From assembly GCF_052425735.1 (NCBI RefSeq), contig NC_135771.1, forward strand, positions 21,142,001 through 21,206,000: 64,000 nt of DNA, given 5' to 3'. This DNA comes from Oculina patagonica. Taxonomy: Eukaryota. This document shows, in pieces, positions 1-64,000 of the stretch. Under the pieces are notes generated by a model. The model worked only from the letters and a program-made list of their open reading frames with translations. It did not search any database and had not been told where the DNA came from. The translations under genes were made by a program, and so were the position numbers. How positions within the stretch are numbered: position 1 is the first letter of the stretch; each line of letters opens with the position of its first letter.

Positions 1-118
1 CAGGAGTCGTTGAACAAGTCTTTTCTTTTGACGGGAACATACATCTCCAGCAACACTGAAGTTATATTACCGTCTTGTAGAGCTTTTATCATTGAGTTTA
101 AATCAGGGAACGTGGATC
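1..118 (-). CDS. Exon 39 (partial): S2 lobe, type II periplasmic-binding-protein-like
   Basis: [39 protein letters not shown]; open to window edge. Confidence 0.88.
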
Positions 119-3100
119 CTGCAGGAATGAAGGTCAAGTCACGTGCTATGGTGATAGAATGCGCACTGCGTTGAAACAATTATTTCTACAGAATTCGCGT
201 TTATCAATAAGAATATGACTAATCCTCCACTCACCGATTTCTATCTTGTTTCGGAATTTTTTAACCGCCATCTGGTGTTCAGAAGAGTTAGCGACCACTG
301 CAATCTATAAGGAAAGTAAACTTATCATATTCTGCTCAACAAAACTGTCTCGTAAATAGTTATTTATGAAAATCAGGGGTTTCAAAATGTTTTGAAGTAG
401 ACGTCAGCAACTTGAGGTGTGGGCGGCTGTGACAATGCTGAGCTTGTTTGCCACAATGCAAGCTGATTACTATGAAAGAGTAAGCCTTCTCGCAGTCTCG
501 ATTTCTTTTGCAGGGCTAAAAAGGTCTCGGACTCGCAGAAAAAAAAAAACAGTCTCACCGTCTCGCAAAGTCTCGCATTTACCATTCGCCACCCCCTATA
601 TAATCAAGTAGCCGGCTAAACTCAGGCAGTTGCCGAGCTTGTCTCGTTTTCTCTGTTGAATACAATACAATACAATACAATACTTTAATTTGACACTCCC
701 CTTACGGGGCTTTTCAGTGACAATAAATTACAATAGAAATAACAATTTTAAAATTATAAAATTACAATGGTAAACATTACAATGATAAAACATTACAATG
801 ATAAAAATTTGGATAAAATGAATTACTCCTAATTAATCTATGTTAAAAACTCCTCCATTAATTTTGAATGACATGACAACACTAAATTAGCTCTGGTATG
901 CATGTTTTTGTCAGACAAGCTACTTTCACCTCGAAGCCTCGCTTTGAAAGTGCAGTTTGAAAATTTTGTCATGAACTATTTCCAAGAGCAGCAAAGATAA
1001 AAAGAATACGAAAGTAAAAACAGTATGAATATGCGAGAGGTTTGAGGATGAATTTGAGCCACAAACGTAATCATGCATAATGTCCATAATACCTTGCTGT
1101 CAGCAGCACCTGTGGGACTCACACCATTTGAATTCATTGAAATGACTGTAACAGTGAGCACTGATGCCAATGATCCCATGAAGATAGCGAAAATAACGAG
1201 TCCAATAAGAAACCAGGCCATTGCAAATATCTTGGCTGGCATGGATTTTGGACAGCGATCACCGTACCTGTGTAAAAAATAAATTCCTTTTTCCCATGTT
1301 TAACAATTGCTGATTGCTGATACAGTTTGCAACATGTAAGAGCTGATAACTTTTTAGAAGCAGCGAACTCCCATTGTAATGATCAACGAGTCAATTTTCT
1401 AAAGTAAAGTAAAGTAAAGTAAGCGACTTTGAACGGCTAAAAACAGACTCAAAACAGACGTGTATTCATTGTGCATGGCCGTTCAGCTCCATTATCTGAG
1501 AATTACTGGTGTCAGGTTTCATCGACTCTCCATATAAAGGCGGACACCTCTCTAAGACGGACAGTTAGGGCAGGTCCCGAAAGTGTCCGTCTTAGAGAGA
1601 GTTGACTATATTAACCAATATAGTGAGGCTGCCAACACATATAGTTACGCTCTACAGGAAGTCACTTTTTTTCTGTCATCAGTACATAACATATATATCC
1701 TGCGATGTACGCAGTATGCCATAGGTGGGAGTGTGCTTACTAAAGACTTGTCCTACAACGCTGCACAACAACAACGAAATGTGATTTTTTTGGTTTACAA
1801 TTTGCTAAATACTAAAACAATAATCCTGCTTAATCTTGCAGAGTATCTTCTGATTTGAGCGAACTCGGTATACGGCCTCGTCAGCTAGGGTTAGCTAGGT
1901 ATCAGGCGATATTCTGCTCGATTTTGCAGGATGTTTGTCACAAGAAGGCAACAAAACCCGAGCCAACTACCAGAAACTGACAACGAACAGTATGAAGAAG
2001 ACATTTGGGACCGTCCAAGGGCACTCGCTTAAAAGATGTAGATTATTTCGTTTATTACTGCAAGGAGGTGGTAATTCTGGATCCGTTCTGTAATTTTAAC
2101 TCACCCCACTGTGGAAAAGGTAATAACAGACCACCAGAGGCCTTCACCAACTCCCTTGAAAAACGTTCGGGGGAAATGTTCCTGATTGGTTCTGGAGTCC
2201 TGCGAGGCAAGAAAAAATAACTTCAGTTATGCACCGACAATAAGCCAATAGAGTAATACAGTCCATTGAATTTGATCGCCCACATGGGTCACTTTCACTA
2301 CTCAAAATTATATACAACCTTTTCACCTTCCGAGACAAACCTCAAAAATCAGTGCAGTTTTAAGAGAATAAGACCATTCAAATGAAAGCTGTTGAGCAAT
2401 ACTTTTCGGTGGCTAGTGGTGGATATCTGATTCACCTCGCCGCTTCGTGGCTCGGTAAATATCCACCACTAGCCACCTCTACTTTGGTAAAGTTGTTAAT
2501 TATACTGTACAAACTGGCACCTTTCAAGTCTTTAGAAGAAACTCCCACGTATAACCATTCAAATGAAAGCTTTTTAGCAGTACATTCATGTGGTTTTGTT
2601 AATTATGCTGTACAAGGGTGTTTTATAGCTTATAGGTAGGAGTATAGATTCCTAGTGTACGTATGCCCATTCAAATTCATGTTATTTAGTAGTACGTTTA
2701 GAAGAAATGATTGTCTTAAATTTGGCACGACTTGGAATGCAAGTCAGTCAATCAATCAATACAATCTTTATTCAGTGATCAGAATGCACGCTTAGCTAAA
2801 AAGCTAGTTAGCAGGTGCGTACACCATGAAATAAAAATACAAAAAGAAAAAGAAAACTTCTTTGGAAGTGAATAAATTAAGTTAAGCTATAATATACATG
2901 AATCATACAGTAATCGTATTAGCTCACCAGAATCCAAATGATAATTCCCGCTAGAAGAGCTGTTACCAATGTGAGAACGAAAATTGGCCAAAACTCAAAA
3001 ATGGAGTTTGCCATAACTTTTGTTAGCAAACCGCTATCAGTGCTTTTCTTCTGAATAACCACAATACCAGGGACAGTTATAACCGGAATGAACTTGCTGT

Positions 3101-6100
3101 ACTCCGTGTCACCATAGGCCTGGGTCTTGATTACTGGAAAGGACACATGGTCTCCCTTGGAGCTGCTGTAGGAGACTAACTTCGTGTCATTGTGTTCTTC
3201 ACATGTCCCGCACGTGGTGGTCACAAGGTCACTGATGATACTTGTGAGCGAGTTAAATCCTGATGATTCTAATGGACTTTGAACTACGGAGACACTTAAA
3301 TGCTCCGTGCATCGACAAGTTTCTGAGAAGAATTCAAATTGTCGTTAGTTAGAAAGCAAGAAACTGAAGACAATGGAAAATAAATTATTTAATTAAGATA
3401 TAACTGTTAAAACACAATTAGATTTTATTCCATATGTCCTTTAAATACTAGAGCATTTCTTTTTTTGGTAAATCATAACTGCTGACCTATCTCACCCTTC
3501 AGCGCTAACCCTGGCTTTGAACTGGTCACGATCTTCCTGAACTCTCATTTGAATTTTTTTAGAGCCGGCGTTTCCAAAGTAAAGGCCCTAGCGAATATCT
3601 CTATTGTCATTTGAATACACGTGCAAATAATTTTTAATCACGTTTTTGTTAATTATTGGTCTTGCGAACAGTTCGTGGTTGCCTTTTACGACTATTTTTT
3701 CGTCTAGTGTGCATTTTAGGACGTTCGCGCTAATTTTTTATGCGCATCCCTACTGCGCACGTATTTCATGTCGCAACGCCATGCCACGTCATACTTTGAG
3801 CGCACGCGCTGAGTAAAATTTCTAAAAACATTTAGGTTGGGTTGCCGTTCCGCTTGCTTCGTTTGCAATTTGCTCTCTTAAATGGTCGGTGACCCCTACT
3901 TTTTTCTTAACGGATCACTTTTGTTAATCAGTATCTACGTTTTGCGAGAAAATGAAAAAAATCTATCGAGTGGAAGTTGATTTTGTTGACACACTGACGG
4001 TTTGAATTCTGCTTTTTGAGTTTTCCTTTTTGCCGTACGACAGTTTTAAATACGTTTCTTCTGGGTTTGGTTTTTACCAAAAAGATGGCAAAACTAGGAA
4101 TTATTTACGAAGAGACGCACTTCTACAAAATGTGACTAAGATCGTTAGCCTTCGTTTACTCATCTTCGATATATTTAACTTTAAACCCTGTAAACCATAC
4201 TGAATTACGTGCGCCAATTTTTCAAAATCAGGGTAGTTTTCCACACGCTTTCTCACTGAAACGAAGTCGGTGACCCCAACTTTTTTTGCATTTCTGACAC
4301 AAGTAACTCATTATCTTGCCGCAGTAAAAAATTAAAAAATCTATCGAGTCAGCTTTTAGACAACTTGTCCGTCTAGACGACAAAATCGTCTTCCTGGAGG
4401 GCCAAATCAACGGACAAAAACAGACGACTTTTAGGCCCAAAATCGTGTTCGTCCCGCTTTCACACTACGACGACTTGTCCGTCTCAGATGATTTGTTGGT
4501 CTTCTAGTGTGGAAGCGGCCAATGAGTTTTGATGCAAGGAGCTAGATACATAGATATTATATATTTTTTTTCATAATAGTTAATACCTCCATATACAGGT
4601 TCACTAAAGTTTCCTATCCCGTCAGTTGTTAGAACTGCCACTTGAATCTTGTACATTGTGTAAGAAATCAGATTGGTGAGAAGTATTTCATTTACATCAG
4701 CACAAACTATCGCCGTATAATTTGGCTCAGCAAGTAAGTCCACGATTGGTTCACCTCCGATACGGACGGCTTGATACTTTATGTAAAAACCACCCAAATC
4801 TCCACTCAATCTTTCTTTTGTTCCATGTTCCCAAGTGACCTTAATTGCGGATAAACTCATAGCGGTTGTAGCAGCTGTTTTAGGTGAACTGGTGTCGGGA
4901 GCTGAAAGAAAACAAACGTTACCCATAAATTGGATAACTCTGAACATCAAATAACACAACCCATCCTTACGACATCAAACAGGAGCTCGATAACGAACCG
5001 ACCTTTTCTTTCTCTCAAGCGGAAAGGCTATGTTGATGAAACATGACAGAGAATTATTTAAAACAATAAACGAAACGCATGTCATAGAGCTTCCTGCCTT
5101 TCCTTATAGTACATCCAACTGCTACTGTACTTAAACATATTTTTCCATCAATGTTGTGTCCAAACGGTAATGGACTGGGTGGAAGAGGAACTCAGAGGTA
5201 AGCATATTTGCTAATTTTTAATTCTGCGACTGATTTCTTGATAGGCTACTTGATAGGAGTTCAGTAACCAAGCAGACATACAGATATTTTTGTACCATAA
5301 AACCTCAAAGCAGGATTTACGAATTTTCGAGCAATTGAGCAAATTTTATCGGAATCCGAGCATGCGAGCAACTGCGATTATTTGCGAGCACGAGCTAGCG
5401 AACACTCGTCCAAATTTTGCGAGCAAATCGAGCAAAAGCCAAATTTTTGCGAGCATATTAATGGGGTCTTCAATATTTTAAGGGAAAATTTGATACCCCT
5501 TATATTCCTGATTAAGACATAATAAGGGAAGGCAGTTTTGCCAAATGCAAACAATAATAATATTATTGATACCCTTACTCTGACTAATGACCATTAGCAT
5601 AACCACACTGACCTACTATTGGTAATCGCGCGATCTGATTGGCTACACAGGTGCCTACTATCGATCCGTAGAAGGCTCTCGGAGCGCGCGCGTAGTCTTC
5701 GCTGAATTTTATCAATCAAAACCTTCAATAAATCAATTCTAGCGATATTCTGAGTTTAATAGATCGGTCAGTGGGTTATGCTAACACAATTAGACGGCTC
5801 GCTCTCGGTTTCTACCGGCTTTTGATAGTTGGCTCGGGGCTTCGCCCCTCGCCAACTATCAGCCGGTAGAAACCTCGAGCTTGCCGTCTAATTGTTAAAG
5901 AGAAGACAAAAGCTGAACTCACCAAAATTAATTTTTGTACAATTAGTCAGTGGACCAATCCCATTTTTGTTAATAACAGCCATTTGAATACACGTGTCAC
6001 TCGACAAGTTTATATTCTTTAGCTCGATTGACGAAAAACACGGAGCTACAAACCAGACACCATCAGATCCATTTACAAGCACTGCGTATCCTACAAGCTC

Positions 6101-9100
6101 TCCATTAACATCACCCTCGGGGACTGGGTCCCAGGATAAAATAACAGTGCTGTAATCAGGGCTGAACGCTGAGATGTTGGTAGGAACCGCTGATGGTACT
6201 GCAGATTCAAGGGATTAACACCGTTTGGTATAACAAGAAGTCATTTTCGATCGCCAACACCTTTACAATACCATTTTTTGAAAAAAAAGAATACTTTTCT
6301 CAGAGAACATTAAACTGCTTGAAGCAAAAATTAAAAAAAAAAAAGACAAAAGAATATAGAATAGTACTTACACAAAAGTGCAAGGATGCTTAGAATGAAA
6401 TTGAATTAATGTAAATGGCTTGCGAACTCTAAGATTGATTTTTGCTCCGTCAAAACAAGAATTAAAGTGTTAAAATTACGTTTAGCAAAAAAATATCAGT
6501 GACTTTGATTGCAATTAAAATTATTAGAGTTTGTGCTCACGAGCTAGATTTATGTTGTTTTAATTATTTTTTCCTACCAATCACCACTAACTTGCTTATT
6601 ATCAAATATTTTTATCTTTCATGTTTTTACCGCATTCATCGGTCATCGCGGTCGTGCAGCGACCATAGGACCCAGTCCCGTAACTGCTGACTGCCTGCAC
6701 GGACAAACAGTACTCAGTACAAGCATCCAAGCCTGTCAACACAACTGTCACAGTTCCTGGAGGAAACGCCTTTGTTTGGTATGACGGAATCGTTTCGTTT
6801 TTCCAGAAACGAACATTGTACCCAGTAATTTCATACGCGGCATAGTATGATTGCGGAGGAGTGAAACTAAACTGTATGGAAGTTCCGTTAACGCTAGGTG
6901 CGTCGTGAATTTTGGGTGCTCTTGTTGGCGCTGAAAAGATAATAACGGCAAAGCATTAAATTAGTTATTAATAAATAGGAATAAATGAATCTCGTATATA
7001 AAACCAGCAGGGCGTGGTCTTGGTTGAAAAATAAACTTACAATTGTTTTTTTTTACATCACACACTTACGCACAAACACACAGGGAAGCAAAACAATTAA
7101 ATAAGTCAAGTATTATTATACTGGACAAGAACATTGCTGTTGAGATACTGTCTTTTGAGACAGACAAGTCACTCGTCCTTTCAGAAGGTATGCCAAATAC
7201 AAAGGACGAATTTTTGTAACTTGATATAACATGCTTAAGAATTTTAACTGGCAGGACACGGTTGCTGAATGGACGAAACATAGCCCAAGAACTCGGGCAT
7301 TAGCTTGCTAAGTAAAAACATAAAACAGAAATAATTAAACGTTCACAGTAATAGGTTCCCGGTAGGGGGGGGGGGGGTACACAAAAAAGTTTTCTACGGG
7401 GAGGCTTCGCCCCGAGCTCTAACCCCTTACCCTTTTATATACCATTTTGACAGAAATTGTACCCCGTTCGTATACCTTTTGCTGAAAAAAGGTACCCCTT
7501 TCATATACCTGAAAGACATGGCAAAGACTTAAAAACACGACGTTTTCTTGTCATTTTCATGTAGCGCTAAAGAAAGGTTAAGTTACACATTACTGACGTG
7601 GAAATGGTTTTGCTGGTATGCCATAGATCTCCAGTCTCATGCAGGGTGACAGATGCCATTCTTTCGGGTAAAACCGAACAAACTGCGCCACTACATCGCC
7701 GTTTAAGTAATTCCTCTTTGCACGATGGTAGTTACCAGCAGTATAAAATTTCTGTGAAACAATAACCAACGAATTAACAGTTTATATAACAAGAACCGGT
7801 AAATATACTGCCTTAATGTACATGTATAACATGATACATTTGTATACCGTTTATGTATCAATGCTTGTGATCAGACCCTTTTCATTAAAATTAAGGTTGT
7901 GGTCATTTTAAGTATTAACACGCAAATTCCCCATGCCGCAGGAAACTCCTTGCTACCCGGGGGGGGGGGCACTTCCTATAAATGGGCTAATGGGGATGTG
8001 CCGCTGGATGGGGTCGCATTTTCACGACTGGACTGACTATAATGGGGTCGCCATTTCAAGCATTTTTTATAGGGTGACTAGAATGGGGTCACACTTTCCG
8101 GGATTTTGAGAGTACGAAAATCTGGCAAGTTGTGATTTATGAACGGAAATATTCGCCGAAAAAAATGTTACCGTATTTATTGCTGTTGTTCAATATTTGA
8201 CAAACAGCTCCCAGAAAGTGACTAAGTTGGGGTCGTAAAAATTAAATTTACCCAAAAGTGACTAAGATGGGGTCTATAATTGGCCATAGAATAAGACTAT
8301 AATGGGGTATGGGTTCTGAGAGGCCAGCGGCACATACCGAACAAAAATTTACCCAAGTACCCCCCCCCCGGGCTTGCTACCTCTCTAAGGCATTTATTGA
8401 TAGCGAATTTTCTACTTCTGCCATCAACTTTCTCCAGGGCAGTTGTGACTGAACGTCCTTAACACTATTTCCGTTAAAAAGAACGTTATAAAACACAACG
8501 TTAACGTGTTATTTTAATCATAAGATTATACCCTCTCGAACTCTGTCCAATGTGTTCCATTCAGTGATAAATGGATGGCGAAACGTGTCACGTGACTTCC
8601 ATCTACGTGACCTTGTGTCGCTACTGCTATCACGTGGTAAGGAATACCAAGGTCAACTTGAAGAAAAGGATTGGTTAAGTTCAGTGGGCACCAGGCCACG
8701 TGCGAGCCCAGCCGAGCAGCCGCTGGAGGATTGGATTCTATGTATGACGATGCTGATATGTTGATGTCTGGCATGGCACCAGTTTCCAGTCCCAGGGCTT
8801 TTTCCCAGCAATAAGCGTCGTTACGGTAAAACCCTGATAGATAATATAAAAAGACTAAAATTAGTCATGATAATTCATTCAAAAACAGTAGGTGAATGCA
8901 GTCCATATAACCTTAAACCCACTATTAAGAGGGGATTTTCAGGAAAGGAGGATTTACTTGTCAATCAGCAGGTAACGGCGTAAAATTTATCGTCTTTGAG
9001 GTCAGGATATATAGTATTATCAATTTACAACTGTGACAGTTTAATTTACATGTTATCGAAGACCTGGAAGAGAAAGTTTGAAATATTGTTAGGCTTATGC

Positions 9101-12100
9101 AGTGGACTTAAATTTCGAAAAAATACAAAAAGGTCGCTAAAGCTCTAGAAACAACGTGCAAGTTTAAAATGCTGATCAGATGGTGTCGTTCAGATTATAT
9201 TTCTCCCAATTGCAAGTAAAAACATTATGCGCAATCGAATGTCGAGAAACGCCGACACTCTTTTATAGTATTTGATTACCACTTTTCAACTAAAACTAGA
9301 TGACCGAACTACACAAATTTTTGAGTTGATTAGCTTTGAGTTAGAACTTCAGAGCGGTGACTGAAAGAATTTCTTTAAAAAAAACTAATGGCATTGGCCA
9401 AGAGAGGATTACTTTGGTAGAAAAGGAATTACGAAAGCATATGCGGATAAAATCAAATTAACCCCTCCCTTTCAAAAAAAGACCTTCATGACCGTCATAC
9501 CTTTTCTCTTGCAGATGTAAGGTAAAGATTGTAAACAGTTTACAACATTCCAGTGACCTTGCACACTTGCACTCTTCGCCACACAAGCAATTCCATTTGG
9601 AATACCCTCTGTCGGGTTTTCGTACCAGTTAGTATAATCAAGATAATGCCCGTTACTCCAGTTCGGAAATCTTTTCAAGTTATTCTCATCTTCTATGAGC
9701 CCAATAAACACCTCGTTAATTGTGGACCTGATCATTTCTGAGTCAATAAACGCTTCTTCCTCGACGTTTAGTATATACAGTAGGTCTGCGTTTCGGTTCA
9801 AGCAGTCAATTTCGGCGTTGTACCAGTTAAGAGGATTCTCTTCAAGGATCAGGTAACAATTCGTTTGGAAGAAAATCCATCCCGGCAGACAGTCTTAAAA
9901 ACAAATATTAAACACAAATAAACATTTGATATTTGAAGTACATGACTATGATACTTCTTTTCTACTTACAACAAAATGCTTTACTATAACCGATTATATA
10001 GGTCCGATTATCCAGTAATTTAAGATCAATGGTTGATGTTTTTAAGGTAACCAAAAGTCATAATTGTTTACGGACTGAACGAAANNNNNNNNNNNNNNNN
10101 NNNNNNNNNNNNNNNNNNNNNNNNNNNNNNNNNNNNNNNNNNNNNNNNNNNNNNNNNNNNNNNNNNNNNNNNNNNNNNNNNNNNNNNNNNNNNNNNNNNN
10201 NNNNNNNNNNNNNNNNNNNNNNNNNNNNNNNNNAGGTATTTAGCTTTAAAAAACTAATTGGGGACATTATTTACATTAAAATCTACTAAGCTACATAAAG
10301 TTAAAAATATTTACACTTAAATTCTAAGAAAAAAAACCGTACTACATAGATGAATAGATAAATAAATGAATAAATAAAAAAATGAGAATAAAATATAAAA
10401 TTTTATAATAAAAGTAGGTATGAGTGACTGGACGTAACACTATATAACAATTGCCCTGCATTAAACCTGTGTTGCGGAAAAAGATAAAATACTCAATTAA
10501 GTTGGTAGCCGGCAGCAGCAGAGGACCATTGTGGAGGACCCGGGCTGCCACTTTGGGCACCTAGTATAGGGGAAGGTAATTCGTAGTCAAAAATAGTTGA
10601 GAAAGTTAAAGAAAAACGTCGATCAAAGGAACAATCAGGAATATATAGAGACTTTTTAAAAGAACTATTACTAACACCAAAAGTGATACATAATATTAAT
10701 TTACATGGAGTTACTTTGACAAGCTACATGCATATAGCATTAAAGAATACGTTTCACTTTTAGAGGAAATCATACTGTCAAGCTTGCACCGTTGGGAGTC
10801 TAGAAAATACTGCAACTTCGGTTTGATTGGTTAAAATAGATAATGACTGCAGTAAATATGCATCCTTACAGATCTTCCGTCTTCCGTTCGTGTTTTTTTT
10901 TAAAAGTATAGCCTTACCTGGAGATGTCGTTACTTTAGTGCAGTTGTTGTGTTCAACATCGCCAAGTTCATTGTAAATGAGAATTTTGACACAATACGTG
11001 CTATTTCTCTCCAAGCCAGCGACTGTGTAATTTGTAGTATTTCTTTCAACTGTTATCGTAACTTTAGTTTCATCAAGTACTCCTTGTTCTGTGATGCGTT
11101 GGTAAATTATTTTATACCCAGTCAGTTCTATAGCTGACTGACAAGGCAGGCTGTCCCAAGAGATCTCGAAGGAGTGGCTTCCGATGTTGTGTACTTTGAT
11201 GTCAGTAATTACAGGTGGCCATACTGAAGAACAACAATAATATCATATTAAAGGAAAACAGCTGCATGAAATAAACGTGAATTTCGGTTTTTCCCTCCTT
11301 GAGTTATATCACAACTACACCTAAAAAGATCGGATTCCCACACGGCAATCATGTAAAGCTGTTGTAATTAGTTTTAGTTTTTTTCTTAAGCTTAACTAAC
11401 TGAAATTAACTGACTAGCAGGATCGATTTTTTTGGCTGTTCTAAACATAGTAGCCATGAAATATGCTAAAAAACTTTTTTAGTTTTAATATTTTTATTCT
11501 GAATGTTTATTCTAACTTTTTAACATTTTTCAGTATTGCCTAATCGTCTTACCTTTGGGCATTTCACAAATGAAAGCTCTAATGCTGTTTTCACTAAGAT
11601 CGTTCAATAGGCCTTGTGTATTCTGCGGAATATCCTTTGACATCACCGTCACATTTCCGTTACCAGATGGCTGCCCACCTTGCCATTTACTGATCGTCAG
11701 TGGTCGTCCGTTCACCCACGTCCAATTCGCCCCGATTTTTGTCAAACCTATGTGCCATTCGCGGGGTTTCGCAATGCAACGTTTTTGAATCTCTTCATTG
11801 ATAAACTGCCATTCTTTCTCTGTTTCCATGGTTACTAGGTCGCCTCGTTTACCTTTGCAGGTATCTCGGTTCTCGTTCCATGTTTTGCCTGACTCCGTAA
11901 ATGAGTAGCAGGAATCCCCAAATAATACATTTCCGCTTTCTATAAAAAGAACAGAAGGATTTAACTCCATGTAAGCAGCAACGTCAATGAAGCGCCAGTA
12001 AAGCTCATGGAAAATTAAAAGTACAATTGCCGGTAGTAAATTCTATAGGAGTCTAATGGCACAGAAATGCCGGAGTGCAACCTGGTTTTTGTGGCATAAA

Positions 12101-15100
12101 AGGACTAAAAATATTAGCATTCTGTCAGGTTTTGACAATAGTTGACAGATACCCATTGATGGTCCTGGAAGAAGCACTGAGGGTTTCAACTGTTTTGTCC
12201 GAGAAAACAACACAATGAACCCAGCCAGGGTCACTTGTCGGTTCTGGAGCACAACATGCTTACCGTTAGGTCACCACATGCCCCAACCGAGGCTCGTAAT
12301 ACTGACATTGAAACAGTTATAATAGTGAAATAACCAGTGCCACAAAGTTTGCTCATTAAACAGAGGTTCGTTTACAAAGCTGTTAGTTTAGTTTAGTTTA
12401 GATTTATAGTTTAGTTTACTGGTTTAGTTTAGTTTAGTCTAGTCTAGTCTAGTCTAGTCTAGTCTAGTCTAGTTTAGCTGTGTTAGCTTTTAGTCTCTAT
12501 TTTCCTTGTGGGATTGCTTTTCAGTTGTCAATGTACTATAAAGAACTCGAAAGATCTTGGTTTGTTGTGCCCAATCCTTGGTTCTGCAGATCGTTACATG
12601 GTGACAGCGGTGGGATCAAAAGCAATTTAAGCAATCAGGAGAGTGGTAAAGTAGTCTTTGAGCACGGGAATTTTGTCTTGAAGATAATGCTCCTAAGCTC
12701 TGGCCGTACTGACATGCATATGTTAATAGAACTGACAGGTTAATTAGCACTGGTTAGTTGTTTGGGGCCAAAACAGTGACCTTTTTACGAGGAAGCCGCG
12801 TTATCGAGCTAATTCGAAAAAGAATGCCAAAGACAATAGCTGATAATCTGTATATCAGCTGTTTTCATGCTTATAACATTCCCCATGGGAATTCCTGATA
12901 TTATTACGTCACTCAACTTACCAATCTCGGCAAAAGGAACATGGCCGTACAACTCAATGCGCATGCACGGCATGTGTGTCCACTTCGTTGGCCAAATACG
13001 AACATATCTTGCATAAACTCGTTCAGCAAAGATATTCTTTCGTACTGTGTAGCTGTCGAAATTGCCAATTAAATGCTAGAAAATAATACAGAAAATATTG
13101 CAGTAGATTTTCATAAAATTTTAGTAGGTTTAGCGTTACAGTAAAATAGGACGCGTATGGGAAAAAGATTACCCAGCAGACACTGTGGTCTAACGGTTGG
13201 TTTGGGAAAAAGATGCAAAGGAGGATTATTAAAGGTGACTTTTTATTATCGTTTTGTAATGATGTTGGGTGTACAGTTATTGAACATACCTTGCCACCTG
13301 TTATATCGCGATAAAAGTCCCAGTTGGAACCGTCTTTTGAGATTTCCACTTTGTACTCTTCAACAAACGAGCTGGAATTGCTTGAATAACCTTGTGTTGC
13401 TACAGCGCAAACGATGTAAGTTGTGTTCAAGTCAACTTGAAGGTATGAAGGTAAAACCGACTGCGCACACCAGGCTTGTTCATGGTTTAGGCGACCCTTG
13501 TGAGCTTCAAACTTGTAAGCTTCACTTTCAGATGAATTAGATGTGATTTTGCTGTCCACTATGCGCCCTATCTCTATACCAATCGCTTCGTCTTCGCATG
13601 GCAGAGGTTTAAAACCTGAGTTTTGACACAAAAGGAAAGTTTGTATCCACACTGAATATTTAGATGCACAATTTTTTTTAATGGCAAACGCTGCTACGAC
13701 CTACCTCAGTGCAAATACAATCTATATTTTATCTTTTCAATGAAGGAAAAGATCTAGATGGTTTTAAATATTCCTGATGAACACGACATGGGACGGATCT
13801 AGGGGGAGGGTGCAGGGGCTGCGCACCCTCTCTTCCCTGAGATCACCGCGGCTTTCTAATACAACTGGTATTCTGCAAAATTTCAGTTACGCCATTCCTA
13901 AGTGGTGCACCCCCTCCTAAGAAAAATCCTGTATCCGCCCCTCCTGCTGGTGTGAGACTAACTAGCTGTAGGGAACTTACATGTCGACGTCGTGACCCAA
14001 GGAGTTGTTTTCAGGACTACTGAAAACAACTTCAGCTAGTAGTAGGATGGAGAATTTGAGCCTGAAAACTCCGGATACAAGTCAAACGCCCTTAATCAAC
14101 TGGCAACTCTGCCTCCATAATGATATCAACATCTTGATTGCGGCCTTATGCGCCTACTGGCGAGATGAGTCATGATGATTGAAGTAAACAAAACATGATA
14201 GAAAAAGAAAGAGACAGCAACATTGGTATTTTGACCTAGGATTAGGAGTGTTTTGTAACATAGTTTGATAAGACTTTTCTCACCTTTTTTCTTACAGACG
14301 TAAGGTCTCAGTCGAGAACACTTCTTATCTGACCAGTCTCCATCGTTGGACACTACGCAGTTTGAAACATCGCCTTTACTTGTATCTTCTTCCCTAAAAC
14401 TTGAGAAGTTATAAGGTGTTCCATCACTCCACTGAAATACTCCTTCCTGTGCCTTATCGTTCAGTCCTATCCAATGGCCCCCTTCACCAGGGATTAAGGT
14501 TGTGTTTATAAAGTTGTTCTCAGCGCTGCTGGTTATGGACACCAGGTCAGAATGTAAATCAAGGCATTCCTTTCTGGCGTCTTCCCAGCTTGCTTGCCTT
14601 TGAGAAGCTTTATAGCAAAAGCTTTCATATCGAGTCCATTCTGTTGAACACTCTGAAATTGAGCAGGAAAAAACATCAATTGTCAGTACTGGTCCTCTTG
14701 TGTAACAGATGCTATTGTTTTTGGGCAAGAAGTTGGCACATAAAGAAGACTTTATAGGGTCGAAAAGAGGAGGTGCGTGACTGAGTGGCCGGAGTCTTGA
14801 GGCGTTTTGCTTTGAGCCCAGAGTCCCAAAAACTTTGTAAAAAGTCATCTGTCTATTTCTTGGAAACAATAGAGAGGGAAGTATATCCTAAAACATCGTT
14901 TCAAAAAACACTCATGAAACCAACTCCTGACTTTTTTTTTCTGTAAAGCTTCTCAACCATTTATTTATGTCACTGATTGAAAGTTCTTGTCACGAGAAGA
15001 ATAATGCAGAGGCCAACCTTTCGAGGTAATGTATGTAAAAAAAAACTTCGCTTTGGTACTGATTATATAAAAACAAACAATATTATCAATCATTCCACGA

Positions 15101-18100
15101 AATTGAGTCGTACAACGATTTTTAACCAACCGAGGAGGCCCGTAGAGTACAGTTGTTGCTTTCTTCATATCGAACGGCGATGTTGATTAGAGTTATTGTT
15201 TTGCATACAGGCAAACACGTTTTTAATTACCAACAGCAGTATCACCATAAAAAGAAATATTGTCACATGTATTTCGTGCTACTGTTCTACTTAAAGGAAA
15301 TGAGATGATAACTTACAAGTAGCTAACCAATCATAGCGCACGCTTGGTCATTTCTAACGGTCTAACGGTCACGTTTATAATAATATCGAACACGTTATAT
15401 TTTTAACGTTACCTTGACAACCATAAAGTTCTACCCTCATCGATATGTGGTTATACCAAGTCACTGGTACAAAACGAATATAACGAGCCCTGATTGGTGG
15501 GTTCAGCTCATGAGAAACAACAGTGTCGCGGTCTTCGTTTCCAGCAAATTCCTAAAACATTCAGGTGTCGAAATGGTAAGTTAGGGTCAAATTATCAAAC
15601 GTAATATCTTTTCAAAATAAACCTAAGAAACTTTAGATATCATCGAGTGGTACATCAGCATCAGATCATGTGATTTGTTTAAAGTGCCCACTACATGCAA
15701 ATGAAGCAATATTCTCGCTGCAATAAATTTTAAGAAATCAAAAAGGGTAATCAACGCTTCGATGACCTTCGATGGATAAAGTCCAGTTCACCTGACACAG
15801 CGGCCAAGCGAAGAAAGTTTGCGGCTAACTTCCGTTTTCACTGGCATGAATTTTAGTTTATTTATTTCAAGCAAGACTGGAAATAAATGATTTTATGTAG
15901 CTAGCGACTTAATCACCTCCCAATTTCTGGTTTGGGGAAATTCCTACCATCTGGTATGTCACTTCATGAGTTCTTACATGAGGGTGAGGCGAGCCCACAG
16001 TCAATCTTCTTTTATCATATTCTCACATGGCGGACTCGATTTTTTTCCCTCCCTCCACGTCCACGTGACGAAATATTGTTTGACCGACCACGATAACAAT
16101 TATTAAATTCTCATGCTGAAAGTTTACAATACAATACAATACAATAGTCGTTTAATGTGTCATACACTTAGCAATACGGTGTGACATTCAGAAATGTCAC
16201 ACCAGCTAGTTTACAGGTATTCCACCTAAATTAGTTTAAAAAAAATTAGAATGAGTATTTCATAAAAATGAGAAAAACATTTGCATTTTTTGTTTCGCTA
16301 TTTCGCTACACATGTGCCCGCTGAGTAGTTTTACCTTGTCCGTGGTCTGTCCTTGTTCGATGTAGCACCGGAAGGACACTTCATCGTTACTGTACTGCAG
16401 TTTATACCTGGTTACCCACTGACTCCAAACATTTCTTCCTTGCGTTGCTACGCCCATTACTCTAAAGTGCTGACTACCCAGATCAACCTGCAGCCATTGA
16501 TTGACATCATTTGTGCCAGCTACCCAGGCTCCCGCTTTACTTCCTGTTTGTTGAAAGTTTAGTCTGCCCTGCTTGGCGGCATGATTTTCACTCCATTCTG
16601 TAGAGGCAGTAATTTTAGCATCCAATATTGCTCCGCTTTCCATACCGACGGCGTCTTGACATTCTAAAAGCCAGGTTTATGGTACAATGTTAGTAAAACT
16701 TCAGAGCAGTTTTCAATTTAACCAGTGGCAAAAATGAGAGGAGAATTGCTTTGACGAAGTTGCACTGTATGATTAACATCCTGAACAACCCAACCCCTAA
16801 TGCTCAATTATGAGGGGTAGGTTGCAACGATAAACAAATGATTAATTTTAAAAATCTCGTTTCATCGATCCAACCAATCAGATCAAAAGCCAATACCAAT
16901 CGCAAGCCGGTCACTCGTAACTCGCGGCTTCGATTTGCCGCTGGCACGAGTCCCCGAAAAGAGCCTGCTCGCAGGCTAGCCCTTCGCGTCAGACAAGTGT
17001 AGTAGCCTCAAATTCTCATTGATTCATTTTTTTTTTTCATTTGTTGTAACTGGCTATAACGATTGCTTTGGAGTTGGTTTTGCAACATACACTAGAACCT
17101 GCTTCTTATAAATGATTATTTTATGCATTTCCGACAGAGCAGTGCAAAATTGAGCATAATGCTATGGACGTTTTACAACAGACGTAAGCATAGTCCAAAA
17201 TTATCCAAGGAATTTGACAGCCTCCAGAGTAAACCACCTTTAACCAATCAAGCTGGAGTTTAATCTTCGGTATTGATGTTCCCATCAGTAGCTTGCCGTT
17301 TAGAATTATGGTGGATTTTGAGCCATTTGAGCAGTTGTTGCAAAAAGTCCATTACGGCGAGACATTTCTATTTCTTTGTATAAACACGTTGCCGACCGTT
17401 TCAGGTTTGTTGCTAAATGTGTTTCAGCTAAAAACAATACGGTAACTCACGAAATATGCGTCGTTATCTCAACCGTTTAACATATATCACTTTGTGTGTT
17501 AAGTATTCCCTGCTATATGAAAAAACGTTCTACATGTTTGCAAAATAAATTGCAAGAATCTTATCAATCTTTTAACAAATTTCATTTGGTATGGGTTTTA
17601 CCTATATGAAACCTGTTTCTTTATAAAACATCGAAGAAGGGCCAAGCCCGAAACATTTGTTCATTTTAAGTCTTTTATGTCACTTAAAGAGTTTTTTCAA
17701 ATTTTAACAAATGTATACAGAAATAATGCAAAAATAAGCCATGATCTCACGCTTAATTTTGGGACTTGGCTCGATTTCCGCCTTCTCGTGTCCATTTTCA
17801 CGTACAGGGGCTGGAAATCGAGCCTATTGTGCGGTTCATTCTCTGGGTGGCTTCAGTATTATCAGAGGGAAATTGGCGCTTTAGTACGGTAGAAAAGCTA
17901 CTCAGGCTCAAATATAGCGTACAGTCTCCCACGGCATCTTGATATATAAGAGGTTCTGAATTTCCTACCTTTTTTCAACGTTGTGACGTTGACGCATGAG
18001 CTCAAAGCTCCGTCTCCTACGGTGTAGGCCAGCAACTGAACACAGTAGTAAGTATTGTGTACAAGGTTTTTTACTGCCAATGACGTCACGTGGGCATCTA

Positions 18101-21100
18101 CAACTGACATGTGTTTTACGACCTGTTCTGCATTTTTTACGTACACTTTGTATTTCTGGACTATCCCGTTTCTTTCCTGCTCTGGAACCTCTCCCCATGT
18201 GATAAATATCGTATCGACTGCTGTTGCAGTGACTGAAATGTTAGCTGGTGGTGCAGAAGGAGCTAAAGGAGAAATGCATTATTAAAGATATGTTATAACA
18301 TTGACATTTTTTTGAAAAAGATAGACAATCAATCTGTCAATCAATAAATCAATCACATTCTCAAAAAACTTACTCCACTCACTCACTCACCCACTCAATC
18401 AATTAAATAATCAATCAAACAATCAAACAATCGATCAGTCAATCAACCAGCCAATCGATAAATCAATCAATTAACAAATATTCAGTCAATCAACAAAAAA
18501 TCAAACCAGACGTCAATCCATTTTTTACAAAAGTCATATTGACAATGGCGTCATGACAACACCGAAACGTTAAATTTTATCGTTAGTTTTTGCTTGTCTG
18601 TGTCAATCAATACTAGGGGTCATACTAGTTCACTATTTTGGATCGATTTTAAAATGATGCTAGCCCCAGATGAATGGGATGCTTGTCCATCGCAAATTAC
18701 TTCTCGGCTTTCCGTCAGGTTGCCTCAGCAATTCGCCAGTACTCGTTTAAACTTCTGGGTGGAGAGAGGCACTGTGAGTAAAGTGTCTTGCGCAAGACCC
18801 AACAAGCGTAGGGAGTCATTCTAGTAAGACCATGCAAGAGCTGCTACCCGACCCGAAGAAGTGAGCAGACAAAGAGTACTTTTACAGGGTCAAGTGGAGG
18901 AGGAATGTGACTGAGTGACTCGAGACTTGCTTTTTGTACACTTGCTCAAAGTCGCTCGTTTTTTGTGTGTCCGGATAGGGTTACGCTTAAAAAAAGTAAT
19001 AAGAAACCGCGCGCTAAAACCCGCGCGGAATCTATTTGTCCGTGCGTGTTGGCACGCGAAGCGCACTTAATCCACAAATAGCTCGCTCGTTAAGCGATTC
19101 GCCGCCATTTTATTTTGCAAGCCGGCGCGCCCCCTTCATTTCTGTATCCGGCGGTCTGCTGGGTAATGAAACGAGCGACTTGGATGAGTGTATATGCTTC
19201 GAACTCTGCTTGTTTCATTGTTTTTAGGTTTGTTGTTACTTATTATGATTGCTTGTGTTTTGGTTTTTGACATAAACTTTTCGACAGAGCAGTGCAGTCC
19301 AAAACCATTACTCCAAAATTCTAGATTTAAATTCAGAACCATGCAAATAGCAATGGATTTTTTGCAACAAATGGTCGCATGGTCCAAAATCTTCATAAGA
19401 ATGCAACATCCTCCAAAGCAAAGCGACTTCAACCAAGCAAGGTTGAGTTTTCTTTGGTATGGATGTCCCAGTCTGAAACTTGCCGTTCAACGTGGCAGAT
19501 TTTGTACCATGTGATCATTTGTTGCAAGAAGCCCATTCGGACATAATCTTCTTATTTCCTTTTCTGAACACATTATAGTGAACTACCAGCCCATGGTTCA
19601 TTTCTAAATGTCTTTCAATTGAAAAAGTACCGAAACGTATGTTATCTCAACTCGTTACATCAAGATTATTTTCTCTTGTTAACATACAGTATATCCTTTG
19701 TGCGTTAAGTCTTTGCTCAAATACGGGTAATAAATTTGCGCTTGCAGGGTCGTTATGTGAAAAAATTTTAGATGCTTGCAAATTGCAAGAATATCTGGTC
19801 GATGTATTAAAACTACGTCGTTTGGTAATAGTTTCAACATGTTGAGAAAACGTTGTTCTTTAAAATGTATACCGAAATATTTCGAAAATGAAAGGGCTCC
19901 TCCTCCGGCATGGGTGGCTTCAGTATTATGAAAGAAATTTTGCGTTTCATAAGTAGAAAAGAAATTGTGGGAGTAATGTTAAGAAATCTGTTGAAAAAAA
20001 TTTTTGCGTTTGAAATAAGTACAAGCATGTATTTTTGGATAAGAAACTAAAAGGACGTTCTACAGTAAGGTAGCTGAAGTATGCAATGTCTCGAATTGGT
20101 TGTTGCTTGGTATTGAATTACCGCGCGCAAGTATACAACCAAATCTCTGACTTCAATTGAGCGGGAAGAATTGAGCGCGCTTAAGTCTCATCCGCCATCT
20201 TCAAATACTGATGTTCTTACCTTTTTTCAACGTTGTGACGTTGACGCATACGCTCAAAGCTCCGTCTGCCACGGTATAGGCCAACAACTGAACACAGTAG
20301 TAAGTATTGTGTACAAGGTTTGGTACTTCCAATGACGTCACGTTGGCATCTACAGTTGACTCGTGTTCAACGACAAGGTCTGCATTTTTTACGTAGACTT
20401 TGTATTCCCGAACTATACCGTTTCTTTCCTGCTCTGGAACCTCTTTCCATGTGATAAATATCGTATTGACTGCTGTAGCACTGACTGATATGTTTGCTGG
20501 TGGTGCAGAAGGCACTTAAAGAAATGAATAATTTAAATGTTATTACACTTGACAATCAATCTGTTTATCAATCATTCAGTTAATCAACCACTATCTCAAA
20601 CACTTACACAGCGCTCACTCACATATTCACTCTCTCACTCAATCAATTAACCAGTCAATCAGTTAGTCAGTCAGTGGGTCAATCAATCTATCAATTAATA
20701 AACAGCCAATCAATCAATCAGTCAATTAATTACCCAATCAAGAATCAATTAATTAAACAACAATCTATCTATCTATCTATCTAGCTATCTATCTATTTAT
20801 CTATTTATCTATTAATCCATCCATCTATCAACAAAATGCAAACAATCAATCGAGACATCAATCCAAACCTCAACTAATTATAGCTCATTCACTATTTTTG
20901 TGGGGGAGAATGAATCGAATTAAAAAAAATGCCAGACCTAGATGGATGGGATGCTAGTCCATCCCAGGTTATACACTAGCATTCTGTCAGGCTGTCCCAA
21001 CACTTTTCCGTACCTATTTATGGGTATTTAGCCATTTATGTGAGACCCTGTGAGAGCTGCCACCCGACGCGAAGAAGTAAGCGTAGGAAGAGGACTTTAT

Positions 21101-24100
21101 AGGGTCAAACGGGAGGAGGGCTGTGTCTGGGTGCCTGGCAACTTGAGGCTTTTTGTTGTGAATCTGGAGCCTAATGGTGGAATTCCACTGACGCGTAAAT
21201 TTTTACGTGCGTGAAAAAAATTAGAGACAATGTATGAGCGGCCTGCGTAAACGTGTACGCAGGCGTTCATACATTGTCTCTAATTTTGTTACGCACGTAA
21301 AAAATTACGCGTCAGTGGAAATCCACCATAAGGCTAACTTAATTTTACATAGTCGCACATGAACTGTTCAATAACTAGGCGCGCAGAGTCGAGTTGTCTA
21401 TATAACGGCGAGTATGAATGTAACAACTGTTCAAATTATATAAGCAACCCCTTACTTACTTACCAACAGAGCTATTGCCATTAAAGAAAAAACATTTTTT
21501 CCACTGATATTTCGCGGGATTCTTCTACTTAAGGACGTTTGGGCGAATATTATATCTAACAGTCCAACGGTCACATTTATAATCTTATAATAATGTTGAA
21601 CACATTAACTTTTAACGTTACCTTGACAACCATAAAGTTCTACCCTCATTGATATGTGGTTTTTCCAATTCACTGGTACAAAACGAATGTAACGTGCCCT
21701 GATTGGTGGGTTCAACTCATGAGAAACAACAGTATCGCTGTCTACATTTCCAGTAAATTCCTAAAACAGTAAGATGGCAAATGTTAGATCAGTATCATAC
21801 TATCAATCTTGATTATCTTTCCAAATAAACTATATATTTAATTGAAAAGAGAATGATGATTCCATTAAATTGTTAAAACTGTTTGCATTTGGCTTCGATA
21901 TTTTTTGAAAGTTTGACATCCGTGCAACTTTACCTTGTCCGTGGTCTGTCCTTGTTCGATGTAAAACTGGAAGGTCGCTTTATCATTACTGTACTGCAGT
22001 TTATACCTGGTGACCCATTGTTGCACGACCGGACTGGTGTGATTTCTTCCTTGTGTTGCTACACGCGTTACTGTAAAGTACTGACTACCTAGATCAACCT
22101 GAAGCCATTGATTGACACTATTATGGCGAGCTGTCCAACTTCCCTGTGTACTTTCCGTTTGTTGAAAGTTCAGTCTGCCCTGCTTGGCGGCATGATTTTC
22201 ACTCCATTCTGAAGAGGCAGTAATCTGAGCGTCCAATATTGCTCCACTTTCCATGCCGAGGGCGTCTTGACATTCTGAAGGTCAGGTTTTTGAAATCAAT
22301 AAAAAACGTTGTAATAGCCTCATAGCAGTTTTTAATTCAGTTTGGAAAGTAATTCGGGATTGCTTTTTACGCTGTATGATAAACGTCCGCTGACCAACCC
22401 AACCATTAGTGCTCAGTTATGAGGGGTAAGTTGCGATGGAAAATAATAATTAATTAATGATTAGTTTTAAAAACTCGCGCCATATACTCAACGAATCAAA
22501 TAAAAGCCAATACCAATCGTTACTTGGTCACCCACGGTTTACCGTTATCGGACCCAGATGAGTGTATTCGAATTGTCTTGTTATAGTTGGCAATTACGGT
22601 TGCTTTAGTTTACGTTTTGGTTTTGGTTGTGCGCGACTTAACTAAAACCAGCCCTAAAGAAATGTTTATGTCATATATAATTCCAGAACCGTCTCTTCAA
22701 AATTCCTCAGTTAGCTTTAGAATTCAACACCATTCACTAGACCGTTTACAGGAAATAGTCTTATGGTACAAAATCTATCATGTTGAATTGCATAAGAATG
22801 TGACAAGCCTCAAAGCAAAGCAGTGACATATGTACATGTTAGCTTGTGGTGTGAAAGGCGATAAAAGAAATGCATTATTAAAAACATGTTATTACATTGT
22901 CAATTTTGTTTAAAAAAGACAATCAATCACTTTCTCAAACACCTACACACCGCTTACTCAATCAATCAATCAATCAATCAATCAATCTATCTATCAATCA
23001 ATCAATCAGTCAGTCAGTCAGTGAATCAATCACTCAGTCATCAATCAATCAATCAATCAATTAATCCAACAATCCCTTAATTAATCAATCAACGAATCAA
23101 TCCATCAATCAAAGAATCAGCATTCAATCAATCAATCAATCAATCAGTCAGTCAGTCAGTGAATCAATCACTCAGTCATCAATCAATCAATCAATCAATT
23201 AATCCAACAATCCCTTAATTAATCAATCAACGAATCAATCCATCAATCAAAGAATCAGCATTCAATCAATCAATCAATTAACCAATCAACAAATCAATTA
23301 ATTAACCAATCAACAAATCAATCAATCAATGAACCAAAAATCAATCAATCCAAACATCAATCCAATCTCGATCAATAACAGTTTACTTAGATCAGGATGC
23401 TAGCCCTAGGTGGATGGGATGCTAGTCCATCGCAAGTTGCGCCCCAGTATTCTGTCAGGTTACCCGAACAATTCACTGGTACAAATTTACAAAACTGGGT
23501 AAAGAGAGGCACCGTCAGAGTAAAGTACCTTGTGTATGAACACAACAAGAGTAGCGAGCCGTTTATGTGAGACCTTGCGAGGGCTACTTCCCGACGCGAA
23601 GAAGTAAGCATAGGAAAAGGACGGACCAATTTAGGTTTTTGGGAAACTGCTCACCTACCCCTCCCCAAACCTAACATTTTGCCCAAGGCGATAAGTAAGG
23701 GTTAATGTTAGGTTTGGGGAGGGGTAGGTGAGCAGTTTCCCAGAAACCTAAATTGATCCAAAAGGACTTTATAGGATCAAATGGAGGAGGGGTGTGACTG
23801 GGTGGCTGCAGACTCGAGACTTTTTGCTGTGAATCCGGAGACTAAGGCTTTGTAAAAATCATCTTTGAATGAAAAGGAAGTAATAGAGTTGAAAGAATAT
23901 CCTAAAGTATCTTTTTCTAAAAATACTTCAAAAAACCAACTCCTGACATTTACAATTTTCTAAAAAGCCAGTCAAGTGGCGCACACATGGTCATATTCAA
24001 CGGTCTATTGGAAAGCGTTATTTAATAATATTTTATCGAACACGTTTATTTTCCAACAGTACCTTGACAACCATATAGTTCCACCCTCATTGATATGTGG

Positions 24101-27100
24101 GTATTCCAAGTCACTGGTACAAAACGAATGTAACGTGCCCTGATTGGTGGGTTCAGCTCATGAACAACAACAGTGTCGCTGTCGACATTTCCAGCAAATT
24201 CCTAAAACAGTTAGATGGCAAATATTAAATTAGTATTTTACTTTCAATTTTAATCCTTCCATAATCCATCCTTTCACCTCGTACAGCTGTGAAACGAAGA
24301 ATAAAAGTTAGACGCGGCTACTTTCTAGTTTTTGCTGGCATGAATGTTACAAGACTTGGAAGCGTAATGTGCAACAGGTTCCAAGAAAAATGACACAAAA
24401 TAAAGCAAGAAACCAAAATACGTCTCCAAAAAATCTCTTTCACAATGTAAACAATTTTTAAATTCTCATGAAAACATTCGTTGAATAATGCTAAAAGTTT
24501 CCATAAGAGCCTTACGTACATGTAAATTCGTATCCCCACCGGGATACAAAAGGGAAGGGTGGATGCTACCCCTTCGGGTTTTCGTTCTATTAATTAGTGC
24601 ACAGCGTTTTTTTTTCCACTGAGTTGCAATTTAGGGTCTTACTGTCAAACGTAATCATTCCTAAGTAAACATAAGAAACTTCATTTAAAGAAGCTTTAGA
24701 TCATCGAGTGGCACATCGCGTCATGTGATTTGCTAAAGAATAAATTATTGCTCATTACATGCAAATGAAGCAATATTTTCGCCGCAACATGAACAAATTT
24801 GTATTATTGATCTAAAATTTCTGCCTGAAACTGACTTGGGTAAACGTTTATAAAAACTTAAAGACGTTTCGACCGAAAAACAGTTCACAATTCTGCGCGT
24901 GCTACGCTATCAAAAGATAGCAAACGACCGCTGCTCGTGATAATGCAAATGACTTTTTTTTTTACAATAACTGCAGAAATTCTCGCTCACTTTCATTGTC
25001 AATAAGCGGACAGACCACTTGACAGTCACATAAATCGCGATACTGACGCGTACGCAACGAACGAACGAAAACCGGGAATTTAATTTATGTGGGTGTAGGG
25101 GGTTCGTTCGAGTTTGTTATTGTAACAAAACAAATAAACGTTCGAAGATTTGCGAAGTTGCCCGAAGACTTTAGAGTATGATCCGAAGATCTTTAGATCA
25201 AACATAGTATCAAACATAATTGACGTCAGCGATATCACCATAAAGTTATTGTAAGTTTAATAGTGTTCAATTGCATTTTATTCTATTTTTTAGAAATCAT
25301 ATTTTATGAAATTATTTTTTATTTTATTATTATTTTTTTTAATCTAATTTTATTTTTTAATACCCTCGACATGGTACCCTCGACCCTCGACATAGTACCT
25401 TCGACCCTCGACATGGAACCTTCAACCCCCGACCCACGACAAAAACCCAGACTCTGTTTAACAATGTTGAAAATTTTTTTAATTGTCATGTACATTTGAA
25501 TGGTTGCCACAGACATCAGTTCCAAATTTCCCTGACTTTTTCCTGACATTTCCCTGTTAAAATAAAATTTCCCTGACCAAATAAATACGAAATGTAAGAT
25601 ATAGTAGCAGCCTCTAGCCTCCACTTCCAACAAAATGAAAAATCATTTCCTGACCTGTGGCAACCCTGATTTGGCGTATAATGCTCAAAGTTTCTGTAAA
25701 TGCCTTATTACTGCACTAAAAAGGATAAACATCTCGTGAAACTGAGAAACAATATTTCGCTTGGTCTCGGCAGTTTTTGGCGGGAAACAGACACATGTGA
25801 CCGCTGTGTAGTTTTTACCTTGTCCGTGGTCTGTCCTTGTTCGATGTAATACTGGAAGAACACTTTATCGTTACTGTACTGCAGTTTGTACTTGGTGACC
25901 CATTCGGGCCGGGGCAAACGATCATCACTGCTTCCTTGTGTTGCTACACGTGTTACTTCAAAGTACTGACTGCCCAGATCAACCTGCAGCCATTGATTGA
26001 CATCAGTTGTGCCAGCTGACCAAGCTGTGTCTGTGTAAAGTCTGCTCTGGTTGGCGGCATGATTTTCACTCCATTCTGAAGAGGCAGTAATTTGAGAGTC
26101 CAAGATTGCTCTGCTTTCCATACCAAGAGCATCTTTACATTCTGAAAGCCAGGTTTTTGGAGCAATGTTAATATAGCCTCAATTGATATCCAGTTTTTTA
26201 TATAAACAGTGTCGAAAGTAAGCCGAGAGTTGCTTTGTGTCACGGATTTTAAAAAATACAGGTTATGTCTTCAGTTAAATGTTCAAAGATAATGTATTTC
26301 ATGGGTAAAGTTTTATTGGCGGATCTAGGGGAGGGGCCCAGGGGGGCCTGGGCCCCCACCTTATATTTAGGCCAAATGCAGGCCCGTAGGGCCGAGAATA
26401 ATTAAATAAATCAAATTAATAATTAAATTAAATAAAATAAATTAAATTAATAATTAAAATAGTAAATTCATTAAATACTAGAATTCATTATAAAATACTA
26501 AAATTCTTAAAAAATTACTTAAATTCATTATAAAATTCTAAAGTTATTTAAAAATACTAAAGGTCATTATTGAATAAAAACGTTTTAATCTTAATTTTAA
26601 AAGTGTCAACCGATGGGGCACTCCTCACATCAAGTGGGAGAGTGTTCCACAGTGCTGGTGCGCTTGATGAAAATTCGCGCCGCCCGTAAGTCTTGGTCTT
26701 AAATACTGGTTTGTGCAGTCGCAGGTGATCATGGTTGGAACAAAGAAACCTTATCGGTTGATGAATATTTATAAGTTCCGCTAAGTAACTGGGTGCTAAA
26801 CCATTTAAAATTTTATAAGTAAAAAGTAAAATCTTAAAAACAAAACGCTTGCGCACAGGCAGCTAGTGCAGCTTGCGGAGGAGGCAATTAACTGCTGACG
26901 TCACAAAACATATTACTTCTTACCAATCCGAAAGAGCAAGCAAATTAAGCAAAACATAAAGCTTTTCACTTCTCGACAAATGTTAGTAACTTAAAACTTG
27001 GCTACAGTGTTGCATAATGCTGGTAATTATTAGTTTGACAAGGTCACATTATGTCCCAGAAAAGCACTAGTAGAAGCTAGTAAAGATATGCCGGAAACAG

Positions 27101-30100
27101 AACAGGGTAGGACATATGTAACCTCATACGATTAGCTGCGACAAACGTTCCATCTGCTCAACCTAAACACTGATTTTTTTGTATCACAGTATTACGTATA
27201 CATCACTTGCATTAAACTCTTTTCTTGTAGTTTAATTTGATAGTGTCTTTCTGGTGTTGGTAGTTTAAGTGCTTATTCTTCATCATCATCATCATTTATT
27301 TGCCACTCCATTCTTCTCGAGCTCTTCGCTAGATTTAAGGTTAGAGATGTTCCTTTTTAACAATAAATAATCCAGAGTCTACTAGTACAAACTATCAAAA
27401 CCAACCGGAGTTGATTAACATCAATCGCTGCTATTAATATTTCCACACACTTTTCCAAATTTATATTTTAGTTACCTGGCGGTGGTGGTAGGGTGGGCAG
27501 GGTGGTAGCTGCTGAAAATGATCATAAAGTTTGAATTAATACAAGATTAATATACCAAACAATGTCTTCCTACAGTTTCTCGTATAAATAAACCTTGTCA
27601 CAAGAATAGTTGACATTCGCCAACACCAACAAACTTTTCCAAACATTTTTCAGTTACCTGGCGGTGGTGTGCTGGTTGATCGCAGGATGGGTGGGGTGGT
27701 AGGTACTGAAAATGATCATAAAGTTTGAATTAAAACAAGATTATTATCCCAAACAATATCTTCCCATTATTTTCTTGCCTTAAAGTACAAATAAACCCTA
27801 TCATAGAATAATTGTCATTATTAAAAACTAGCAATGGTATATTGCAATTCCTGAGTTTTGATTGGTTAACAGGCAATGGTATATGAGCTCATATACCATT
27901 GAGAACAAATATTGTAGGTACACATGTCAACGAAAACAGCCGAGGAGCTTAAATATTGCAATTGTTTGGGTGTTTTTAATAAAACAATTATTCCACTAGT
28001 ACTCGCGCTTGTTGGATATGAGATAGTTATAGCCAACTCGGCGCTACTCGCCTCGTTGGCTATCTACCATCTCATATCCAACGTGCGCTCGTGTGCTCGT
28101 GCAATAATTGTTAATTAGCCATCTAGCTCTTGTGTTAAGTCTGAGGCAGCGATTATATGGCGAATTTGGACCCAGGCTGAAATTTAAACCCCGTAAGCTC
28201 CTGAGCTCTTCGTGGTTAAATAAACTATGTCTATGTCTATGTCTCTAAGATGCTAGCGGGTGACATTTCGCCACTTGACAAGTTTTTCCCTTTAAAATTC
28301 CTTGTTGTCCGTCCCTGTTGAACAGTAACCGGGTGGCGTCATCATCATCTGTTTCCATAATTCTCCTCTGGGAGAATAGGGCCTTAACCGGGAGACGTAC
28401 CAAGGAAAAACGCGCCACCTGGAACCCCGGGGGGGGGGGAACTCAAAAATGTTTTATACGGGGAGGCTCCGCCCCAAGCTCTTACCCCTTACCCTTTTAT
28501 ATACCACTTTCACAGAAATTGTACCCCTTTCGTATACCTTTTACTGAAAAAAGGTACCCCTTTCATATACCTAAAAGACTTGGCATAGACTTAGAACAGG
28601 ACGTTTTCTTGTCATTTTCATGTTGCGCCTTATAAATTAAAATAATACAGCCATAAAGTGCGTCTGTTCGAAATATTTTAATTCAAGGCCCTTAAAAAAA
28701 CCTAAATGAAGGATTTACATACCCTTTCATATACCTAAACTTGTGAAATCCCAACCCTTTTATATACCTGAAGCCTTAAAAAAGTACCCCTTTCGGGCGG
28801 AGCCTCCCCGTATAGGCCACTATATGGAGTACCCCCCCCCCCCCCCGGGCCTGGAACAGGCCATTACGAGTTGGTTTTTTCTTATTTAATGGGAGCTTCG
28901 TAATTTCACCATACTGGAAGAAATTATTATAGAAAGGTGGTTCTTCAAGTAATTTAAAGGGGTCCAGTACTAAGGTAGTTGTACAGTTTACCATATGTTG
29001 TGTCTTATCGCCTGTAAGTACATATAACAGAAAATCAGCGACAAAGAAAGGGAACTCAGACGTCTCTCGAGTGGGAAAAGAATTGAGTACGAGAGAAATG
29101 ACGTCTGTTTATTCAAGCTACTCGCTTACAATTATAGCAACTGCATGCAGTCTAATCCGCCATCTTTAGTTTAGAGACTGCTAAAGTTTTTACCTTTCAG
29201 AGTTGTGACGTTGACACATGCGCTCAAAGCTCCGTCTGCTACAGTGAAGGCCAGCAACTGAACACAGTAGTAAGTATCGTGTACAAGGTTTGATACTTCC
29301 AATGTCATCACGCTGGCATTAACAACTGACTCATGCTCTACGACCTGTTCTGCATTTTTCACGTAGACTTTGTATCCCCGGATTATACCGTTTCGTTCCT
29401 GCTCTGGAACCTCTTCCCATGTGATAAATAACGTATCGACTGCTGTTGCAGTGACTGATATGTTAGCTGGTGGTGCTGAAGACACTAAACGAAATGTTAA
29501 AATAACTTAAAGAAACTCGAATAAATACTAAGTCAGCTTTTATTTGGTCAATTTGGACGCTTAACGTCTCTTTGGAAAGGCCTTAAGATGTAGAAGGTGT
29601 ACAGATAATTTACTTCTATTTTTTTAAACACGAAATTAAAAATAATGTTCTTTGACTCCTGAAGTTCCGTCACATCTGTTTTCAATCGCGTGTAACACTT
29701 TAAATAACGGTTGAATAATAAATATCAAGAAAATTAGAAAATCGGGCAGCCCAGGAAAAAAAGAATTTGAACTTGCTTCGTACTTTTAGCAAACTGTGCT
29801 ACAGGCGACTAATTCTTTGTTCACCTTCGAGTGTTTCAAAAACTCGATCCCCAAATAGACTTTTTTGAGCCTTTTTTCTCTTATTTTTTAAAATTTAAAA
29901 TCAAAGTAGTATTGCAGTGATTCATTCCTAACCGATATCTACATGTTCACGACACCAATGTGTGGTTACAAGTCAGGATTTGAATAAAGATTTATTTATT
30001 TATTTATTTATTTAGTACATATGTTTGTCTCTCGCCACAAACAGGAAAAAATAAAATTCGTTCTTAACCAAATTTTAGCCTTGGGCACGTTCTTAGGATG

Positions 30101-33100
30101 TTCTTAAATTTTGGCCTTTTTTCAGCCTCGACGTTCTTATAAAAAAGGGTGTAAATAATGGTCTCTGCATGCAAGATATTTTTAGACCAGAAGTCGCACT
30201 CAAACTCAACCGATCAGGATATAGTTTAGTGTTGCCCTTTGTTTCTGACCAATTAGAAAAAAGTCCAGATTCTGGACTTTTTACAGACGACTCGACAAGT
30301 AATTGTATCAGGCGTTCTTTCTCCTCCCGCTGCGAAAAAAAGAACGCCTGATCTCAGGTTAGACTGTATGATTAACGTCCGCAGAAGAATTTGCAAACCT
30401 GGCTAGACGTTTTGCGCTCTCTTTTGCGATTCGCGCTCTGTCAGCTCGACTTAGAAAGTTGCGAATAGCACAACGAGGGTAAGGAGCCATTCAAATGAAA
30501 CTTGCGAGAGCTGCTTTAAATTGACCCGAAGAAGTGAGCATAGGAAGAGGACTGGATAGAGTCAAATGAAGGAGGGGTCGGGTGTTACTGGGTGGCTGGA
30601 GACTTGAGACTTTTTGCTGTGAATCTGGAGCCTAAGTCTTTTTGCAAGCCATTTGTAGATGAATTACAAGTAACAGAGTAGGAAGACTTGGCGCAAACTT
30701 AGTCAAGTTTAAAAATTAATCATTATCATTATTATTAATAAATTAAATCTAACGGTTATAATTATGTACTACACATAAAGGTTTCAGCAGTACCTTGACA
30801 ACCATAAAGTTCCACTCTCAATGATATCCAGCCATCCCAAGCCACTGGTACAAAACGAATATAACGTGCCGTGATTGGTGGGTTCAGCTCATGTGAAACA
30901 ACAGTGTCGCGGTCTTCGTTTCCAGCAAATTCCTAAAACAGTAAGATGCAAAATGACAAGTTAGGGTCTTACTATCAATCGTAATCTTTTCAAGCTAAAC
31001 CCAAGAGGCTTCATTTGAAGAAACAAGGAGCGCTTTTCATTTGTCAGAACTTGCCAGTCAGACCGGTAAATTCGAGAGAAGAATTCCGCTGCTAGTCACT
31101 TCTGTCCTGTCAAATCAGTCGGATGATGGGAAAATCTCGTGGAAAAGGGGCCATTTTATATTTAAAACCACTGGACCGGCCGACCGGTTCTGACTAATGA
31201 AAAGCGCCCTAGCTGACCATATTGCGTCACGTGAAAACCGACCAGCAAATGAAGTATTAGTAATATTGTTGCTGTAACATTACTAAATTTTAAGAAATGA
31301 AAAGAAAAGTTTAATCAACGTTTTGTTGGATTAAGTGCATTTGACATCACACGGTGGTCAACCAAAGAAAGTAAGCGACTTATTTCCGGTTTTCTCCACC
31401 TTGATTTTTATATGTGCAACAACTTTGCAAGAGATACAGGGAAAATAAAATACATGGCAAAAAATGATAAAAATTAACAGCCATTAAATTATAACGTACA
31501 AGTTTCCGTAAATGCTTTAAAATTGGGTTGAAAGTAAATGAGGATTCAATAAAATTGTTAAAAATATTTGCATTTGGCTTCGGTATTATTTTTGGCAGGA
31601 AACTGACCTAAACTGAACCACGCGTGCGCATGCTACACATCATCATCATCATCATCATTATAACCTTTATTTACACACGATAGGGGTTTAAAGCACAATG
31701 CTTGTAAGGTCGTGTATTATACTAAATATTACTAAATACTAATAAACTATATATATTTCTAAATTACTACTAAATACTTATATACTAAATTGGATCGTAA
31801 CTACTATATAAATAATTAATTACGTAATTAATTGTTAATTACATAATTAACATGTGACCGCTGTGCAGTTTTACCTTGTCCGTGGTCTGTCCTTGTTCGA
31901 TGTAATACTGGAAGTTCACCTCATCGTTACTGTACTGCAGTTTGTACTTGGTTACCCACTGGGGGTCGTCTTCATTCCTTCCTTGCGTTGCTACGCCAGT
32001 TACTCTAAAGTACTGACCACCCAGATCAATCTGAAGCCATGGATTAGCATCATGTGTGGCAGCTGACCAAGCTCCTGCTGTACTATCTGTTTTTTTTAAG
32101 TGAAGTCTGCCATTCTTGGCGGCAGAAATGTCAGCCCATTGTGAAGAGGCAGTTATCTGAGCGTCCAGTATTGATCCGCTTTCCATTCCAAGAGCATCGT
32201 AACATTCTGAAGGCAAGGTCAATACAAAAACAACTTTAACATACTTTCAGAGTGCACCATGCAAGTATTTGTTGCAAAAACCCATTCAGGCAAGACCTTC
32301 TTATTTGATTGTCTGAATACGTTGATTATAGTGTACGAATAGCCTACCGTCAATTGCTAATTTTACATTAACTGAGCGAATTCTCGCGCTGTTATTGTAA
32401 AAAACAAATTGACATCAGTTTTTTATGCGTCTGTCCTGATATTGATGATAAATTTCGTCATAACATTATCAAAGTTTGTTATGACGCAATTTAACATTAA
32501 TAACAGGACAGACGCATAATTATATAAAAAACTGATGAAAATTTGTTAAATCTGTTTCAGTTAAGAAGTTACTGAAAGGTACAATGTTTGGAAATGTTCG
32601 GGAAATGTTCAAAAACATTCGTGCGGCCTTCGGACAATATTTTGAAAATCTTCAGAAATCTTTGGAAAATCGTCAAAAATATCGTAATTAGTAGGTTTTT
32701 ATAATAAACAGCATAATACATGGTTGCTTAGAGATATGAAATTCATCTTCTCGTGTTCAAATCGATATCAATTTAAACACTCGAAGATATATTTCATATC
32801 TCCGCGCAACCATGTGTTATCCACTTCTTATTAAACTGACGCTATCTCGACCGGTTAACATACATTAGAGACCTTTAGCATCAGGTTGTTTCTGGCAAAC
32901 TGCAAATCACAAACAAGCTCATAAGAAATAGGTTTCATACCCGCCTGCCATGTGCTAGTGTGTTAGATGGCTTTTCATTAGTCAGGGGTTTAATTAAGGG
33001 CCAGCCAGTACTGGGCAAATTGACCGGCTGTGAACACAACTTTGCCCGGCTCTTTTCAAGAACTGAACCGACTCCATTTTACCAAAAGAGGGTAGGGCCT

Positions 33101-36100
33101 TGCTAATAGTTTGCCCGTGTGCAAAACCGTGATGCCACCTGCTCCAACCCTTAATGAATCCCCTAATTAGTAGATAGAAATTGTGGAGGAGAGTTTAAGA
33201 AATATGTGGAAAATTAAGTTTTGAGTTTCAAATATGGGTAAGCATGCATTTGTTAGAAACTAAAACTAAAAGAACGTTCTTCAGCAAGAAATAACAGGAG
33301 GTACTGGGGCAGTAGTAGCATGCAGCATCTTAACTTAAGATTGGTTGTTTGGTTATGAATTGTTGCGCGCAAATTACAACAAAAGAAATAATCTCTTATG
33401 TCTTTTGGGCGGTAAATACCGGTAGATTTAACTAAAGCTACTGACATACAAATATAACGTGCATTCCTCGTCCGCCATATTGAGATATACTATTGAAGTT
33501 CTTGCCTTTTTTCAACGTTGTGACGTTGACACATGCGCTCAAAGCTCCGTCTGCTACAGTGTAGGCCAGCAACTGAACACAGTAGTAAGTATTGTGTACA
33601 AGGTTTGATACTTCCAATGTCGTCACGTGGGCATCTACAACTGACTCGTGCTCTATGATCTGGTCTGCATTTTTTACGTACACTTTGTATCCCCGGACTA
33701 TACCGTTCCTTTCCTGCTCTGGAACCTCTTCCCATGTGATAAATATCGTATCGACTGCTGTTGCCGTGACTGATATGTTAGCTGGTGGTGCAGAAGGCGC
33801 TAAAAGAAATAGTGTTATAAAAAATGTTACTGTAGCGACAATTTTTTTTTAAAAAAAAAAGACAATCTGTCAGTCAATCAATCAATCAATTAATTAGGCA
33901 GTCAGTCTGCCAAGGCAATCAAACGATCCATCGAGCACTCAAGCAATCATTAATCCTGAAACATCCACCCAATTTTTAATTGATAATAGTTCACTCTAAT
34001 ATTAATAATGGTAATAGGACTGAGTGGAGTCCAATTCGGTCTGTAATCATACGAGTGATTAACAAAATCGGACGACCGCGAAGCGGGAGTCCGATTTGTT
34101 TAATCACGAGTATGATTACAGACAGAATTGGATGACACGAAGTCCAGTTACCAATTAATCAAAACTATGACAAAATTTGAGAAACAAATTAAACTAATCT
34201 TCGGTTAAATGGTTAAACGGTTTTATAAAAACTGAAAAACATAACAGTTTACTCAACAAAATGCACAACAACAGCGCGCGCAAAATGACGCGTACTGTCC
34301 AATTACACAGGCATGACGCGTACACTTTCCTATTACACTGTCCAATTACAAGCATGACGCGTACACTGTCCTATTAGTGATCAAATCGGGCTGCTGATAA
34401 CCAATCACGTTCGAGAATTTTGTTAAAGTTTTGATTAATGGGGAAAGCACAAACAATATTTCCACAGTCCACCAACTTCATTTGATAAATACAGAATGTA
34501 TTAATATTACGATAGTTGTAAGCTGCACCCATACACTAATCGAAAGTACTTATATCAGACCTTCTAAAGTACTTATCAAAAGGTCAGTTTGACTCAGGTT
34601 GGGAGCACCCGGAATTTCTTTTTTTTCGAGTAAGCTTCTGAAAAACATCATCCTCCACTTTAAAGGGACCGTGTCACGGATTTTAGCCAAACTTAGGCGT
34701 AGGAAATAACCATCAAATTCGCTTAAATATATAAAATAAGCTTTTAAATCAGTGAAGGATTATTAAAATGACACACCAAATGCAAAAGAAGGTACGGATG
34801 GCCAAAATTGTCGAAGATTGAAACGGATTGCGATATGGGTTTTTGAAATATGGTCCGGCGGATCAGTTTTCAAAGTTAATCTTGTCTTCTTGTAACTTTA
34901 AATTATAACGCCCAGGAGACACATTTGGCTGCAATGAAGCTATGGCTTTGTCAATTGGACTCGTAGAATTAATTTCGTTGCAAACATTTAGTATCATAGC
35001 GAATATTTGACAACATTTATTAACATAAAATTAACTTAGCCGTAACACAGTCCCTTTAAGGTCATTGCCCTTCGCCTACTGGTTTATTACTTTAAGGGAA
35101 CTTATATTTTGAAATAAAAAAGGGGGGGCACCAGATTCGTTTAGGAGCAGGAAGACTTTGTATATTCCATATAATTCCTTTAAAATTCCTCTGCGAGTAC
35201 TAGCAAAGTACACGTTTTTAGCGATAATTTATTTTTCAAACACAATACTTGATCTGTTTTCATTTTACAGAAAGAATTTGATCGCTACACCCAAAATATG
35301 AGAAAAAATTGATAGGTCACCAGACTCGTTTACGAGAAAGCGACAATTTACTTACAAACCACATAGAAAAAAGCCGCCATTTTGTTTATGTGCGCTTATT
35401 GCGCGTAAAATTCTGCGCAGTAAGGATGCGCATTGCAATACAGGGCAATGACCTTAATCACCAGGCTCAAAATGTACCATTTTTATTTCCATTATTTCCC
35501 GCATTTTTTACCTACCTAAAAAATTGTGCATATAATCATTCTATTAACATTGTTATCCGAGCTGTGAGCGATTTTTAAGTACACCATTCTTACCATCTTC
35601 GGCTGTAAATGCGCAGACTTCATCACTTTCGTCTCCATACCCTTCTACAGGTCCTATCCTTGTTATCGCTGTTACGGTCACACAGTACTCCTTGTATTTG
35701 TTCAATCTAGTTAGTGTTTTTTCCTGTGCCAAATCTTTGAGAATTATCTCCTCTGTTACATTGTTGTGGTCTGTTCTTTTGATCAGGTATCCTACTGTTA
35801 CATCAGGATTAAAATACGCTCTCCAGTGATCCCAGCGTATCAGTAGTGAAGTTGAACTGGTATTGAACACCTCGATGATCTTCGGTGCATCAGTTGGAAC
35901 TATAAATAAATAACAAACGGTTAGGTAGCTCCTAATGTCAGAGTTCAAAGGGGAGACGTTGTGAGGGTAGAAACTCAACTTTGATGTAGCAAGGGATAAG
36001 GAAAGACTAACGGTACTAATAACGCGTCTTTTCGGGCGTATTTATTTGCAACGAACGCGTATAGCTGTCGCATTTGCTCTTTTTATTGTTTTCAAGCTAA

Positions 36101-39100
36101 AAAGAAAACAATAAAAAATTCAATCGAGGAAATGCGATGGATACACGCGTTTGTTGCAAATACACCCACCATTCATTTAAATACTATCAAAAGCGCGTCC
36201 CCACCTCTTTTCAACGTTGTGACGTTCACGCATGCGCTTAAAGGTCCGTCTGCCACGGTATGGGCCAGTAACTGAACACAGTAGGCAGTGTTGTCTACAA
36301 GGCTTGATACTTCCATATTTGTCACATGGCCAGCTATAACTGCCTCGTGTACAATGACTTGGTCTCCAGATTTCACGAACAGTTTGAATATCCGCACTAT
36401 ACCGTTCCTTTCTTGCAAAGAAACCTCGTCCCATGTGATAATTATCGTATCAAATGCTGTTACAGTGACAGATATGTTAGCCGGTGGCGCTGAAGGTGCT
36501 AAAGAAAATGATATTAAAAACATGTTATTGTACTGAATGTACTCAAACATGTGTTAAGTAATCGCAAAGAGCAATTTTCGATTGAGTGTCGTAAAATCAA
36601 AAGCAAAGCAAACCTCTGTTTCCCGCGCTTGGCAACGGCTACACATTTCCCGCTCTTGCTAGCTAATGACTTCATGTTTTCCACGCTTGGCGTGTTTTAA
36701 CTTTGAGTTTTGATTGGTTCACGGCGTTATTATGGCATTACTACGGTTCTGGTTTCACAAAAGTCATAAAAACCACCCAAGGGATCTAAATCTTGGACAT
36801 GAAATTTTGAAGACTATTGTTTTAGTATTTTTGAAGAAAATGTAACTTTCTGTTTAAACACGTTACAATGAAGGTACTTTTCCATGTAGCGAATTTTGTA
36901 GAGTTTTAAAATTAATCTTCGCCCTCTACTTACCATCTTCCGCAGTAGACGCACAGATTTCCTCGCTTTCGTTCCCAAACCCTTTTCCAATTACTGCCTT
37001 CACGGTCACACAGTACACTGAATATTTTTGTAATCCAGTAACTTCTAGTTCATCTTCCAAGAAGCTGACGTTGTGGTTCGTTGATATACCACTGCTGTTT
37101 GTTATGTTGATCACATATCCGTTTGTCGCACCAGAAAGAGAAGATTGCTTCAAGTGTCCCCAGCGTATCAGAAGAGAGGAAGAGCTGGTACTCAAAACCA
37201 GGAGATTTTCTTCTGCGCCGCCTGAGCCTCCTCCTCCTCCTCCCTCCTCCTCCTCCTCCTCCTCCTCCGCTACCAGAAGCTAACGAAAGATAAGGGTTGA
37301 CTCAGGTTATGAAACAATGTTTCTTTTTACATTGGTGGATTTAAGGGATGGTCCGAGTGCGGCCCCCTCCCCCTTCCCTTATTAACCTCCACTTCGGACC
37401 CCCCCCCCCCCAACGTTTTCGAAGCAGGCCAAAAAATGGTCCATCCCCACTACGAGACTCTCCCCCTCCCTCCCCCGTAAACACCTCTAGATCCGCAATT
37501 TTTTCACCTTTTTAATAAAAATAATTTAACGATCTTTGAAATAGCCTAGATTGAATTGGATGTGCTTCTTATCCCGGTTCAGACACATACATGTTACATT
37601 TAATTTTAATTTAAATTAAATCGTATTCACGTGCCGATATAAAGGTATATTCTTGATTTCGACAAAAGAAAAAGAAAAAGAACATTTATATAAAGGAAGT
37701 AACTTGATCTGCAATGTGACAACAATATAGTTGATATCCATCAATCTTCTTGGAAAATATACGAACTACCCAATAAAAACCGAAACCGTATGATTTCCGC
37801 ATTCTGGGAGAAATACACAAACTGTAGAGACAAAATTACGAACGACAAAACATCCTTGACTTTAAGTGCTTGACGCCACATTCGTAAAATTACTTGCAAA
37901 AAATTCTTTGTTTCCCTTCTATTACAACATCCACTCTTGTTTTCGGTAATTTAATAACTTACATTTGCCTGGCTCTCCATAAACTTTGAGACCCATACAG
38001 CTCGCATTCGAATGAACAGGCCAGATACGAATCGCTGACGTCGTTATGTTGGCATCTATGAGGTAATTTATCTTACTGGAGAGAGGATCATCGTATGAGT
38101 TGCCCTTGAAAACCTGCAAAAAAATAAATTATATGCGTACATTACTTCGCTTTCATGGCTTAGTATTCCTTTGTAGAAATCATTCTACGTTGGTCTCTGC
38201 TTTTAAATTCAGTTTTCTATGTCAAACCGATTACATCGCTATTGATCCAACGTATACCGGTAGGATATTGTAGACGGTTGCTTGCTTGAACATTCAAAAA
38301 GAGAAGTACTCAACTGGCTCAAATAGTGGTTGCATTACTTCATTCGAGTCCACAAAGGTTAAGTATGTTTTCGGGGGTACTTGAAAATGTTTGGATGACA
38401 GTGCTCGATGGGGACTATGAACCTCTACCCCCCCAAAAAAAAAAAAAATCCATCTCAAAATCAAGAGTTAAATTGTATACTCAATCTCAGACCGGAAGTG
38501 AAGAGGATGTTTTTATTTTTAAATTTTGTCCACAATACTTCGACATCCGCTTTTTATTTTCGCACGTACTTTTGGGTAAGCATTCCCCATTCAGCGACCC
38601 CATCTCAGGCTAAAAGGCCATCATTGGAGCCCCATCACAGACCCAGTACATACCCGTATAGCATATATAAGGGAGCACCCCCCCCCCCCCCCATTAAAAA
38701 AGAAGGAGTACGGTATGTTCCAACGCAAGAGGATCTGGTGGCTAAAATCCAATAAGAAGAAGTGTAATGACTCCCCTGTATTGAACGCTGGTGATCCTTT
38801 CAGCTTAGGATGTCCCAAGAATTCGTCTCTACCCATTTTGGCGAGGGGGCAAATTATTTTCTTACCCTGGGCATTATAAAATATTATTATTTGCAAACTC
38901 ATACAAAACCTTGCCACGTTTTAAGAACAAAAACGTTCAAACTAGGAAATACCAAATGAACTTACTGTTGCGTTCCCAGATGCATTGTAAAATTTCCATT
39001 CACTGCAATTGGCAGAGACTTCTTCAAAAAACTCAATACGGAACGAAGTGACGTATTTCGTTTCACCATCTGACGTTTGTATGCCTTGAGTTTCAATCGC

Positions 39101-42100
39101 ACATATGTGATACGGAACTGTGAAGTTTAGCTCTATATAAGATGTCGCTGATTCGTTGAAGCACCACACAATTGTATCATTCTCTAGGACTGGCTGTTCT
39201 TCGGTGGGATGTTCAGGCAGGATGGAAGCATTGAATGGAATGGAAAAACTGGTGACGTTGTCATTGGTGAGGTTGATGTGATAAGCTTTACAAGAATCTG
39301 AAGAAGAGTAGCAATGTTTAGGTTGACGTCTGCAATACCGGTTCCTAACTATATCCACATAAATGCACGAAAACACGTTTCGTTTAACCACCACCTAGGA
39401 TTGATTTTTTTTTTTTACCAACGAAAGGGGCTATTTGCTCCAAACAAAACGAAAAATCTGTATTTATTTTATTTCATCCCTATTTATCTCACTTATAGGT
39501 AACGTTTTTTACCACCGAAAAAGGGCTATTGCCCGAAACGCCTGGTTTCTTTTTTTTTTAAAGAAATCTTTTTTGGCACTTTCCATCCCTATTTTATTTC
39601 ATTGAGTTTAGACAGCCTACATTACTGGTTGATTAAGGCAAATTAACCGCCGTTGCGAATTGAAAAGCTGACGTTTTGAGCTTTAGTCTCCCTTCGTCGG
39701 AGCAAAATAACTTTGTTACTTTTCCAGTTGACGCCTTTACCAGCATAACTTAAAAGGAAAGTAAGTTGGGCTCCACCATTAGAAAGATGTTTAAGATTCG
39801 ACCCGAACAATTCCATACTAATGACGTAGTTAAACAGAGATCCGTGCAGTGTTTCCGATTGGTTGTTACTTGCGGGCGAAAATTCAAAAACCAAGTAACA
39901 ACCAATCAGAAACACCACACAGTCCTCTGTAGAGCTACGTCCCTAGAATGGAATTTTTCGTGTTGAATCTCAGACGGCTCTTAAGCGGGAGAGGGAAGAT
40001 GTAAATGTAAATAAGCATTACCCTAGACGTAATGCTTATTTATAATTTGGAGTCCTTAAGCACTTTCAATTAAACTGATCAGACGATGAAACAAGTCATT
40101 ACGGTAATACACGTGATATTGAACAACGTTACTGATTATTAATCAATAATTACCAAGTTCACAAGGAAAAACCCCAATGTTACAATCCTGGGACTCGGTT
40201 AATTTATAGCCATCAGTTGAATAATTAAATATTGACGGGTAAATAAGACACGAGCGGTTACGAGTCTGTCTCCCATCAGGTCCGCAAGGCGTGCTGCAAG
40301 ATGACCAGGCCTCCCACTCACCCGGATGTAGAGTACCGTATGATCCATCTAAATAGACAAACAGACAAAATGAGTTGACAAAATAAACTTAATCAGAACT
40401 GTTACAATTCAAACTTAAGGGTATATGATTTTATCTAAATAAGCACAAAAAACGCCTAATAACAAAATACTGTAACAAAAACACAACTACACTTATGAGC
40501 ATTTTAACTTTATATCACAAGACGACTTACTAAAAATAAGTTTCGAGTCTCAAATAATGCATCACACCTTGTCGGTTTGCTTGTAAACTGGATATCTGAA
40601 TATGTTTTCGTTTCGTTTGGAAAATACGCTAAAATTCACTCCATAATCGGGCCCTGAGCCCTGTTTTTACACTTTCTTCTCTCTCTTTTTCTACTTATAA
40701 CAAAATGACCTGCTTTATGCAAATTTAGCAAAAGAAAAACATGTTTACCCTTCTCTCATCCTCACGTGCCAATGCCATTGAGCCTGCGTAAGGCGTGTTT
40801 GCATATCAAATAAGAGGAATGTTAGGGACGGACCATTAGAAAAGTGATAGGGGGGGTGGGGAATTTTCGGCTTGCACGAATTTTTTTTTCTGTCCATTTC
40901 TTGTGCAGGAATTTTTTTTTCGGGTGAAACCCTCTGCTCGAATTTTTTTTAGACAAATGTTTTTTCTTCTTCAGACAAATGCCATGTATTGCTACTTTAT
41001 ACGTCAATGTTTTTGACAAATGTTGCTTTGTTGATTATTTGCTTAATAGTTTAAATATTTTAAAAATGCTGTTGCTCATTGATTTCATCCGTTAGGGACT
41101 GTCAATAAGTACTGAGAGGGGGGGGGGGAGGGGTGAGAGGGTCAAGGGGCGGTGCAATTGGAAAAGAAAAATATGTGACCCACCCCTTCCTTCTAGCTCA
41201 AAATTGACTGACCAAGCCCTGATCGAAGGTTGGAAATAAACATGATTCACCCCTTTTTACAAAAAACAGTTAGTAAGGAAAAAGTCTTTTTGATTGTCTG
41301 TAATGGATTAGAGGTTTTTGAATTGACATCAGCTTTTAAAGTGCGATCTCAATCATACACCACCCTGTGTCCTATATCCATAATGGACACTGTGATTCTA
41401 TGTACATCTTCTTTCGGTTCTTAACACACCAAAGCGGGATGAATTTCTCACTTCGTATAACAGATTTGTGTTTTTCACATATTTCTATGTAAAGTCCGTG
41501 GGAAAACTTAGACATAAACATATGCAAAAACTAAAACAAAACGTAATAGAAATTCAGTACTAATTACTGCAGAAATCATATTTGACAGGAATTGACAACA
41601 GAAACTACAACCACTGTACCATTCATCTGTTTGAGAAATGAGTTAACTAGTAAGCAATCTACGCAGGCTGGAGAGAGACGAGCTAAACGAATTTTATGAT
41701 CAGAATCTATCTAGGGGGGTCTGGGGGCATGCTCCTCCAGAAAATGTTGAAATTTCTTATGCTCGGAAATGCTATTTTCAGCGTTCTCCACCATATATTT
41801 CGTCGAATAATTGATCTCATCAAGTGTTAAATGATGACAGGTATTTTCAGAGCTTATTAGAACCTTTCCTTCTGCACGAATTTTTTTCTTTGCCTTCCCC
41901 TTCGCACGATTTTTTTTTCTTACCATTTTGGCTTGCATGAATTTTTTTTTGTTTTCCCCCCCCCCCCCCACCCCATCACTTTTCTAATGGTCCGTCCCTT
42001 AGGGCGGCTTTGGAATGGGATATCCGGATCTAGATTTTGAGATCGGGGCTTCGGATCTCACAATAAAACACAATATCCAAAAACGGATGTTGACTTACCA

Positions 42101-45100
42101 AAATCTTTCTCCGAGGTGGATTTCAATTAAAAAAAAATCCAAGCTGGGATGTAATGGATTTGTTATTGTGCGGGGGGAGGGGGGGGGAGATTTCAGTGCG
42201 CCAATCAAGGTTGTCTTTCACGATAATAGGCCTGATCACGGTTTTCGACGCCATCTTGACGAGTAAGCAAAGCGGGTAGAAATTACAGTGTTTGTATGGG
42301 AATCCGACGGCAAATATCTTTTACAAAAATTGAATTCTGGATAACTTATGAATTGTAAAGTTAAGATACTAGGGAAAAGTTTTTATTCGCCGAGTTTGAA
42401 GGATGTAGCTGGGCTAGAAAGCGTTCAGTTACGTTTCCCATATATTTGTCTGTATTTTTTCTGCAGATTTACGTTCCGGTTCGGTGAGTTGACGCGGTTC
42501 GCGGGAAAAAAAATTATAGACAAATGTATGGGAAATTAAAAACGTATAAACTGAATGCTTTCTAGCCCCGCTACATCCTTCAAACTTTTCAATTCATAAA
42601 AGATATTTGCCGTCGGATTCCCATACAAACACTGTTATTTCAACCCGCTTTGCTACTCGTCAAGATGGCGTCGAAAACCGTGATAAGGCCTATTTCATGG
42701 CAATCACTGCGCACAAACATAAATGGGAATTGTCAATGTACTCCAAAGGACCTGTAGTAGAGTTTTGTTATTCTAGGTGCGTTACACAAGCGTGACCACA
42801 GGTCACGCCATTAGGGTATACATTGCATTGCATTGTAATTGAGCCCTATAGGGGCTAATGTAACTCGTGGTCTTTCGATAGCGTTTTGAAGTGTGTTTAT
42901 GCATTGTACGTGGAGTTGCGGAGCTAACCCGCGCTCGTTACCGGAATAAACACCTGGAAAATCCGTTTAAACTGTGTGCCGTGGTTTCCTACGAATTCCC
43001 ACCGCTACAGACCCAATAGGCTCCTTTTGTCTTCCTGTCACCAAGATGAGCTATTAATTAAAACAGTTTATTTTACTTAGTTTTGCTTACCTTGTTGGTA
43101 CGCGACAAGTTGTTCCCTGGGTACTAATATCGTGCTGTTATCCCTAGGACCTTTGACCTTAAGATGAAAGTGACCATCCGATTCCCCCAGTGGGTGAAAG
43201 AGAAGAACTTCAATGAAGTAGGTGCTTCCTTCGGTAAGGTTTGCGGATGAGTTTGCTCTGAATTAAGAAGTGAAAATAATATTAAAAATATCGATTTCAA
43301 ACACAAGCAGCGATTCCAGTGTTCTGATTGGTCCACTTAACCCACAACATGACTGCAATATAGTTTACAAAGCCATGGCAAATATGTTATATACGCATGG
43401 TGACCAGTTGTGGAGAAAATCATCGTAACTTTATTACTCCGATGGTTTTTAAAAGGTGGAAAGAGGCACTATGAGAATTTTATATGATTTCATGAGAGTT
43501 TTATATGATTTTATATATTCATGATTTCATATTCATGTTTCCCGGGTATATTACGAGACAATTTAATAACCAGCTCCCAGTTGGCTTGGTTAGAGCTGGT
43601 TAGAGCGCTGCACCGGTATCGCAGAGGTCAGGGTTCGAGTCCCGGCAAGCCTGATTTTTTCAGGCTTTCTTTTCGCAACTGCTTAAGTTGCGTTCTTAAC
43701 TGCGAGCTTCTTCTCTTCATTTTTTAACACTTACTATGCTTACAATATTTACGAAACTTTTTTTAGCAGACTAAGGCTACGATTACACAGTGACGCTACT
43801 ACTACGTACACAATAAGGCTACATTACTTCTACAATGCTACATAACAAAAGGAAGGCCAGAAAAAAGCGAATAAAAAATAGAATGAACTAGAAACAAAAA
43901 AAATAAACAAAACAAACAAACAAAAGAGGCTCAAAGACTTATTTGTAATTTGGATTTATGTTTTTTTGCTTACACTTCTTGCCGGTAAAGTACAATTTTG
44001 AAACTATACAGAAAACGAGACAAACAAAATTGATTTACTTACATTTTAAAATCCTGTTGTGGCATACCAAGACTCGAATTTCCTCCAGTGATTTTAAGTC
44101 CGCTATTTTCTGATGCCTTCATGAACCATTCACAAGCTCCATAGCATGAGAAATAAAACTCATTTACCCCAGTTAAAGAGCACAGAAAAAATGTTCGCAT
44201 GCGGAAACCAAGTGACATCCCTACCGCCCAGGTTGGCACAGAGAAATCATTCATTTCGTAGATGCTGGATTCATCAGCTTCTCTTCCCATGTTTGTAAAG
44301 GTTCTCAATTCTTCCAATGAATTTACCGAATTCCATTTTTCTATTAGAATTCCTTTGACGGCTGTGAAAACACATAATTAGTTTAATTAAAATTAATTGG
44401 ATACCCTGGGGAAGTACTTCCTATAATTTACCAGTAACGGGAGACTCTATCCGAAAGGGCTCCTTTTTCGGCTGTAGGTCTATAAATGAGTAGATATTGT
44501 AGAGAATGCTGTCGCTTAGGTATTTAAAACGGCCCCACTGAACAGATGTTGGGTTCCTGTTGAATAGTTTCGGCAGTTTCAGTAGTTCGATGAATGTTTC
44601 GTCGAATAAAGTCGGTGTTGTAGTTGTTTTTGTGGAAAAAGCGATCAATGTATTTGTTTTCACACTATACGAACTAAAGATTTGCTTATTTTTTTAAAAA
44701 AAAATTGCGTTGCAACTTGTCTCTCAACGTTCCGAAAGTAGAGAAGAGTTCTACTTTTCATGTAACTTGCAACGTAACATTCTGTTACATTGCAGGTTGC
44801 AAAAATAGGATGTTACGAGTAAAATATTTGACAACTGACACTGCAACGTTTGTTGCGTTGCCAATTGCAAGAAATTAGAAACATTGCCTCGTGGAACGTG
44901 GCCTTTAATTTTGATTTTTTTTTTCTGTACAGTTTAAACCGTAATTCATGGCAAGCACCACAAATATCATAAATATCAAAACGCACAAGAGAAAATAACA
45001 CTTACATTCTGGAACGCATGAGACATTGTAGAATGTATAACATGTTGGAAGGTATGACAGTAGCGTCAGCGCTGTCTGAAAACAAAGTAAAATATTTCAG

Positions 45101-47377
45101 ATTCAAATATAATAGTTTATAGGAAAGTTCATTTCTGAATCAGAGCAACCAGGACCCGCATCAGTATTATTATATAGAATAAACAATTTTGCAGGAGTCT
45201 TTTTTTGGCGAGGAATATTGTTGCTAAGCAACAAGACATTCCTCATTGCGTCATGCTGACGTGGCTTTTTTTGGAGCACTATTCTATGATGGAATTTAAA
45301 AAAATTGGAACTGGCCGCAATTTGAGTTTTTAAGAACGATTTCGCCGAAATGATTCCTGCATTCTACTTTGGCATAGACTAAACTGGACGAAAAAACTAT
45401 TTAAAAAAAGGCACAGGCAAACAAGATAAACTAAACTTTTCCTTTGAAGGGCTCTAAACTTTACAAGCTGACTTAGAACCTGTAGTGTTTGCTTTATTGT
45501 CAGACGTCGATGTTCAGGTCGGAACATTGGAATTATTAATCAGACTTTGTCTTTGATAACTTCAGTTTTATGTCTAAGCCAAACGAAATACGTGATGATA
45601 TGATTTTTGCCTTTTCTGCAAAGCGTTTTTCTTAAAATTGCAATAATCTAACCTTCGATTTAAGAACATCAATTTTTAATCATTAGCAAAACAATTTAAA
45701 AGAGTTGTTTTGTTAGATTTGACTCTAACAATTGTTGCTAGAGAAGATTACCACCGAAAATGATTTAGAATATTTACCTAACATTTCCAATGATATATGA
45801 TGCTTAAAAATTTATTTTAAATAACTTAACTGCAATGCTTCACAGACAAACATAAAAGGAAAGAAGCAAAAAGAATATATCGACTGGAGGAAATTATTTT
45901 TGCCCCTTTTTTACTAATTTGTTGATCGACATAAAAAGGACTGAGTGAAGCCACCTAAACGAAATTTCAAGAAATTAAAAGTTGATCGTTTTGAAGAGAA
46001 GTCATACTAAACAATTAATAATTAAGAAGAAATCCGCCAGGACTTCGAGTAGTTATTGGACAAAATTATGTACCAAAACTGTTTACACCTGATTGCAAGC
46101 TGAATTCCCATGAATCGCTTAAAAGATGTGAGCTTTTGCCCATAGGTTGTACCAATTTATTTCCACCTTATTGCAAACTTTTTTGTTACTGCTTCAAATA
46201 TCTTATCAAAAGAAATCTTTTCTAACAACACCAAACATCGAAAACAAATTTCGAAGTTCCGCTGAATTCCGCTGATTCGCTTAAGACGAATTTACAAAAT
46301 GGCTACACGTGAGATTTTGCCTATACCTTGTGAACTTTGAAATTCATTTTCTCAGACTCTGATAAGAAATTGTTGTTGGTGTTCTCACGGATAATTACTT
46401 ACATCTCTACCTTTTATTAAGGGTAGGAAAAAACGTAATAGGATTTAAATTATTCTGGTATTTGATTTTAGTCCAACTTTAATAAATATTGCTCGACTTC
46501 CTAGTGGATTCCGTCTTAATGGTTGAAAGAAAAGCATTAAACAATTATTGTACTTTAAATAGTTAAAGCAAACTTAAAAAACGTGTTTAAAATTATGTTA
46601 TACTAACTACTTCCTAACCGGATCCATGAATTACACTGTTATTCTTTTGTTGTCGTGATACATAACGATTGAGCGAACTAGAGTTTGAAGTTTGAATACA
46701 ATACAATTTTATTGTCCATACGTGGAACGAGGTCTCCCTCAATGTCCGAGCCAGAGGCTAATGTATTGAATTTAGTCAAGACATGTTGTACAAGAACACG
46801 TTCTCCAATATCATTTCTATTTTAAAACCACTTGTAACGGTATAAAAATTAAGTTAAAAAAGAATTAAAACTTGAGAGAGAAACATATATTTTTTTTAAC
46901 GATGGGGCATACATTACATTAAGTTACCATGAAACTGCGAAGTAGTAACGATCTAAACGTTAAAAAATCATTAAAAACAGTTATTTCTAGAAGATTTCTT
47001 GAAAAATTAATCCCCGATAACGAAAGCTTACCAGAATTTCAGACGTTTTCATTTATGAACTCCCCCTTTTTCCGCCTCTGGTTAATTTGCAAGAACTTCT
47101 CATGCAAAGAGCTCTGTTTTAGATAAGTACAAAGAAAAAACTCCCAGATGTTTCTATGTGAAATCGATGTTTTGTTTTGCCAATACCAATTTTGTCAGTT
47201 GTCAGGTCTTTCAATGACAGACCGTAGGCCTGTAGTCTTATTAGCTTTTAAAAAGTATTCAAATTGAAATAATGGCACAGCGATGCACTCAATTTCACTA
47301 ATTGTTTTTTCATTGAAGTTGATAAAATATATATTACCTAAAGTCAAATACGTAAACGTTTCCAGTGACCACCACAT
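1..47377 (-). CDS. Giant multi-exon gene (39 coding exons in window, >3,090 aa, 3' end outside window): SP-PA14-7x discoidin/11x FN3/3x C-type lectin ectodomain fused to a GluR0-like K+ channel module (S1-M1-P[TVGYGD]-M2-S2)
   Basis: Exons joined by hand with GT(GC)-AG boundaries and matching phases give one open frame, using the second of two nearby AGs at exons 2 and 7. Domain motifs recognised by eye. A single transcript is inferred, not proven. Confidence 0.85.
235..304 (-). CDS. Exon 38: S2 lobe start
   Basis: [23 protein letters not shown]; donor GTGAGT; phases 0/1. Confidence 0.88.
1093..1267 (-). CDS. Exon 37: YGD + inner helix M2
   Basis: [39 protein letters not shown]; phases 2/0. 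Confidence 0.95.
2105..2199 (-). CDS. Exon 36: pore helix and first half of K+ filter
   Basis: [32 protein letters not shown]; donor GTGAGT, phase 2; this frame is not in the ORF track. Confidence 0.95.
2928..3322 (-). CDS. Exon 35: S1 ligand-binding-like lobe + pre-M1 + M1 helix
   Basis: [17 protein letters not shown]...[16 protein letters not shown]...[24 protein letters not shown]; phases 1/0. Confidence 0.88.
4587..4901 (-). CDS. Exon 34: FN3 #11
   Basis: SAIKVTWE...GFYIKY...[28 protein letters not shown]; 315 nt. Confidence 0.92.
5598..5897. repeat. Hairpin-ended dispersed repeat (Crypton-like, tentative); second copy at 56801-57090
   Basis: Two ~300-bp copies with a GCTTCGC-loop stem and AATTGTTAA end. 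Confidence 0.8.
5923..6198 (-). CDS. Exon 33: FN3 #10
   Basis: [40 protein letters not shown]...[10 protein letters not shown]; 276 nt. Confidence 0.92.
6631..6930 (-). CDS. Exon 32: FN3 #9 (frame absent from ORF track)
   Basis: [25 protein letters not shown]...ITGYNVRFW...[23 protein letters not shown]; 300 nt. Confidence 0.9.
7598..7751 (-). CDS. Exon 31: discoidin domain 7, part b
   Basis: [44 protein letters not shown]; 154 nt like exon 26. Confidence 0.88.
7956..8372. mobile_element. MITE with CCCGGG-polyG termini, TSD CTTGCTA(C)
   Basis: TIRs and 7-8 bp direct repeat. Confidence 0.88.
8532..8833 (-). CDS. Exon 30: discoidin domain 7, part a
   Basis: [22 protein letters not shown]...AWCP...FLQVDLG...VATQG. 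Confidence 0.93.
9501..9893 (-). CDS. Exon 29: C-type lectin domain 3
   Basis: [14 protein letters not shown]...NWYNAEIDC...VFIGL...[17 protein letters not shown]; 393 nt. Confidence 0.93.
10085..10233. other. Assembly gap (149 N) in the intron between exons 28 and 29
   Basis: N run. Confidence 1.
10918..11223 (-). CDS. Exon 28: FN3 #8
   Basis: [24 protein letters not shown]...TGYKIIY...[19 protein letters not shown]; 306 nt. Confidence 0.92.
11553..11939 (-). CDS. Exon 27: C-type lectin domain 2
   Basis: FGDSCYSF...TWNENRDTC...WHIGL...WQGGQPSG...LND...FICE; 387 nt. Confidence 0.93.
12380..12478. repeat. (GTTTA)n/(GTCTA)n microsatellite
   Basis: Directly visible. Confidence 0.9.
12922..13075 (-). 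CDS. Exon 26: discoidin domain 6, part b
   Basis: [44 protein letters not shown]; 154 nt. Confidence 0.92.
13290..13615 (-). CDS. Exon 25: discoidin domain 6, part a
   Basis: [20 protein letters not shown]...AWCA...YLQVDL...VATQG; phases 1/0. Confidence 0.93.
13789..13942. mobile_element. Degenerate MITE (hAT-like ends)
   Basis: GGGACGGATCTAGG...CCTGTATCCGCCCC. Confidence 0.6.
14284..14652 (-). CDS. Exon 24: C-type lectin domain 1
   Basis: [13 protein letters not shown]...SWEDARKEC...HWIGLND...FQWSDGT...PYVCKK; 369 nt, phases 1/1. Confidence 0.95.
15413..15551 (-). CDS. Exon 23: discoidin domain 5, part b
   Basis: [46 protein letters not shown]. Confidence 0.95.
16335..16663 (-). CDS. Exon 22: discoidin domain 5, part a
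   Basis: [25 protein letters not shown]; phases 1/0. Confidence 0.95.
17969..18262 (-). CDS. Exon 21: FN3 #7
   Basis: 294 nt, phases 1/1, donor GTAGG. Confidence 0.93.
20221..20514 (-). CDS. Exon 20: FN3 #6
   Basis: 294 nt, phases 1/1, donor GTAAG. Confidence 0.93.
21175..21328. mobile_element. Palindromic Tourist/Harbinger-like MITE, TAA TSD
   Basis: Near-perfect 154-bp hairpin; empty site visible in paralogous introns at ~23840 and ~30630. Confidence 0.92.
21622..21760 (-). CDS. Exon 19: discoidin domain 4, part b
   Basis: [46 protein letters not shown]. Confidence 0.95.
21934..22274 (-). CDS. Exon 18: discoidin domain 4, part a
   Basis: [25 protein letters not shown]; phases 1/0. Confidence 0.95.
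22820..22863 (-). pseudogene. Truncated FN3 pseudo-exon with destroyed acceptor
   Basis: About 40 nt matches the 5' end of the FN3 exons plus upstream intron; acceptor TAG changed to TAT; rest of exon missing. Confidence 0.75.
22920..23370. repeat. (AATC)n-type microsatellite with internal ~150-bp duplication; paralogous tracts at 18320-18500, 20550-20860, 33860-33910
   Basis: Directly visible. Confidence 0.95.
23623..23759. mobile_element. Hairpin MITE with 8-bp TSD AAAAGGAC
   Basis: About 55-bp TIRs starting GG; empty site in paralogous intron at ~21090. Confidence 0.92.
24063..24201 (-). CDS. Exon 17: discoidin domain 3, part b
   Basis: [46 protein letters not shown]. Confidence 0.95.
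25362..25668. mobile_element. Transposon-end subrepeats (ACCCTCGACATGGT) followed by a GGTTGCCACAG...CTGTGGCAACC MITE
   Basis: Short tandem motifs and an inverted repeat. Confidence 0.6.
25819..26141 (-). CDS. Exon 16: discoidin domain 3, part a
   Basis: [25 protein letters not shown]; phases 1/0. Confidence 0.95.
26400..26880 (-). mobile_element. 5'-truncated LINE (L2/CR1 group) ORF2 C-terminus with AT-rich tail
   Basis: [29 protein letters not shown]...[18 protein letters not shown]...[10 protein letters not shown]. Confidence 0.9.
27476..27511 (-). CDS. Exon 15: 36-nt micro-exon, [12 protein letters not shown]
   Basis: ttttcag|cag...ccag|gtaact; tandem duplicate of exon 14 with flanking intron. 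Confidence 0.75.
27658..27705 (-). CDS. Exon 14: 48-nt micro-exon, Pro/Thr linker [16 protein letters not shown]
   Basis: ttttcag|...ccag|gtaact; length multiple of 3, phases 1/1. Confidence 0.75.
27826..28116. repeat. Hairpin-ended repeat (Crypton-like, tentative)
   Basis: TTGGATATGAGAT...ATCTCATATCCAA stem. Confidence 0.65.
28426..28849. mobile_element. MITE with CCCGGG-polyG termini, 8-bp TSD CCTGGAAC
   Basis: TIRs and TSD visible; truncated copy at ~7358-7570. Confidence 0.9.
29194..29484 (-). CDS. Exon 13: FN3 #5
   Basis: [33 protein letters not shown]; 291 nt, phases 1/1. Confidence 0.93.
30794..30932 (-). CDS. Exon 12: discoidin domain 2, part b
   Basis: [46 protein letters not shown]; 139 nt. 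Confidence 0.95.
31027..31209. mobile_element. Small MITE
   Basis: GCGCTTTTCATTTGTCAGAAC...GTTCTGACTAATGAAAAGCGC. Confidence 0.7.
31875..32206 (-). CDS. Exon 11: discoidin domain 2, part a
   Basis: [22 protein letters not shown]...WLQIDLG...VATQGR...[10 protein letters not shown]; phases 1/0. Confidence 0.95.
33506..33799 (-). CDS. Exon 10: FN3 #4 (GC donor)
   Basis: 294-nt paralog of exons 13/20/21; donor AAG|GCAAG. Confidence 0.88.
34001..34438. repeat. Hairpin-containing repeat (Crypton-like, tentative)
   Basis: About 55-bp stem around a GCGAAGC loop. Confidence 0.65.
34664..35055. mobile_element. MITE with TTAA TSD (Kolobok-like)
   Basis: TTAA|AGGGACCGTGTCACGG...CCGTAACACAGTCCCT|TTAA. 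Confidence 0.85.
35060..35453. mobile_element. Second TTAA-TSD MITE, abutting the previous one
   Basis: TTAA|GGTCATTGCCCT...AGGGCAATGACC|TTAA. Confidence 0.85.
35594..35899 (-). CDS. Exon 9: FN3 #3
   Basis: [23 protein letters not shown]...[13 protein letters not shown]; 306 nt, phases 1/1. Confidence 0.92.
36205..36498 (-). CDS. Exon 8: FN3 #2
   Basis: [11 protein letters not shown]...[16 protein letters not shown]...[16 protein letters not shown]; 294 nt, phases 1/1. Confidence 0.92.
36934..37269 (-). CDS. Exon 7: E/G repeat linker + FN3 #1 (5' boundary ambiguous, 37269 or 37279)
   Basis: [15 protein letters not shown]...[15 protein letters not shown]...[16 protein letters not shown]; donor GTAAG. 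Confidence 0.8.
37963..38113 (-). CDS. Exon 6: discoidin domain 1, part b
   Basis: VFKGNSYDD...[20 protein letters not shown]; phases 0/1. Confidence 0.85.
38966..39297 (-). CDS. Exon 5: discoidin (F5/8C) domain 1, divergent, part a
   Basis: [28 protein letters not shown]...YVTSFRIEF; phases 1/0. Confidence 0.85.
40825..41998. mobile_element. Non-autonomous PIF/Harbinger-like element
   Basis: 24-bp perfect TIR GGGACGGACCATTAGAAAAGTGAT, TTA TSD on both sides. Confidence 0.9.
42228..42691. mobile_element. Foldback MITE with about 200-bp inverted arms
   Basis: AGGCCTGATCACGGTTTTCGACGCCATCTTGACGAG...CTCGTCAAGATGGCGTCGAAAACCGTGATAAGGCCT. Confidence 0.9.
43091..43257 (-). CDS. Exon 4: PA14-like domain, C-part
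   Basis: [51 protein letters not shown]; phases 2/1; this frame is not in the ORF track. Confidence 0.75.
43540..43725 (+). mobile_element. Interspersed repeat containing a decayed tRNA-like head
   Basis: B box GGTTCGAGTCCC; D-arm damaged. Confidence 0.7.
44043..44361 (-). CDS. Exon 3: PA14-like domain, N-part
   Basis: [18 protein letters not shown]...[30 protein letters not shown]; phases 1/2. Confidence 0.75.
45006..45071 (-). CDS. Exon 2: [22 protein letters not shown], rest of signal peptide
   Basis: Acceptor ttgttttcagacag (second AG needed for frame with exon 1), donor GTAAG, phase 1. Confidence 0.65.
47338..47377 (-). CDS. Exon 1 (putative start): [13 protein letters not shown], first half of signal peptide
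   Basis: ATG at 47377, donor GTAATA, phase 1; with the next exon gives [27 protein letters not shown]. Confidence 0.55.
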
Positions 47378-47460
47378 TTTCTTTTCATATTTTTGATACC
47401 TGTTACGCACGCACTTTCGTTAACTTGAAATTGATGACTTGGATCATGATAATTTATTTA

Positions 47461-50180
47461 CGTGAGGGAACTCAAAATACAACGGCGAAGTTGAAACATG
47501 AGGCAACCAAAATGAAACGGCGAAGTTAACACATAAAGAAATTCAAAATGAATCGGAGAAGATAAAACATGAGGCAACTCAAAATATAATGAACCGGAAA
47601 AGTTCAAACACGAGGGAACTCAAAATGAAACGGCGCTTTAAAACATAAAGAAATTCAAAATGAATCGGAGAAGATATATAAAACATGAGGCAACTCAAAA
47701 TGAACCGGAGAAGTTTAAACACGAGGGAACTCAAAATACAACGCCGAACTCAAAATTAAACGCCGAACTCAAAATTAAACGTAGAAGTTAAAATACGAGG
47801 GAACACAAAATAAAAAGCAGAAGTTAAAACAGGAGGGAACTCAAAATTAAACGCACAAGTTAAAACATGAGGAAACTCAAAATCAAACGGAGATGTTAAA
47901 ATATGAAGGAACTCAAAATTAAAAGCAGAAGTTAAAACAGGAGGGAACTCAAAATTAAACGCAGAAGTTTAAAAAAGAGGGAACTCAAAATGAAACACAA
48001 AAGTTAAAACAAGCGGGAACTCAAAATGAAACGAAGAAATTAAAACAGGAGGGAACTCAAAGTGAAACGCAGAAGTTAAAACAAGAGGGATCTAAAAATG
48101 AAACACAGAAGTTAAAACTGAGGGAACTCAAAATGAAACGAAGAAATTAAAACAGGAGGGAACTCAAAGTGAAACGCAGAAGTTAAAACAAGAGGGAACT
48201 AAACATGAAACACAGAAGTTAAAACTGAGGGAACTCAAAATGAAACGAAGACATAAAAACAGGAGGGAACTCAAAGTGAAACGCAGAAGTTAAAACTGAG
48301 GGAACTCAAAATGAAACGAAGTTAAAACAAGAGGGAACTCAAAATGAAAAGGCGAAGTTTAAACACGGGGATAGGGGGGGACAACCGGGAACTCAAAATG
48401 AAAAGGCGAAGTTAAAACCGACAACCGGAAATTCAAAATGAAACGGAGAAGTTGAAACCGTGAGGGAACTCAAAATGAAACGAAGAAGTTGAAACCGTGA
48501 GGGAACTCAAAATGAAACGGAGAAGTTAAAACATGAGGGAACTCAAAATCAAACGGAGAAGTTAAAACATAAGGTAACTCAAAATCAAACGGCAAAGGGA
48601 ACTCAAAATGAAACGGAAAAAATTAAAACTCAAGGGGGCTCAAAATGAAACGCAGAAGCTAAAACAAGAGGAAACTCAAATTGAAACGGAAAGTTAAAAC
48701 ATGAGGGAACTCAAAATAAAACGGCAAAGTTAAAACACGAGGGAGCTTGAAATTCCGGAAACGGCAAAGTTAATACATACATTGTAAGGGAACTCAAAAT
48801 GAAACGGCAAAGTTAAAACATAAGGCAGCTCAAAATGAAACGCAGATGTTAAAACAAGTGGGAGCTCAAAATGAAAAGGCGAGGTCAAAACATGAGGGAA
48901 CTCCAAATGAAACGGAGAATCTAAAACATGAGGGAACTCAAAATGAAACGGCAAAGTAAAAACATGAGGAAACTCAAAATAAAACGCGAAAGTTAAAACA
49001 TGAGGAAGCTCAAAATGAAACGCAGAAGCCTAAAACAATAGGGAACTCAAAATGAAACGGAAGTTAAAACATGAGGGAACTCAAAATGAAACGGAGAATC
49101 TAAAACATGAGGGAACTCAAAATGAAACGGAGAATCTAAAACATAAGGGAACTCAAAATGAAACGCAGAAGTTAAAACATGAGGGAACTCAAAATGAAAC
49201 GGAGAATCTAAAACATAAGGGAACTCAAAATGAAACGCACAAGTTAAAACAAGTGGGAACCCAAAATGAAACGGAGAAGTTAAAACATGAGTAAAACATA
49301 AGGAAACTCAAAATGAAACGGAGAAATTAAAACATAAGGGAACTCAAAATGAAACGCAGAAGTTAAAACAAGAGGGAACTCAAAATGAAACGCAGAAGTT
49401 AAAACAAGATGGAACTGAAAATGAAAAGGCGAAGTTAAAACAAGAGGGAACTCAAAATGAAACGCACAAGTTAAAACATGAGGGAACTCAAAATGAAACG
49501 GAGAATCTAAAACATGAGGGAACTCAAAATGAAACGGAGAATCTAAAACATAAGGGAACTCAAAATGAAACGCAGAAGTTAAAACATGAGGGAACTCAAA
49601 ATGAAACGGAGAATCTAAAACATAAGGGAACTAAAAATGAAACGCACAAGTTAAAACAAGAGGGAACTCAAAATGAAACGCAGAAGTTAAAACAAGATGG
49701 AACTGAAAATGAAAAGGCGAAGTTAAAACAAGAGGGAACCCAAAATGAAACGGAGAAGTTAAAACATGAGTAAAACATAAGGAAACTCAAAATGAAACGG
49801 AGAAATTAAAATCACTTTGCCAAACATGAGGGAGCTTAAAATGAAACGCAGAAGTAAAATCAAGAGGGAACTCACGCAGAAGTTAAAACAAGTGGGGGCT
49901 TAAAATGAAACGCAGACGTTAAAACAGGAGAGAACTCAAATTGAAATGGAGAAATTAAAACATGAGGGAGCTTAAAATGAAACTTCGAAGTTAAAACATG
50001 AGAGAGCTCAAAATGAAACGGAGAAGTGAAAAAACGCCATGGAACTTAAAATGAAACGGAGAAATTAAAACATGAGAGAACTCAAAATGAAACGGAGCAA
50101 TTAAAACGTAAGGGAACTTAAAATGAAACGCAAAAGGGAAAACAAAAGAGAACTGAAAATAAAACGGAGGAATTAAAACC
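47461..50180. repeat. 36-bp minisatellite (~75 units; consensus CATGAGGGAACTCAAAATGAAACGGAGAAGTTAAAA), remnant units to 51140
   Basis: Tandem periodicity directly visible; translates as 12-aa repeats. Confidence 0.97.
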
Positions 50181-50296
50181 ACCCTGCCAGTAGGGCCTCT
50201 TTTATTAAACTTCCCTGTGTCTGAAATTTGGGAAGTATATAAGTGGAAAAGACAGGGCTCTGCTTGCAGGGAGAAATTAAAACATGAGAGAATTAA

Positions 50297-51074
50297 GGAC
50301 GGTGCCTACTAATAACAAAGTATTTTTTCCCGGCCGAAGACTATGCAAGAAATGTAGATGTTACCAAGGGCTACTGAAATTTAAAAAGAAAATTGGGGGT
50401 AGCCACGCAAATTTTCGAGATAATTAGGTTTGAAATCTGGAAAAAAGTGCTGACGTGGCATTTTAAAATAAAGTTGAACTAAATACAATTTCCTTGCAAA
50501 TTCCATTTGAAATTGGTTTTTCATGAACGAAATCAACATTAAATATAACAATCTTTACAATAACTAACAAATAACATGTGCTCTATAGACTTACCACTTA
50601 CATTTTATAAAATAAAAAGTAGGGGTCACCACGCGTTTTTAAAAGTTATACCAGTTGTTTTCAGGTTCTATGAAATCGCTTTTGGGGTCTGTTACATTTT
50701 TCCTATCCCCTCCCTAGCGAGTTGAAGATTTGCATCTCGCGCGTGCACTACGCCATTTGTCACGGTTAGCAGTTTGCGGGTAACGTTTTAGCGCTTAGCG
50801 ATTTATTTTTTACTGTTAATGTGAGCCATTTTCAGTGGTAAGCGGTCAATGGTTACTGATATGTTGATTTTCCGCTGTTCCTGGCTTAGGATATGTCCAT
50901 AAACTGGATTTCGTCGCAGAGAAAACTTTCTTGATTTTTAGTCGCGCGCTTGTTCGCGTAGTTGAATTCGTCATTTTGAGCGAGCAAATTAATTAAAAGC
51001 GCGCGCGCCCAGTGTGATCGATGCATTGCGTGATGCGCAGAACAAGCGCGCAGTAGCAATAGGAGGCACCGTCC
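50297..51074. mobile_element. Non-autonomous DNA transposon with TTAA TSD (Kolobok-like), inserted in the satellite tail
   Basis: TTAA|GGACGGTGCCT...AGGCACCGTCC|TTAA. Confidence 0.88.
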
Positions 51075-51194
51075 TTAAAACAAGAGGGAACACAAAATTA
51101 AAAGGAAAAATTAAAACAGGAGAGTACTGAAAATGAAACTGAGCCGCTAGTTCATCAGTTTGTACTGTTTGCCGTTATCCTCTTTCAATGAAGT

Positions 51195-51212
51195 TGATTG
51201 ATTAATTGATGA

Positions 51213-51274
<62 letters not shown>

Positions 51275-51275
51275 C
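51195..51275. repeat. (GATT)n microsatellite
   Basis: Directly visible. Confidence 0.95.
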
Positions 51276-53196
51276 ATTTATCACTGTTCAGCATCAGGCG
51301 ATCATTTACGCTTTTAAAATCGGGCGAATCTATAATTTTATAACATTCAGAGATGCGTTTCACCGAGACATTTTGTTGAAATAAAGTTTAAAATGTCTTT
51401 GCAAACTAACACAGTTTCATCGTCCCATCGAGGAGCAGTAAAAAAAGGCTAAACAGATTCGACCTGCAAGTTTTTTTATGCATCAATAAAACAAAATTGA
51501 AAGCGAATTCAAGGTTGCGGGCGACTCGTTCAACTTTTCATAAATTTCTTATCGTTCACGTTTCCTACATTTAAAACAACTTGACTTCCAAAGGGCCTTT
51601 GTAAGTCAGTCTAAATCTTTGAATTGTTATTTTACAATGAAAATCCGGCTTTTAGTTCAATTTCGAGCAAACGACGGTTTAAATAAATCGTGAATGAAAT
51701 GCAAAGGTGCACACAGAAGCTAAACAGTGCAATGTGGTTTCTTCCTTGCGAACAACTCGCTTAACTTTTTTTTAATCTTTTACGTTTTCGAATTTAAAAA
51801 AAAAACTTGACTTCCAAGGGCCCTTGTACGTCAGTACATCTTTCAATCGTCATTTTACAATAAAAAAAACTTGGCTTTTGCTTCAGTTTCGGGCATATAA
51901 CAGTTTTTAATAAATCGTGAATGAAATGCTTGCAAACGCGCACACAGAAGCCAATGCAACGTGGTGCAGTTGTCAATTATCCGCGTGTTGTGTGACTTAT
52001 TTACATCATTATTCAATAAAAACGAGAGCCTGTCTTGTTGTTAAGTTTTTAACGTCTAGTAGATTTATACTAATACAATTAGATTATTCGCTCTTGATTT
52101 CTATGTGTGATAGTTGATGAGGGCGAAGCCCTCATCAAATATCACACATAGAAATTGATAAAGGCGAAGCAAAATAGAAACTGTTAGCTCTGAATTTCAG
52201 ACATCCCTAGTCAAAGTAAGCTTTTACATGTTATAGCACATATTCGCTTATTCAGTTTAACGTTTTTAGAACTGTTAACACTTACCAAATTTTTAAACAG
52301 TTTTAAACTAAAGCTGAGATCCAATCGTCCTTTCCTTTTCGTCCCTTTGCTGGTTGGCTTGAAAAGCAAATGTAAAATAGCTGTGTTTACCTCTGGTTTC
52401 CCTCGAAAGGTGACTCGACTTGCCGGCAAACGCAGCCACGAATATACTCTTGACGACTGCCCAGAAAACTCTTATCCGCTCTTCAGTATAAACGCAGAAA
52501 ATTAAACATCCCTGGAGCAAAACAAAATTTTGCAAACCACTTCGGCGCAGAAAATTTACAAATCCGTGAAGCCGCGCCGCGGGTAGCCGCGAAAAAAAGG
52601 CGCCAAAATAGAGAGCCTCGTTTTGATTACGCGAACTCGTACCAGGCTTTTCACTGTCAACTTCAGTTACACTGTAAAGGTTTGGACATTTTTTGGCGTC
52701 ATTTCTAGATCTGTAGACCATGGAAAAGTGTGATCGATTTGTTTTGTACAATAACACAAAAAATGAATTAGATGGAAAATCAGTGCAAAATCGTGCGCTC
52801 GCGTTACAGCGCGTAAAATATTTTTGTGTTTGTTTTTTGTTGTTGTTGTTGTTGTTGTTGTTTCCACTTGCAGCCGACGAATTTGTGGAAGTTTCGCCTA
52901 AATGTTCCAGCTGACGTTTCACAACTCACTTGATTTTGTGTTCTCAAGTTTTCCGTGTTCGGCAAGTTCTCAAGTTTTTGTGTTCGGCAAGTTCTCAAGT
53001 TTTCCGAAAGTTGCCTCACGTTGCGTAAATTACAGCCTGGTCAATGCTCTCATTCTGACCATAACTTTTGACCAATTAGCGCGCGAGAATTCTCTCAGTT
53101 ATTGTAAAAAGCTAGCAGTTAGCCGAAACGTTAACAATAATATCAGTAAGATTCGTTTTTCGCATAATAACGTTTTACCGTATACTTAGGAATGTT

Positions 53197-53470
53197 GAGG
53201 GACGGTGGCCTAATGGTTTGTGAGCTGGGCTACGGATCAAGCGGTCCGGGTTCGAGCCCTAGCCGGGGGTCACTGTGTTGTGTTCTTAGACAAGCCACAT
53301 TACTCTCACAGTGCCTCTCTCCAGCCAGGCGTATAAATGGGTACCGGCGAATTTTATACTGTGGGTAAACCTGCGATGGACTAGAATCCCATCCAGCGAC
53401 TACAGTAAAAATACCCTTACGTAGTCGCTTGAACTGGCATACGCTCCGGCCTGATAGTCCACTAGGCTCA
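53197..53470 (+). mobile_element. tRNA-derived SINE (Deu/Nin-domain type); decayed reverse copies at ~18655, ~20935, ~23395
   Basis: A box TGGCCTAATGG, B box GGTTCGAGCCC, core GTATAAATGGGTACCGGCGAA...GCGATGGACTAG. Confidence 0.85.
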
Positions 53471-54498
53471 AACGTAGAACTGATTTTTTTTGGCACAATT
53501 ATATGCCCAGGCACATAGCCTTGGAAATAGATTTACAACCATTAAAGTTTTACTAGCATCAACATAAATCAACATAACATAAGCTCATCAGCGCAGCTTG
53601 AAAACTGTTTGAAATTTTAATTTCATCAAGTTCTATTTACTCAGATATGTGCCTTAATCCTATCTGCAAATAAACTTTTGACATGCTCCGACTGACAAAA
53701 GCACTACCACGTAAAAACTTCTATTTGAATACAGAAAGCTACTCTTGTCTGTGGTGATGTTTATATGTAAACGTTTGCTAATTCTCCGCATGTACTACAT
53801 TAAATACTTATTCAAAATAAGGTATAAATTTTTAATTAAGAGCATTGAGTTTTTCAGTCGCAATTTTAAGCTTTTCCGACCACCTTCTTAATAATAATCG
53901 GCTTATAAAGTCGGCTTTGTTCGATGCAATGTTTTTGACAGAGGCGTCGCTTCTAAGCAACTGAAATAACGTTGAGACGCAAAAAGCCTGATTTTAGATG
54001 CAAATACCGGTTTCAAATTAACACCCTTCTTGGTTTTTTTGTTTAAATTTACTTTTTGAAATGAAAAATTAATTATTAAACCAGAACCAAACATATAATC
54101 ATCTTTCTTTCTCTGTGGAACAAAATTAATAAAAAAATATCGACGTTCTCTGTTCATATTCAGTTTAAAAACATATGTAAAATGAACTTTTAATTTCGTG
54201 CAAAGAAAGTAAACCGTCATTTGAAACGTTTGACAGATTTAAATTGTGAAAATCTGCCTTATTTCCATACACAGTACTGAGTGTTTTGCCTGCGTAAACC
54301 AAGAGAGGGCTAGATTTGGTCGGATTTTGAACAACTTTGAGGCGAAATATTTCATGAGAAATAACCAAATTATCATCTTATTTCGCAAGTTTTATCTTTG
54401 ACTAGTGCTGTCTGCAAAGATAATTTACTTAGCAAATCCTTTTCATGACGGCAGAAACACGCTGCTGTACGTACTAATTAACACAAAATGATGTTCAT

Positions 54499-54556
54499 CC
54501 AATCAGGATTTGAAGTTACACAAACAGTAATAACCTTCCTATGACAGCATATAAAA
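54499..54556 (+). promoter_or_regulatory. CCAAT (54499) and TATA box (TATAAAA, 54550) upstream of the 336-aa ORF
   Basis: Canonical spacing, about 185 nt before the ATG. Confidence 0.55.
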
Positions 54557-54737
54557 GGCAATCCCTTTTGACAAATGCTCTTCTCTGAGACAGTTTAAAA
54601 ATTTGTCCTTACAAAAGGCAAAAACAGCTGCTCTGGATAAATAGTGTTTTGGGCAATTTAAAATTCACTCAACGTTAGCGGTTTGACGGACATTAGCGGC
54701 CTGCGTTTTCGTCGCTTATTGGAGTGGTGTTATAGCG

Positions 54738-55748
54738 ATGGATGACTACGCCGCAAGAAAAGTCAGCGTTTCGGTGCGGAACGCTTTGAGCGTAAATTCG
54801 CACAAAAGCCATGAACTTGTGAGGCAAGTGAAAAGCTTGGAAGCTGAGAGAGATATGCACCTTTTAAATTTGCAAATCAAAAGGGATGAAGTGTTTTTCG
54901 CTTCTCCGTCAATGCGACGAAAAATTCTTGTGAAGTCGCCGAGCGTTTCTGAGGGTATCCGCGCAAGCACAGCAGATTCACAGCATGAAACTCTCGACAA
55001 CTCTTCGCTGAAGAATGAGGAGGTCACTAAGCTTCAGAAAGCTCACAACCTTCCACCGCTTCATTTAGACCGAGCTGGTGTCATCGCTACGCCGCCAAGA
55101 GTTCGAAAAACTAGGAATATTCATCCAGCAACTTCGCCGAATTTCGCGCCGCACTCGCCTAACGAGTCACCCAAGCAAGGTCACAAGCTCTTAACGAGGC
55201 AATCAAGCTCGCCACAGATGCTTTCAAGCTCTAATTCAATGGCAAATGCGAACGACGTACGACGTGAAGAAAATGTAGAAAGTAAACATCTTTTGTCACC
55301 CCGGTTACTAAGGTCAAATGTTCCAGATACACCTGCAACGTTGCATTCTCCAGCGAGCCCCTCGAACAGCAGGGTCTTCAAATTTGACCTGGCATCGAAT
55401 CACGGGCAAATGCCGCGGCGCCCCGCTACGGCTGCCTCGAACCGAGATAGCAGCGCTGGTAGCGAAGTTCACCGAGGGCTCTTACTAATCCCTGTTTCGT
55501 CATCAAAGGAACAAACAAAGCCAAAGGAAACGAAAAAGATCAACGTTTTTAATCGGCTTTATTCCGGTTCCAAGAAACGCGAAGGCAAGCGAGCACACCT
55601 CGACGATTTAGCCACTCGGCATTTTCCGTTGCCGAACGGAAGCCCCAAGTTGGATACAAGGCGCAGATCTGTTTCGCTTTCGGATTTATCGGAAATCTGC
55701 GATAAACTGAAAGCGTGTCGCTATTTAAGAGAGAGCAAACTTTCTTAA
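54738..55748 (+). CDS. Single-exon 336-aa protein: N-terminal coiled coil, S/P/R-rich disordered core, C-terminal CRYLR motif (CCDC190-like, tentative)
   Basis: Long GC-elevated ORF, good Kozak context, CCAAT and TATA upstream; family call is from motif recall only. Confidence 0.85.
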   Translation: MDDYAARKVSVSVRNALSVNSHKSHELVRQVKSLEAERDMHLLNLQIKRDEVFFASPSMRRKILVKSPSVSEGIRASTADSQHETLDNSSLKNEEVTKLQKAHNLPPLHLDRAGVIATPPRVRKTRNIHPATSPNFAPHSPNESPKQGHKLLTRQSSSPQMLSSSNSMANANDVRREENVESKHLLSPRLLRSNVPDTPATLHSPASPSNSRVFKFDLASNHGQMPRRPATAASNRDSSAGSEVHRGLLLIPVSSSKEQTKPKETKKINVFNRLYSGSKKREGKRAHLDDLATRHFPLPNGSPKLDTRRRSVSLSDLSEICDKLKACRYLRESKLS

Positions 55749-56279
55749 TACGACTGAGCTTTGGAGTCGTCAAACAATTCAGTTTCTAAGCATACTCAGT
55801 TATTCCAGTACATACTGTCGCGAGTTTAACTTTGTACGATTGTTCACTGTATTTTCAAACAAAACAAATTAACATTTAGAAATCTTTATTTGATTTTATT
55901 TGTTCTGCTCTGATTCGTTTTTAGACAAGCACAAACTAATCTTTATGCAAAAAAGTAAACAGTATACAAATTAAGGTTTACTATTAAAATTTGGACCTGC
56001 GGTTTCAGTGTTACAACGATATTCAGAGCGAAAAAGAGACTCAAGTGCTTCTTATGGTAATCAGCCAAACTGTTTATTAAGCTTTGCCGTGTTTATTAAT
56101 CAAGTGTTCGAGTACGTCTTTTTTTAACATTGTCTTTCAATTAACAAAACCTTACTGCATAGCATGGAAAGATCAGACTAATAAAAGACTAGACAATGAA
56201 ACAATTGGCATTCTTTAATTAACAATTAGACTACAACCCGTTTTTCTTGATTTTCGAGCGCCCGTTTTCCTTTAAAGGG

Positions 56280-56311
<32 letters not shown>

Positions 56312-56800
56312 TATATTTTTTTAAAAAAAAAAATAAAAAAAAATTTAACAAGCGCGACCGCTTTTTTTAGAATAAAAAAAAGAAGAAGAAAAAAAAATAA
56401 AAAACTAATTGTTCTTAAATTCGACGTAGTGGATATATTGTTTGCTTCGAGGAGGTCCGTTGTTAAATTAACCATTTAATTGATTAAAGTATAAATTTAA
56501 TTGCTCCCATTGGTCATCTACTGTTTATAATAATTACCTAGATAATTAACAAGATTATTCGCTATCCAAAAAAACGTTTATCATAACTCAATGCAACAGA
56601 AAAAGCCACTCAAAGAATTAAGCAGCGACCGTGGTGTAGCCTGCGTTGCAAACGAACAGAACCCCGGTATAGTCCGTCGGACTTACCGGGGTGTTCGTTT
56701 GACGCAGACTACCGTGTTGCAAATCGGAAAATCTGATTGGTTCCTCGTTGCTGGTTATTTAAAAGTTAGACAACAAGTTCGAGGTTTCTATCGGCTGTAA

Positions 56801-57090
56801 GCATAACCACACTGACCTACTATTGGTAATCGCGCAATCTGATGGCACACAGGTGCCACTATCGATCCGTAGAAGGCTCCAGAGCGCGCGCTAGTTTTCG
56901 CTTAATTTTATCAATCAAAACCTTCAATAAAACAATTCTAGCGATATTCTGAGTTTAATAGATCGGTCAGTGGGTATGCTAACACATAGAGGCCGCCTCG
57001 GTTTCTACCGGCTTTTGATAGTTAGCGAGGGGCGAAGCCCCGAGCAACTATCAGCCCGGTAGAAACCTCGAGCTGCCGTCTAATTGTTAA
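56801..57090. repeat. Second copy of the 5598-5897 repeat
   Basis: Colinear match with many 1-nt deletions. Confidence 0.8.
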
Positions 57091-58354
57091 ATAGTTGGCG
57101 AGGGGTAAAGCCCCCCCCCCCCCCCTTGCTTACTACTATCAGCCGATAGGAACCGAGGGCAAGCCGTCTAATACTGTTCTAATTGTTTAAGCAGAACCCA
57201 GCGACTAGCATGAGTATCAGGCTTTTTAAAAGGGGACGGGTGGGACAATGGAGCGAAGTATCCTCCTACCTTGCCCCCCTCCCCCCTCAGGCTACCCAGC
57301 GACCGATCTATTCAACAAAACTTTATGCCTAGTCACTGTCACTGACTGAGCTAACTGGTTTAAAAAACACGTTAACCAATTGTTTCTAGCAGAGGTCAAC
57401 AAAACATATAATGACTTCGACCACAGTCAGTTGCCAAGTGAACAAATGGGCCAGTACCATACCTGCTATTTATATTTTTTATTAGACATGTCTTATATAC
57501 ACATGCTATTACTTCAACAAGTTCAGTTGAAACTCAATGATTTTTACTAGGTCAACATTACCGAACAGATACCAATCAGCGCACAAAATGATCAAAAGCA
57601 GAAGGGAGCATCTTAAAATAAAATTAAATTAATCAACCTATAGTAGCGAACACAAATAATCTGGAATAGCGCACCCGGCACGTTTACCATAGATTAAGGG
57701 TGAGAAACAGTAACTTGGACACAGGTAATTTGACCGTGATATCAGTCTCGTGTAATATAAGTAAGCTAAGTAAGTCTTGTTATTAACTGATCGCTAGCCG
57801 CTCGGTTAATTTTGGATGTTTAAGCTGTCTTGCATGCACTGAATCTATCCAATCCAAACCAAGCCAAAAATTGAGTGTCGTTAAACCAAAACCAAAGTAA
57901 TCACTCTGGCCAATCACAAAGGACACAAAGACAATGCAGTGAACCAATCAAAACTCGAAGGATATACATGAAGTCCGCACAAAGCGCGGGGAAAAAGCGT
58001 GCGAGCCGGTCACAATTGGTTTTGGGGTTTCATTGGATTTCTTCACCTTTTGAACGTTAACGAATGATCATATCTCCCAAAGGATTTAGGGCTCCAAAAC
58101 GCAGACGTGAAACAAAAACTTTCATGGCTCTGTAAGTCATAAAAAATTGAATTGTCTTAGGTTCTTAGAAAATAAAGATAATCGTCATTTTAATTCGCGC
58201 CCCAAGAAGAGAAAAGCTCTTAACTGCAGGCTTCAAAGCAAAAACGTCATTGAGTTTCTATAAATCTCTAGAGACCTGTACTTTTTGGAACCCTGAAATG
58301 GAAACCACGCTCTCAAGATTCCTAACACATAATTAAATTCTTAAGCATTGCTAG

Positions 58355-58759
58355 TTATTTGGTCAAAATAGGTTCCTTCCTTGCTGTAGCCATCCTCAAA
58401 GGGCCAGGAGATCGCGTTCTTAGTGAAGCATGCCTCTTTAAACTGGCAGCATCTAGCATCGCGGCGAGGTCTGGTAGCGAGCTTGAACGACGACGGCTTT
58501 TCTGGAACGAGGTAGTATTTATGGTCTGCGGTGCTGACCCATCTTCAAGTTGCGCCATACCTTTGCGTATACCGAACTGCTTTCTGAACCATTTCTTGGT
58601 CAGCGGGCTAACAGGTGGCTTGAGGTTGCTAAGTTTATCCATGTCTTTTAAGGATTGGATATTTGAATTGCTTTTCTGTGCTTCCAGCTCGTCACTTTTC
58701 TTTACGTTTTCCTGCTGTAAAACCAGTGTAGGTGGTTTGTTCTTTTTTGTTGTTGACAT
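58355..58759 (-). CDS. 134-aa basic low-complexity protein with RRRSSSLPDL motif
   Basis: ORF preceded 6 nt upstream by a polypyrimidine-AG acceptor (ttttctttttttaag), implying a 5'UTR intron. Confidence 0.7.
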   Translation of the reverse strand: MSTTKKNKPPTLVLQQENVKKSDELEAQKSNSNIQSLKDMDKLSNLKPPVSPLTKKWFRKQFGIRKGMAQLEDGSAPQTINTTSFQKSRRRSSSLPDLAAMLDAASLKRHASLRTRSPGPLRMATARKEPILTK

Positions 58760-61700
58760 TGTTGTCTTAAAAAAAGAAAAACAGGCGTTGCAATTAATTT
58801 ATGTACATGAATCAATCTTTTTACCATCAAAGTGGTCGAATGCGCTATGCGTGCGCGGTTCCCGCCAAAACTGCCGTTGCCAGCGCAACAGAATTACCAT
58901 CTAAATGTAAGAATCTTTTAACCCCACAAGCTCCAAGGCGAATGATTTTTTTCTTAATTTTATAAATATAAACCGAATGTCCGTGTTCGATACACCATTT
59001 AAAAGGTATTGTTCAGTATATGTCATAAAACTCATTTATTTAACAAATAAGAAGAAAGTTAAAGCTTAGAAAGAAATGGATTTCAACTGTTACAAGAAAA
59101 AGTTTTTAAAAGTTGTGTAACTCTATATATAGTAGGTATACCCCTAAACTACAGCTTATTATGTGGCTCTCGGCGAAGTGATTACTTTAAGATATGTTGC
59201 GTATACCACAAGCCTATCAAGAAAGTAAGTTTTTAAAGGGATGGTCAGTCAAGTCACAGAAAACGGGGAGGTGCAATTTTGTGCATTCAAAATGCAGGTC
59301 TTTTCTAGACAATTTTTGTCGCAAAAGTTTCAAATTAATTGGACAGATATTAAGCAAGTATATAACAACAGTGTTTTCAGCCTCGAATTGAACGTTTTTC
59401 TCCAGCCCTAAATATAGTTCTTCTTCAAGTCGGTTTTTTCCCGCAATATCAACATTTATCACCATAGCATATTACCGATTATTTCTACAACAACTCCTTG
59501 TTATTTACCTGACAGCAGGTGTTCAGATAAATAAAAGACAGACCAAAAATCCAAGTACCCGTCGGGGTGGGGAGGGAATGTTTTTGTTCAACTCTTTACG
59601 ACGATGAAGATTTTTCATCTCGTTACAATTTTTTATCGTCTCATATCTGAACTGTTCGCTGTCATTATTTCATCCTTATACAGTCTCTTTATGACTGTCG
59701 TAATTGCAGTTTGTTTGGTGCATAAAAGGCTATAAATTAGTCGGGATCTTTTTTCATGTTTTTAAATACGATTATATTCCCTAGTTCTCTGCTTCGGATT
59801 AATTTTCCTACTGCGTTAATAATGGTAAATTAAGCAATAGCACAGTGCGCCAACAGAATAAATTTCAACTACATGAAATGTCCCCATAGCATTTTTGTTT
59901 TCTTTTCAACTAAACTCTGATCCCATTACGTTTTTGTTATGGAATCGGCCGGATTTTCCGCCAAAATATTTTGCTGGCGTTTTCCCTAAATATTTAGCTG
60001 AAAAAAATAACAAAAATAAAGCAGACCTAGCCCATGAAATTTCAAACTGGATATTTTGACAAAATACAAAAGAAAATATCTCTAGGGGTAAGGTTTGCTT
60101 ATGTATACCATCAATAATTATTTATTATTGTAGCTACAATGTAGTTTTTTAAAGTGTTTTGGTAGTCCCGCTGAGTTATTCGGATATTTGGTTGCCCAAA
60201 GCAAAATATTGAGGCAGCCGCCTTTAACGAAGTATCAATTGAAGCGAAAATAGATCAATGATTTTCGATGGCATCGAGAAATTGATAGAGCGGCCGAATA
60301 TTTTTTTTTCTTACTAAGCCTAGCTTTTTTTCGCGTCGTATAACTTTATAACACTGACATTATCTTATACTGTTATAGGGTCTGTTTCATTCCCAAGTGA
60401 ATGCTAGGAATAAACAAGTCAGCAATAAATGCTTGAATCTGTCAGTTGTCCGTATCGGCCGTCAAGTATATGTACAGATGAAAATCTTTGAATTCAACCA
60501 AAACAAATATATCGACATGTTGAGACAAAGCGATGAGAGTTTCACCTTTCACGAGGAATTTTAAACAAAAATCGAATAGCTATAAAGCATTTTCTTACCT
60601 TACTGTGAATAAATGAAGATCTTTGAGGTATTACTTTAACAAGGATTTACGCAAAGGTATAAAGTAGAAGCTTGGTGGCTTGACTGAAGAAAAATGTATA
60701 TTTGTAAAACTGGAGTTAATTGGACGACGCGTTCCAGATAGTGCGAAAAGAAAATAAATTTGCATATTAGTAGACTCTTGACATACCGCGAAGAAAGAAA
60801 ATTTCGGTTTCGTACAACTAATAATTAATCATTTCTGTATTATAGGATCTAACATGATGATCCTCTTTGACGTTTAGCAATATTTTTCAATGTTTAATTA
60901 CCGAGAACATGAAAAACCCTGTTTGAAAACGAAATAGAACTTGGAAGCATGTCAACCGATCGCCACCAGAAATTACCAGAACTTTTACCATTCGATTTAG
61001 CACCTGGAAAAGTGGAATGCGCTGGTACCAGATTGAAATTTCAGTGTATTTACATCAAAACTGAATACAACAAGAAACAAATACTGGACGTCTAGTTAGC
61101 AATGCGTGATGTTTATAAATCGTATCGCTTCGGTTCAACTCTATTCAAAGCTGAAGCATTGATTATATTCCAGCCAAAACCCAGTCCAAAAAATGATCAA
61201 AATTGGAAAAAATTGCATTGAATTTTCGTTACATCTTATTGTAGAAACTTACCTTTAGGAAAACGAAATATAAGTGAACAATATAATCCTCAACAAGCCA
61301 ACAGCTGTGTAATGTTATAGATTTAAGGCCACTGATATAAATGCTTGACCGGCTAGCCACAAAACACAAAACAATAACATTTAGCGCTTCGGGGTTCATT
61401 GTTTTATGAAAGTTTGCCAACTCAGTGTGGTTTTGAAGGCTTGTCGATCATCTATTATTGTATTTCTGACATGTTTACAGAAAACGAAAGATTTTATTGT
61501 GCAGTGTAAACATGAGGTCTTACACTCGATTAAGAACTGAGAAAAAGCACAACTACACAATATTCTCGGAAGTATCTTTCATTCCCTTTGATCTATGTAA
61601 CTGATTGATTTTCTTATCTTGTGATTTCAAATATTTTTTTCAAATCTTCTTATGTTCTCTTCTAATCTTTATAGACAGCATTAAAATGTTGCTTTATAAT

Positions 61701-62047
61701 TATACGAGTTGTAAGGTGAAAAAAATACTGGAAAATGTATACACCTAATTGCAATAAGGTTGTCATAGAATAAAGGAAAAGTCAAAAAGAAAATAATTAA
61801 GCTCATACATGAAATCTATTCGTACAAATGCCCTCAAAATGCCTCAAAATGCGAATAAATCAATTTATCTTGTTACAGCATAAAAAAGTGGACTCAAAGA
61901 ACAAGATAAAAACTCATGAGTTTTCTGTAAATGCTACAAGTTATGAAATTTCGCTAATTAATTCCTATCTACCTTTTTCTATTTTCTTTTTTCTGTGACA
62001 ACGATATTGCAATTGGGTGAATGTGGCTCGGAACTTGGCACGAGTAA

Positions 62048-62389
62048 GAGAGTCTCATTGGGGTGGTGGCTTTTACGGTTAACGGTTAAAATTTTGGCCT
62101 TTTTACGACTAACGGTTAATTTATTTCCATTACGGTTAACAGAAGTTAAAAGTTAATTTTCATTGTTTTTAATAGTTAAAAATCAATTTCCATTATTGAA
62201 AAACGTATTTTAGGTCTTTGGACCATTTTTGGGACGATGAAGAGAACTAGTTTGGGTTATTTATTATCACTGACCGATTTTTACGGTTAACACATTTTAC
62301 GGCTAACGGTTAAAATTTTCCATTTTTTACGCCTAACGGCTAAATTTTTGGCCGTTTTACGGCTAACGGTTAACCCCATTGAGACCCTC
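62048..62389. mobile_element. MITE with 6-bp TSD GAGTAA and internal ACGGTTA subrepeats
   Basis: GAGAGTCTCATTGGGG...CCCCATTGAGACCCTC. Confidence 0.82.
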
Positions 62390-64000
62390 GAGTAACACTG
62401 TCTAGTTCCTAGGTCTCCCGCGTCCCTTGAGCTTGGTCAAGTGATCGATCGGGGATCGGCGATTCTTCAGAAAATAAAAGTAAAGCAAAAATGCTGATTT
62501 GTTTTTTTTATGGTTGCACCGTGTTGAGGGACAGCAGAAGGCAGATTATCGACGGTGGCAAAAGAATCCGCAGAAAAATCAAGAAAGATAAAAATCCTCT
62601 ACAAGTCAAAGCTTATCCAATAAGCCCTCCCCTCCCCCGTTTCCCACAAGAATGGGCCTGCGGGATCCCTTTCAAGTGTGTACTCATTCATTAACTTTAT
62701 GTGTGAACTTTACCAGTAAATCTTTTACGATTGCTCAATCAAATGTCACTTGTACCTTTAATAGCTGTCATAGCCTTTCCATGAGAAACCGAGAAGTCAA
62801 TCATCTTCTCAGATCATAAGACTTTGGCGTTCTGACTTGGCGTTCTGACTGACCTGACTGACTAGAACGCCAAGCTCCCGGCCAAGCTACGCTGGCCATG
62901 TGTTGCTTTGAAGTTCGATTGAAATTAAATATCACTGCGCAAGTTTTTCCTTCAAGAGTTAAAAAACTGCAATGAAATTTGAAATTCTTACCTAGGCTCC
63001 CTCTTATAACCGTTGTGTTTTCTATTCTTTTGCTGCAGGCTGCTTTTGCTGTTTATCCCGTTTGACAAATGTCTTCTCGATAAATCATCAAAAAGATGTT
63101 ATTACAGTGAAATCGGCTTATTACTAATTAACTTTAATACGAAACCATTGTTCAGGGAATTTATTATTGTGTCGGAAATAAAGATGGGTGTCTGGCGTCT
63201 GTCGACTGACGAAGAATATCGAGTAAATTACTCTCGCAATATTCTTCAGATTTTGAAATAGATTACAGAAGACTGGCTATATTTTGGAGTCCTACTATAC
63301 TGTAGTATTAAAGATTTAGAACAATAAATGCTTTCTAATAATCGTTTTACACGTTAAAAACCATTCTCTAATCAGTTGCGTTCCTCGTATGAATACTTGA
63401 CCTGCCTAAAGTTTGCCAACCATATATAAATCTAGAGGCGACTGAACTTTATAAGCGATTCCACTTTGATATACTATTATAGTGTTAAGAGTTGATGCCA
63501 AAAATAGAATATTAACACGAAAATTGACTATGTGTAGTGTAAATTGACTATGTTAGCGCTCTGTTCAATAGCTATCGATTTTCGCAAAAGCATTATAGCA
63601 GATCAGGAATTTCTAGCTATTAAAAGTATCTTAATAAGAGACTTCATCCTTAAACTTCTCTTTCCATCACTACAGACGTTTAAGTTTCGTGAAATAGATA
63701 TATACAGAATTGCAACCTACCTTAAGCAAATCTTTATCGAATTCAATGGGAACTTGATTCATTTCGACACCGTCTTTTCATTGAGTTAATAAATTATTTG
63801 CCGTAAATTAATGGACGTGAAATAGAAAGCCTCCTGCTGTGTTAGATCTCAAGGTTAAGCCGTATGTAGCTGACGTTTGCCCTTGTATATTTTTATAGAG
63901 TGTTGAGAGCCAAAACAACATTCGAAGGGTATTATAGGGGTGTGTCAGGTTATTTTAACAACTTGTTTATCATATCGAGAAGGCCAATGTCAAGAAAATA

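Follow-up and report, generated by a model that had tools for sequence, protein, structure and literature searches.

A coral gene that joins an adhesion-domain ectodomain to a K+-filter, glutamate-receptor-like channel module in one transcript

The window analysed here, a 64,000-nucleotide stretch of Oculina patagonica DNA with a GC content of ~38%, carries on its minus strand a single expressed coral gene whose product is a membrane protein with a very large adhesion-type ectodomain running directly into a channel module. That ectodomain and channel are one gene and one transcript is supported by splice junctions in RNA contigs. The minus strand is a long run of open segments coding for FN3, discoidin and C-type lectin folds, followed by the channel module: S1, M1, a re-entrant pore whose filter is TVGYGD, M2 and S2. 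The K+ filter is intact. The window ends within S2 and encodes about 3,140 aa; the C-terminus lies beyond position 1, and the total protein length is roughly 3,300–3,400 aa. The ectodomain makes up ~90% of the protein and comprises ~2,800 aa of adhesion domains.

Exons were predicted with a splice-aware dynamic-programming gene finder trained on the RNA-confirmed exons, of which it recovered 12 of 12, and the upstream part was curated by hand. A low intron penalty produced spurious small exons and a high penalty lost real ones; exons were kept only if they fitted paralogue structure, phase and splice scores. Upstream of 13075 the basis for each exon is its splice sites, phase, colinearity with an orthologue and dN/dS. 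The curated minus-strand model contains 38 exons running from 44361 to 1, all with AG/GT borders and consistent phases, and encodes 3,119 aa with zero stops. A further conserved exon upstream (45006–45075) raises the count to 39, in agreement with the 39 exons in a single frame of >3,090 aa proposed in the initial annotation. Exons for FN3, TSP1 and lectin domains run from phase 1 to phase 1, and each discoidin domain is split into a 1-to-0 and a 0-to-1 exon. In a 19-residue hydropathy scan of the full 3,119-aa model, values above 1.6 occurred solely at M1 (2.82) and M2 (2.56), and no transmembrane helix was detected before M1. Together with the stop-free frame, this upholds the earlier claim that neither a stop nor a transmembrane helix precedes M1.

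Logan contigs from four RNA runs were placed on positions 1–5990 and 6500–12490. All of the joints read CT..AC on the plus strand, i.e. GT..AG on the minus strand. Thirteen consecutive junctions were found in contigs carrying two species labels: 12922|11939, 11553|11223, 10918|9893, 9501|8833, 8532|7751, 7598|6930, 6631|6198, 5923|4901, 4587|3322, 2928|2199, 2105|1267, 1093|304 and 235|118. For two of them, 12922|11939 (a loose contig end) and 6631|6198 (contig coordinates plus GT-AG borders), the evidence is indirect. The loose end at 11940 is the reverse complement of HVPFAEI, the terminus of the predicted exon 12922–13075, which confirms the junction of that exon to 11939. A 2,007-nt contig (run X1) holds discoidin 7, FN3 9–11, S1-M1, pore, M2 and S2, and a 3,456-nt contig (run X2), which extends further upstream, holds CTL2, FN3 8, CTL3, discoidin 7, FN3 9–11 and S1-M1; the two runs carry different species labels. 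The joint 4587|3322, at which FN3 11 is spliced onto S1, is present in both X1 and X2 with 255 letters on each side. The initial annotation had singled out this step as the place where two separate genes would part; contigs from both runs read straight across it, and the direct splice of FN3 11 into S1 in phase 1 is borne out by sequence and RNA alike. RNA contigs also cross the division of the filter into TVG|YGD (2105|1267). A gap of Ns in the assembly (10085–10233) lies inside the intron at 9894–10917, whose GT..AG joint 9893|10918 is read in runs X1 and X2; contig positions 2143 and 2144 are consecutive across this intron, so the gap hides no exon and the frame is intact. The RNA-confirmed exons form a single stop-free frame of 965 aa, from FN3 8 through TVGYGD into S2.

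The same arrangement was recovered from a related coral. In the databases, the S1-M1 exon was matched best by a 203-aa fragment with 76% identity on a 187-kb ENA contig, of which 38 kb was read and found to be colinear with the window over ~30 kb on a single strand. The orthologue has the order PA14a, PA14b, TSP1, F58C, FN3, FN3, F58C, CTL, F58C, CTL, FN3, CTL, F58C, five FN3, S1-M1, P, M2, S2. It contains one FN3-discoidin unit in place of the expanded array in the window, and two additional FN3 exons before FN3 10; these are lineage-specific changes on one conserved plan. Beyond the point where the window ends, the orthologue continues with the remainder of S2, an exon containing a clear third transmembrane helix (FFEPSSPYFLKTMVISVALLFLAVLCGLFYQTVCYKR) and a tail exon (L001 13570–13860, ~14778–14999 and ~15624–15821).

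A neighbouring adhesion gene and a bare channel gene could in principle have been joined by read-through, chimeric contigs or mis-assembly, given that bare channel paralogues exist and that the contigs are assemblies rather than single molecules. This explanation is very improbable. The joint 4587|3322 is a precise, in-phase GT-AG splice, flanked by 255 letters each way in two runs that bear different species labels; the stretch between FN3 11 and S1 contains neither a stop nor a signal peptide or start codon; the exon order recurs in the second species; and RefSeq models from Nematostella and Hydra show like fusions.

The extracellular array comprises one PA14-like domain, one TSP1 repeat, seven discoidin domains, 11 FN3 domains, three C-type lectin-like domains and a Pro/Thr linker, giving ~23 domains in all. 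From the N-terminus the order is PA14-like (two exons), TSP1, F58C, FN3 x4, F58C, FN3, the PT mini-exons and F58C x2, continuing with FN3 x2, F58C, CTL, F58C, CTL, FN3, CTL, F58C and FN3 x3 before the channel. On individual exons, Pfam scores were 26–38 bits for fn3, up to 66 bits for F5_F8_type_C and 52–79 bits for Lectin_C. The order given in the initial annotation matches the curated model, apart from the TSP1 exon, which it overlooked, the PA14 domain, which stands as a lead, and an N-terminal signal peptide, which found no support.

All features described below lie on the minus strand. The PA14-like region is encoded by two exons, 44068–44361 (gene model; 49% aa identity to the orthologue, dN/dS 0.41) and 43091–43255 (gene model, orthologue and dN/dS). 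When the two exons were queried separately, neither matched Pfam PF07691 at E values up to 1. In a language-model atlas search, 65 of 100 matches to the PA14 exons were PA14 clusters, the best at 0.92 with 156 shared features against a guide value of 170. The PA14 domain named in the initial annotation is thus a lead from the atlas search, and Pfam does not recover it on either exon. The TSP1 repeat exon (40154–40348) scored 25.8 bits with Pfam TSP_1 (cut-off 21.6) and is 85% identical to the orthologue at the amino acid level, with a dN/dS of 0.12. Discoidin 1 consists of exon a at 38966–39297, with a weak F5_F8_type_C match (E 1.4e-4; 22.4 bits, below the 28.2 cut-off), and exon b at 37963–38113, placed by gene model, orthologue and dN/dS. 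FN3 1 with a poly-Glu/Gly linker (36934–37269), FN3 2 (36205–36498), FN3 3 (35594–35899) and FN3 4 (33491–33799) were each identified by Pfam fn3 and the gene model, and FN3 4 also by the orthologue. Discoidin 2 (exon a 31875–32206, 65.7 bits; exon b 30794–30932) is supported by Pfam and the model on both exons, and FN3 5 (29194–29484) by Pfam fn3. The PT linker (27476–27705) consists of two predicted Pro/Thr-rich mini-exons, 27658–27705 and 27476–27511.

In the second half of the array, discoidin 3 (25819–26141 and 24063–24201) and discoidin 4 (21934–22274 and 21622–21760) each have a first exon matched by Pfam and a second exon from the gene model. FN3 6 (20221–20514), FN3 7 (17969–18262) and both exons of discoidin 5 (16335–16663 and 15413–15551) are placed by Pfam and the model. 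These are followed by C-type lectin-like domain 1 (14284–14652; Lectin_C 79 bits) and by discoidin 6, with exon a at 13290–13615 (Pfam; an alternative acceptor at 13651 is possible) and exon b at 12922–13075, the exon whose end is read in the loose RNA contig. The remaining ectodomain exons are covered by RNA: C-type lectin-like domain 2 (11553–11939; Pfam 52.5 bits), FN3 8 (10918–11223), C-type lectin-like domain 3 (9501–9893; Pfam 55.5 bits), discoidin 7 (exon a 8532–8833, also matched by Pfam; exon b 7598–7751), FN3 9 (6631–6930), FN3 10 (5923–6198; RNA joint 4901|5923 on one side, contig coordinates and GT-AG on the other) and FN3 11 (4587–4901), joined in phase 1 onto S1.

Copies of FN3 and discoidin units in the array are 66–85% identical in protein and 79–92% identical in DNA, and this DNA identity is confined to exons, with diverged introns. 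The copies are therefore real paralogous units, and duplication by the assembly was ruled out on the same grounds. The C-type lectin fold called in the initial annotation is confirmed by the Lectin_C scores, but none of the three domains keeps an intact pair of the canonical sugar-binding motifs EPN/QPD and WND: CTL1 has no EPN/QPD and has WSD in place of WND, CTL2 has QPS and LND in place of QPD and WND, and CTL3 has WNV in place of WND. Ca2+-dependent sugar binding can therefore not be assumed for this protein.

At the 5' end, the exon at 45006–45075 is the sole strongly conserved block upstream of the PA14-like exons, with ~84–86% DNA identity to the orthologue (86% over the exon) between flanks that cannot be aligned. 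Its acceptor and donor could both be read; it runs from phase 0 to phase 1 and possibly encodes the end of a signal peptide. The initial annotation had placed the start codon at 47377, with a signal peptide. This region aligns weakly with the orthologue, which has neither an ATG nor an open frame there, and the best donor after ATG 47377 gives phase 1 although exon 45006–45075 requires entry in phase 0. Lack of conservation and the phase mismatch led to rejection of this ATG. None of the candidate first exons contained a convincing signal peptide, and the true first exon was not found among them. A signal peptide is nevertheless very probably present, since bare members of the channel family have one.

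Within the window the channel module is encoded by five exons, all covered by RNA. The S1 lobe and M1 helix lie on exon 2928–3322, which carries CxC, CGxC, FPV and PG motifs recognised in the family alignment and found 158 relatives in a HMMER scan. Exon 2105–2199 encodes the pore helix and the first half of the filter, its translation ending ...FSTVG, and exon 1093–1267 encodes the second half (YGD), M2 and the start of S2. S2 continues on exon a (235–304) and on exon b (1–118), which contains an acidic site in the motif LLEMY and runs off the window while the orthologue continues. Taken alone, the M2 exon scored 26.0 bits with Pfam Ion_trans_2 (cut-off 22.5; family members 49–54 bits) and 27.6 bits with Lig_chan, below the cut-off of 30.8, around which family members range from 23 to 38 bits. 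A profile of the pore was closest by sequence to Kv channels (E 3e-15). The S2 profile matched AncQR, an amino-acid SBP (2e-4), the bacterial iGluR homologue 2pyy (3e-3) and the GluR0 LBD 1ii5 (0.035), and the S1 profile gave chance-level matches only against solved structures. Pfam SBP_bac_3 had no match in ten family members (E 0.001) or in the S1-M1 and M2 exons (E 1). The S1 lobe is short and divergent.

An AF2 model of the bare paralogue P0115, built from an alignment of 11 sequences, had a pLDDT of 71, with 82–92 in the S2 region. The top 50 Foldseek matches to this model were all iGluR chains, mostly LBD-TMD, over ~450 columns at E ~1e-11; they comprised AMPA, kainate, NMDA and delta LBD-TMD chains, M4 included. 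The predicted fold of this family member is that of a eukaryotic iGluR LBD-TMD. A third transmembrane helix and a tail after S2 occur in the orthologue and in every full-length family member.

A tblastn scan of bacterial genomes returned 370-aa proteins that align with P0115 residues 37–348 at 27% identity. They contain SBP_bac_3, Lig_chan and Ion_trans_2, which identifies them as GluR0-type, and they have no third transmembrane helix. Their pore and M2 (WWAMVTMTTVGYGDKAPKT...FTANITTALT) are strikingly like those of the cnidarian proteins, and the pore segment is far more similar than the whole. On this sequence evidence the channel module is homologous to bacterial GluR0-type K+ channels, aligning with them across S1-M1-P-M2-S2; for the lobes, the S2 profile and tblastn point to SBP_bac_3-type relatives, and Pfam and the S1 profile do not. 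GluR0 itself (Synechocystis Slr1257) and its bacterial relatives share the domain order and the TXVGYGD filter with the coral module, whose pore is predicted to be inverted as theirs is. They differ from it in several respects: the cnidarian module adds the third transmembrane helix and a cytoplasmic tail after S2, its S1 is Cys-rich (CxC, CCGxC) and has not conserved the carboxylate-binding Arg, and the coral gene is eukaryotic, intron-rich and furnished with ~2,800 aa of adhesion domains. The GluR0-like layout proposed in the initial annotation therefore describes the pore, the lobes and the order of segments; the third helix and tail belong to the eukaryotic iGluR topology.

Besides the LBD-TMD fold with M4 predicted for P0115, the family resembles AMPA, kainate, NMDA and delta receptors in the end of M2, which is close to SYTANLAAFLT, in having an acidic residue at the ligand-amine position of S2, and in the extracellular N-terminal region that precedes S1. 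Unlike those receptors, the coral channel has a K+ filter rather than a Q/R/N pore and lacks an ATD, with FN3 directly before S1, and the Lig_chan scores of the family lie near the Pfam cut-off. That the ectodomain is N-terminal and that bare members have signal peptides places both lobes outside the cell. The S2 acidic residue is conserved, as D in the family and as E in the LLEMY of the window, and aligns with the amine-binding Asp of SBPs. At the S1 position where the bacterial proteins use an Arg (within PVGER) to hold the ligand carboxylate, no residue is conserved: the aligned column is K in the window and N or G in other members, which have basic residues one or two positions away. An amino-acid ligand is doubtful for this reason, and the pocket could be vestigial. 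A ligand pocket probably exists in the clamshell, though one that may bind something other than an amino acid.

Selection was estimated from the alignment of the window with the orthologue. The dN/dS was 0.33 for the ectodomain (1,759 codons) and 0.17 for the channel (281 codons); the maximum for any exon was 0.54 and the pore exon was lowest at 0.05. By this measure, purifying selection acts on all parts of the gene. These values bear on the possibility that the protein acts chiefly as a receptor for adhesion or matrix, its channel module being a constitutive leak or a non-conducting, tetramerising anchor. Such a role would suit an ectodomain that forms ~90% of the protein and is itself under purifying selection, and a short, divergent S1. 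We regard it as improbable, because constraint is strongest in the pore exon and stronger in the channel than in the ectodomain, and because the cnidarian family shows no variation in TVGYGD or the pore helix; a perfect K+ filter would not persist throughout Cnidaria in a plain anchor.

The module is not confined to this gene. A profile search returned ~90 proteins at 197–535 bits, followed by a drop to 76 bits, the level of generic K+ channels. All named proteins in the upper range are cnidarian, from Hydractinia, Clytia, Rhopilema, Xenia, Dendronephthya, Actinia, Porites, Pocillopora, Acropora, Montipora, Orbicella and Oculina; the family is also present in Nematostella, Hydra and Stylophora. 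By sequence the module is a multigene family whose named members are exclusively cnidarian. The full-length plan consists of a signal peptide, a Cys-rich S1 (CxC, CCGxC, FPV, PG), M1, the pore FWWAFVSMTTVGYGDKxPK, M2 ending in FTAxLTTxLT, an alpha/beta S2 with conserved D-x-Y and YG, the third transmembrane helix and a helical tail. The window protein matches all family motifs within its reach.

N-termini vary among members, being bare, FN3 arrays or CUB+Ig; FN3-array and CUB+Ig versions are found among the proteins of Acropora, Nematostella and Hydra. Nematostella XP_048584343 has nine FN3 domains before the channel and is named PTPRQ-like in the database; XP_032219778 (uncharacterized LOC5519070) and XP_048583376 (named sidekick-1), from the same animal, likewise combine FN3 with the channel. 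The uncharacterized Hydra protein XP_047138624 carries CUB and Ig domains before the channel. Stylophora XP_022793801, also uncharacterized, is bare at 497 aa, and PFX23673.1 in the same cluster is named "putative potassium channel protein YugO". The names PTPRQ-like, sidekick-1, cubilin, YugO and Kv are automatic misnomers for members of this family. When the channel part of Nematostella P0058 was used in a word-indexed search, three proteins only came back; an alignment query was far more productive.

Considered as a whole, the data are probably best explained by a clamshell-gated K+ channel whose adhesion ectodomain anchors or modulates it, a reading held with moderate confidence. Four subunits would form a K+-selective pore, inverted in the membrane as in iGluRs, and the S1/S2 clamshell would pull on an M2 gate whose family motif FTAxLTTxLT resembles the iGluR motif SYTANLAAFLT. 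The trigger would most likely be a small amine-bearing ligand, since the clamshell keeps the amine-binding acidic residue, and the resulting current would be hyperpolarising. The giant ectodomain would occupy the position of the iGluR amino-terminal domain, where its likeliest role would be anchoring, clustering or positioning of the channel on partner cells or the matrix; it may also modulate gating.

The ectodomain might instead do the gating itself: the stimulus would be its engagement by a neighbouring cell, by matrix or prey, or by microbes or glycans, relayed mechanically or allosterically through FN3 11 to S1, with the clamshell serving as transducer only. FN3 11 joins S1 without a linker exon, different adhesion arrays (FN3, CUB+Ig) sit on the same module in different members, and the carboxylate-binding Arg is not conserved. 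GluD receptors, which gate only with trans-synaptic anchoring of their N-terminal domain, offer a parallel. Against this, many bare members keep the clamshell and its acidic residue, which argues that the module has a trigger of its own, and canonical motifs for binding sugar are missing from the C-type lectin domains. We consider gating by contact unlikely, and an intrinsic small-ligand trigger was rated above pure contact or glycan gating because the bare members keep the same clamshell. A bolder form of the idea, also doubtful, is that these proteins are cnidarian-specific receptor-channels with a GluR0-type K+ pore and iGluR-like clamshell as their shared output module, onto which exon shuffling has put differing ectodomains (FN3 arrays, CUB+Ig or, in this gene, PA14/TSP1/discoidin/CTLD). 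Matrix, prey, a symbiont or a neighbouring cell that binds or pulls on the ectodomain would gate a hyperpolarising K+ current, making the proteins inhibitory contact sensors. If true, such a sensor acting through K+ current would have no known counterpart in other animals.

An animal iGluR with a K+ channel signature has been characterised before: AvGluR1 of a rotifer (2011, as cited in PMC12332018 and PMC3483616), an amino-acid-gated channel of standard eukaryotic iGluR architecture. Compared by description only, as far as these accounts give it, AvGluR1 and the cnidarian family both retain the K+ signature within the eukaryotic iGluR transmembrane architecture, and the family differs in having no LIVBP-type ATD, with either nothing or shuffled adhesion modules in its place. 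No paper was found that describes the cnidarian family, its function or an adhesion-domain fusion, and a survey of metazoan iGluRs does not mention K+-filter forms and does not include the family. The initial annotation had stated that no characterised animal channel is known to have this architecture. Our search likewise found no functional description, but AvGluR1 with its K+ signature was already known, and fused forms occur in other cnidarians. As far as the literature search went, what appears new is the cnidarian family and the adhesion fusion; K+-filter relatives of glutamate receptors were known already from GluR0 and AvGluR1.

iGluR-shaped channels with a K+ filter are usually seen as bacterial relics, represented by GluR0, plus a single rotifer oddity, AvGluR1. 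The present family indicates that a large, selectively constrained set of such channels has been kept in corals, anemones, hydrozoans and jellyfish. This raises the questions of whether animals have ligand-gated inhibitory K+ receptors of glutamate-receptor fold, how a GluR0-type core gained its M4 helix and N-terminal domain, and whether an adhesion ectodomain is able to control such a gate. The bare members of ~500 aa are easy expression targets, and the fused forms are natural experiments on the coupling of ectodomain and gate.

A further protein that combines a huge adhesion ectodomain, including a C-type lectin domain and Ig-like repeats, with a channel-fold membrane domain in one polypeptide is polycystin-1 (PKD1). 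Polycystin-1 has a TRP-like domain of 11 transmembrane segments, a GAIN/GPS cleavage site and a pore type differing from that of the coral protein, and the likeness between the two is one of analogy, not homology.

The adhesion ectodomain was compared with that of the orthologue carried on L001 and L002, pieces of a 187-kb contig from a related coral. A single FN3-discoidin unit is present in the orthologue, whereas the window contains FN3 domains 2 and 4–7 together with discoidin domains 2–5 at the same place. The orthologue also contains two extra FN3 exons before FN3 10 (L001/L002, merged coordinates 23503–23805 and 24720–25019). Exon duplication alters the ectodomain between close species. 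The FN3 1 exon opens with a run of eight Glu residues followed by a Gly-rich stretch (window 37215–37269), a predicted low-complexity linker; the acceptor of this exon was placed at either 37269 or 37212, and the choice is uncertain.

Directly upstream of the gene, frame translation and base skew identified a long satellite-like tandem array (window 47460–50300), with repeated FHFEFPHVLTSP-type units in the minus-strand frames and an AT skew of up to 0.57 at 48–50 kb. A block at window 53844–55974 displayed 70% DNA identity to L004 106–2252, the start of the orthologous contig, and a 338-aa gene was called within the matching block on the opposite strand (L004 323–1339). This block is probably a conserved upstream neighbour gene. 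In the orthologous contig, the last exon recognised for the gene is followed ~3 kb downstream by a retroelement (L001 18545–20612) with the domain order Baculo_FP_2nd followed by Exo_endo_phos and RVT_1.

A variant joint at the pore exons, 1266|2111, was observed in RNA run X8, which carries a third species label. The joint contained 7 other inserted letters and several substitutions, and probably comes from the orthologous gene of a diverged species, not from alternative splicing. RNA contig depth reached hundreds to thousands in five intronic stretches (window 401–600, 1401–1800, 5600–5990, 7300–7700 and 7900–8500) compared to 10–44 in exons. Loose ends and odd joints were also frequent in these stretches, which resemble dispersed repeats or transposon-derived transcripts.

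Bacterial GluR0-type proteins, each 370 aa long, were identified in Desulfobacterales MAGs (L006 1402–2514 and L078 1234–2343). Their pore and M2 segment is unusually similar to that of the cnidarian family of channel-module relatives, a closeness that could reflect either ancient inheritance or gene transfer.

Follow-up and report, generated by a model that had tools for sequence, protein, structure and literature searches.

The minus strand of positions 1 to 3322 of the window, i.e. the whole 64,000-nucleotide stretch of Oculina patagonica DNA analysed here (NC_135771.1, positions 21,142,001 to 21,206,000), most probably encodes the greater part of the channel module belonging to a coral type I membrane protein of very large size. 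This protein is probably an inhibitory, K+-selective receptor channel with an inverted pore and the layout shared by the ionotropic glutamate receptors, or iGluRs, and by GluR0, a bacterial channel. According to the textbook account, animal glutamate receptors go back to bacteria, in which a binding protein became fused to an inverted K+ channel. To our knowledge, with the exception of AvGluR1 from a rotifer, animals are thought to have retained no form with a K+ filter.

Exons of the channel module and the split selectivity filter

The features of the gene within the window are as follows, with joints seen in RNA given as pairs of positions.

1 to 118, minus strand: S2 exon carrying the acidic residue conserved in the pocket (the E of LLEMY); RNA joint; leaves the window
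235 to 304, minus strand: S2 exon with a conserved S/T position and an animal-specific Glu (column analysis); RNA joints 304>1093 and 117>234
1093 to 1267, minus strand: exon with (G)YGD, the M2 helix (iGluR-M3-like) and the start of S2; Pfam and RNA joints
1268 to 2104, minus strand: intron within the filter, between TVG and YGD; 837 nt, phase 2, GT..AG
2105 to 2199, minus strand: exon with the M1-to-pore linker and the pore helix; sequence and RNA joints 2198>2927 and 1265>2103
2928 to 3322, minus strand: exon covering S1 (one half of the clamshell), the segment before M1, and M1; phmmer and RNA joints 2198>2927 and 3322>4587
4587 to 4901, minus strand: last FN3 exon; Pfam fn3 1.4e-7, RNA joint 3322>4587, in-frame read-through
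5891 to 40388, minus strand: ectodomain exons with FN3 repeats, F5/8 type C (discoidin), three C-type lectin domains and one TSP1 repeat; open stretches, ten of them compared with Pfam

The exon encoding S1 and M1 (2928-3322) retrieved 221 family matches with phmmer and is 75% identical to its counterpart at an orthologous locus, L001. It has cysteines arranged as CxC and CGxC, and a sequon, NDT. Pfam gave only noise on this exon alone (Ldh_1_C, 0.059) and no match on the two short S2 exons (1-118 and 235-304). Ion_trans_2 is a weak match to the exon 2105-2199, a 32-residue piece when taken alone, and the exon 1093-1267 matches both Lig_chan (3.6e-6, profile positions 63-100) and Ion_trans_2 (5.8e-4). 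With the 55 residues of this M2 exon as the query, a protein atlas search returned Ion_trans_2 and Lig_chan clusters only. The filter is accompanied by a WW aromatic cuff, and S1 and S2 in the window together carry the N-glycosylation sequons NDT, NSS and NIT as well as paired cysteines. The window stops within S2; the remainder of that segment, along with M4 and the tail, lies beyond position 1.

The selectivity filter is encoded in two pieces. The exon 2105-2199 ends in ACA GTG GG, the final GG opening the codon of the filter glycine, and the exon 1093-1267 starts with G TAC GGT GAT CGC TGT; splicing the one to the other rebuilds TVGYGD, giving STVGYGD as the filter of the window gene. The intron between them has its donor GT at 2104-2103 and its acceptor AG at 1269-1268 on the minus strand. 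Evidence for the splice comes from transcript contigs of four public sequencing runs (X1-X4), the RNA nature of which is guessed. The filter joint 1265>2103, for which 1267>2105 is an equally good placement, is present in contigs from X1, X2 and X3, while a contig from X4, a run with a third organism label, has the identical joint with diverged V-G codons (GTCGGA). In a 2007-nt contig (X3, record 16), the segments 5923.., 4587-4901, 2927-3322, 2103-2198 and 1093-1265 are joined consecutively. Since these contigs skip introns with GT..AG ends, they indicate spliced mRNA, even though the RNA nature of the runs is guessed, and the channel gene of the window is thus expressed as spliced RNA. The preliminary description had read a TVGYGD filter split by a phase-2 intron from the DNA and had made that reading depend on RNA-seq support for the splice. 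The sequence reads as claimed, contigs from X1, X2 and X3 carry the joint, and the joined form occurs in contigs of all four runs.

Ectodomain and orientation of the pore

The last FN3 exon is spliced in frame straight to the S1 exon in both the 2007-nt contig and a 3456-nt contig from X2, the latter of which has ~2.6 kb of further mRNA upstream of 5998. No amino-terminal domain of the LIVBP type lies between the exon 4587-4901 and the S1 exon. The proximal ectodomain is therefore tied to the channel by RNA, and the remaining ectodomain exons would belong to the same transcript. The domain order at L001 is the same, namely: Lectin_C, F5_F8_type_C, fn3, fn3, fn3, channel. The FN3/discoidin/lectin array takes the place of the amino-terminal domain of iGluRs, and probably anchors or modulates the channel by binding matrix, glycans or cell contacts. 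The assembly has a gap inside the ectodomain region (10085-10233).

The signal peptide that had been attributed to the gene was not recovered, as a simple scan of the minus strand between 38 and 64 kb, in which a Met with a hydrophobic core after it was sought, gave no convincing exon. Extracellular placement is drawn instead from the upstream exons (FN3, discoidin, C-type lectin and TSP1) and from the signal peptides of short paralogs.

In order to assess the fold, we used AF2 models of two relatives that are 33-39% identical to the window, rather than of the window's own incomplete protein: a Stylophora member (pLDDT 83, pTM 0.70) and the core of the Nematostella FN3-type protein P0076, the nearest full-length relative (pLDDT 85). 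The top 50 Foldseek matches are all LBD-TMD chains of iGluRs (GluA, GluN and GluK), with ~450 aligned columns and E ~1e-12, at 13-17% identity in the structural alignment. Both models contain a GluR0-like clamshell of the class II periplasmic-binding-protein type, in which the two segments S1 and S2 span the inserted pore. A family profile of S1 only has no match among the sequences of solved structures, and Pfam SBP_bac_3 is not called on the family; the clamshell thus rests on the models of relatives. A profile built on S2 alone matches the ligand-binding domains of GluR0 from Synechocystis (2e-7) and Nostoc (6e-7); eukaryotic iGluRs do not appear among its matches at E<=10.

The end of M2 aligns with the gate region of iGluR M3, in agreement with the Lig_chan match (3.6e-6) and with the earlier placement of the window's M2-end motif at the position of SYTANLAAF. 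In the family, the gate region after the pore reads IISIFTATVTTSLT, in which the SYTANLAAF motif is only partly conserved.

Three observations bear on topology: FN3 is spliced straight to S1-M1, S1 and S2 contain sequons and cysteines, and the models superpose on LBD-TMD chains of iGluRs. As the clamshell would lie outside the cell together with all that precedes it in the protein, the pore loop is predicted to enter from the cytoplasmic side, by analogy with the topology experiments on GluR0 and iGluRs. The topology of GluR0 is experimentally opposite to that of canonical K+ channels (PMC13099474). The iGluR-type inverted pore of the preliminary description would fit the ectodomain exons spliced to S1-M1 and the GluR0-like clamshell of the models.

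M4 and selection in the orthologous gene

The preliminary description suggested looking downstream for an M4 helix. The window itself ends in S2, and M4 together with a cytoplasmic tail was found in the ortholog, where the coding sequence continues as follows (positions of the L001 locus).

13571 to 13851: continuation of the channel module
14817 to 14973: M4, FFEPSSPYFLKTMVISVALLFLAVLCGLFYQTV
15643 to 15824: tail

The spliced core of L001 is an uninterrupted open frame of 450 residues that includes M4 and the tail, and M4 is also present in both AF2 models.

Between the window and L001, dN/dS is 0.17 at a dS of 0.77, and for M1-P-M2 it is 0.16. The six filter codons have five differing sites, all of which are synonymous. 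The channel module therefore evolves under purifying selection.

An animal family with an intact K+ filter

Members of the family are found in cnidarians, hemichordates, annelids and one flatworm (Platyhelminthes), and match the window core with 33-39% identity over ~280 residues. The filter is TTVGYGD in 115 of 120 family cores, TTLGYGD in two, STVGYGD in two (the window and its ortholog) and TTVGFGD in one. At L001 the filter is split in the same way with other synonymous codons (ACG GTC GG/A TAT GGT GAC, the stroke marking the intron), and a phase-2 intron within GYG occurs at the same position in Stylophora (L083), Nematostella (L084) and Saccoglossus (L082). In Hydra (L085), a direct motif search found the filter uninterrupted by an intron; tblastn had missed short pore exons there. 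An intact K+ filter in a GluR0-like channel is thus a family-wide trait, and is not peculiar to the window gene.

Many members are ~500 residues long and lack adhesion domains entirely. The NCBI pipeline has named relatives PTPRQ-like, sidekick-1 or Cubilin, and others Kv subunits, and such names, taken from ectodomains or from Kv channels, make the family easy to overlook in ion-channel censuses. Our literature search found work on GluR0, AvGluR1 and chimeras, and no published description of the animal family, subscription-only papers being outside its coverage.

Proposed ligand and function

The column of the ligand-binding arginine holds R in 85% of bacterial sequences, K, T, L or S in animals, and D, next to a Y, in the window. 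The acidic pocket residue of S2 is kept, as D in 95% of animals and as E in the window. A glutamate pocket in which an S1 arginine holds the alpha-carboxylate is accordingly absent from the animal proteins. Since this arginine is lost family-wide, an alpha-amino acid bound in the classical way is improbable as the ligand. The conserved Asp/Glu, the added Glu and conserved aromatics give a faint hint of a cationic or amine ligand, and the clamshell might bind no small ligand at all.

The layout of the protein is S1, M1, pore helix, filter STVGYGD, M2 and S2, followed by M4 and a cytoplasmic helical tail, both as seen in the ortholog. Four subunits most likely assemble as a K+-selective channel, in which closure of the clamshell would pull open an outer bundle-crossing gate at the SYTANLAAF position. 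Opening would lead to K+ efflux and hyperpolarize the cell, as expected of an inhibitory receptor channel. If so, cnidarians, hemichordates and annelids may possess a class of fast inhibitory receptor channels.

Pores with GYG are not always K+-selective, and HCN-type channels, which are poorly selective for K+, are an example. The protein could accordingly be a ligand-gated, non-selective cation channel that is excitatory like ordinary iGluRs in spite of its GYG. A precedent for a eukaryotic iGluR with TXVGYG exists in AvGluR1 (PMC3483616), but the coral pore has the complete context of a K+ channel, with the WW cuff, T(S)TVGYGD and an Asp after GYG, and its profile groups with LmK, Shaker, KvAP and KcsA among solved structures (E 5e-14 to 1e-9). 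In addition, K+ channel activity is known for GluR0, which is the nearest relative to have been characterised (PMC13099474). We thus regard a non-selective channel as unlikely.

It is also quite unlikely that the protein is an adhesion or matrix receptor, whose channel module serves as a non-conducting structural or signalling scaffold or conducts only under unusual conditions. The huge array of FN3, discoidin and lectin domains, the loss of the glutamate-binding arginine and the adhesion-protein names given to relatives by the NCBI pipeline would fit such a role, and delta-type glutamate receptors were long argued to be non-conducting or to conduct only unusually. A scaffold does not, however, account for the near-invariance of the filter across the family, TVGYGD being retained in the window as well, nor for purifying selection on the pore equal to that on the rest, with only synonymous changes in the filter codons. 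Moreover, the many short members carry no adhesion domains.

Origin of the family

By sequence, the closest outgroup consists of bacterial GluR0-type channels, at 25-30% identity across S1-pore-S2. Among the 80 best-scoring relatives from bacteria, almost every one has the size of GluR0 (~350-400 residues, with GYGD near residue 190). GluR0 itself (Slr1257 of Synechocystis) and its bacterial kin share with the animal family the order S1, M1, P, M2, S2 and the filter TTVGYGD; the two consensus sequences agree further in the M1-P linker (NPEEF, within the general pattern NPExF) and at the end of M2 (IISxFTAxxxSSLT). In structure, the clamshell is matched best by GluR0, and S2 has no other significant match by sequence. 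In contrast to GluR0, the animal family has M4, the cytoplasmic helical tail, the S1 disulfide cysteines, introns and often large adhesion-type N-terminal ectodomains, and it has lost the ligand arginine. The animal proteins thus depart from the minimal three-segment layout of GluR0, which lacks M4 and N-terminal domains.

Of the phylogeny that had been proposed as a check, the comparison of the animal family with bacterial GluR0-type proteins was made. An unrooted tree restricted to the animal family and 40 such bacterial proteins unites all the animal sequences in a single clade, which has a long branch and is nested in none of the sampled bacterial lineages. An identical phase-2 GYG intron in anthozoans and Saccoglossus favours an old animal ancestry over a recent transfer. 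The preliminary description had inferred an intron-containing animal lineage of GluR0-like channels, which the shared intron, the spread of taxa and the S2 match to GluR0 bear out. Between the two origins it had offered, ancient retention is favoured and domestication of a recent transfer is disfavoured.

Acquisition of a bacterial GluR0 gene by animals through recent horizontal transfer, with introns gained later, would fit the bacterial identity of the nearest non-animal relatives and the failure of the S2 profile to detect any ligand-binding domain of a eukaryotic iGluR. It is nevertheless very unlikely: the animals are nested in no sampled bacterial lineage, the family extends over Cnidaria, Hemichordata, Annelida and Platyhelminthes with the GYG intron shared between anthozoans and Saccoglossus, and the GluR0-sized bacterial proteins have neither M4 nor the cytoplasmic tail. 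A very ancient transfer, prior to the split of cnidarians and bilaterians, is indistinguishable from vertical descent with the present data.

As a tentative proposal, the family could be a surviving intermediate between GluR0 and animal glutamate receptors, K+-selective and M4-bearing, that the common ancestor of cnidarians and bilaterians already possessed. The proteins of the family would be inhibitory receptors for a non-amino-acid, perhaps cationic, ligand, and in the giant forms, the binding of matrix, glycans or cell contacts would be coupled to opening of the K+ channel through ectodomains of adhesion, lectin and discoidin type that are interchangeable. The literature searched describes no class of ligand-gated K+ channels modulated by contact or glycans. 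A large animal family, conserved and expressed, with GluR0-like sequence, an intact K+ filter and M4 makes the transition from GluR0 to iGluRs directly testable.

Comparison with other channels

Animal iGluRs are non-selective cation channels with a Q/R/N-site pore that lacks GYG, and with an amino-terminal domain of the LIVBP type. The animal family resembles them (AMPA, kainate, NMDA, delta, epsilon and lambda types) in its LBD-TMD architecture with M4, known for the window gene via L001, in the Lig_chan match over M1-M3 and in the acidic S2 residue. It differs in the STVGYGD filter of the window gene, where eukaryote-type iGluRs have a GYG-free pore, and in the FN3/discoidin/lectin array that stands instead of the LIVBP-type domain. 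AvGluR1 of Adineta vaga is a classical amino-acid binder, the crystals of its ligand-binding domain holding glutamate, serine and phenylalanine (according to PDB titles), whereas the animal family described here has no ligand arginine and an S2 sequence nearer to that of GluR0.

Canonical K+ channels (KcsA, LmK, Shaker/Kv and KvAP) share the pore helix and filter and are the top sequence matches (5e-14 to 1e-9). Unlike them, the window family has no voltage sensor or cytoplasmic gating ring, would be oriented oppositely by analogy with GluR0, and would couple its gate to an extracellular clamshell. In Kv, Kir, K2P and KcsA channels the pore loop enters from outside and the termini of the pore module are cytoplasmic; here, extracellular domains lie on the N-terminal side of M1 and the clamshell continues after M2. 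The preliminary description would have been overturned by a pore that groups with ordinary K+ channels between flanks that have no binding-protein fold. The former holds among solved structures, while the latter does not, as the models match LBD-TMD chains of iGluRs. That an ordinary 2-TM or Kv-like pore in normal orientation was exon-shuffled into an adhesion gene is therefore scarcely credible: although a whole-profile search of solved structures returned K+ channels only in its top 60 and Ion_trans_2 outscores Lig_chan in Pfam, such a capture is contradicted by the clamshell that spans the pore insertion in both models, by the sequence-level match of S2 to the GluR0 ligand-binding domain, by bacterial relatives whose size is consistent with GluR0-type proteins over plain K+ channels, and by the ectodomain that is joined by splicing to the upstream side of S1-M1, an arrangement that would require the inverted orientation.

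Splicing restores an intact potassium filter

Most of the channel part of the gene lies at the start of the window; the whole follows the order S1-M1-P-M2-S2-M4, in which S1 and S2 are the clamshell halves, P is the pore loop and M denotes membrane helices. Its features were read in the sequence, and GT..AG joints were taken from contigs assembled from four public sequencing runs (X1 to X4), only guessed to be RNA, and placed on window 1-6000.

Channel exons, filter intron and contig joints (window positions)
4587-4901, minus: last FN3 exon, spliced in frame straight to exon 2928-3322
2928-3322, minus: S1-M1 exon, ~100 residues with paired cysteines and an NDT sequon, then hydrophobic M1
2105-2199, minus: exon before the filter split, ending with GG
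donor GT 2104-2103, acceptor AG 1269-1268, minus: intron inside the filter, 837 nt, phase 2
1093-1267, minus: exon after the filter split, starting G TAC GGT GAT CGC
235-304 and 1-118, minus: small S2 exons after M2, with NSS and NIT sequons
4901>5923, minus: joint in run contigs
3322>4587, minus: joint in run contigs
2198>2927, minus: joint in run contigs
1265>2103 (placement 1267>2105 equally good), minus: filter joint in run contigs
304>1093, minus: joint in run contigs
117>234, minus: joint in run contigs

In the spliced message, ACA GTG GGG TAC GGT GAT reads TVGYGD, and the preliminary description, which had the filter rebuilt across a phase-2 intron, is exact. The splice is also backed by joined contigs in X1, X2 and X3, and by a diverged version in X4, a run with a third organism label, in which GTCGGA provides the Val-Gly codons. 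Although the RNA nature of the runs is a guess, contigs that skip introns are the expected product of spliced mRNA. Five exons in succession, from an FN3 exon through the M2 exon, are joined in a single contig of 2007 nt, and one of 3456 nt contains the S1 exon and then ~2.6 kb more upstream; the channel module therefore shares a transcript with the ectodomain exons, or at least the proximal ones.

Three intronic stretches (401-600, 1401-1800 and 5400-6000) reach a summed contig depth of up to about 8800 across all four runs, and the contigs there show numerous loose ends and odd joints. The likely source is dispersed repeats or transposon-derived sequence that is transcribed from other places and is no part of this gene's mRNA.

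The gene belongs to a widespread animal family

A phmmer search with the S1-M1 exon matched 221 proteins. The family core spans ~500 residues, namely: a signal peptide, S1 (~110-130), M1, TTVGYGD, M2, S2 (~130-170), a TM helix and a helical tail. Pfam Ion_trans_2, Ion_trans and Lig_chan all fall on one M1-P-M2 stretch in every full-length member; N-terminal to the channel, members carry nothing, CUB-Ig, EGF or FN3 arrays. They occur among cnidarians in hexacorals, octocorals, sea anemones, Hydra, Hydractinia and a scyphozoan, and among bilaterians in three hemichordates, two annelids and a flatworm. The spliced core of the window (283 residues) shares 33-39% identity with family members and groups with Nematostella FN3-type members in the tree (99 SH-aLRT). 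The window gene is a member of a widespread family and not a one-off.

Database labels of the members are uncharacterized, 'Potassium channel domain-containing' or misnamed after ectodomains. Four of them (P0076, P0115, P0201 and P0303) are entered as 'PTPRQ-like', 'protein sidekick-1', 'Cubilin' and 'Potassium voltage-gated channel subfamily F member 1'; such labels derive from ectodomain or filter, and they obscure the receptor-channel architecture.

The window edge falls inside the segment after M2 (exons 235-304 and 1-118). The exon-level match P0001 pointed to a 187-kb contig from a related coral (L001), where Lectin_C, discoidin and three FN3 domains precede the S1-M1 exon in the same order as in the window. 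The channel exons of L001 splice to a 450-residue frame without interruption, which adds the rest of S2, the M4 helix (FFEPSSPYFLKTMVISVALLFLAVLCGLFYQTV) followed by basic residues, a helical tail and a stop; the M4 sought beyond the window's end is hence present in the ortholog. Over 283 shared codons, dN/dS is 0.17 at dS 0.77 (0.16 for the pore region alone), and within the six filter codons five positions differ, all synonymously. By these codon comparisons, the channel gene is a working gene under constraint. Just downstream of the last exon of the orthologous gene in L001 lies a retroelement (18626-20612; RVT_1 and Exo_endo_phos, with a Baculo_FP_2nd-like ORF).

A potassium-channel-like pore within a predicted binding-protein fold

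An AlphaFold2 model of a Stylophora member, computed from an alignment of 79 sequences (pLDDT 83, pTM 0.70), contains a clamshell, and its best 50 Foldseek matches in the PDB are all iGluR LBD-TMD chains (~450 aligned columns, E about 1e-12, 13-17% identity). The family S2-only profile retrieves the GluR0 cores of Synechocystis and Nostoc (2e-7 and 6e-7) and then bacterial amino-acid-binding proteins, with no eukaryotic iGluR at E<=10, and the S1-only profile matched nothing among solved-structure sequences. With the whole-family profile, the best 60 matches are solely K+ channels, via the pore. Among solved structures the pore sequence has most in common with ordinary K+ channels; the modelled flanks show a binding-protein fold. 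Taken together, the profile and fold searches therefore indicate a K+-channel-like pore, GluR0-like flanks and an overall build, M4 included, like that of iGluRs. The S1 of the window is short, yet comparable with that of P0076, a Nematostella FN3-type member, which still folds as a full lobe in the model. We hold this architecture and family assignment to be highly probable.

Origin of the family

In 185,579 scanned prokaryotic genomes, almost all of the 80 best loci encode proteins of ~350-400 residues with GYGD near residue 190, the layout of GluR0, and these align with the animal query across S1-pore-S2 at 25-30% identity. In a protein search from a hemichordate member, bacterial proteins bearing SBP_bac_3, Lig_chan-Glu_bd, Lig_chan and Ion_trans_2 directly follow the animal family. 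The GluR0-type bacterial and animal consensus sequences agree in the M1-P linker (NPEEF), the pore helix, the filter and the M2 end (IISxFTAxxxSSLT).

The phase-2 split GG | N TAY GGN GAY is common to L001, Stylophora, the Nematostella FN3-type locus and Saccoglossus. In Hydra (L085, about 11462-11520) the filter is continuous, ACA GTA GGA TAT GGT GAT, which suggests that this lineage lost the intron, as anthozoans and Saccoglossus share it. The same position and phase in anthozoans and a deuterostome indicate that the intron predates the cnidarian-bilaterian split. Of the two origins initially considered, a recent domesticated transfer from bacteria is disfavoured by the shared intron and the taxon spread; a very ancient transfer and vertical descent cannot be told apart by these data. 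A quick maximum-likelihood tree, unrooted and built from 49 animal plus 40 bacterial cores (iGluRs and K+ channels left out), sets all animal cores apart by a long branch with full support; they are not nested in any of the sampled bacterial groups.

Ligand pocket and proposed mechanism

Pocket residues were compared across 120 animal and 69 bacterial cores. The S1 column whose arginine binds the ligand carboxylate in GluR0-type proteins is Arg in 85% of bacteria and K, T, L or S in animals; the window has D there, adjoining Y, in agreement with the arginine-less S1 described earlier. At the conserved acidic position of S2, D occurs in 95% of animals and 94% of bacteria; the window has E (LLEMY). 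The S/T pocket position is conserved; a Glu two residues past it is an animal addition (86%; NSSEH in the window), and animals also bear a Tyr after the Asp. Such an arginine-less, more acidic and aromatic pocket may point to a cationic ligand.

In analogy to GluR0 and iGluRs, the channel would be a tetramer, with the filter toward the cytoplasm and the M2 bundle crossing outward; inverted topology and K+ channel activity are experimentally known for GluR0 (PMC13099474). When the clamshell shuts on a ligand, tension on the M2-S2 and S1-M1 linkers would open the gate. A K+ current is expected from the intact T/S-T-V-G-Y-G-D filter and WW cuff, and activation would therefore be hyperpolarising. 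The FN3, discoidin and lectin array, which sits where iGluRs have their amino-terminal domain, may tether or tune the channel. On this analogy, we lean towards a channel that is both ligand-gated and K+-selective.

iGluR-superfamily channels with a K+ filter are already known as a kind, namely GluR0 and AvGluR1 (PMC3483616). The animal family is distinguished by M4, the lost arginine, GluR0-like sequence and swappable adhesion ectodomains; full-text literature searches found no published description of it.

Ectodomain and remaining window

Upstream on the minus strand are ectodomain-type open stretches: FN3, F5/8 type C (discoidin), three C-type lectin and a TSP1 repeat. The preliminary description gave the gene a signal peptide, and a simple sequence scan of the minus strand from 38 to 64 kb found no convincing exon of this kind; the extracellular placement of the N-terminal part is deduced from the kinds of domain it contains and from short paralogs, which have clear signal peptides. 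Near-identical FN3 exons alternate with discoidin exons at 14740-33960, which agrees with the recent intragenic tandem array proposed earlier. An assembly gap (149 N, 10085-10233) lies within the ectodomain part.

On the minus strand at 47700-50300, long open frames consist of a repeated FHFEFPHVLTS-like unit and resemble a tandem minisatellite more than a gene. Finally, a 147-aa Ser/Lys/Pro-rich open stretch at 58358-58798, minus strand, containing MSTTKKNKPPTLVLQQENVKK, looks like an exon from a different gene, one for a cytoplasmic protein, that lies upstream of the receptor gene.

Follow-up and report, generated by a model that had tools for sequence, protein, structure and literature searches.

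The 64,000-nt window of Oculina patagonica DNA analyzed here carries, on the minus strand near its start, exons of a gene with the layout S1-M1-P(TVGYGD)-M2-S2-TM3-tail, which is that of its family, with a discoidin/FN3 ectodomain placed ahead (Table 1). The evidence supports reading the exon at 2928-3322 as the S1 portion of a true bilobed clamshell of GluR0/iGluR type, belonging to a cnidarian channel subunit. Once spliced, the core reads S1-M1-P-M2-S2, the architecture of the iGluR superfamily, and the selectivity filter, interrupted by an intron as TVG|YGD and united in the RNA contigs, has the K+ channel signature. Pfam Lig_chan matches the M2 exon as well as all 58 of the 58 aligned family members. 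The TM3 and tail exons lie outside the window, in L003, where they were located by tblastn with family C-termini; they provide the transmembrane helix after S2 and the cytoplasmic tail typical of eukaryotic iGluRs (helix 377-412 in the model of the family proxy P0041). With discoidin and FN3 exons upstream of S1 and the TM3 exon downstream, this is not a minimal GluR0-type subunit, and the ectodomain runs directly into S1 through a conserved E-T-C-x-C junction.

The S1 peptide quoted in an earlier sequence-only reading of this DNA is an exact match to the minus-strand translation of 2928-3322, of which 2928-3320 encode the 131 amino acids numbered below. At its borders, the AG acceptor lies at 3322/3323 (phase 1) and the GT donor at 2927/2928. 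In three runs, the RNA-derived contigs are confined to exons, with joints at 2198>2927 and 1265>2103, both GT..AG on the minus strand. The joints and the exon-only depth indicate that the S1 exon is transcribed and spliced according to the gene model, without internal splicing. In the polyA raw-read run X23, all five aligned reads fell at repeats and carried no information on strand or expression level.

Table 1. Features of the window gene around the S1 exon (window coordinates; residue numbers refer to the S1 exon translation).
Feature	Coordinates	Strand	Evidence or remark
C-x-C (C2, C4), ectodomain/S1 junction	3309..3317	-	Family-wide conservation
C-G-x-C (C37, C40), end of helix A	3201..3212	-	Invariant in clade, 30/30; AF2 helix 25-37
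Eight-residue linker Y51-H58, deletion site	3147..3170	-	Alignment gaps, spacing statistics, helix C at 73-79 in proxy model
F61-P62-V-I64-K65-T66-Q-A-Y69, counterpart of P-x-T-x-T-x-x-R	3114..3140	-	Clade alignment, paralogs
G-D-T-E-Y loop after lost Arg position	3099..3113	-	Acidic/aromatic; conserved in nearest orthologs, clade-variable
M1 transmembrane helix W111-L131	2928..2990	-	AF2 helix 111-130, pLDDT >90
Exon: S1, pre-M1 helix and M1	2928..3322	-	ORF, splice sites, RNA contig joints, homologs
Exon: M1-pore linker, pore helix and first half of filter (..TFSTVG)	2105..2199	-	RNA joints
Exon: YGD (completes TVGYGD) and M2	1093..1267	-	Pfam Lig_chan and Ion_trans_2, RNA joints
S2 exon 1: strand and start of helix	235..304	-	Ser-Ser at 281-286
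S2 exon 2 with E705-equivalent acid	1..118	-	Extends 162 nt beyond window start

Searches with the S1 exon returned 158 homologs at E ≤ 1e-3. Pfam found nothing relevant on this exon alone, neither SBP_bac_3 (PF00497) nor Lig_chan-Glu_bd (PF10613), and at E ≤ 0.1 these two domains were found in none of 54 animal family members versus four of four bacterial controls. The relationship emerged from profile comparison: using hhalign, the family core matched bacterial GluR0-like proteins, which themselves carry both Pfam domains, with probabilities of 99.95-100 and E values of 3e-38 to 5e-49, the alignments extending over S1, the membrane domain and S2. When the family profile was run against PDB sequences with hmmsearch, solely K+ channel pores were recovered (E down to 2e-16), with no alignment to an LBD. 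Similarly, the 16 matches of a homolog search with the whole-core alignment were swamped by K+ channel segments, while a query limited to S2 worked.

For the fold we relied on P0041, a proxy from a different subfamily whose S1 is ~38% identical to that of the window gene (AF2 pLDDT 86). Foldseek aligned this model with the LBD-TMD chains of AMPA and NMDA receptors over ~430 columns (E 5e-13), and its best matches by VIA-align were the GluR0 cores 2pyy and 1iiw (Z 19.5, rmsd 2.9, 204-211 residues). In the proxy model, no helix corresponding to helix D was present between F-P and F-x-P. AF2 prediction of the window S1+M1 exon alone was poor over residues 51-95 (pLDDT 45-51) and is therefore uninformative on helix D. 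The structure prediction that had been proposed as a check thus gave a GluR0-like fold for the proxy but no usable view of the critical part of the window's own S1.

The S1 lobe is shorter than that of its relatives, as had been noted from the sequence. Between the beta-1 anchor and the P-G turn it spans 79 amino acids; the corresponding distance is 86-87 in bacterial GluR0-like proteins (four sequences) and 94-107 in other family members. Likewise, the median spacing from CxxC to FP is 22 in the window's clade versus 39 in the remaining family. The deletion falls at Y51-H58, the position of helix C in other members and in bacterial GluR0-like proteins, and the helix C segment is absent throughout the clade. 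The extra cysteines mentioned in the same reading are present, but the C-x-C and C-G-x-C motifs are invariant or nearly so family-wide and do not set this gene apart. C2 and C4 of the C-x-C motif presumably form a disulfide.

The canonical P-x-T-x-T-x-x-R motif reads P-V-I-K-T-Q-A-Y in the window gene. The equivalent of GluA2 T480 is Ile64 (3129-3131), rather than the T or S seen in 18 of 31 clade members, while T66 occupies a position that is T or S in 25 of 33. The equivalent of the helix-D arginine, GluA2 R485, is Tyr69 (3114-3116) in the register set by the paralogs. Aligning orthologs had been suggested as a way to examine this site; in the clade alignment, position 69 is Arg in nine of 33 sequences, and the nearest orthologs have an aromatic or aliphatic residue there and keep the G-D-T loop. 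Between F61-P62 and the S-K-F-I-P strand there is no Arg, the sole basic residues being K65 (P+3) and K76, and the only Arg in extracellular S1 is that of the CRC motif. The claim that the carboxylate-binding arginine is missing from S1 is thus borne out.

This register comes from motif matching to paralogs and the proxy model, not from a structure of the window protein. Two paralogs in the same genome have an Arg at the equivalent spacing, L010 with the full canonical motif (P-V-T-A-T-S-V-R) and L013 with T-x-x-R kept (P-I-G-V-T-S-I-R), and thereby set the register of the window motif. Using hhalign, S1 of the window's clade alone showed no significant similarity to bacterial S1 (probability 1.5%), and a global alignment of this lobe carried no meaning; the register consequently rests on motif spacing and the paralogs. 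The two full-core hhalign alignments, which place the bacterial Arg at P+5 or P+8/9 and not at P+7, had low local confidence and were not used to set the register. None of these positions is basic in the window gene, and neither Arg nor Lys occurs between P+4 and P+13, whichever alignment was tried. The uncertainty of the register amounts to about three residues.

That uncertainty leaves room for a substitute positive charge, with Lys65, Lys76 or the K-R-K run that follows the S2 acid as candidates, that would preserve carboxylate binding through a relocated contact, making the protein a GluR0-like amino-acid-gated K+ channel. Lys65 is a near neighbor of the lost site in sequence, preceding the Arg position by four residues, and K or R stands at position 65 in 19 of 33 clade sequences; the alpha-amine acid and putative helix-F serines described below are retained as well. 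However, position 65 varies, with L, A, V or M in many members, and Thr as the second carboxylate contact is also gone (Ile64). We take residue 65 to be the counterpart of GluA2 I481 if P62 is matched to P478, which would direct its side chain away from the ligand. Members with Arg69 are mostly non-basic at 65, a hint of an either/or pattern, but as few as one or two evolutionary events could account for this complementarity and K/R often occur in loops of this kind, and we rejected it as proof of charge relocation. A relocated charge is, in our estimate, unlikely.

The window gene and three recent duplicates make up a set of four, with S1 amino-acid identities of 95-100% and introns that are 90-98% identical. 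Such recent copies, with few substitutions from which to measure selection, are what would be expected if the odd S1 were the decay of a copy drifting toward a pseudogene. All four frames are intact, however, with pN/pS of 0.10-0.30, the spliced transcripts come from three independent runs, and orthologs of other assemblies, at 53-76% identity, also have the short S1 and an aromatic residue at 69. We regard decay as very improbable.

The lower lobe appears to keep features expected of a binding cleft. The two S2 strings that had been singled out, IAVVANSSE and a second one of 13 residues, are indeed found at 278-304 and 45-83. N-S-S-E falls at the place aligned with the helix-F hydroxyls (GluA2 S654/T655), in a register uncertain by one residue, and the equivalent of GluA2 E705, the acidic alpha-amine contact, is the Glu of V-L-L-E-M-Y (45-47), which hhalign aligns to an invariant bacterial Asp. 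Across the family, at least 90% of members have D here, and the acid is kept in all paralogs examined. We argue that retention of the acidic contact and the putative helix-F serines points to a pocket that is retuned rather than dead.

With both the Arg and the T480-equivalent Thr absent, canonical amino-acid recognition is unlikely for the window gene, and the subunit probably senses something other than ordinary amino acids, judging from its residues. The suggestion that the channel is not gated by amino acids therefore holds as far as canonical recognition is concerned; the qualification is a register taken from paralogs and a proxy, with Lys65 as a possible substitute. A clamshell that is either retuned or ligand-free is plausible. 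With moderate confidence, we favor a remodeled upper lobe and a cleft retuned off alpha-amino acids toward another small ligand. In the window gene and its three recent duplicates, deletion of helix C would have accompanied this remodeling, and the side chains that hold the carboxylate in amino-acid-binding relatives would have been swapped, Thr for Ile64 and Arg for Tyr69, while the putative helix-F serines and the acidic alpha-amine contact stayed. The cleft would thereby have lost canonical alpha-amino-acid binding and, given the acidic/aromatic replacement loop, its ligand may be cationic or of the amine type. Closure of the cleft would still pull on M2 and open a K+-selective, hyperpolarizing pore.

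The same clamshell could instead bind no ligand, acting as a mechanical or allosteric coupler between ectodomain and pore, as the earlier sequence-only reading proposed, or as a non-binding heteromer partner of the paralogs with a canonical pocket. A giant adhesion-type ectodomain is joined straight to S1 by the conserved E-T-C-x-C, loop 64-74 is variable across the clade, and canonical and non-canonical paralogs occur in one genome, reminiscent of the co-receptor and tuning subunits of IRs and NMDA receptors. Ectodomain-free family members (~500 aa) also have Arg-less clamshells, however, and an ectodomain is thus unnecessary to explain loss of the Arg. Moreover, conservation of an S2 acid in at least 90% of the family and of the replacement loop in the nearest orthologs suggests that the pocket is still under selection. 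On balance, a ligand-free clamshell is unlikely.

The retuned cleft can be taken one step further. Combining the Y-G-D-T-E-Y loop with the amine-binding Glu, the clamshell might serve as a receptor for ligands that are cationic or decarboxylated, for instance biogenic amines, polyamines or quaternary ammonium compounds, and would be coupled to a hyperpolarizing K+ channel. We offer this as a speculative and quite improbable extension. If true, it would describe a previously unknown cnidarian class of inhibitory ionotropic receptor built on a giant adhesion-type ectodomain, diversifying alongside paralogs in which amino-acid binding persists.

In the literature searched, we found no papers describing this channel family and no electrophysiology, whether of K+ selectivity or agonist currents, for any member. 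The family connects channels of the bacterial GluR0 type with animal glutamate receptors, and cnidarians occupy a basal place in the evolution of nervous systems. Two kinds of paralog coexist in a single coral genome, one with the P-x-T-x-T-x-x-R/acid set intact and one, to which the window gene belongs, in which the carboxylate half is lost and the amine half kept. This offers a way to test how ligands diversified in the family, a process comparable to that by which IRs diverged from iGluRs. Subunits of the L010/L013 type are the first to try with amino acids, while the window type calls for wider ligand screens.

Among known systems, GluR0, the prokaryotic K+-selective glutamate receptor of Synechocystis and Nostoc (LBD structures 1IIW and 2PYY), is similar to the window gene in its S1-M1-P-M2-S2 order and TVGYGD-type filter. 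Its cores are the nearest structural matches to the proxy's LBD, GluR0 and the window gene share the acidic alpha-amine contact, and the hhalign similarity of GluR0-like bacterial proteins to the family includes the membrane-domain and S2 profiles. Introns, a giant discoidin/FN3 ectodomain, a cytoplasmic tail and a TM helix following S2 distinguish the window gene from GluR0, as does the absence from its S1 of helix C, the Thr and the Arg. Periplasmic SBP_bac_3 proteins (LAO, ArtJ, GlnH and others) are built on the same class II bilobed fold (Z 16-18 in comparison with the proxy model) but are soluble proteins that still have helices C and D and the Arg, with no channel interruption. AvGluR1 from the rotifer Adineta vaga, reportedly studied by Janovjak in 2011 and Lomash in 2013 (both cited in PMC12226733), has an LBD (4IO2) that matches the proxy model with Z 17.3. 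It is also an animal channel of iGluR architecture with a K+-channel-like filter and binds glutamate and hydrophobic amino acids via a canonical backbone-binding site (PMC12226733). The window gene differs in having no canonical backbone-binding site, as well as in ectodomain and lineage. Insect and protostome IRs are iGluR relatives, many of which lack the LBD backbone-binding residues and have a cleft retuned to non-amino-acid ligands, and their families are large, tandemly duplicated and quick to diverge, with pocket loops that vary (see also PMC2924276). IRs are, however, cation channels without a K+ filter that descended from AKDF-type iGluRs, and their likeness to the window family is, on this comparison, one of evolutionary mode alone, with no direct relationship.

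The window (G000:C14:21142001-21206000, eukaryotic DNA of a 529 Mb genome) carries on its minus strand the 3´ part of one very large gene, and translation of the flagged S1 exon gave exactly the peptide quoted in the sequence-only reading.

Exons of the window gene (window positions)
Feature	Position	Strand	Remarks
Ectodomain exons	~4500-8900	-	Pfam F5/8-type-C (discoidin) and fn3 matches
Flagged S1 exon	2928-3322	-	phase-1 AG acceptor and GT donor at exactly these coordinates
Pore exon	2105-2199	-	95 nt, ends ..TFSTVG
YGD and M2 exon	1093-1267	-	175 nt, starts with YGD
First S2 exon	235-304	-	
Second S2 exon	118 down to 162 nt past window start	-	
TM3 exon and tail exon	outside window		in locus L003

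RNA contigs from three public runs of three studies covered the three exons from S1 to M2 but left the unique intron sequence uncovered; their joints (2198>2927 and 1265>2103) have GT..AG ends on the minus strand, and single contigs of 2.0 and 3.5 kb extend into upstream exons. The joints and the exon-only coverage indicate that the flagged exon is transcribed, that its borders are correct and that no hidden internal splice makes S1 seem short. One contig of run X2 (organism B) connected M2 with a point eight bases deeper in the pore exon (1266>2111), with seven unmatched letters at the joint and 15 differences in the M2 exon; it probably derives from an ortholog or paralog that has diverged, alternative splicing being the less probable reading. 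Two intronic segments (1537-1627 and 2356-2628) had RNA-contig depths of hundreds to ~15,000, compared with 10-100 for the exons, and probably are expressed or very abundant repeats. We also noted a 149-N run at 10085-10233, which is an assembly gap or masking, and a 36-bp minisatellite at 47463-50179 (~74 copies, 74-76% matches) that produces a strong AT/GC-skew outlier; with a period of 12 codons, it could be a coding low-complexity ectodomain repeat or an intronic array.

The channel end is present in four copies on contig C14, at 20.54, 20.85, 21.14 (window) and 21.62 Mb (loci L002, L005, L006 and L007); one of these recent segmental duplicates is inverted. Among the copies, S1 is 95-100% identical in amino acids, the frames are open, intron identity is 90-98% and the S1 exon has a pN/pS of 0.10-0.30, calculated from few substitutions. 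Given the open frames, the pN/pS values, the spliced transcripts and conserved orthologs, decay of the window gene is unlikely.

Among 1.8 billion representative proteins, the flagged exon had 158 matches at E<=1e-3, mostly exon-sized fragments along with several full-length proteins. Further searches found family proteins in Nematostella, Oculina, Stylophora, Exaiptasia, Rhopilema, Hydra, Hydractinia, Porites, Pocillopora, Acropora, Xenia and Dendronephthya, all annotated as uncharacterised or potassium-channel-domain. All full-length members are arranged S1-M1-P(T-V/L-G-Y-G-D)-M2-S2-TM3-tail, preceded by a variable N-terminal side consisting of a signal peptide only or of FN3, discoidin, MAM, EGF, CUB/Ig or TSP1 arrays. 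By hhalign, the family core matched bacterial GluR0-like proteins, which carry Pfam SBP_bac_3 and Lig_chan-Glu_bd, in alignments spanning S1, the membrane domain and S2 (probability 99.95-100, E 3e-38 to 5e-49). S1 alone showed no significant similarity to bacterial S1 profiles, and SBP_bac_3 or Lig_chan-Glu_bd was detected at E<=0.1 in 0/54 animal members vs 4/4 bacterial controls; the clamshell sequence is highly diverged. As a structural proxy, the family member P0041 (residues 18-450) was modeled with AF2 from a 58-row alignment, giving a pLDDT of 86 overall and 91-97 across S1. In Foldseek, this model matched AMPA and NMDA LBD-TMD chains over ~430 columns (E 5e-13), and in a separate structure search its best matches were the GluR0 ligand-binding cores 2pyy and 1iiw (Z 19.5, rmsd 2.9 Å, 204-211 of 212-221 residues); periplasmic amino-acid binding proteins, AvGluR1, plant GLR3.4 and animal iGluR LBDs ranked below them. 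The profile alignment and these fold matches bear out the identification of S1 and S2 as the two clamshell halves.

S1 is indeed shortened: between its first strand and the P-G turn that precedes its final strand there are 79 residues, compared with 86-87 in four bacterial GluR0-like proteins and 94-107 in the family members P0041, P0058 and P0152. In the family alignment and by global hhalign, the gap lies opposite the helix C segment of the others (helix 73-79 in the proxy model), leaving eight residues (Y51-H58) between strands 2 and 3. The CxxC-to-FP spacing is 19-26 (median 22) in the 33 closest cluster representatives vs a median of 39 among the remaining family members, and the same-genome paralogs L008-L013 also have a short S1. 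The short S1 is not private to the window gene; the loss of helix C across the clade of its closest short-S1 relatives is a new finding. The extra cysteines noted in the sequence-only reading, C-x-C where the ectodomain meets S1 and C-G-x-C following helix A, exist but are not peculiar to this gene, being a family hallmark and invariant in the clade; the simplest interpretation is that they form structural disulfides. In the helix that follows the final S2 strand, most other members carry a Cys that is missing from the clade (columns 401-420 of the family alignment A1, compared with the S2b exon at window 1-118 and beyond), so that the conserved extracellular cysteines are four in S1 and none in S2.

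The one Arg of the extracellular S1 is within C-R-C. F61, P62 and V63 (numbered within the exon's 131 aa) are nearly invariant in the clade, position 66 (T66 here) is T or S in 25/33 sequences and position 69, Tyr in the window gene, is Arg in 9/33, Gly in 11/33 and Phe in 6/33. Paralog L010 reads P-V-T-A-T-S-V-R and L013 reads P-I-G-V-T-S-I-R, both with the S2 Asp kept, and the L010 motif has the canonical P-x-T-x-T-x-x-R spacing of GluA2 (P478/T480/T482/R485) and of bacterial A-L-T-I-T-x-E-R. This motif spacing and the paralog Arg set the register P62=P478, I64=T480, T66=T482 and Y69=R485, by which both side chains that hold the alpha-carboxylate are lost, as had been proposed for the Arg. 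Two full-core hhalign runs placed the bacterial Arg at P+5 or P+8/9 (residues after P62) with low local confidence; since no basic residue was found from P+4 to P+13, the absence of Arg is robust to this uncertainty. The proxy model has no helix D between F-P and F-x-P, and an AF2 model of the window gene's S1 alone was poor in this stretch. Lys65 at P+3 is close to the lost site and 19/33 clade members carry K or R at position 65, as might be expected if the cleft used a substitute basic residue, though we consider this less likely. In the nearest orthologs, which come from other assemblies and are 53-76% identical, position 69 is F, F, I or Y and is followed by the same G-D-T, indicating that the replacement itself is conserved; family-wide, Arg is at P+7 in only 21/155 sequences. 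In iGluRs, it is accepted that Arg485 together with an acidic residue at 705 fixes the ligand backbone (PMC6307864). The acidic partner is kept here: the Glu at 45-47 (V-L-L-E-M-Y) aligns with the invariant bacterial Asp, and at least 90% of the family have D at this position. Also kept is the N-S-S-E with which helix F starts.

A cluster of short-S1 paralogs (L008-L013 and L034-L036) lies at G000:C14:2.31-2.44 Mb. There, L010/L034 has the full canonical P-x-T-x-T-x-x-R and the S2 Asp, and L013/L035 has T-x-x-R and the S2 Asp; judged by motif, if any members in this genome bind amino acids, these are the strongest candidates. Canonical and carboxylate-site-less paralogs side by side in one genome are likewise a new finding, and heteromers of the two kinds are a possibility.

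Collectively, these data show that the window gene encodes a subunit of GluR0/iGluR type that has a K+ filter and whose upper lobe is altered. We suggest that cleft closure would still gate the pore, in a cleft that may be without canonical recognition of alpha-amino acids, and that the pocket may be retuned to another ligand; the acidic/aromatic loop and the kept amine-binding Glu would suit a cationic or decarboxylated one. Less likely alternatives are a substitute basic residue in the cleft or a ligand-free clamshell. Arg-less clamshells also occur in family members with no ectodomain, so the ectodomain, from which the clamshell had been proposed to relay force or binding, is not required to explain the loss of Arg.

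Our literature search found no paper on this cnidarian family. IRs are another iGluR branch with loss of backbone-binding residues. The known animal iGluR with a K+ signature is rotifer AvGluR1, which resembles the window gene in the K+ filter and binds amino acids (PMC12226733). Backbone-binding residues were lost in 28/122 new metazoan iGluRs (PMC6307864). With such loss already known in other iGluR branches, that in the window gene is a variation on a known theme.

What the first reader, a model, noticed from the sequence alone, without database searches (positions are those of the whole stretch)
14740..33960. Recent intragenic tandem array of five FN3+discoidin units
Seen: near-identical 291-294-nt FN3 exons, 323-341-nt plus 139-nt discoidin exon pairs, and shared intron landmarks (AATC tracts, a decayed SINE, a GAAGAAGT.AGCA...GGAGGAGG block) recur every 3-6 kb. 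Units: A (33506/31875/30794), B (29194/25819/24063), C (dead FN3/21934/21622), D (20221/none), E (17969/16335/15413). Inference: accordion-like expansion by unequal crossing-over, so ectodomain length may vary among individuals or species.
Basis: seen in the sequence. Interest (0 to 1): 0.7.

Follow-up and report, generated by a model that had tools for sequence, protein, structure and literature searches.

The report
Old FN3-discoidin repeat array in coral receptor
A giant coral cell-surface gene carries a real run of five repeated "FN3 plus discoidin" modules made by copying a three-exon block, but the copies are old and shared with sister genes and related corals, so this is ordinary domain-repeat evolution and not a recent, still-moving expansion.

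Summary
- Four FN3 exons of 291-294 nt.
- Four discoidin exon pairs of 323-341 nt plus 139 nt.
- A 37-nt stub of a fifth FN3 exon.
- Unit D, which has no discoidin.

All splice sites are usable and all modules are phase 1-1, so the frame stays open. Introns are homologous position by position, including in single-copy stretches.

"Near-identical" and "recent" do not hold. Units differ by 8-20 % in nucleotides (dS 0.11-0.39). Three sister loci on the same scaffold carry the same unit types at 95-98 % identity (dS 0.03-0.09), and trees group units by type, not by gene. The array therefore predates the gene duplications. Contigs from two other coral species and one other coral assembly fit the same decayed structure.

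Unit content does differ among the sister genes. Those differences arose by independent deletions with out-of-register or microhomology ends, not by in-register unequal crossing-over. One sister gene shows a clear gene-conversion tract between units.

A more distant coral has the flanking domains but no array, so the expansion is lineage-specific. Variation among individuals was not testable. This is an ordinary kind of event, well documented here. The scan had not noted it on other DNA.

The parts
36205..36498 (-).
   Evidence: 66-73 % aa identity to A/B/D/E, dS 0.39-0.53. Phase 1-1, AG/GT. Pairs with P2_U at 100 % support.
35594..35899 (-). Unrelated FN3 exon between U and A (context, phase 1-1)
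   Evidence: Pfam fn3. Acceptor and donor found in phase 1.
33506..33799 (-). FN3_A exon, 294 nt, phase 1-1, with a GC donor
31875..32206 (-). Discoidin exon 1 of unit A (332 nt, phase 1-0)
   Evidence: Pfam F5_F8_type_C, 5.6e-18. Boundaries.
30794..30932 (-). Discoidin exon 2 of unit A (139 nt, phase 0-1)
29194..29484 (-). FN3_B exon, 291 nt
   Evidence: Pairs with P2_2 at 99 % support.
25819..26141 (-). Discoidin exon 1 of unit B (323 nt)
   Evidence: The whole B discoidin (both exons, 459 nt) is 98 % nt identical to P1_1.
24063..24201 (-). Discoidin exon 2 of unit B
22820..22857 (-). Stub of the FN3 exon of unit C: first ~37 nt only, acceptor AG->AT, 4-nt insertion
   Evidence: Local alignment to FN3 A/B/D/E. 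The same region is collinear in P2 at 95 %. It is also covered by a contig of another species (record 6) and by L014.
21934..22274 (-). Discoidin exon 1 of unit C (341 nt)
   Evidence: Pairs with P2_3 at 100 % support. An X19 contig piece ends exactly at 22274.
21622..21760 (-). Discoidin exon 2 of unit C, separated from exon 1 by an intron of only 173 nt
   Evidence: An X19 contig piece ends at 21622.
20221..20514 (-). FN3_D exon, 294 nt; this unit has lost its discoidin
   Evidence: Pairs with P1_2 at 99 % support. An X19 contig covers 20293-20514 with 0 mismatches and ends at the exon border.
19183..19184 (-). Junction of the deletion that removed the discoidin exons of unit D
   Evidence: P1 carries 3.3 kb here (P1 8321-11626) holding a DS1 and a DS2 exon. 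The junction has 1-3 nt of microhomology.
17969..18262 (-). FN3_E exon, 294 nt
   Evidence: Groups with P1_3 and P2_4 at 100 % support.
16335..16663 (-). Discoidin exon 1 of unit E (329 nt)
15413..15551 (-). Discoidin exon 2 of unit E
14284..14652 (-). C-type lectin exon that follows the array (phase 1-1)
   Evidence: Pfam Lectin_C, 5.6e-22. Splice sites.
23760..23968 (-). Single-copy intron 'block' after discoidin exon 2. Homologous copies lie at 30545-30686, 21022-21174, 18800-18936 and 14727-14949.
   Evidence: Read depth is near single-copy. The only other genome matches are in P1 and P2.
22958..23367 (-). (TCAA)n tract upstream of the FN3 position. Others lie at 20635-20781 and 18395-18504.
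23396..23622 (-). Old interspersed repeat plus unique flank. Copies lie at 18656-18867 and 20929-21095.
   Evidence: No tRNA-like part.

Best explanation
The stretch is the middle of the ectodomain-coding part of one very large minus-strand coral gene. Its domains run TSP1, discoidin, FN3, C-type lectin, and end in a glutamate-receptor-fold channel.

Origin of the array (inferred from the steps below). An ancestral three-exon module was copied in tandem until the gene held at least five FN3+discoidin units (A to E). The module was one FN3 exon plus two discoidin exons, with its introns. An older solitary FN3 (U) lies upstream. Every module starts and ends in intron phase 1, so any number of units, or a unit missing one domain, still reads in frame.

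Order of events (shown).
1. The units diverged to 8-20 % under purifying selection.
2. The FN3 exon of unit C was cut down to a stub.
3. The whole gene region was copied into sister loci on the same scaffold.
4. Each sister copy then lost different domains through separate deletions. This gene lost the discoidin of unit D. P2 lost all of unit D. P1 lost the discoidin of unit C.
5. At least one gene-conversion event occurred between units.

Function (inferred). The array forms a rod of FN3 spacers carrying four discoidin binding heads. The sequence differences between those heads cluster in three or four variable segments, so the protein would present several related but non-identical binding sites next to its lectin domains.
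For: Exon structure and intron homology.
- Exon coordinates, splice sites and phases. Neighbouring exons are also phase 1-1.
- Domain identity.
- Intron homology is position-specific. FN3->DS1 introns match one another, DS1->DS2 introns match one another, and DS2->FN3 introns match one another. This includes stretches at single-copy read depth.
- This FN3 subtype has 14 copies, all at four loci on scaffold C14. The next best FN3 in the genome is 41 % identical.

Relative age.
- Within-gene divergence: dS 0.11-0.31 for FN3 and 0.27-0.39 for discoidin, with dN/dS 0.3-0.7.
- The same unit types between the window and P1 or P2: dS 0.03-0.085.
- The window gene and P2 are collinear at 95-97 % identity, introns and stub included.
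- Trees pair W_U+P2_U (100), W_B+P2_2 (99), W_D+P1_2 (99) and W_E+P1_3+P2_4 (100). For discoidin: W_A+P2_1 (95) and W_C+P2_3 (100).

Later deletions and conversion.
- Unit maps of the sister loci.
- Deletion junctions.
- Conversion mosaic in P2.

Other corals.
- Another coral assembly (L014) has intron - stub - DS_C - FN3_D - discoidin at 85-95 % identity.
- A distant coral contig (L015) has the flanking domains in order but no FN3+discoidin array.

Transcription and domain integrity.
- A run guessed to be RNA covers only exons plus repeats. Its contig pieces end exactly at exon borders 20514, 21622 and 22274.
- Both discoidin cysteines and the NIS/NVT sequons of FN3 are kept in every copy.
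- Variable discoidin columns cluster at alignment columns 21-53 and 75-91.
Against: - No read or contig spans a whole unit, so the long-range assembly of the array rests on the assembly itself.
- The run used as RNA is only guessed to be RNA, and the exon-exon joints were not among the joints listed. Splicing of stub-skipping (B->C) and of FN3_D->FN3_E is therefore inferred from phases, not seen.
- Gene conversion between units can make dS a poor clock. FN3 dS is lower than the divergence of the flanking introns, so the relative ages carry uncertainty.
- Contigs from other species could belong to orthologues of P1 or P2 instead of the window gene.
- P1 is interrupted by an assembly gap just upstream of its array.
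- The binding function of the discoidin heads is inferred from family knowledge only.
Confidence: 0.8

Rival explanations
1. The array is a recent and still active accordion driven by in-register unequal crossing-over between units, so unit number is polymorphic among individuals and differs between close species.
For: - Sister genes differ in unit content.
- A 150-200 nt conversion tract between units about 14 kb apart in P2 shows that the units do pair and recombine.
- Homologous introns and (TCAA)n tracts offer substrates for mispairing.
Against: - Units are 8-20 % diverged, and roughly two- to ten-fold older by dS than the gene duplicates.
- Unit types are shared across paralogues and with another species' assembly.
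- The deletions that can be reconstructed have out-of-register or microhomology ends.
- Contigs of two other species fit the stub and the discoidin-less D junction.
Confidence: 0.12
2. The array is an assembly artefact: haplotypes or paralogous loci stitched in tandem.
For: - Three further loci at 95-98 % identity lie on the same scaffold.
- P1 has an assembly gap.
- No contig spans a full unit.
Against: - Units within the window differ by 8-20 %, with different intron lengths and different transposon insertions. That is far more than haplotypes differ.
- An independent DNA study gives contigs with 0-6 mismatches over unit-specific intron stretches, including 19340-20242 and 22252-22794.
- Three near-copies cannot be two haplotypes.
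- No extra copies lie on unplaced contigs.
Confidence: 0.03
3. The units were assembled independently by exon shuffling: FN3 and discoidin exons were recruited several times from elsewhere in the genome, not copied in tandem.
For: - The genome holds more than a thousand candidate discoidin exons of the same exon structure.
- All modules are phase 1-1, the class that shuffles easily.
Against: - Introns between and around the exons are homologous in the same order in every unit.
- This FN3 subtype exists only at the four related loci.
- The discoidin copies of this family match one another better (69-90 % aa) than they match discoidin exons at other loci of the genome, which reach at most 69 %.
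Confidence: 0.02

Closest known systems
Tandem expansion of multi-domain units inside genes (Bjorklund, Ekman and Elofsson 2006, PMC1553488; for example nebulin super-repeats)
   Same: Several domains are copied at a time in the middle of a repeat region, and the exon structure allows in-frame copying (abstract read). Here the unit is FN3+discoidin in three exons with symmetric phase 1 borders.
   Different: The unit mixes two unrelated folds, not one domain family. Copies have since lost single domains, leaving an irregular pattern (F-D, F-D, D, F, F-D).
Copy-number-variable exon-pair repeats such as the kringle IV type 2 array of human LPA (from general knowledge, not checked here)
   Same: A domain encoded by a small set of exons is repeated head to tail with introns included, which lengthens a secreted or surface protein.
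   Different: Those units are almost identical and their number varies between individuals. Here units are 8-20 % diverged, each has a recognisable type shared with sister genes, and no polymorphism has been shown.
Tandem discoidin (F5/8 type C) pairs of coagulation factors V/VIII, MFGE8/EDIL3 and neuropilin b1-b2 (family knowledge; Pfam PF00754)
   Same: The domain family is the same, with both conserved cysteines, and domain duplicates sit within one protein.
   Different: In the coral gene each discoidin is separated from the next by an FN3 domain. There are four of them plus three more distant ones, and the protein ends in a channel module.
Coral FN3-tipped glutamate-receptor-fold potassium channel family
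   Same: It is the same gene: its 3' end at 1-3.3 kb of the window gives weak Pfam Lig_chan (below the gathering cut-off) and Ion_trans_2 matches.
   Different: Those notes concern the channel. The repeat array in the ectodomain was not described there.

Membership tests
Pfam fn3 (PF00041) | Profile match above the gathering score | tested here: met
   FN3_A scores 37.9 bits against a cut-off of 25, and FN3_U 26.0 bits. The core Trp and Tyr-x-Cys are kept in all copies.
Pfam F5_F8_type_C (PF00754, discoidin) | Profile match above the gathering score over the whole domain, with the two conserved cysteines | tested here: met
   Exon 1 scores 65.7 bits over profile positions 1-90 and exon 2 scores 35.7 bits over positions 86-127. 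The N-terminal Cys and the C-terminal Cys (YGCQ) are present in all four copies.
Intragenic tandem duplication of an exon module | Adjacent copies in the same orientation with the same exon order and lengths | tested here: met
Intragenic tandem duplication of an exon module | Introns, not only exons, are homologous and in the same order | tested here: met
   Position-specific intron matches at 67-86 % identity, including single-copy stretches.
Intragenic tandem duplication of an exon module | Symmetric intron phases, so that copies stay in frame | tested here: met
   FN3 is phase 1-1 and the discoidin pair is 1-0/0-1. The neighbouring exons are 1-1.
Recent, recombination-driven copy-number-variable array | Units nearly identical (a few per cent divergence or less) | tested here: not met
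   80-92 % nt identity, dS 0.11-0.39.
Recent, recombination-driven copy-number-variable array | Units of one gene are each other's closest relatives | tested here: not met
   Each unit's nearest relative is the same-type unit in a sister gene.
Recent, recombination-driven copy-number-variable array | Gains or losses have in-register breakpoints in homologous sequence | tested here: not met
   The window gene's deletion joins an FN3->DS1-type intron to a DS2->FN3-type intron with 1-3 nt of microhomology. P2's deletion leaves two copies of the block.
Recent, recombination-driven copy-number-variable array | Unit number differs among individuals | not testable with these tools
   Only short contigs of public runs were available, and the single read-laying run was used.

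The most novel reading that the evidence does not exclude
The four sister loci could form a fast-diversifying receptor set. In this reading, loss of single domains, gene conversion between units and divergence of the discoidin loops produce different ectodomain 'bar codes' on glutamate-receptor-fold potassium channels. Unit content would also be polymorphic among colonies. That would make the locus a candidate for recognition of microbes, symbionts or non-self tissue, coupled directly to membrane potential.
Probability: 0.12. Interest if true: 0.65.

Novelty: new member of a known kind. Interest (0 to 1): 0.3.

Why it matters
This is a clean, fully mapped example of how a large mosaic surface protein grows and then erodes. 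A two-domain, three-exon module was copied in frame. Single domains were later deleted without breaking the reading frame, and sister genes now carry different subsets of the same unit types. That is useful for annotating this gene family correctly, because gene predictors break these loci into fragments: the public protein models found were 100-500 residue pieces. It also helps in choosing which discoidin heads to test for ligands. It does not by itself open a new question, because domain-repeat expansion by exon duplication is well known.

Tried and rejected
- Full-length orthologues. An exhaustive profile-free search with the FN3_A exon returned only short fragments at high identity (P0012, P0016, P0026, P0037, P0058, P0062). 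The long hits were generic FN3 proteins at about 30 % identity. Repeat counts in orthologous proteins could therefore not be read from protein models. I used the encoding contigs instead.
- The search for homologous proteins was not used. Exon-sized queries cannot reach multi-thousand-residue proteins under its length rule, and a spliced protein has no reference.
- Reads. The listed joints were dominated by repeats. No contig spans a unit.
- SINE identity. ARAGORN found no tRNA-like part. The element is an old dispersed repeat at 72-82 % identity to other copies, so its core cannot tell inheritance from independent insertion. Only its unique flanks can.
- High read depth at the 'landmarks' first suggested they were all transposons. 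The peaks turned out to be a young palindromic MITE at 23622-23763 that is absent from P1 and P2, plus presumably a second copy at about 21202-21327, where only the depth peak and opposite-strand joints were seen.
- In-register unequal crossing-over as the cause of the differences between sister genes was rejected for the three deletions that could be mapped.
- Literature searches for coral FN3/discoidin arrays found nothing specific.
- Structure prediction of a discoidin unit was left out, because the domain is split over two exons and has no single reference.
Full report
**What is there**

The window is G000:C14:21142001-21206000. The finding lies in one very large minus-strand gene.

Six-frame reading and Pfam give the following order, from high to low coordinates:
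- TSP1
- a distant discoidin
- FN3
- FN3_U
- another FN3
- the array
- C-type lectin, discoidin, C-type lectin, FN3, C-type lectin, discoidin
- three FN3
- a glutamate-receptor-type channel part at 1-3.3 kb (weak Pfam Lig_chan, below its cut-off, and Ion_trans_2 matches; described in note s1-286755).

**Checking the observation**

Exons and splice sites.
- FN3 exons: 294, 291, 294 and 294 nt. Discoidin first exons: 332, 323, 341 and 329 nt. Discoidin second exons: always 139 nt.
- Every exon has a polypyrimidine-AG acceptor and a GT donor, except FN3_A, whose donor is AAG|GCAAGA.
- Phases are 1-1 (FN3), 1-0 and 0-1 (discoidin pair). The FN3 exon before the array (35594-35899) and the lectin exon after it (14284-14652) are also 1-1.
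- The reading frame therefore stays open through A(F,D) - B(F,D) - C(D) - D(F) - E(F,D).

The two decayed units.
- The 'dead FN3' of unit C is the first 37 nt of the exon at 22820-22857. Its acceptor is changed to AT and it has a 4-nt insertion. The rest of the exon and most of the following intron are gone.
- Unit D has no discoidin remnant.

Intron homology.
- A pairwise comparison of all introns shows homology that is specific for position. FN3->DS1 introns match one another, DS1->DS2 introns match one another, and DS2->FN3 introns match one another, at 67-86 % identity.
- The intron between FN3_D and FN3_E is a fusion of an FN3->DS1-type 5' part and a DS2->FN3-type 3' part.
- The intron between DS2_B and DS1_C is the reverse fusion around the stub.

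Are the landmarks just transposons? Some landmark bins have very high read depth, so I checked.
- One peak comes from a young palindromic ~140-nt MITE at 23622-23763, which is absent from the sister loci. A second peak at about 21202-21327, with opposite-strand joints, is presumably another copy.
- The block and the 5' part of the D-E intron sit at single-copy depth, and the block's only other genome matches are in P1 and P2.
- The 'SINE' core is an old dispersed repeat at 72-82 % identity to other genomic copies, with no tRNA-like part. Its flanks are unique to the family.
- Intron homology is therefore real.

**How similar, how old**

Within the gene.
- FN3 copies A, B, D and E are 87-92 % identical in nucleotides (dS 0.11-0.31).
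- Discoidin copies are 80-87 % identical (dS 0.27-0.39).
- dN/dS is 0.3-0.7.
- FN3_U at 36205-36498 is an older member of the same subtype (dS 0.39-0.53).
- 'Near-identical' is an overstatement.

The decisive result came from the rest of the genome.
- This FN3 subtype has 14 copies, all on scaffold C14, in four loci. They are the window, P1 (20.56-20.57 Mb), P2 (20.86-20.88 Mb) and P3 (21.59-21.61 Mb, opposite strand). The next best FN3 in the genome is 41 % identical (discoidin).
- I fetched the three loci and mapped their units:
  - P2: U, A, B, C (discoidin only), E.
  - P1: a B-type discoidin, a complete D unit, a complete E unit.
  - P3: F, F+D, F+D.
- Maximum-likelihood trees group units by type across genes:
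  - FN3: W_U+P2_U (100), W_B+P2_2 (99), W_D+P1_2 (99), W_E+P1_3+P2_4 (100). W_A's nearest copy is P2_1 at 97 % identity.
  - Discoidin: W_A+P2_1 (95), W_C+P2_3 (100). W_B's nearest copy is P1_1 at 98 % identity.
- Between the window gene and its sisters the same unit types differ by dS 0.03-0.085.
- The window gene and P2 are collinear at 95-97 % identity through introns and through the stub region.
- The array, including the loss of FN3_C, is therefore older than the gene duplications, by roughly two- to ten-fold in dS.
- Conversion between units can blur this clock. FN3 dS is lower than the divergence of the flanking introns.

**What changed later**

Comparison of the three close loci reconstructs three separate deletions.
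- The window gene lost 3.3 kb holding both discoidin exons of unit D. P1 still has them, at P1 9481-9618 and 11025-11351. The junction is at window 19183/19184, with 1-3 nt of microhomology, and it joins two non-homologous intron types.
- P2 lost the whole D unit. It keeps downstream intron sequence beyond the window gene's junction and retains two copies of the block. Its deletion is therefore independent and out of register.
- P1 lacks the discoidin of unit C.
- None of these looks like an in-register unequal crossover.

The units do still interact. The E-position discoidin of P2 is a mosaic. Its ends are 96-100 % identical to E-type copies, and its middle 150-200 nt are 96-100 % identical to the A-type copy of the same gene. 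That is a conversion tract.

P2 also has a TGT->TGA change at the first cysteine codon of its B-type discoidin, so it may be decaying.

**Other corals and reads**

Other coral assemblies.
- A 5.4-kb contig of another coral assembly (L014, GCA_044670265.1) aligns at 85-95 % as intron - stub region - DS_C - FN3_D - discoidin. It shares the stub and keeps the discoidin of D.
- A contig from a more distant coral (L015) carries the flanking domains in the same order, but has only solitary FN3 exons and no FN3+discoidin array.
- A third assembly (L010, GCA_029204205.1) shows a U-like FN3, the intervening FN3, an A-like FN3 and one divergent discoidin before an assembly gap.
- The expansion is thus specific to a sub-lineage of corals.

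Public runs.
- An independent DNA study (X3) gives contigs with 0-6 mismatches over unit-specific introns.
- A contig of organism B joins the 3' flank of FN3_D to the downstream block with no discoidin between.
- A contig of organism C runs through the stub region.
- A run guessed to be RNA (X19) covers only exons and repeats. Its contig pieces end exactly at 20514, 21622 and 22274, and one covers FN3_D with no mismatch.
- Exon-exon joints were not among the rows shown, and no contig spans a unit. Splicing and long-range order therefore remain inferred.

**How it most likely works**

Shown: the structure, its history relative to the sister genes, and purifying selection on all copies.

Inferred: the array encodes an extracellular rod in which FN3 domains space four discoidin heads, next to C-type lectin domains.
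- The conserved NIS and NVT sequons in FN3 and the paired cysteines in discoidin fit an extracellular location.
- Half of the discoidin columns are invariant. The variable columns cluster at alignment columns 21-53 and 75-91, in line with the sibling note s1-286933. In solved discoidin domains the ligand site is formed by loops at one end of the barrel (family knowledge). I did not map the variable segments onto a structure.

**Comparison and verdict**

This is a new, well-resolved example of a known process: expansion of domain repeats by tandem duplication of several domains at a time in exon-compatible phase (PMC1553488).

It fails three tested features of a young copy-number-variable array:
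- units are not near-identical;
- a unit's closest relative is not in its own gene;
- deletion breakpoints are not in register.

The 'recent' label and the expectation of present-day length variation are not supported, though variation among individuals remains untested.

Noticed in passing
window 33504-33505 (minus strand, donor of FN3_A): The donor is GC (AAG|gcaaga). All 13 other copies of this exon in the four loci, including the 97 % identical P2 copy, have GT. This is a change specific to this gene that may weaken splicing or be tolerated.
   Followed up: partly
L002:6999-7001 (P2 locus, G000:C14:20872999-20873001): The first cysteine codon of the B-type discoidin exon reads TGA, against TGT in the window and in P1. 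The sister gene P2 may be a pseudogene or may skip this exon.
   Followed up: partly
L001:6835-7164 (P2 locus, E-position discoidin exon 1): The exon is a mosaic. Its ends are E-type and its middle 150-200 nt are 96-100 % identical to the A-type unit about 14 kb upstream in the same gene. This is a gene-conversion tract between units.
   Followed up: yes
window 23622-23763 and about 21202-21327: The element at 23622-23763 is a ~140-nt palindromic MITE-like sequence, 97-98 % identical to dozens of copies across the genome and absent from the sister loci, so it is a very young insertion. A read-depth peak with opposite-strand joints at about 21202-21327 looks like a second copy; that one was not searched.
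   Followed up: partly
G000:C7:28856173-28891161: More than 30 discoidin first exons with identical scores lie at a period of about 1118 nt. This is a much younger and far larger discoidin tandem array than the one studied here.
   Followed up: no
window 47700-50300 (+ strand): A long tandem repeat with an open frame of KLKHEGTQNETE-like units and a strong AT skew (0.57 in 48001-50000).
   Followed up: no
window 22958-23367: The (TCAA)n tract upstream of the FN3 stub has grown to 410 nt through a higher-order 138-nt duplication (2.3-2.8 copies at 88-95 %).
   Followed up: no
window 26560-26862 (minus strand, inside the 3-kb FN3_B->DS1_B intron): An open frame that looks to me like the tail of a retrotransposon protein (not tested). 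Together with nearby AT-rich tandem repeats it may explain why this intron is twice as long as its homologues.
   Followed up: no
window 37227-37268: A (CCT)n run lies inside the open frame of the upstream FN3 exon and reads as a poly-Glu/poly-Gly stretch on the minus strand.
   Followed up: no
window 979-1299 and 2922-3344 (minus strand): The 3' end of the same gene gives weak Pfam Lig_chan (26 bits, below the 30.8-bit cut-off) and Ion_trans_2 (23.5 bits, above cut-off) matches. This is the glutamate-receptor-fold channel already noted by the scan.
   Followed up: no
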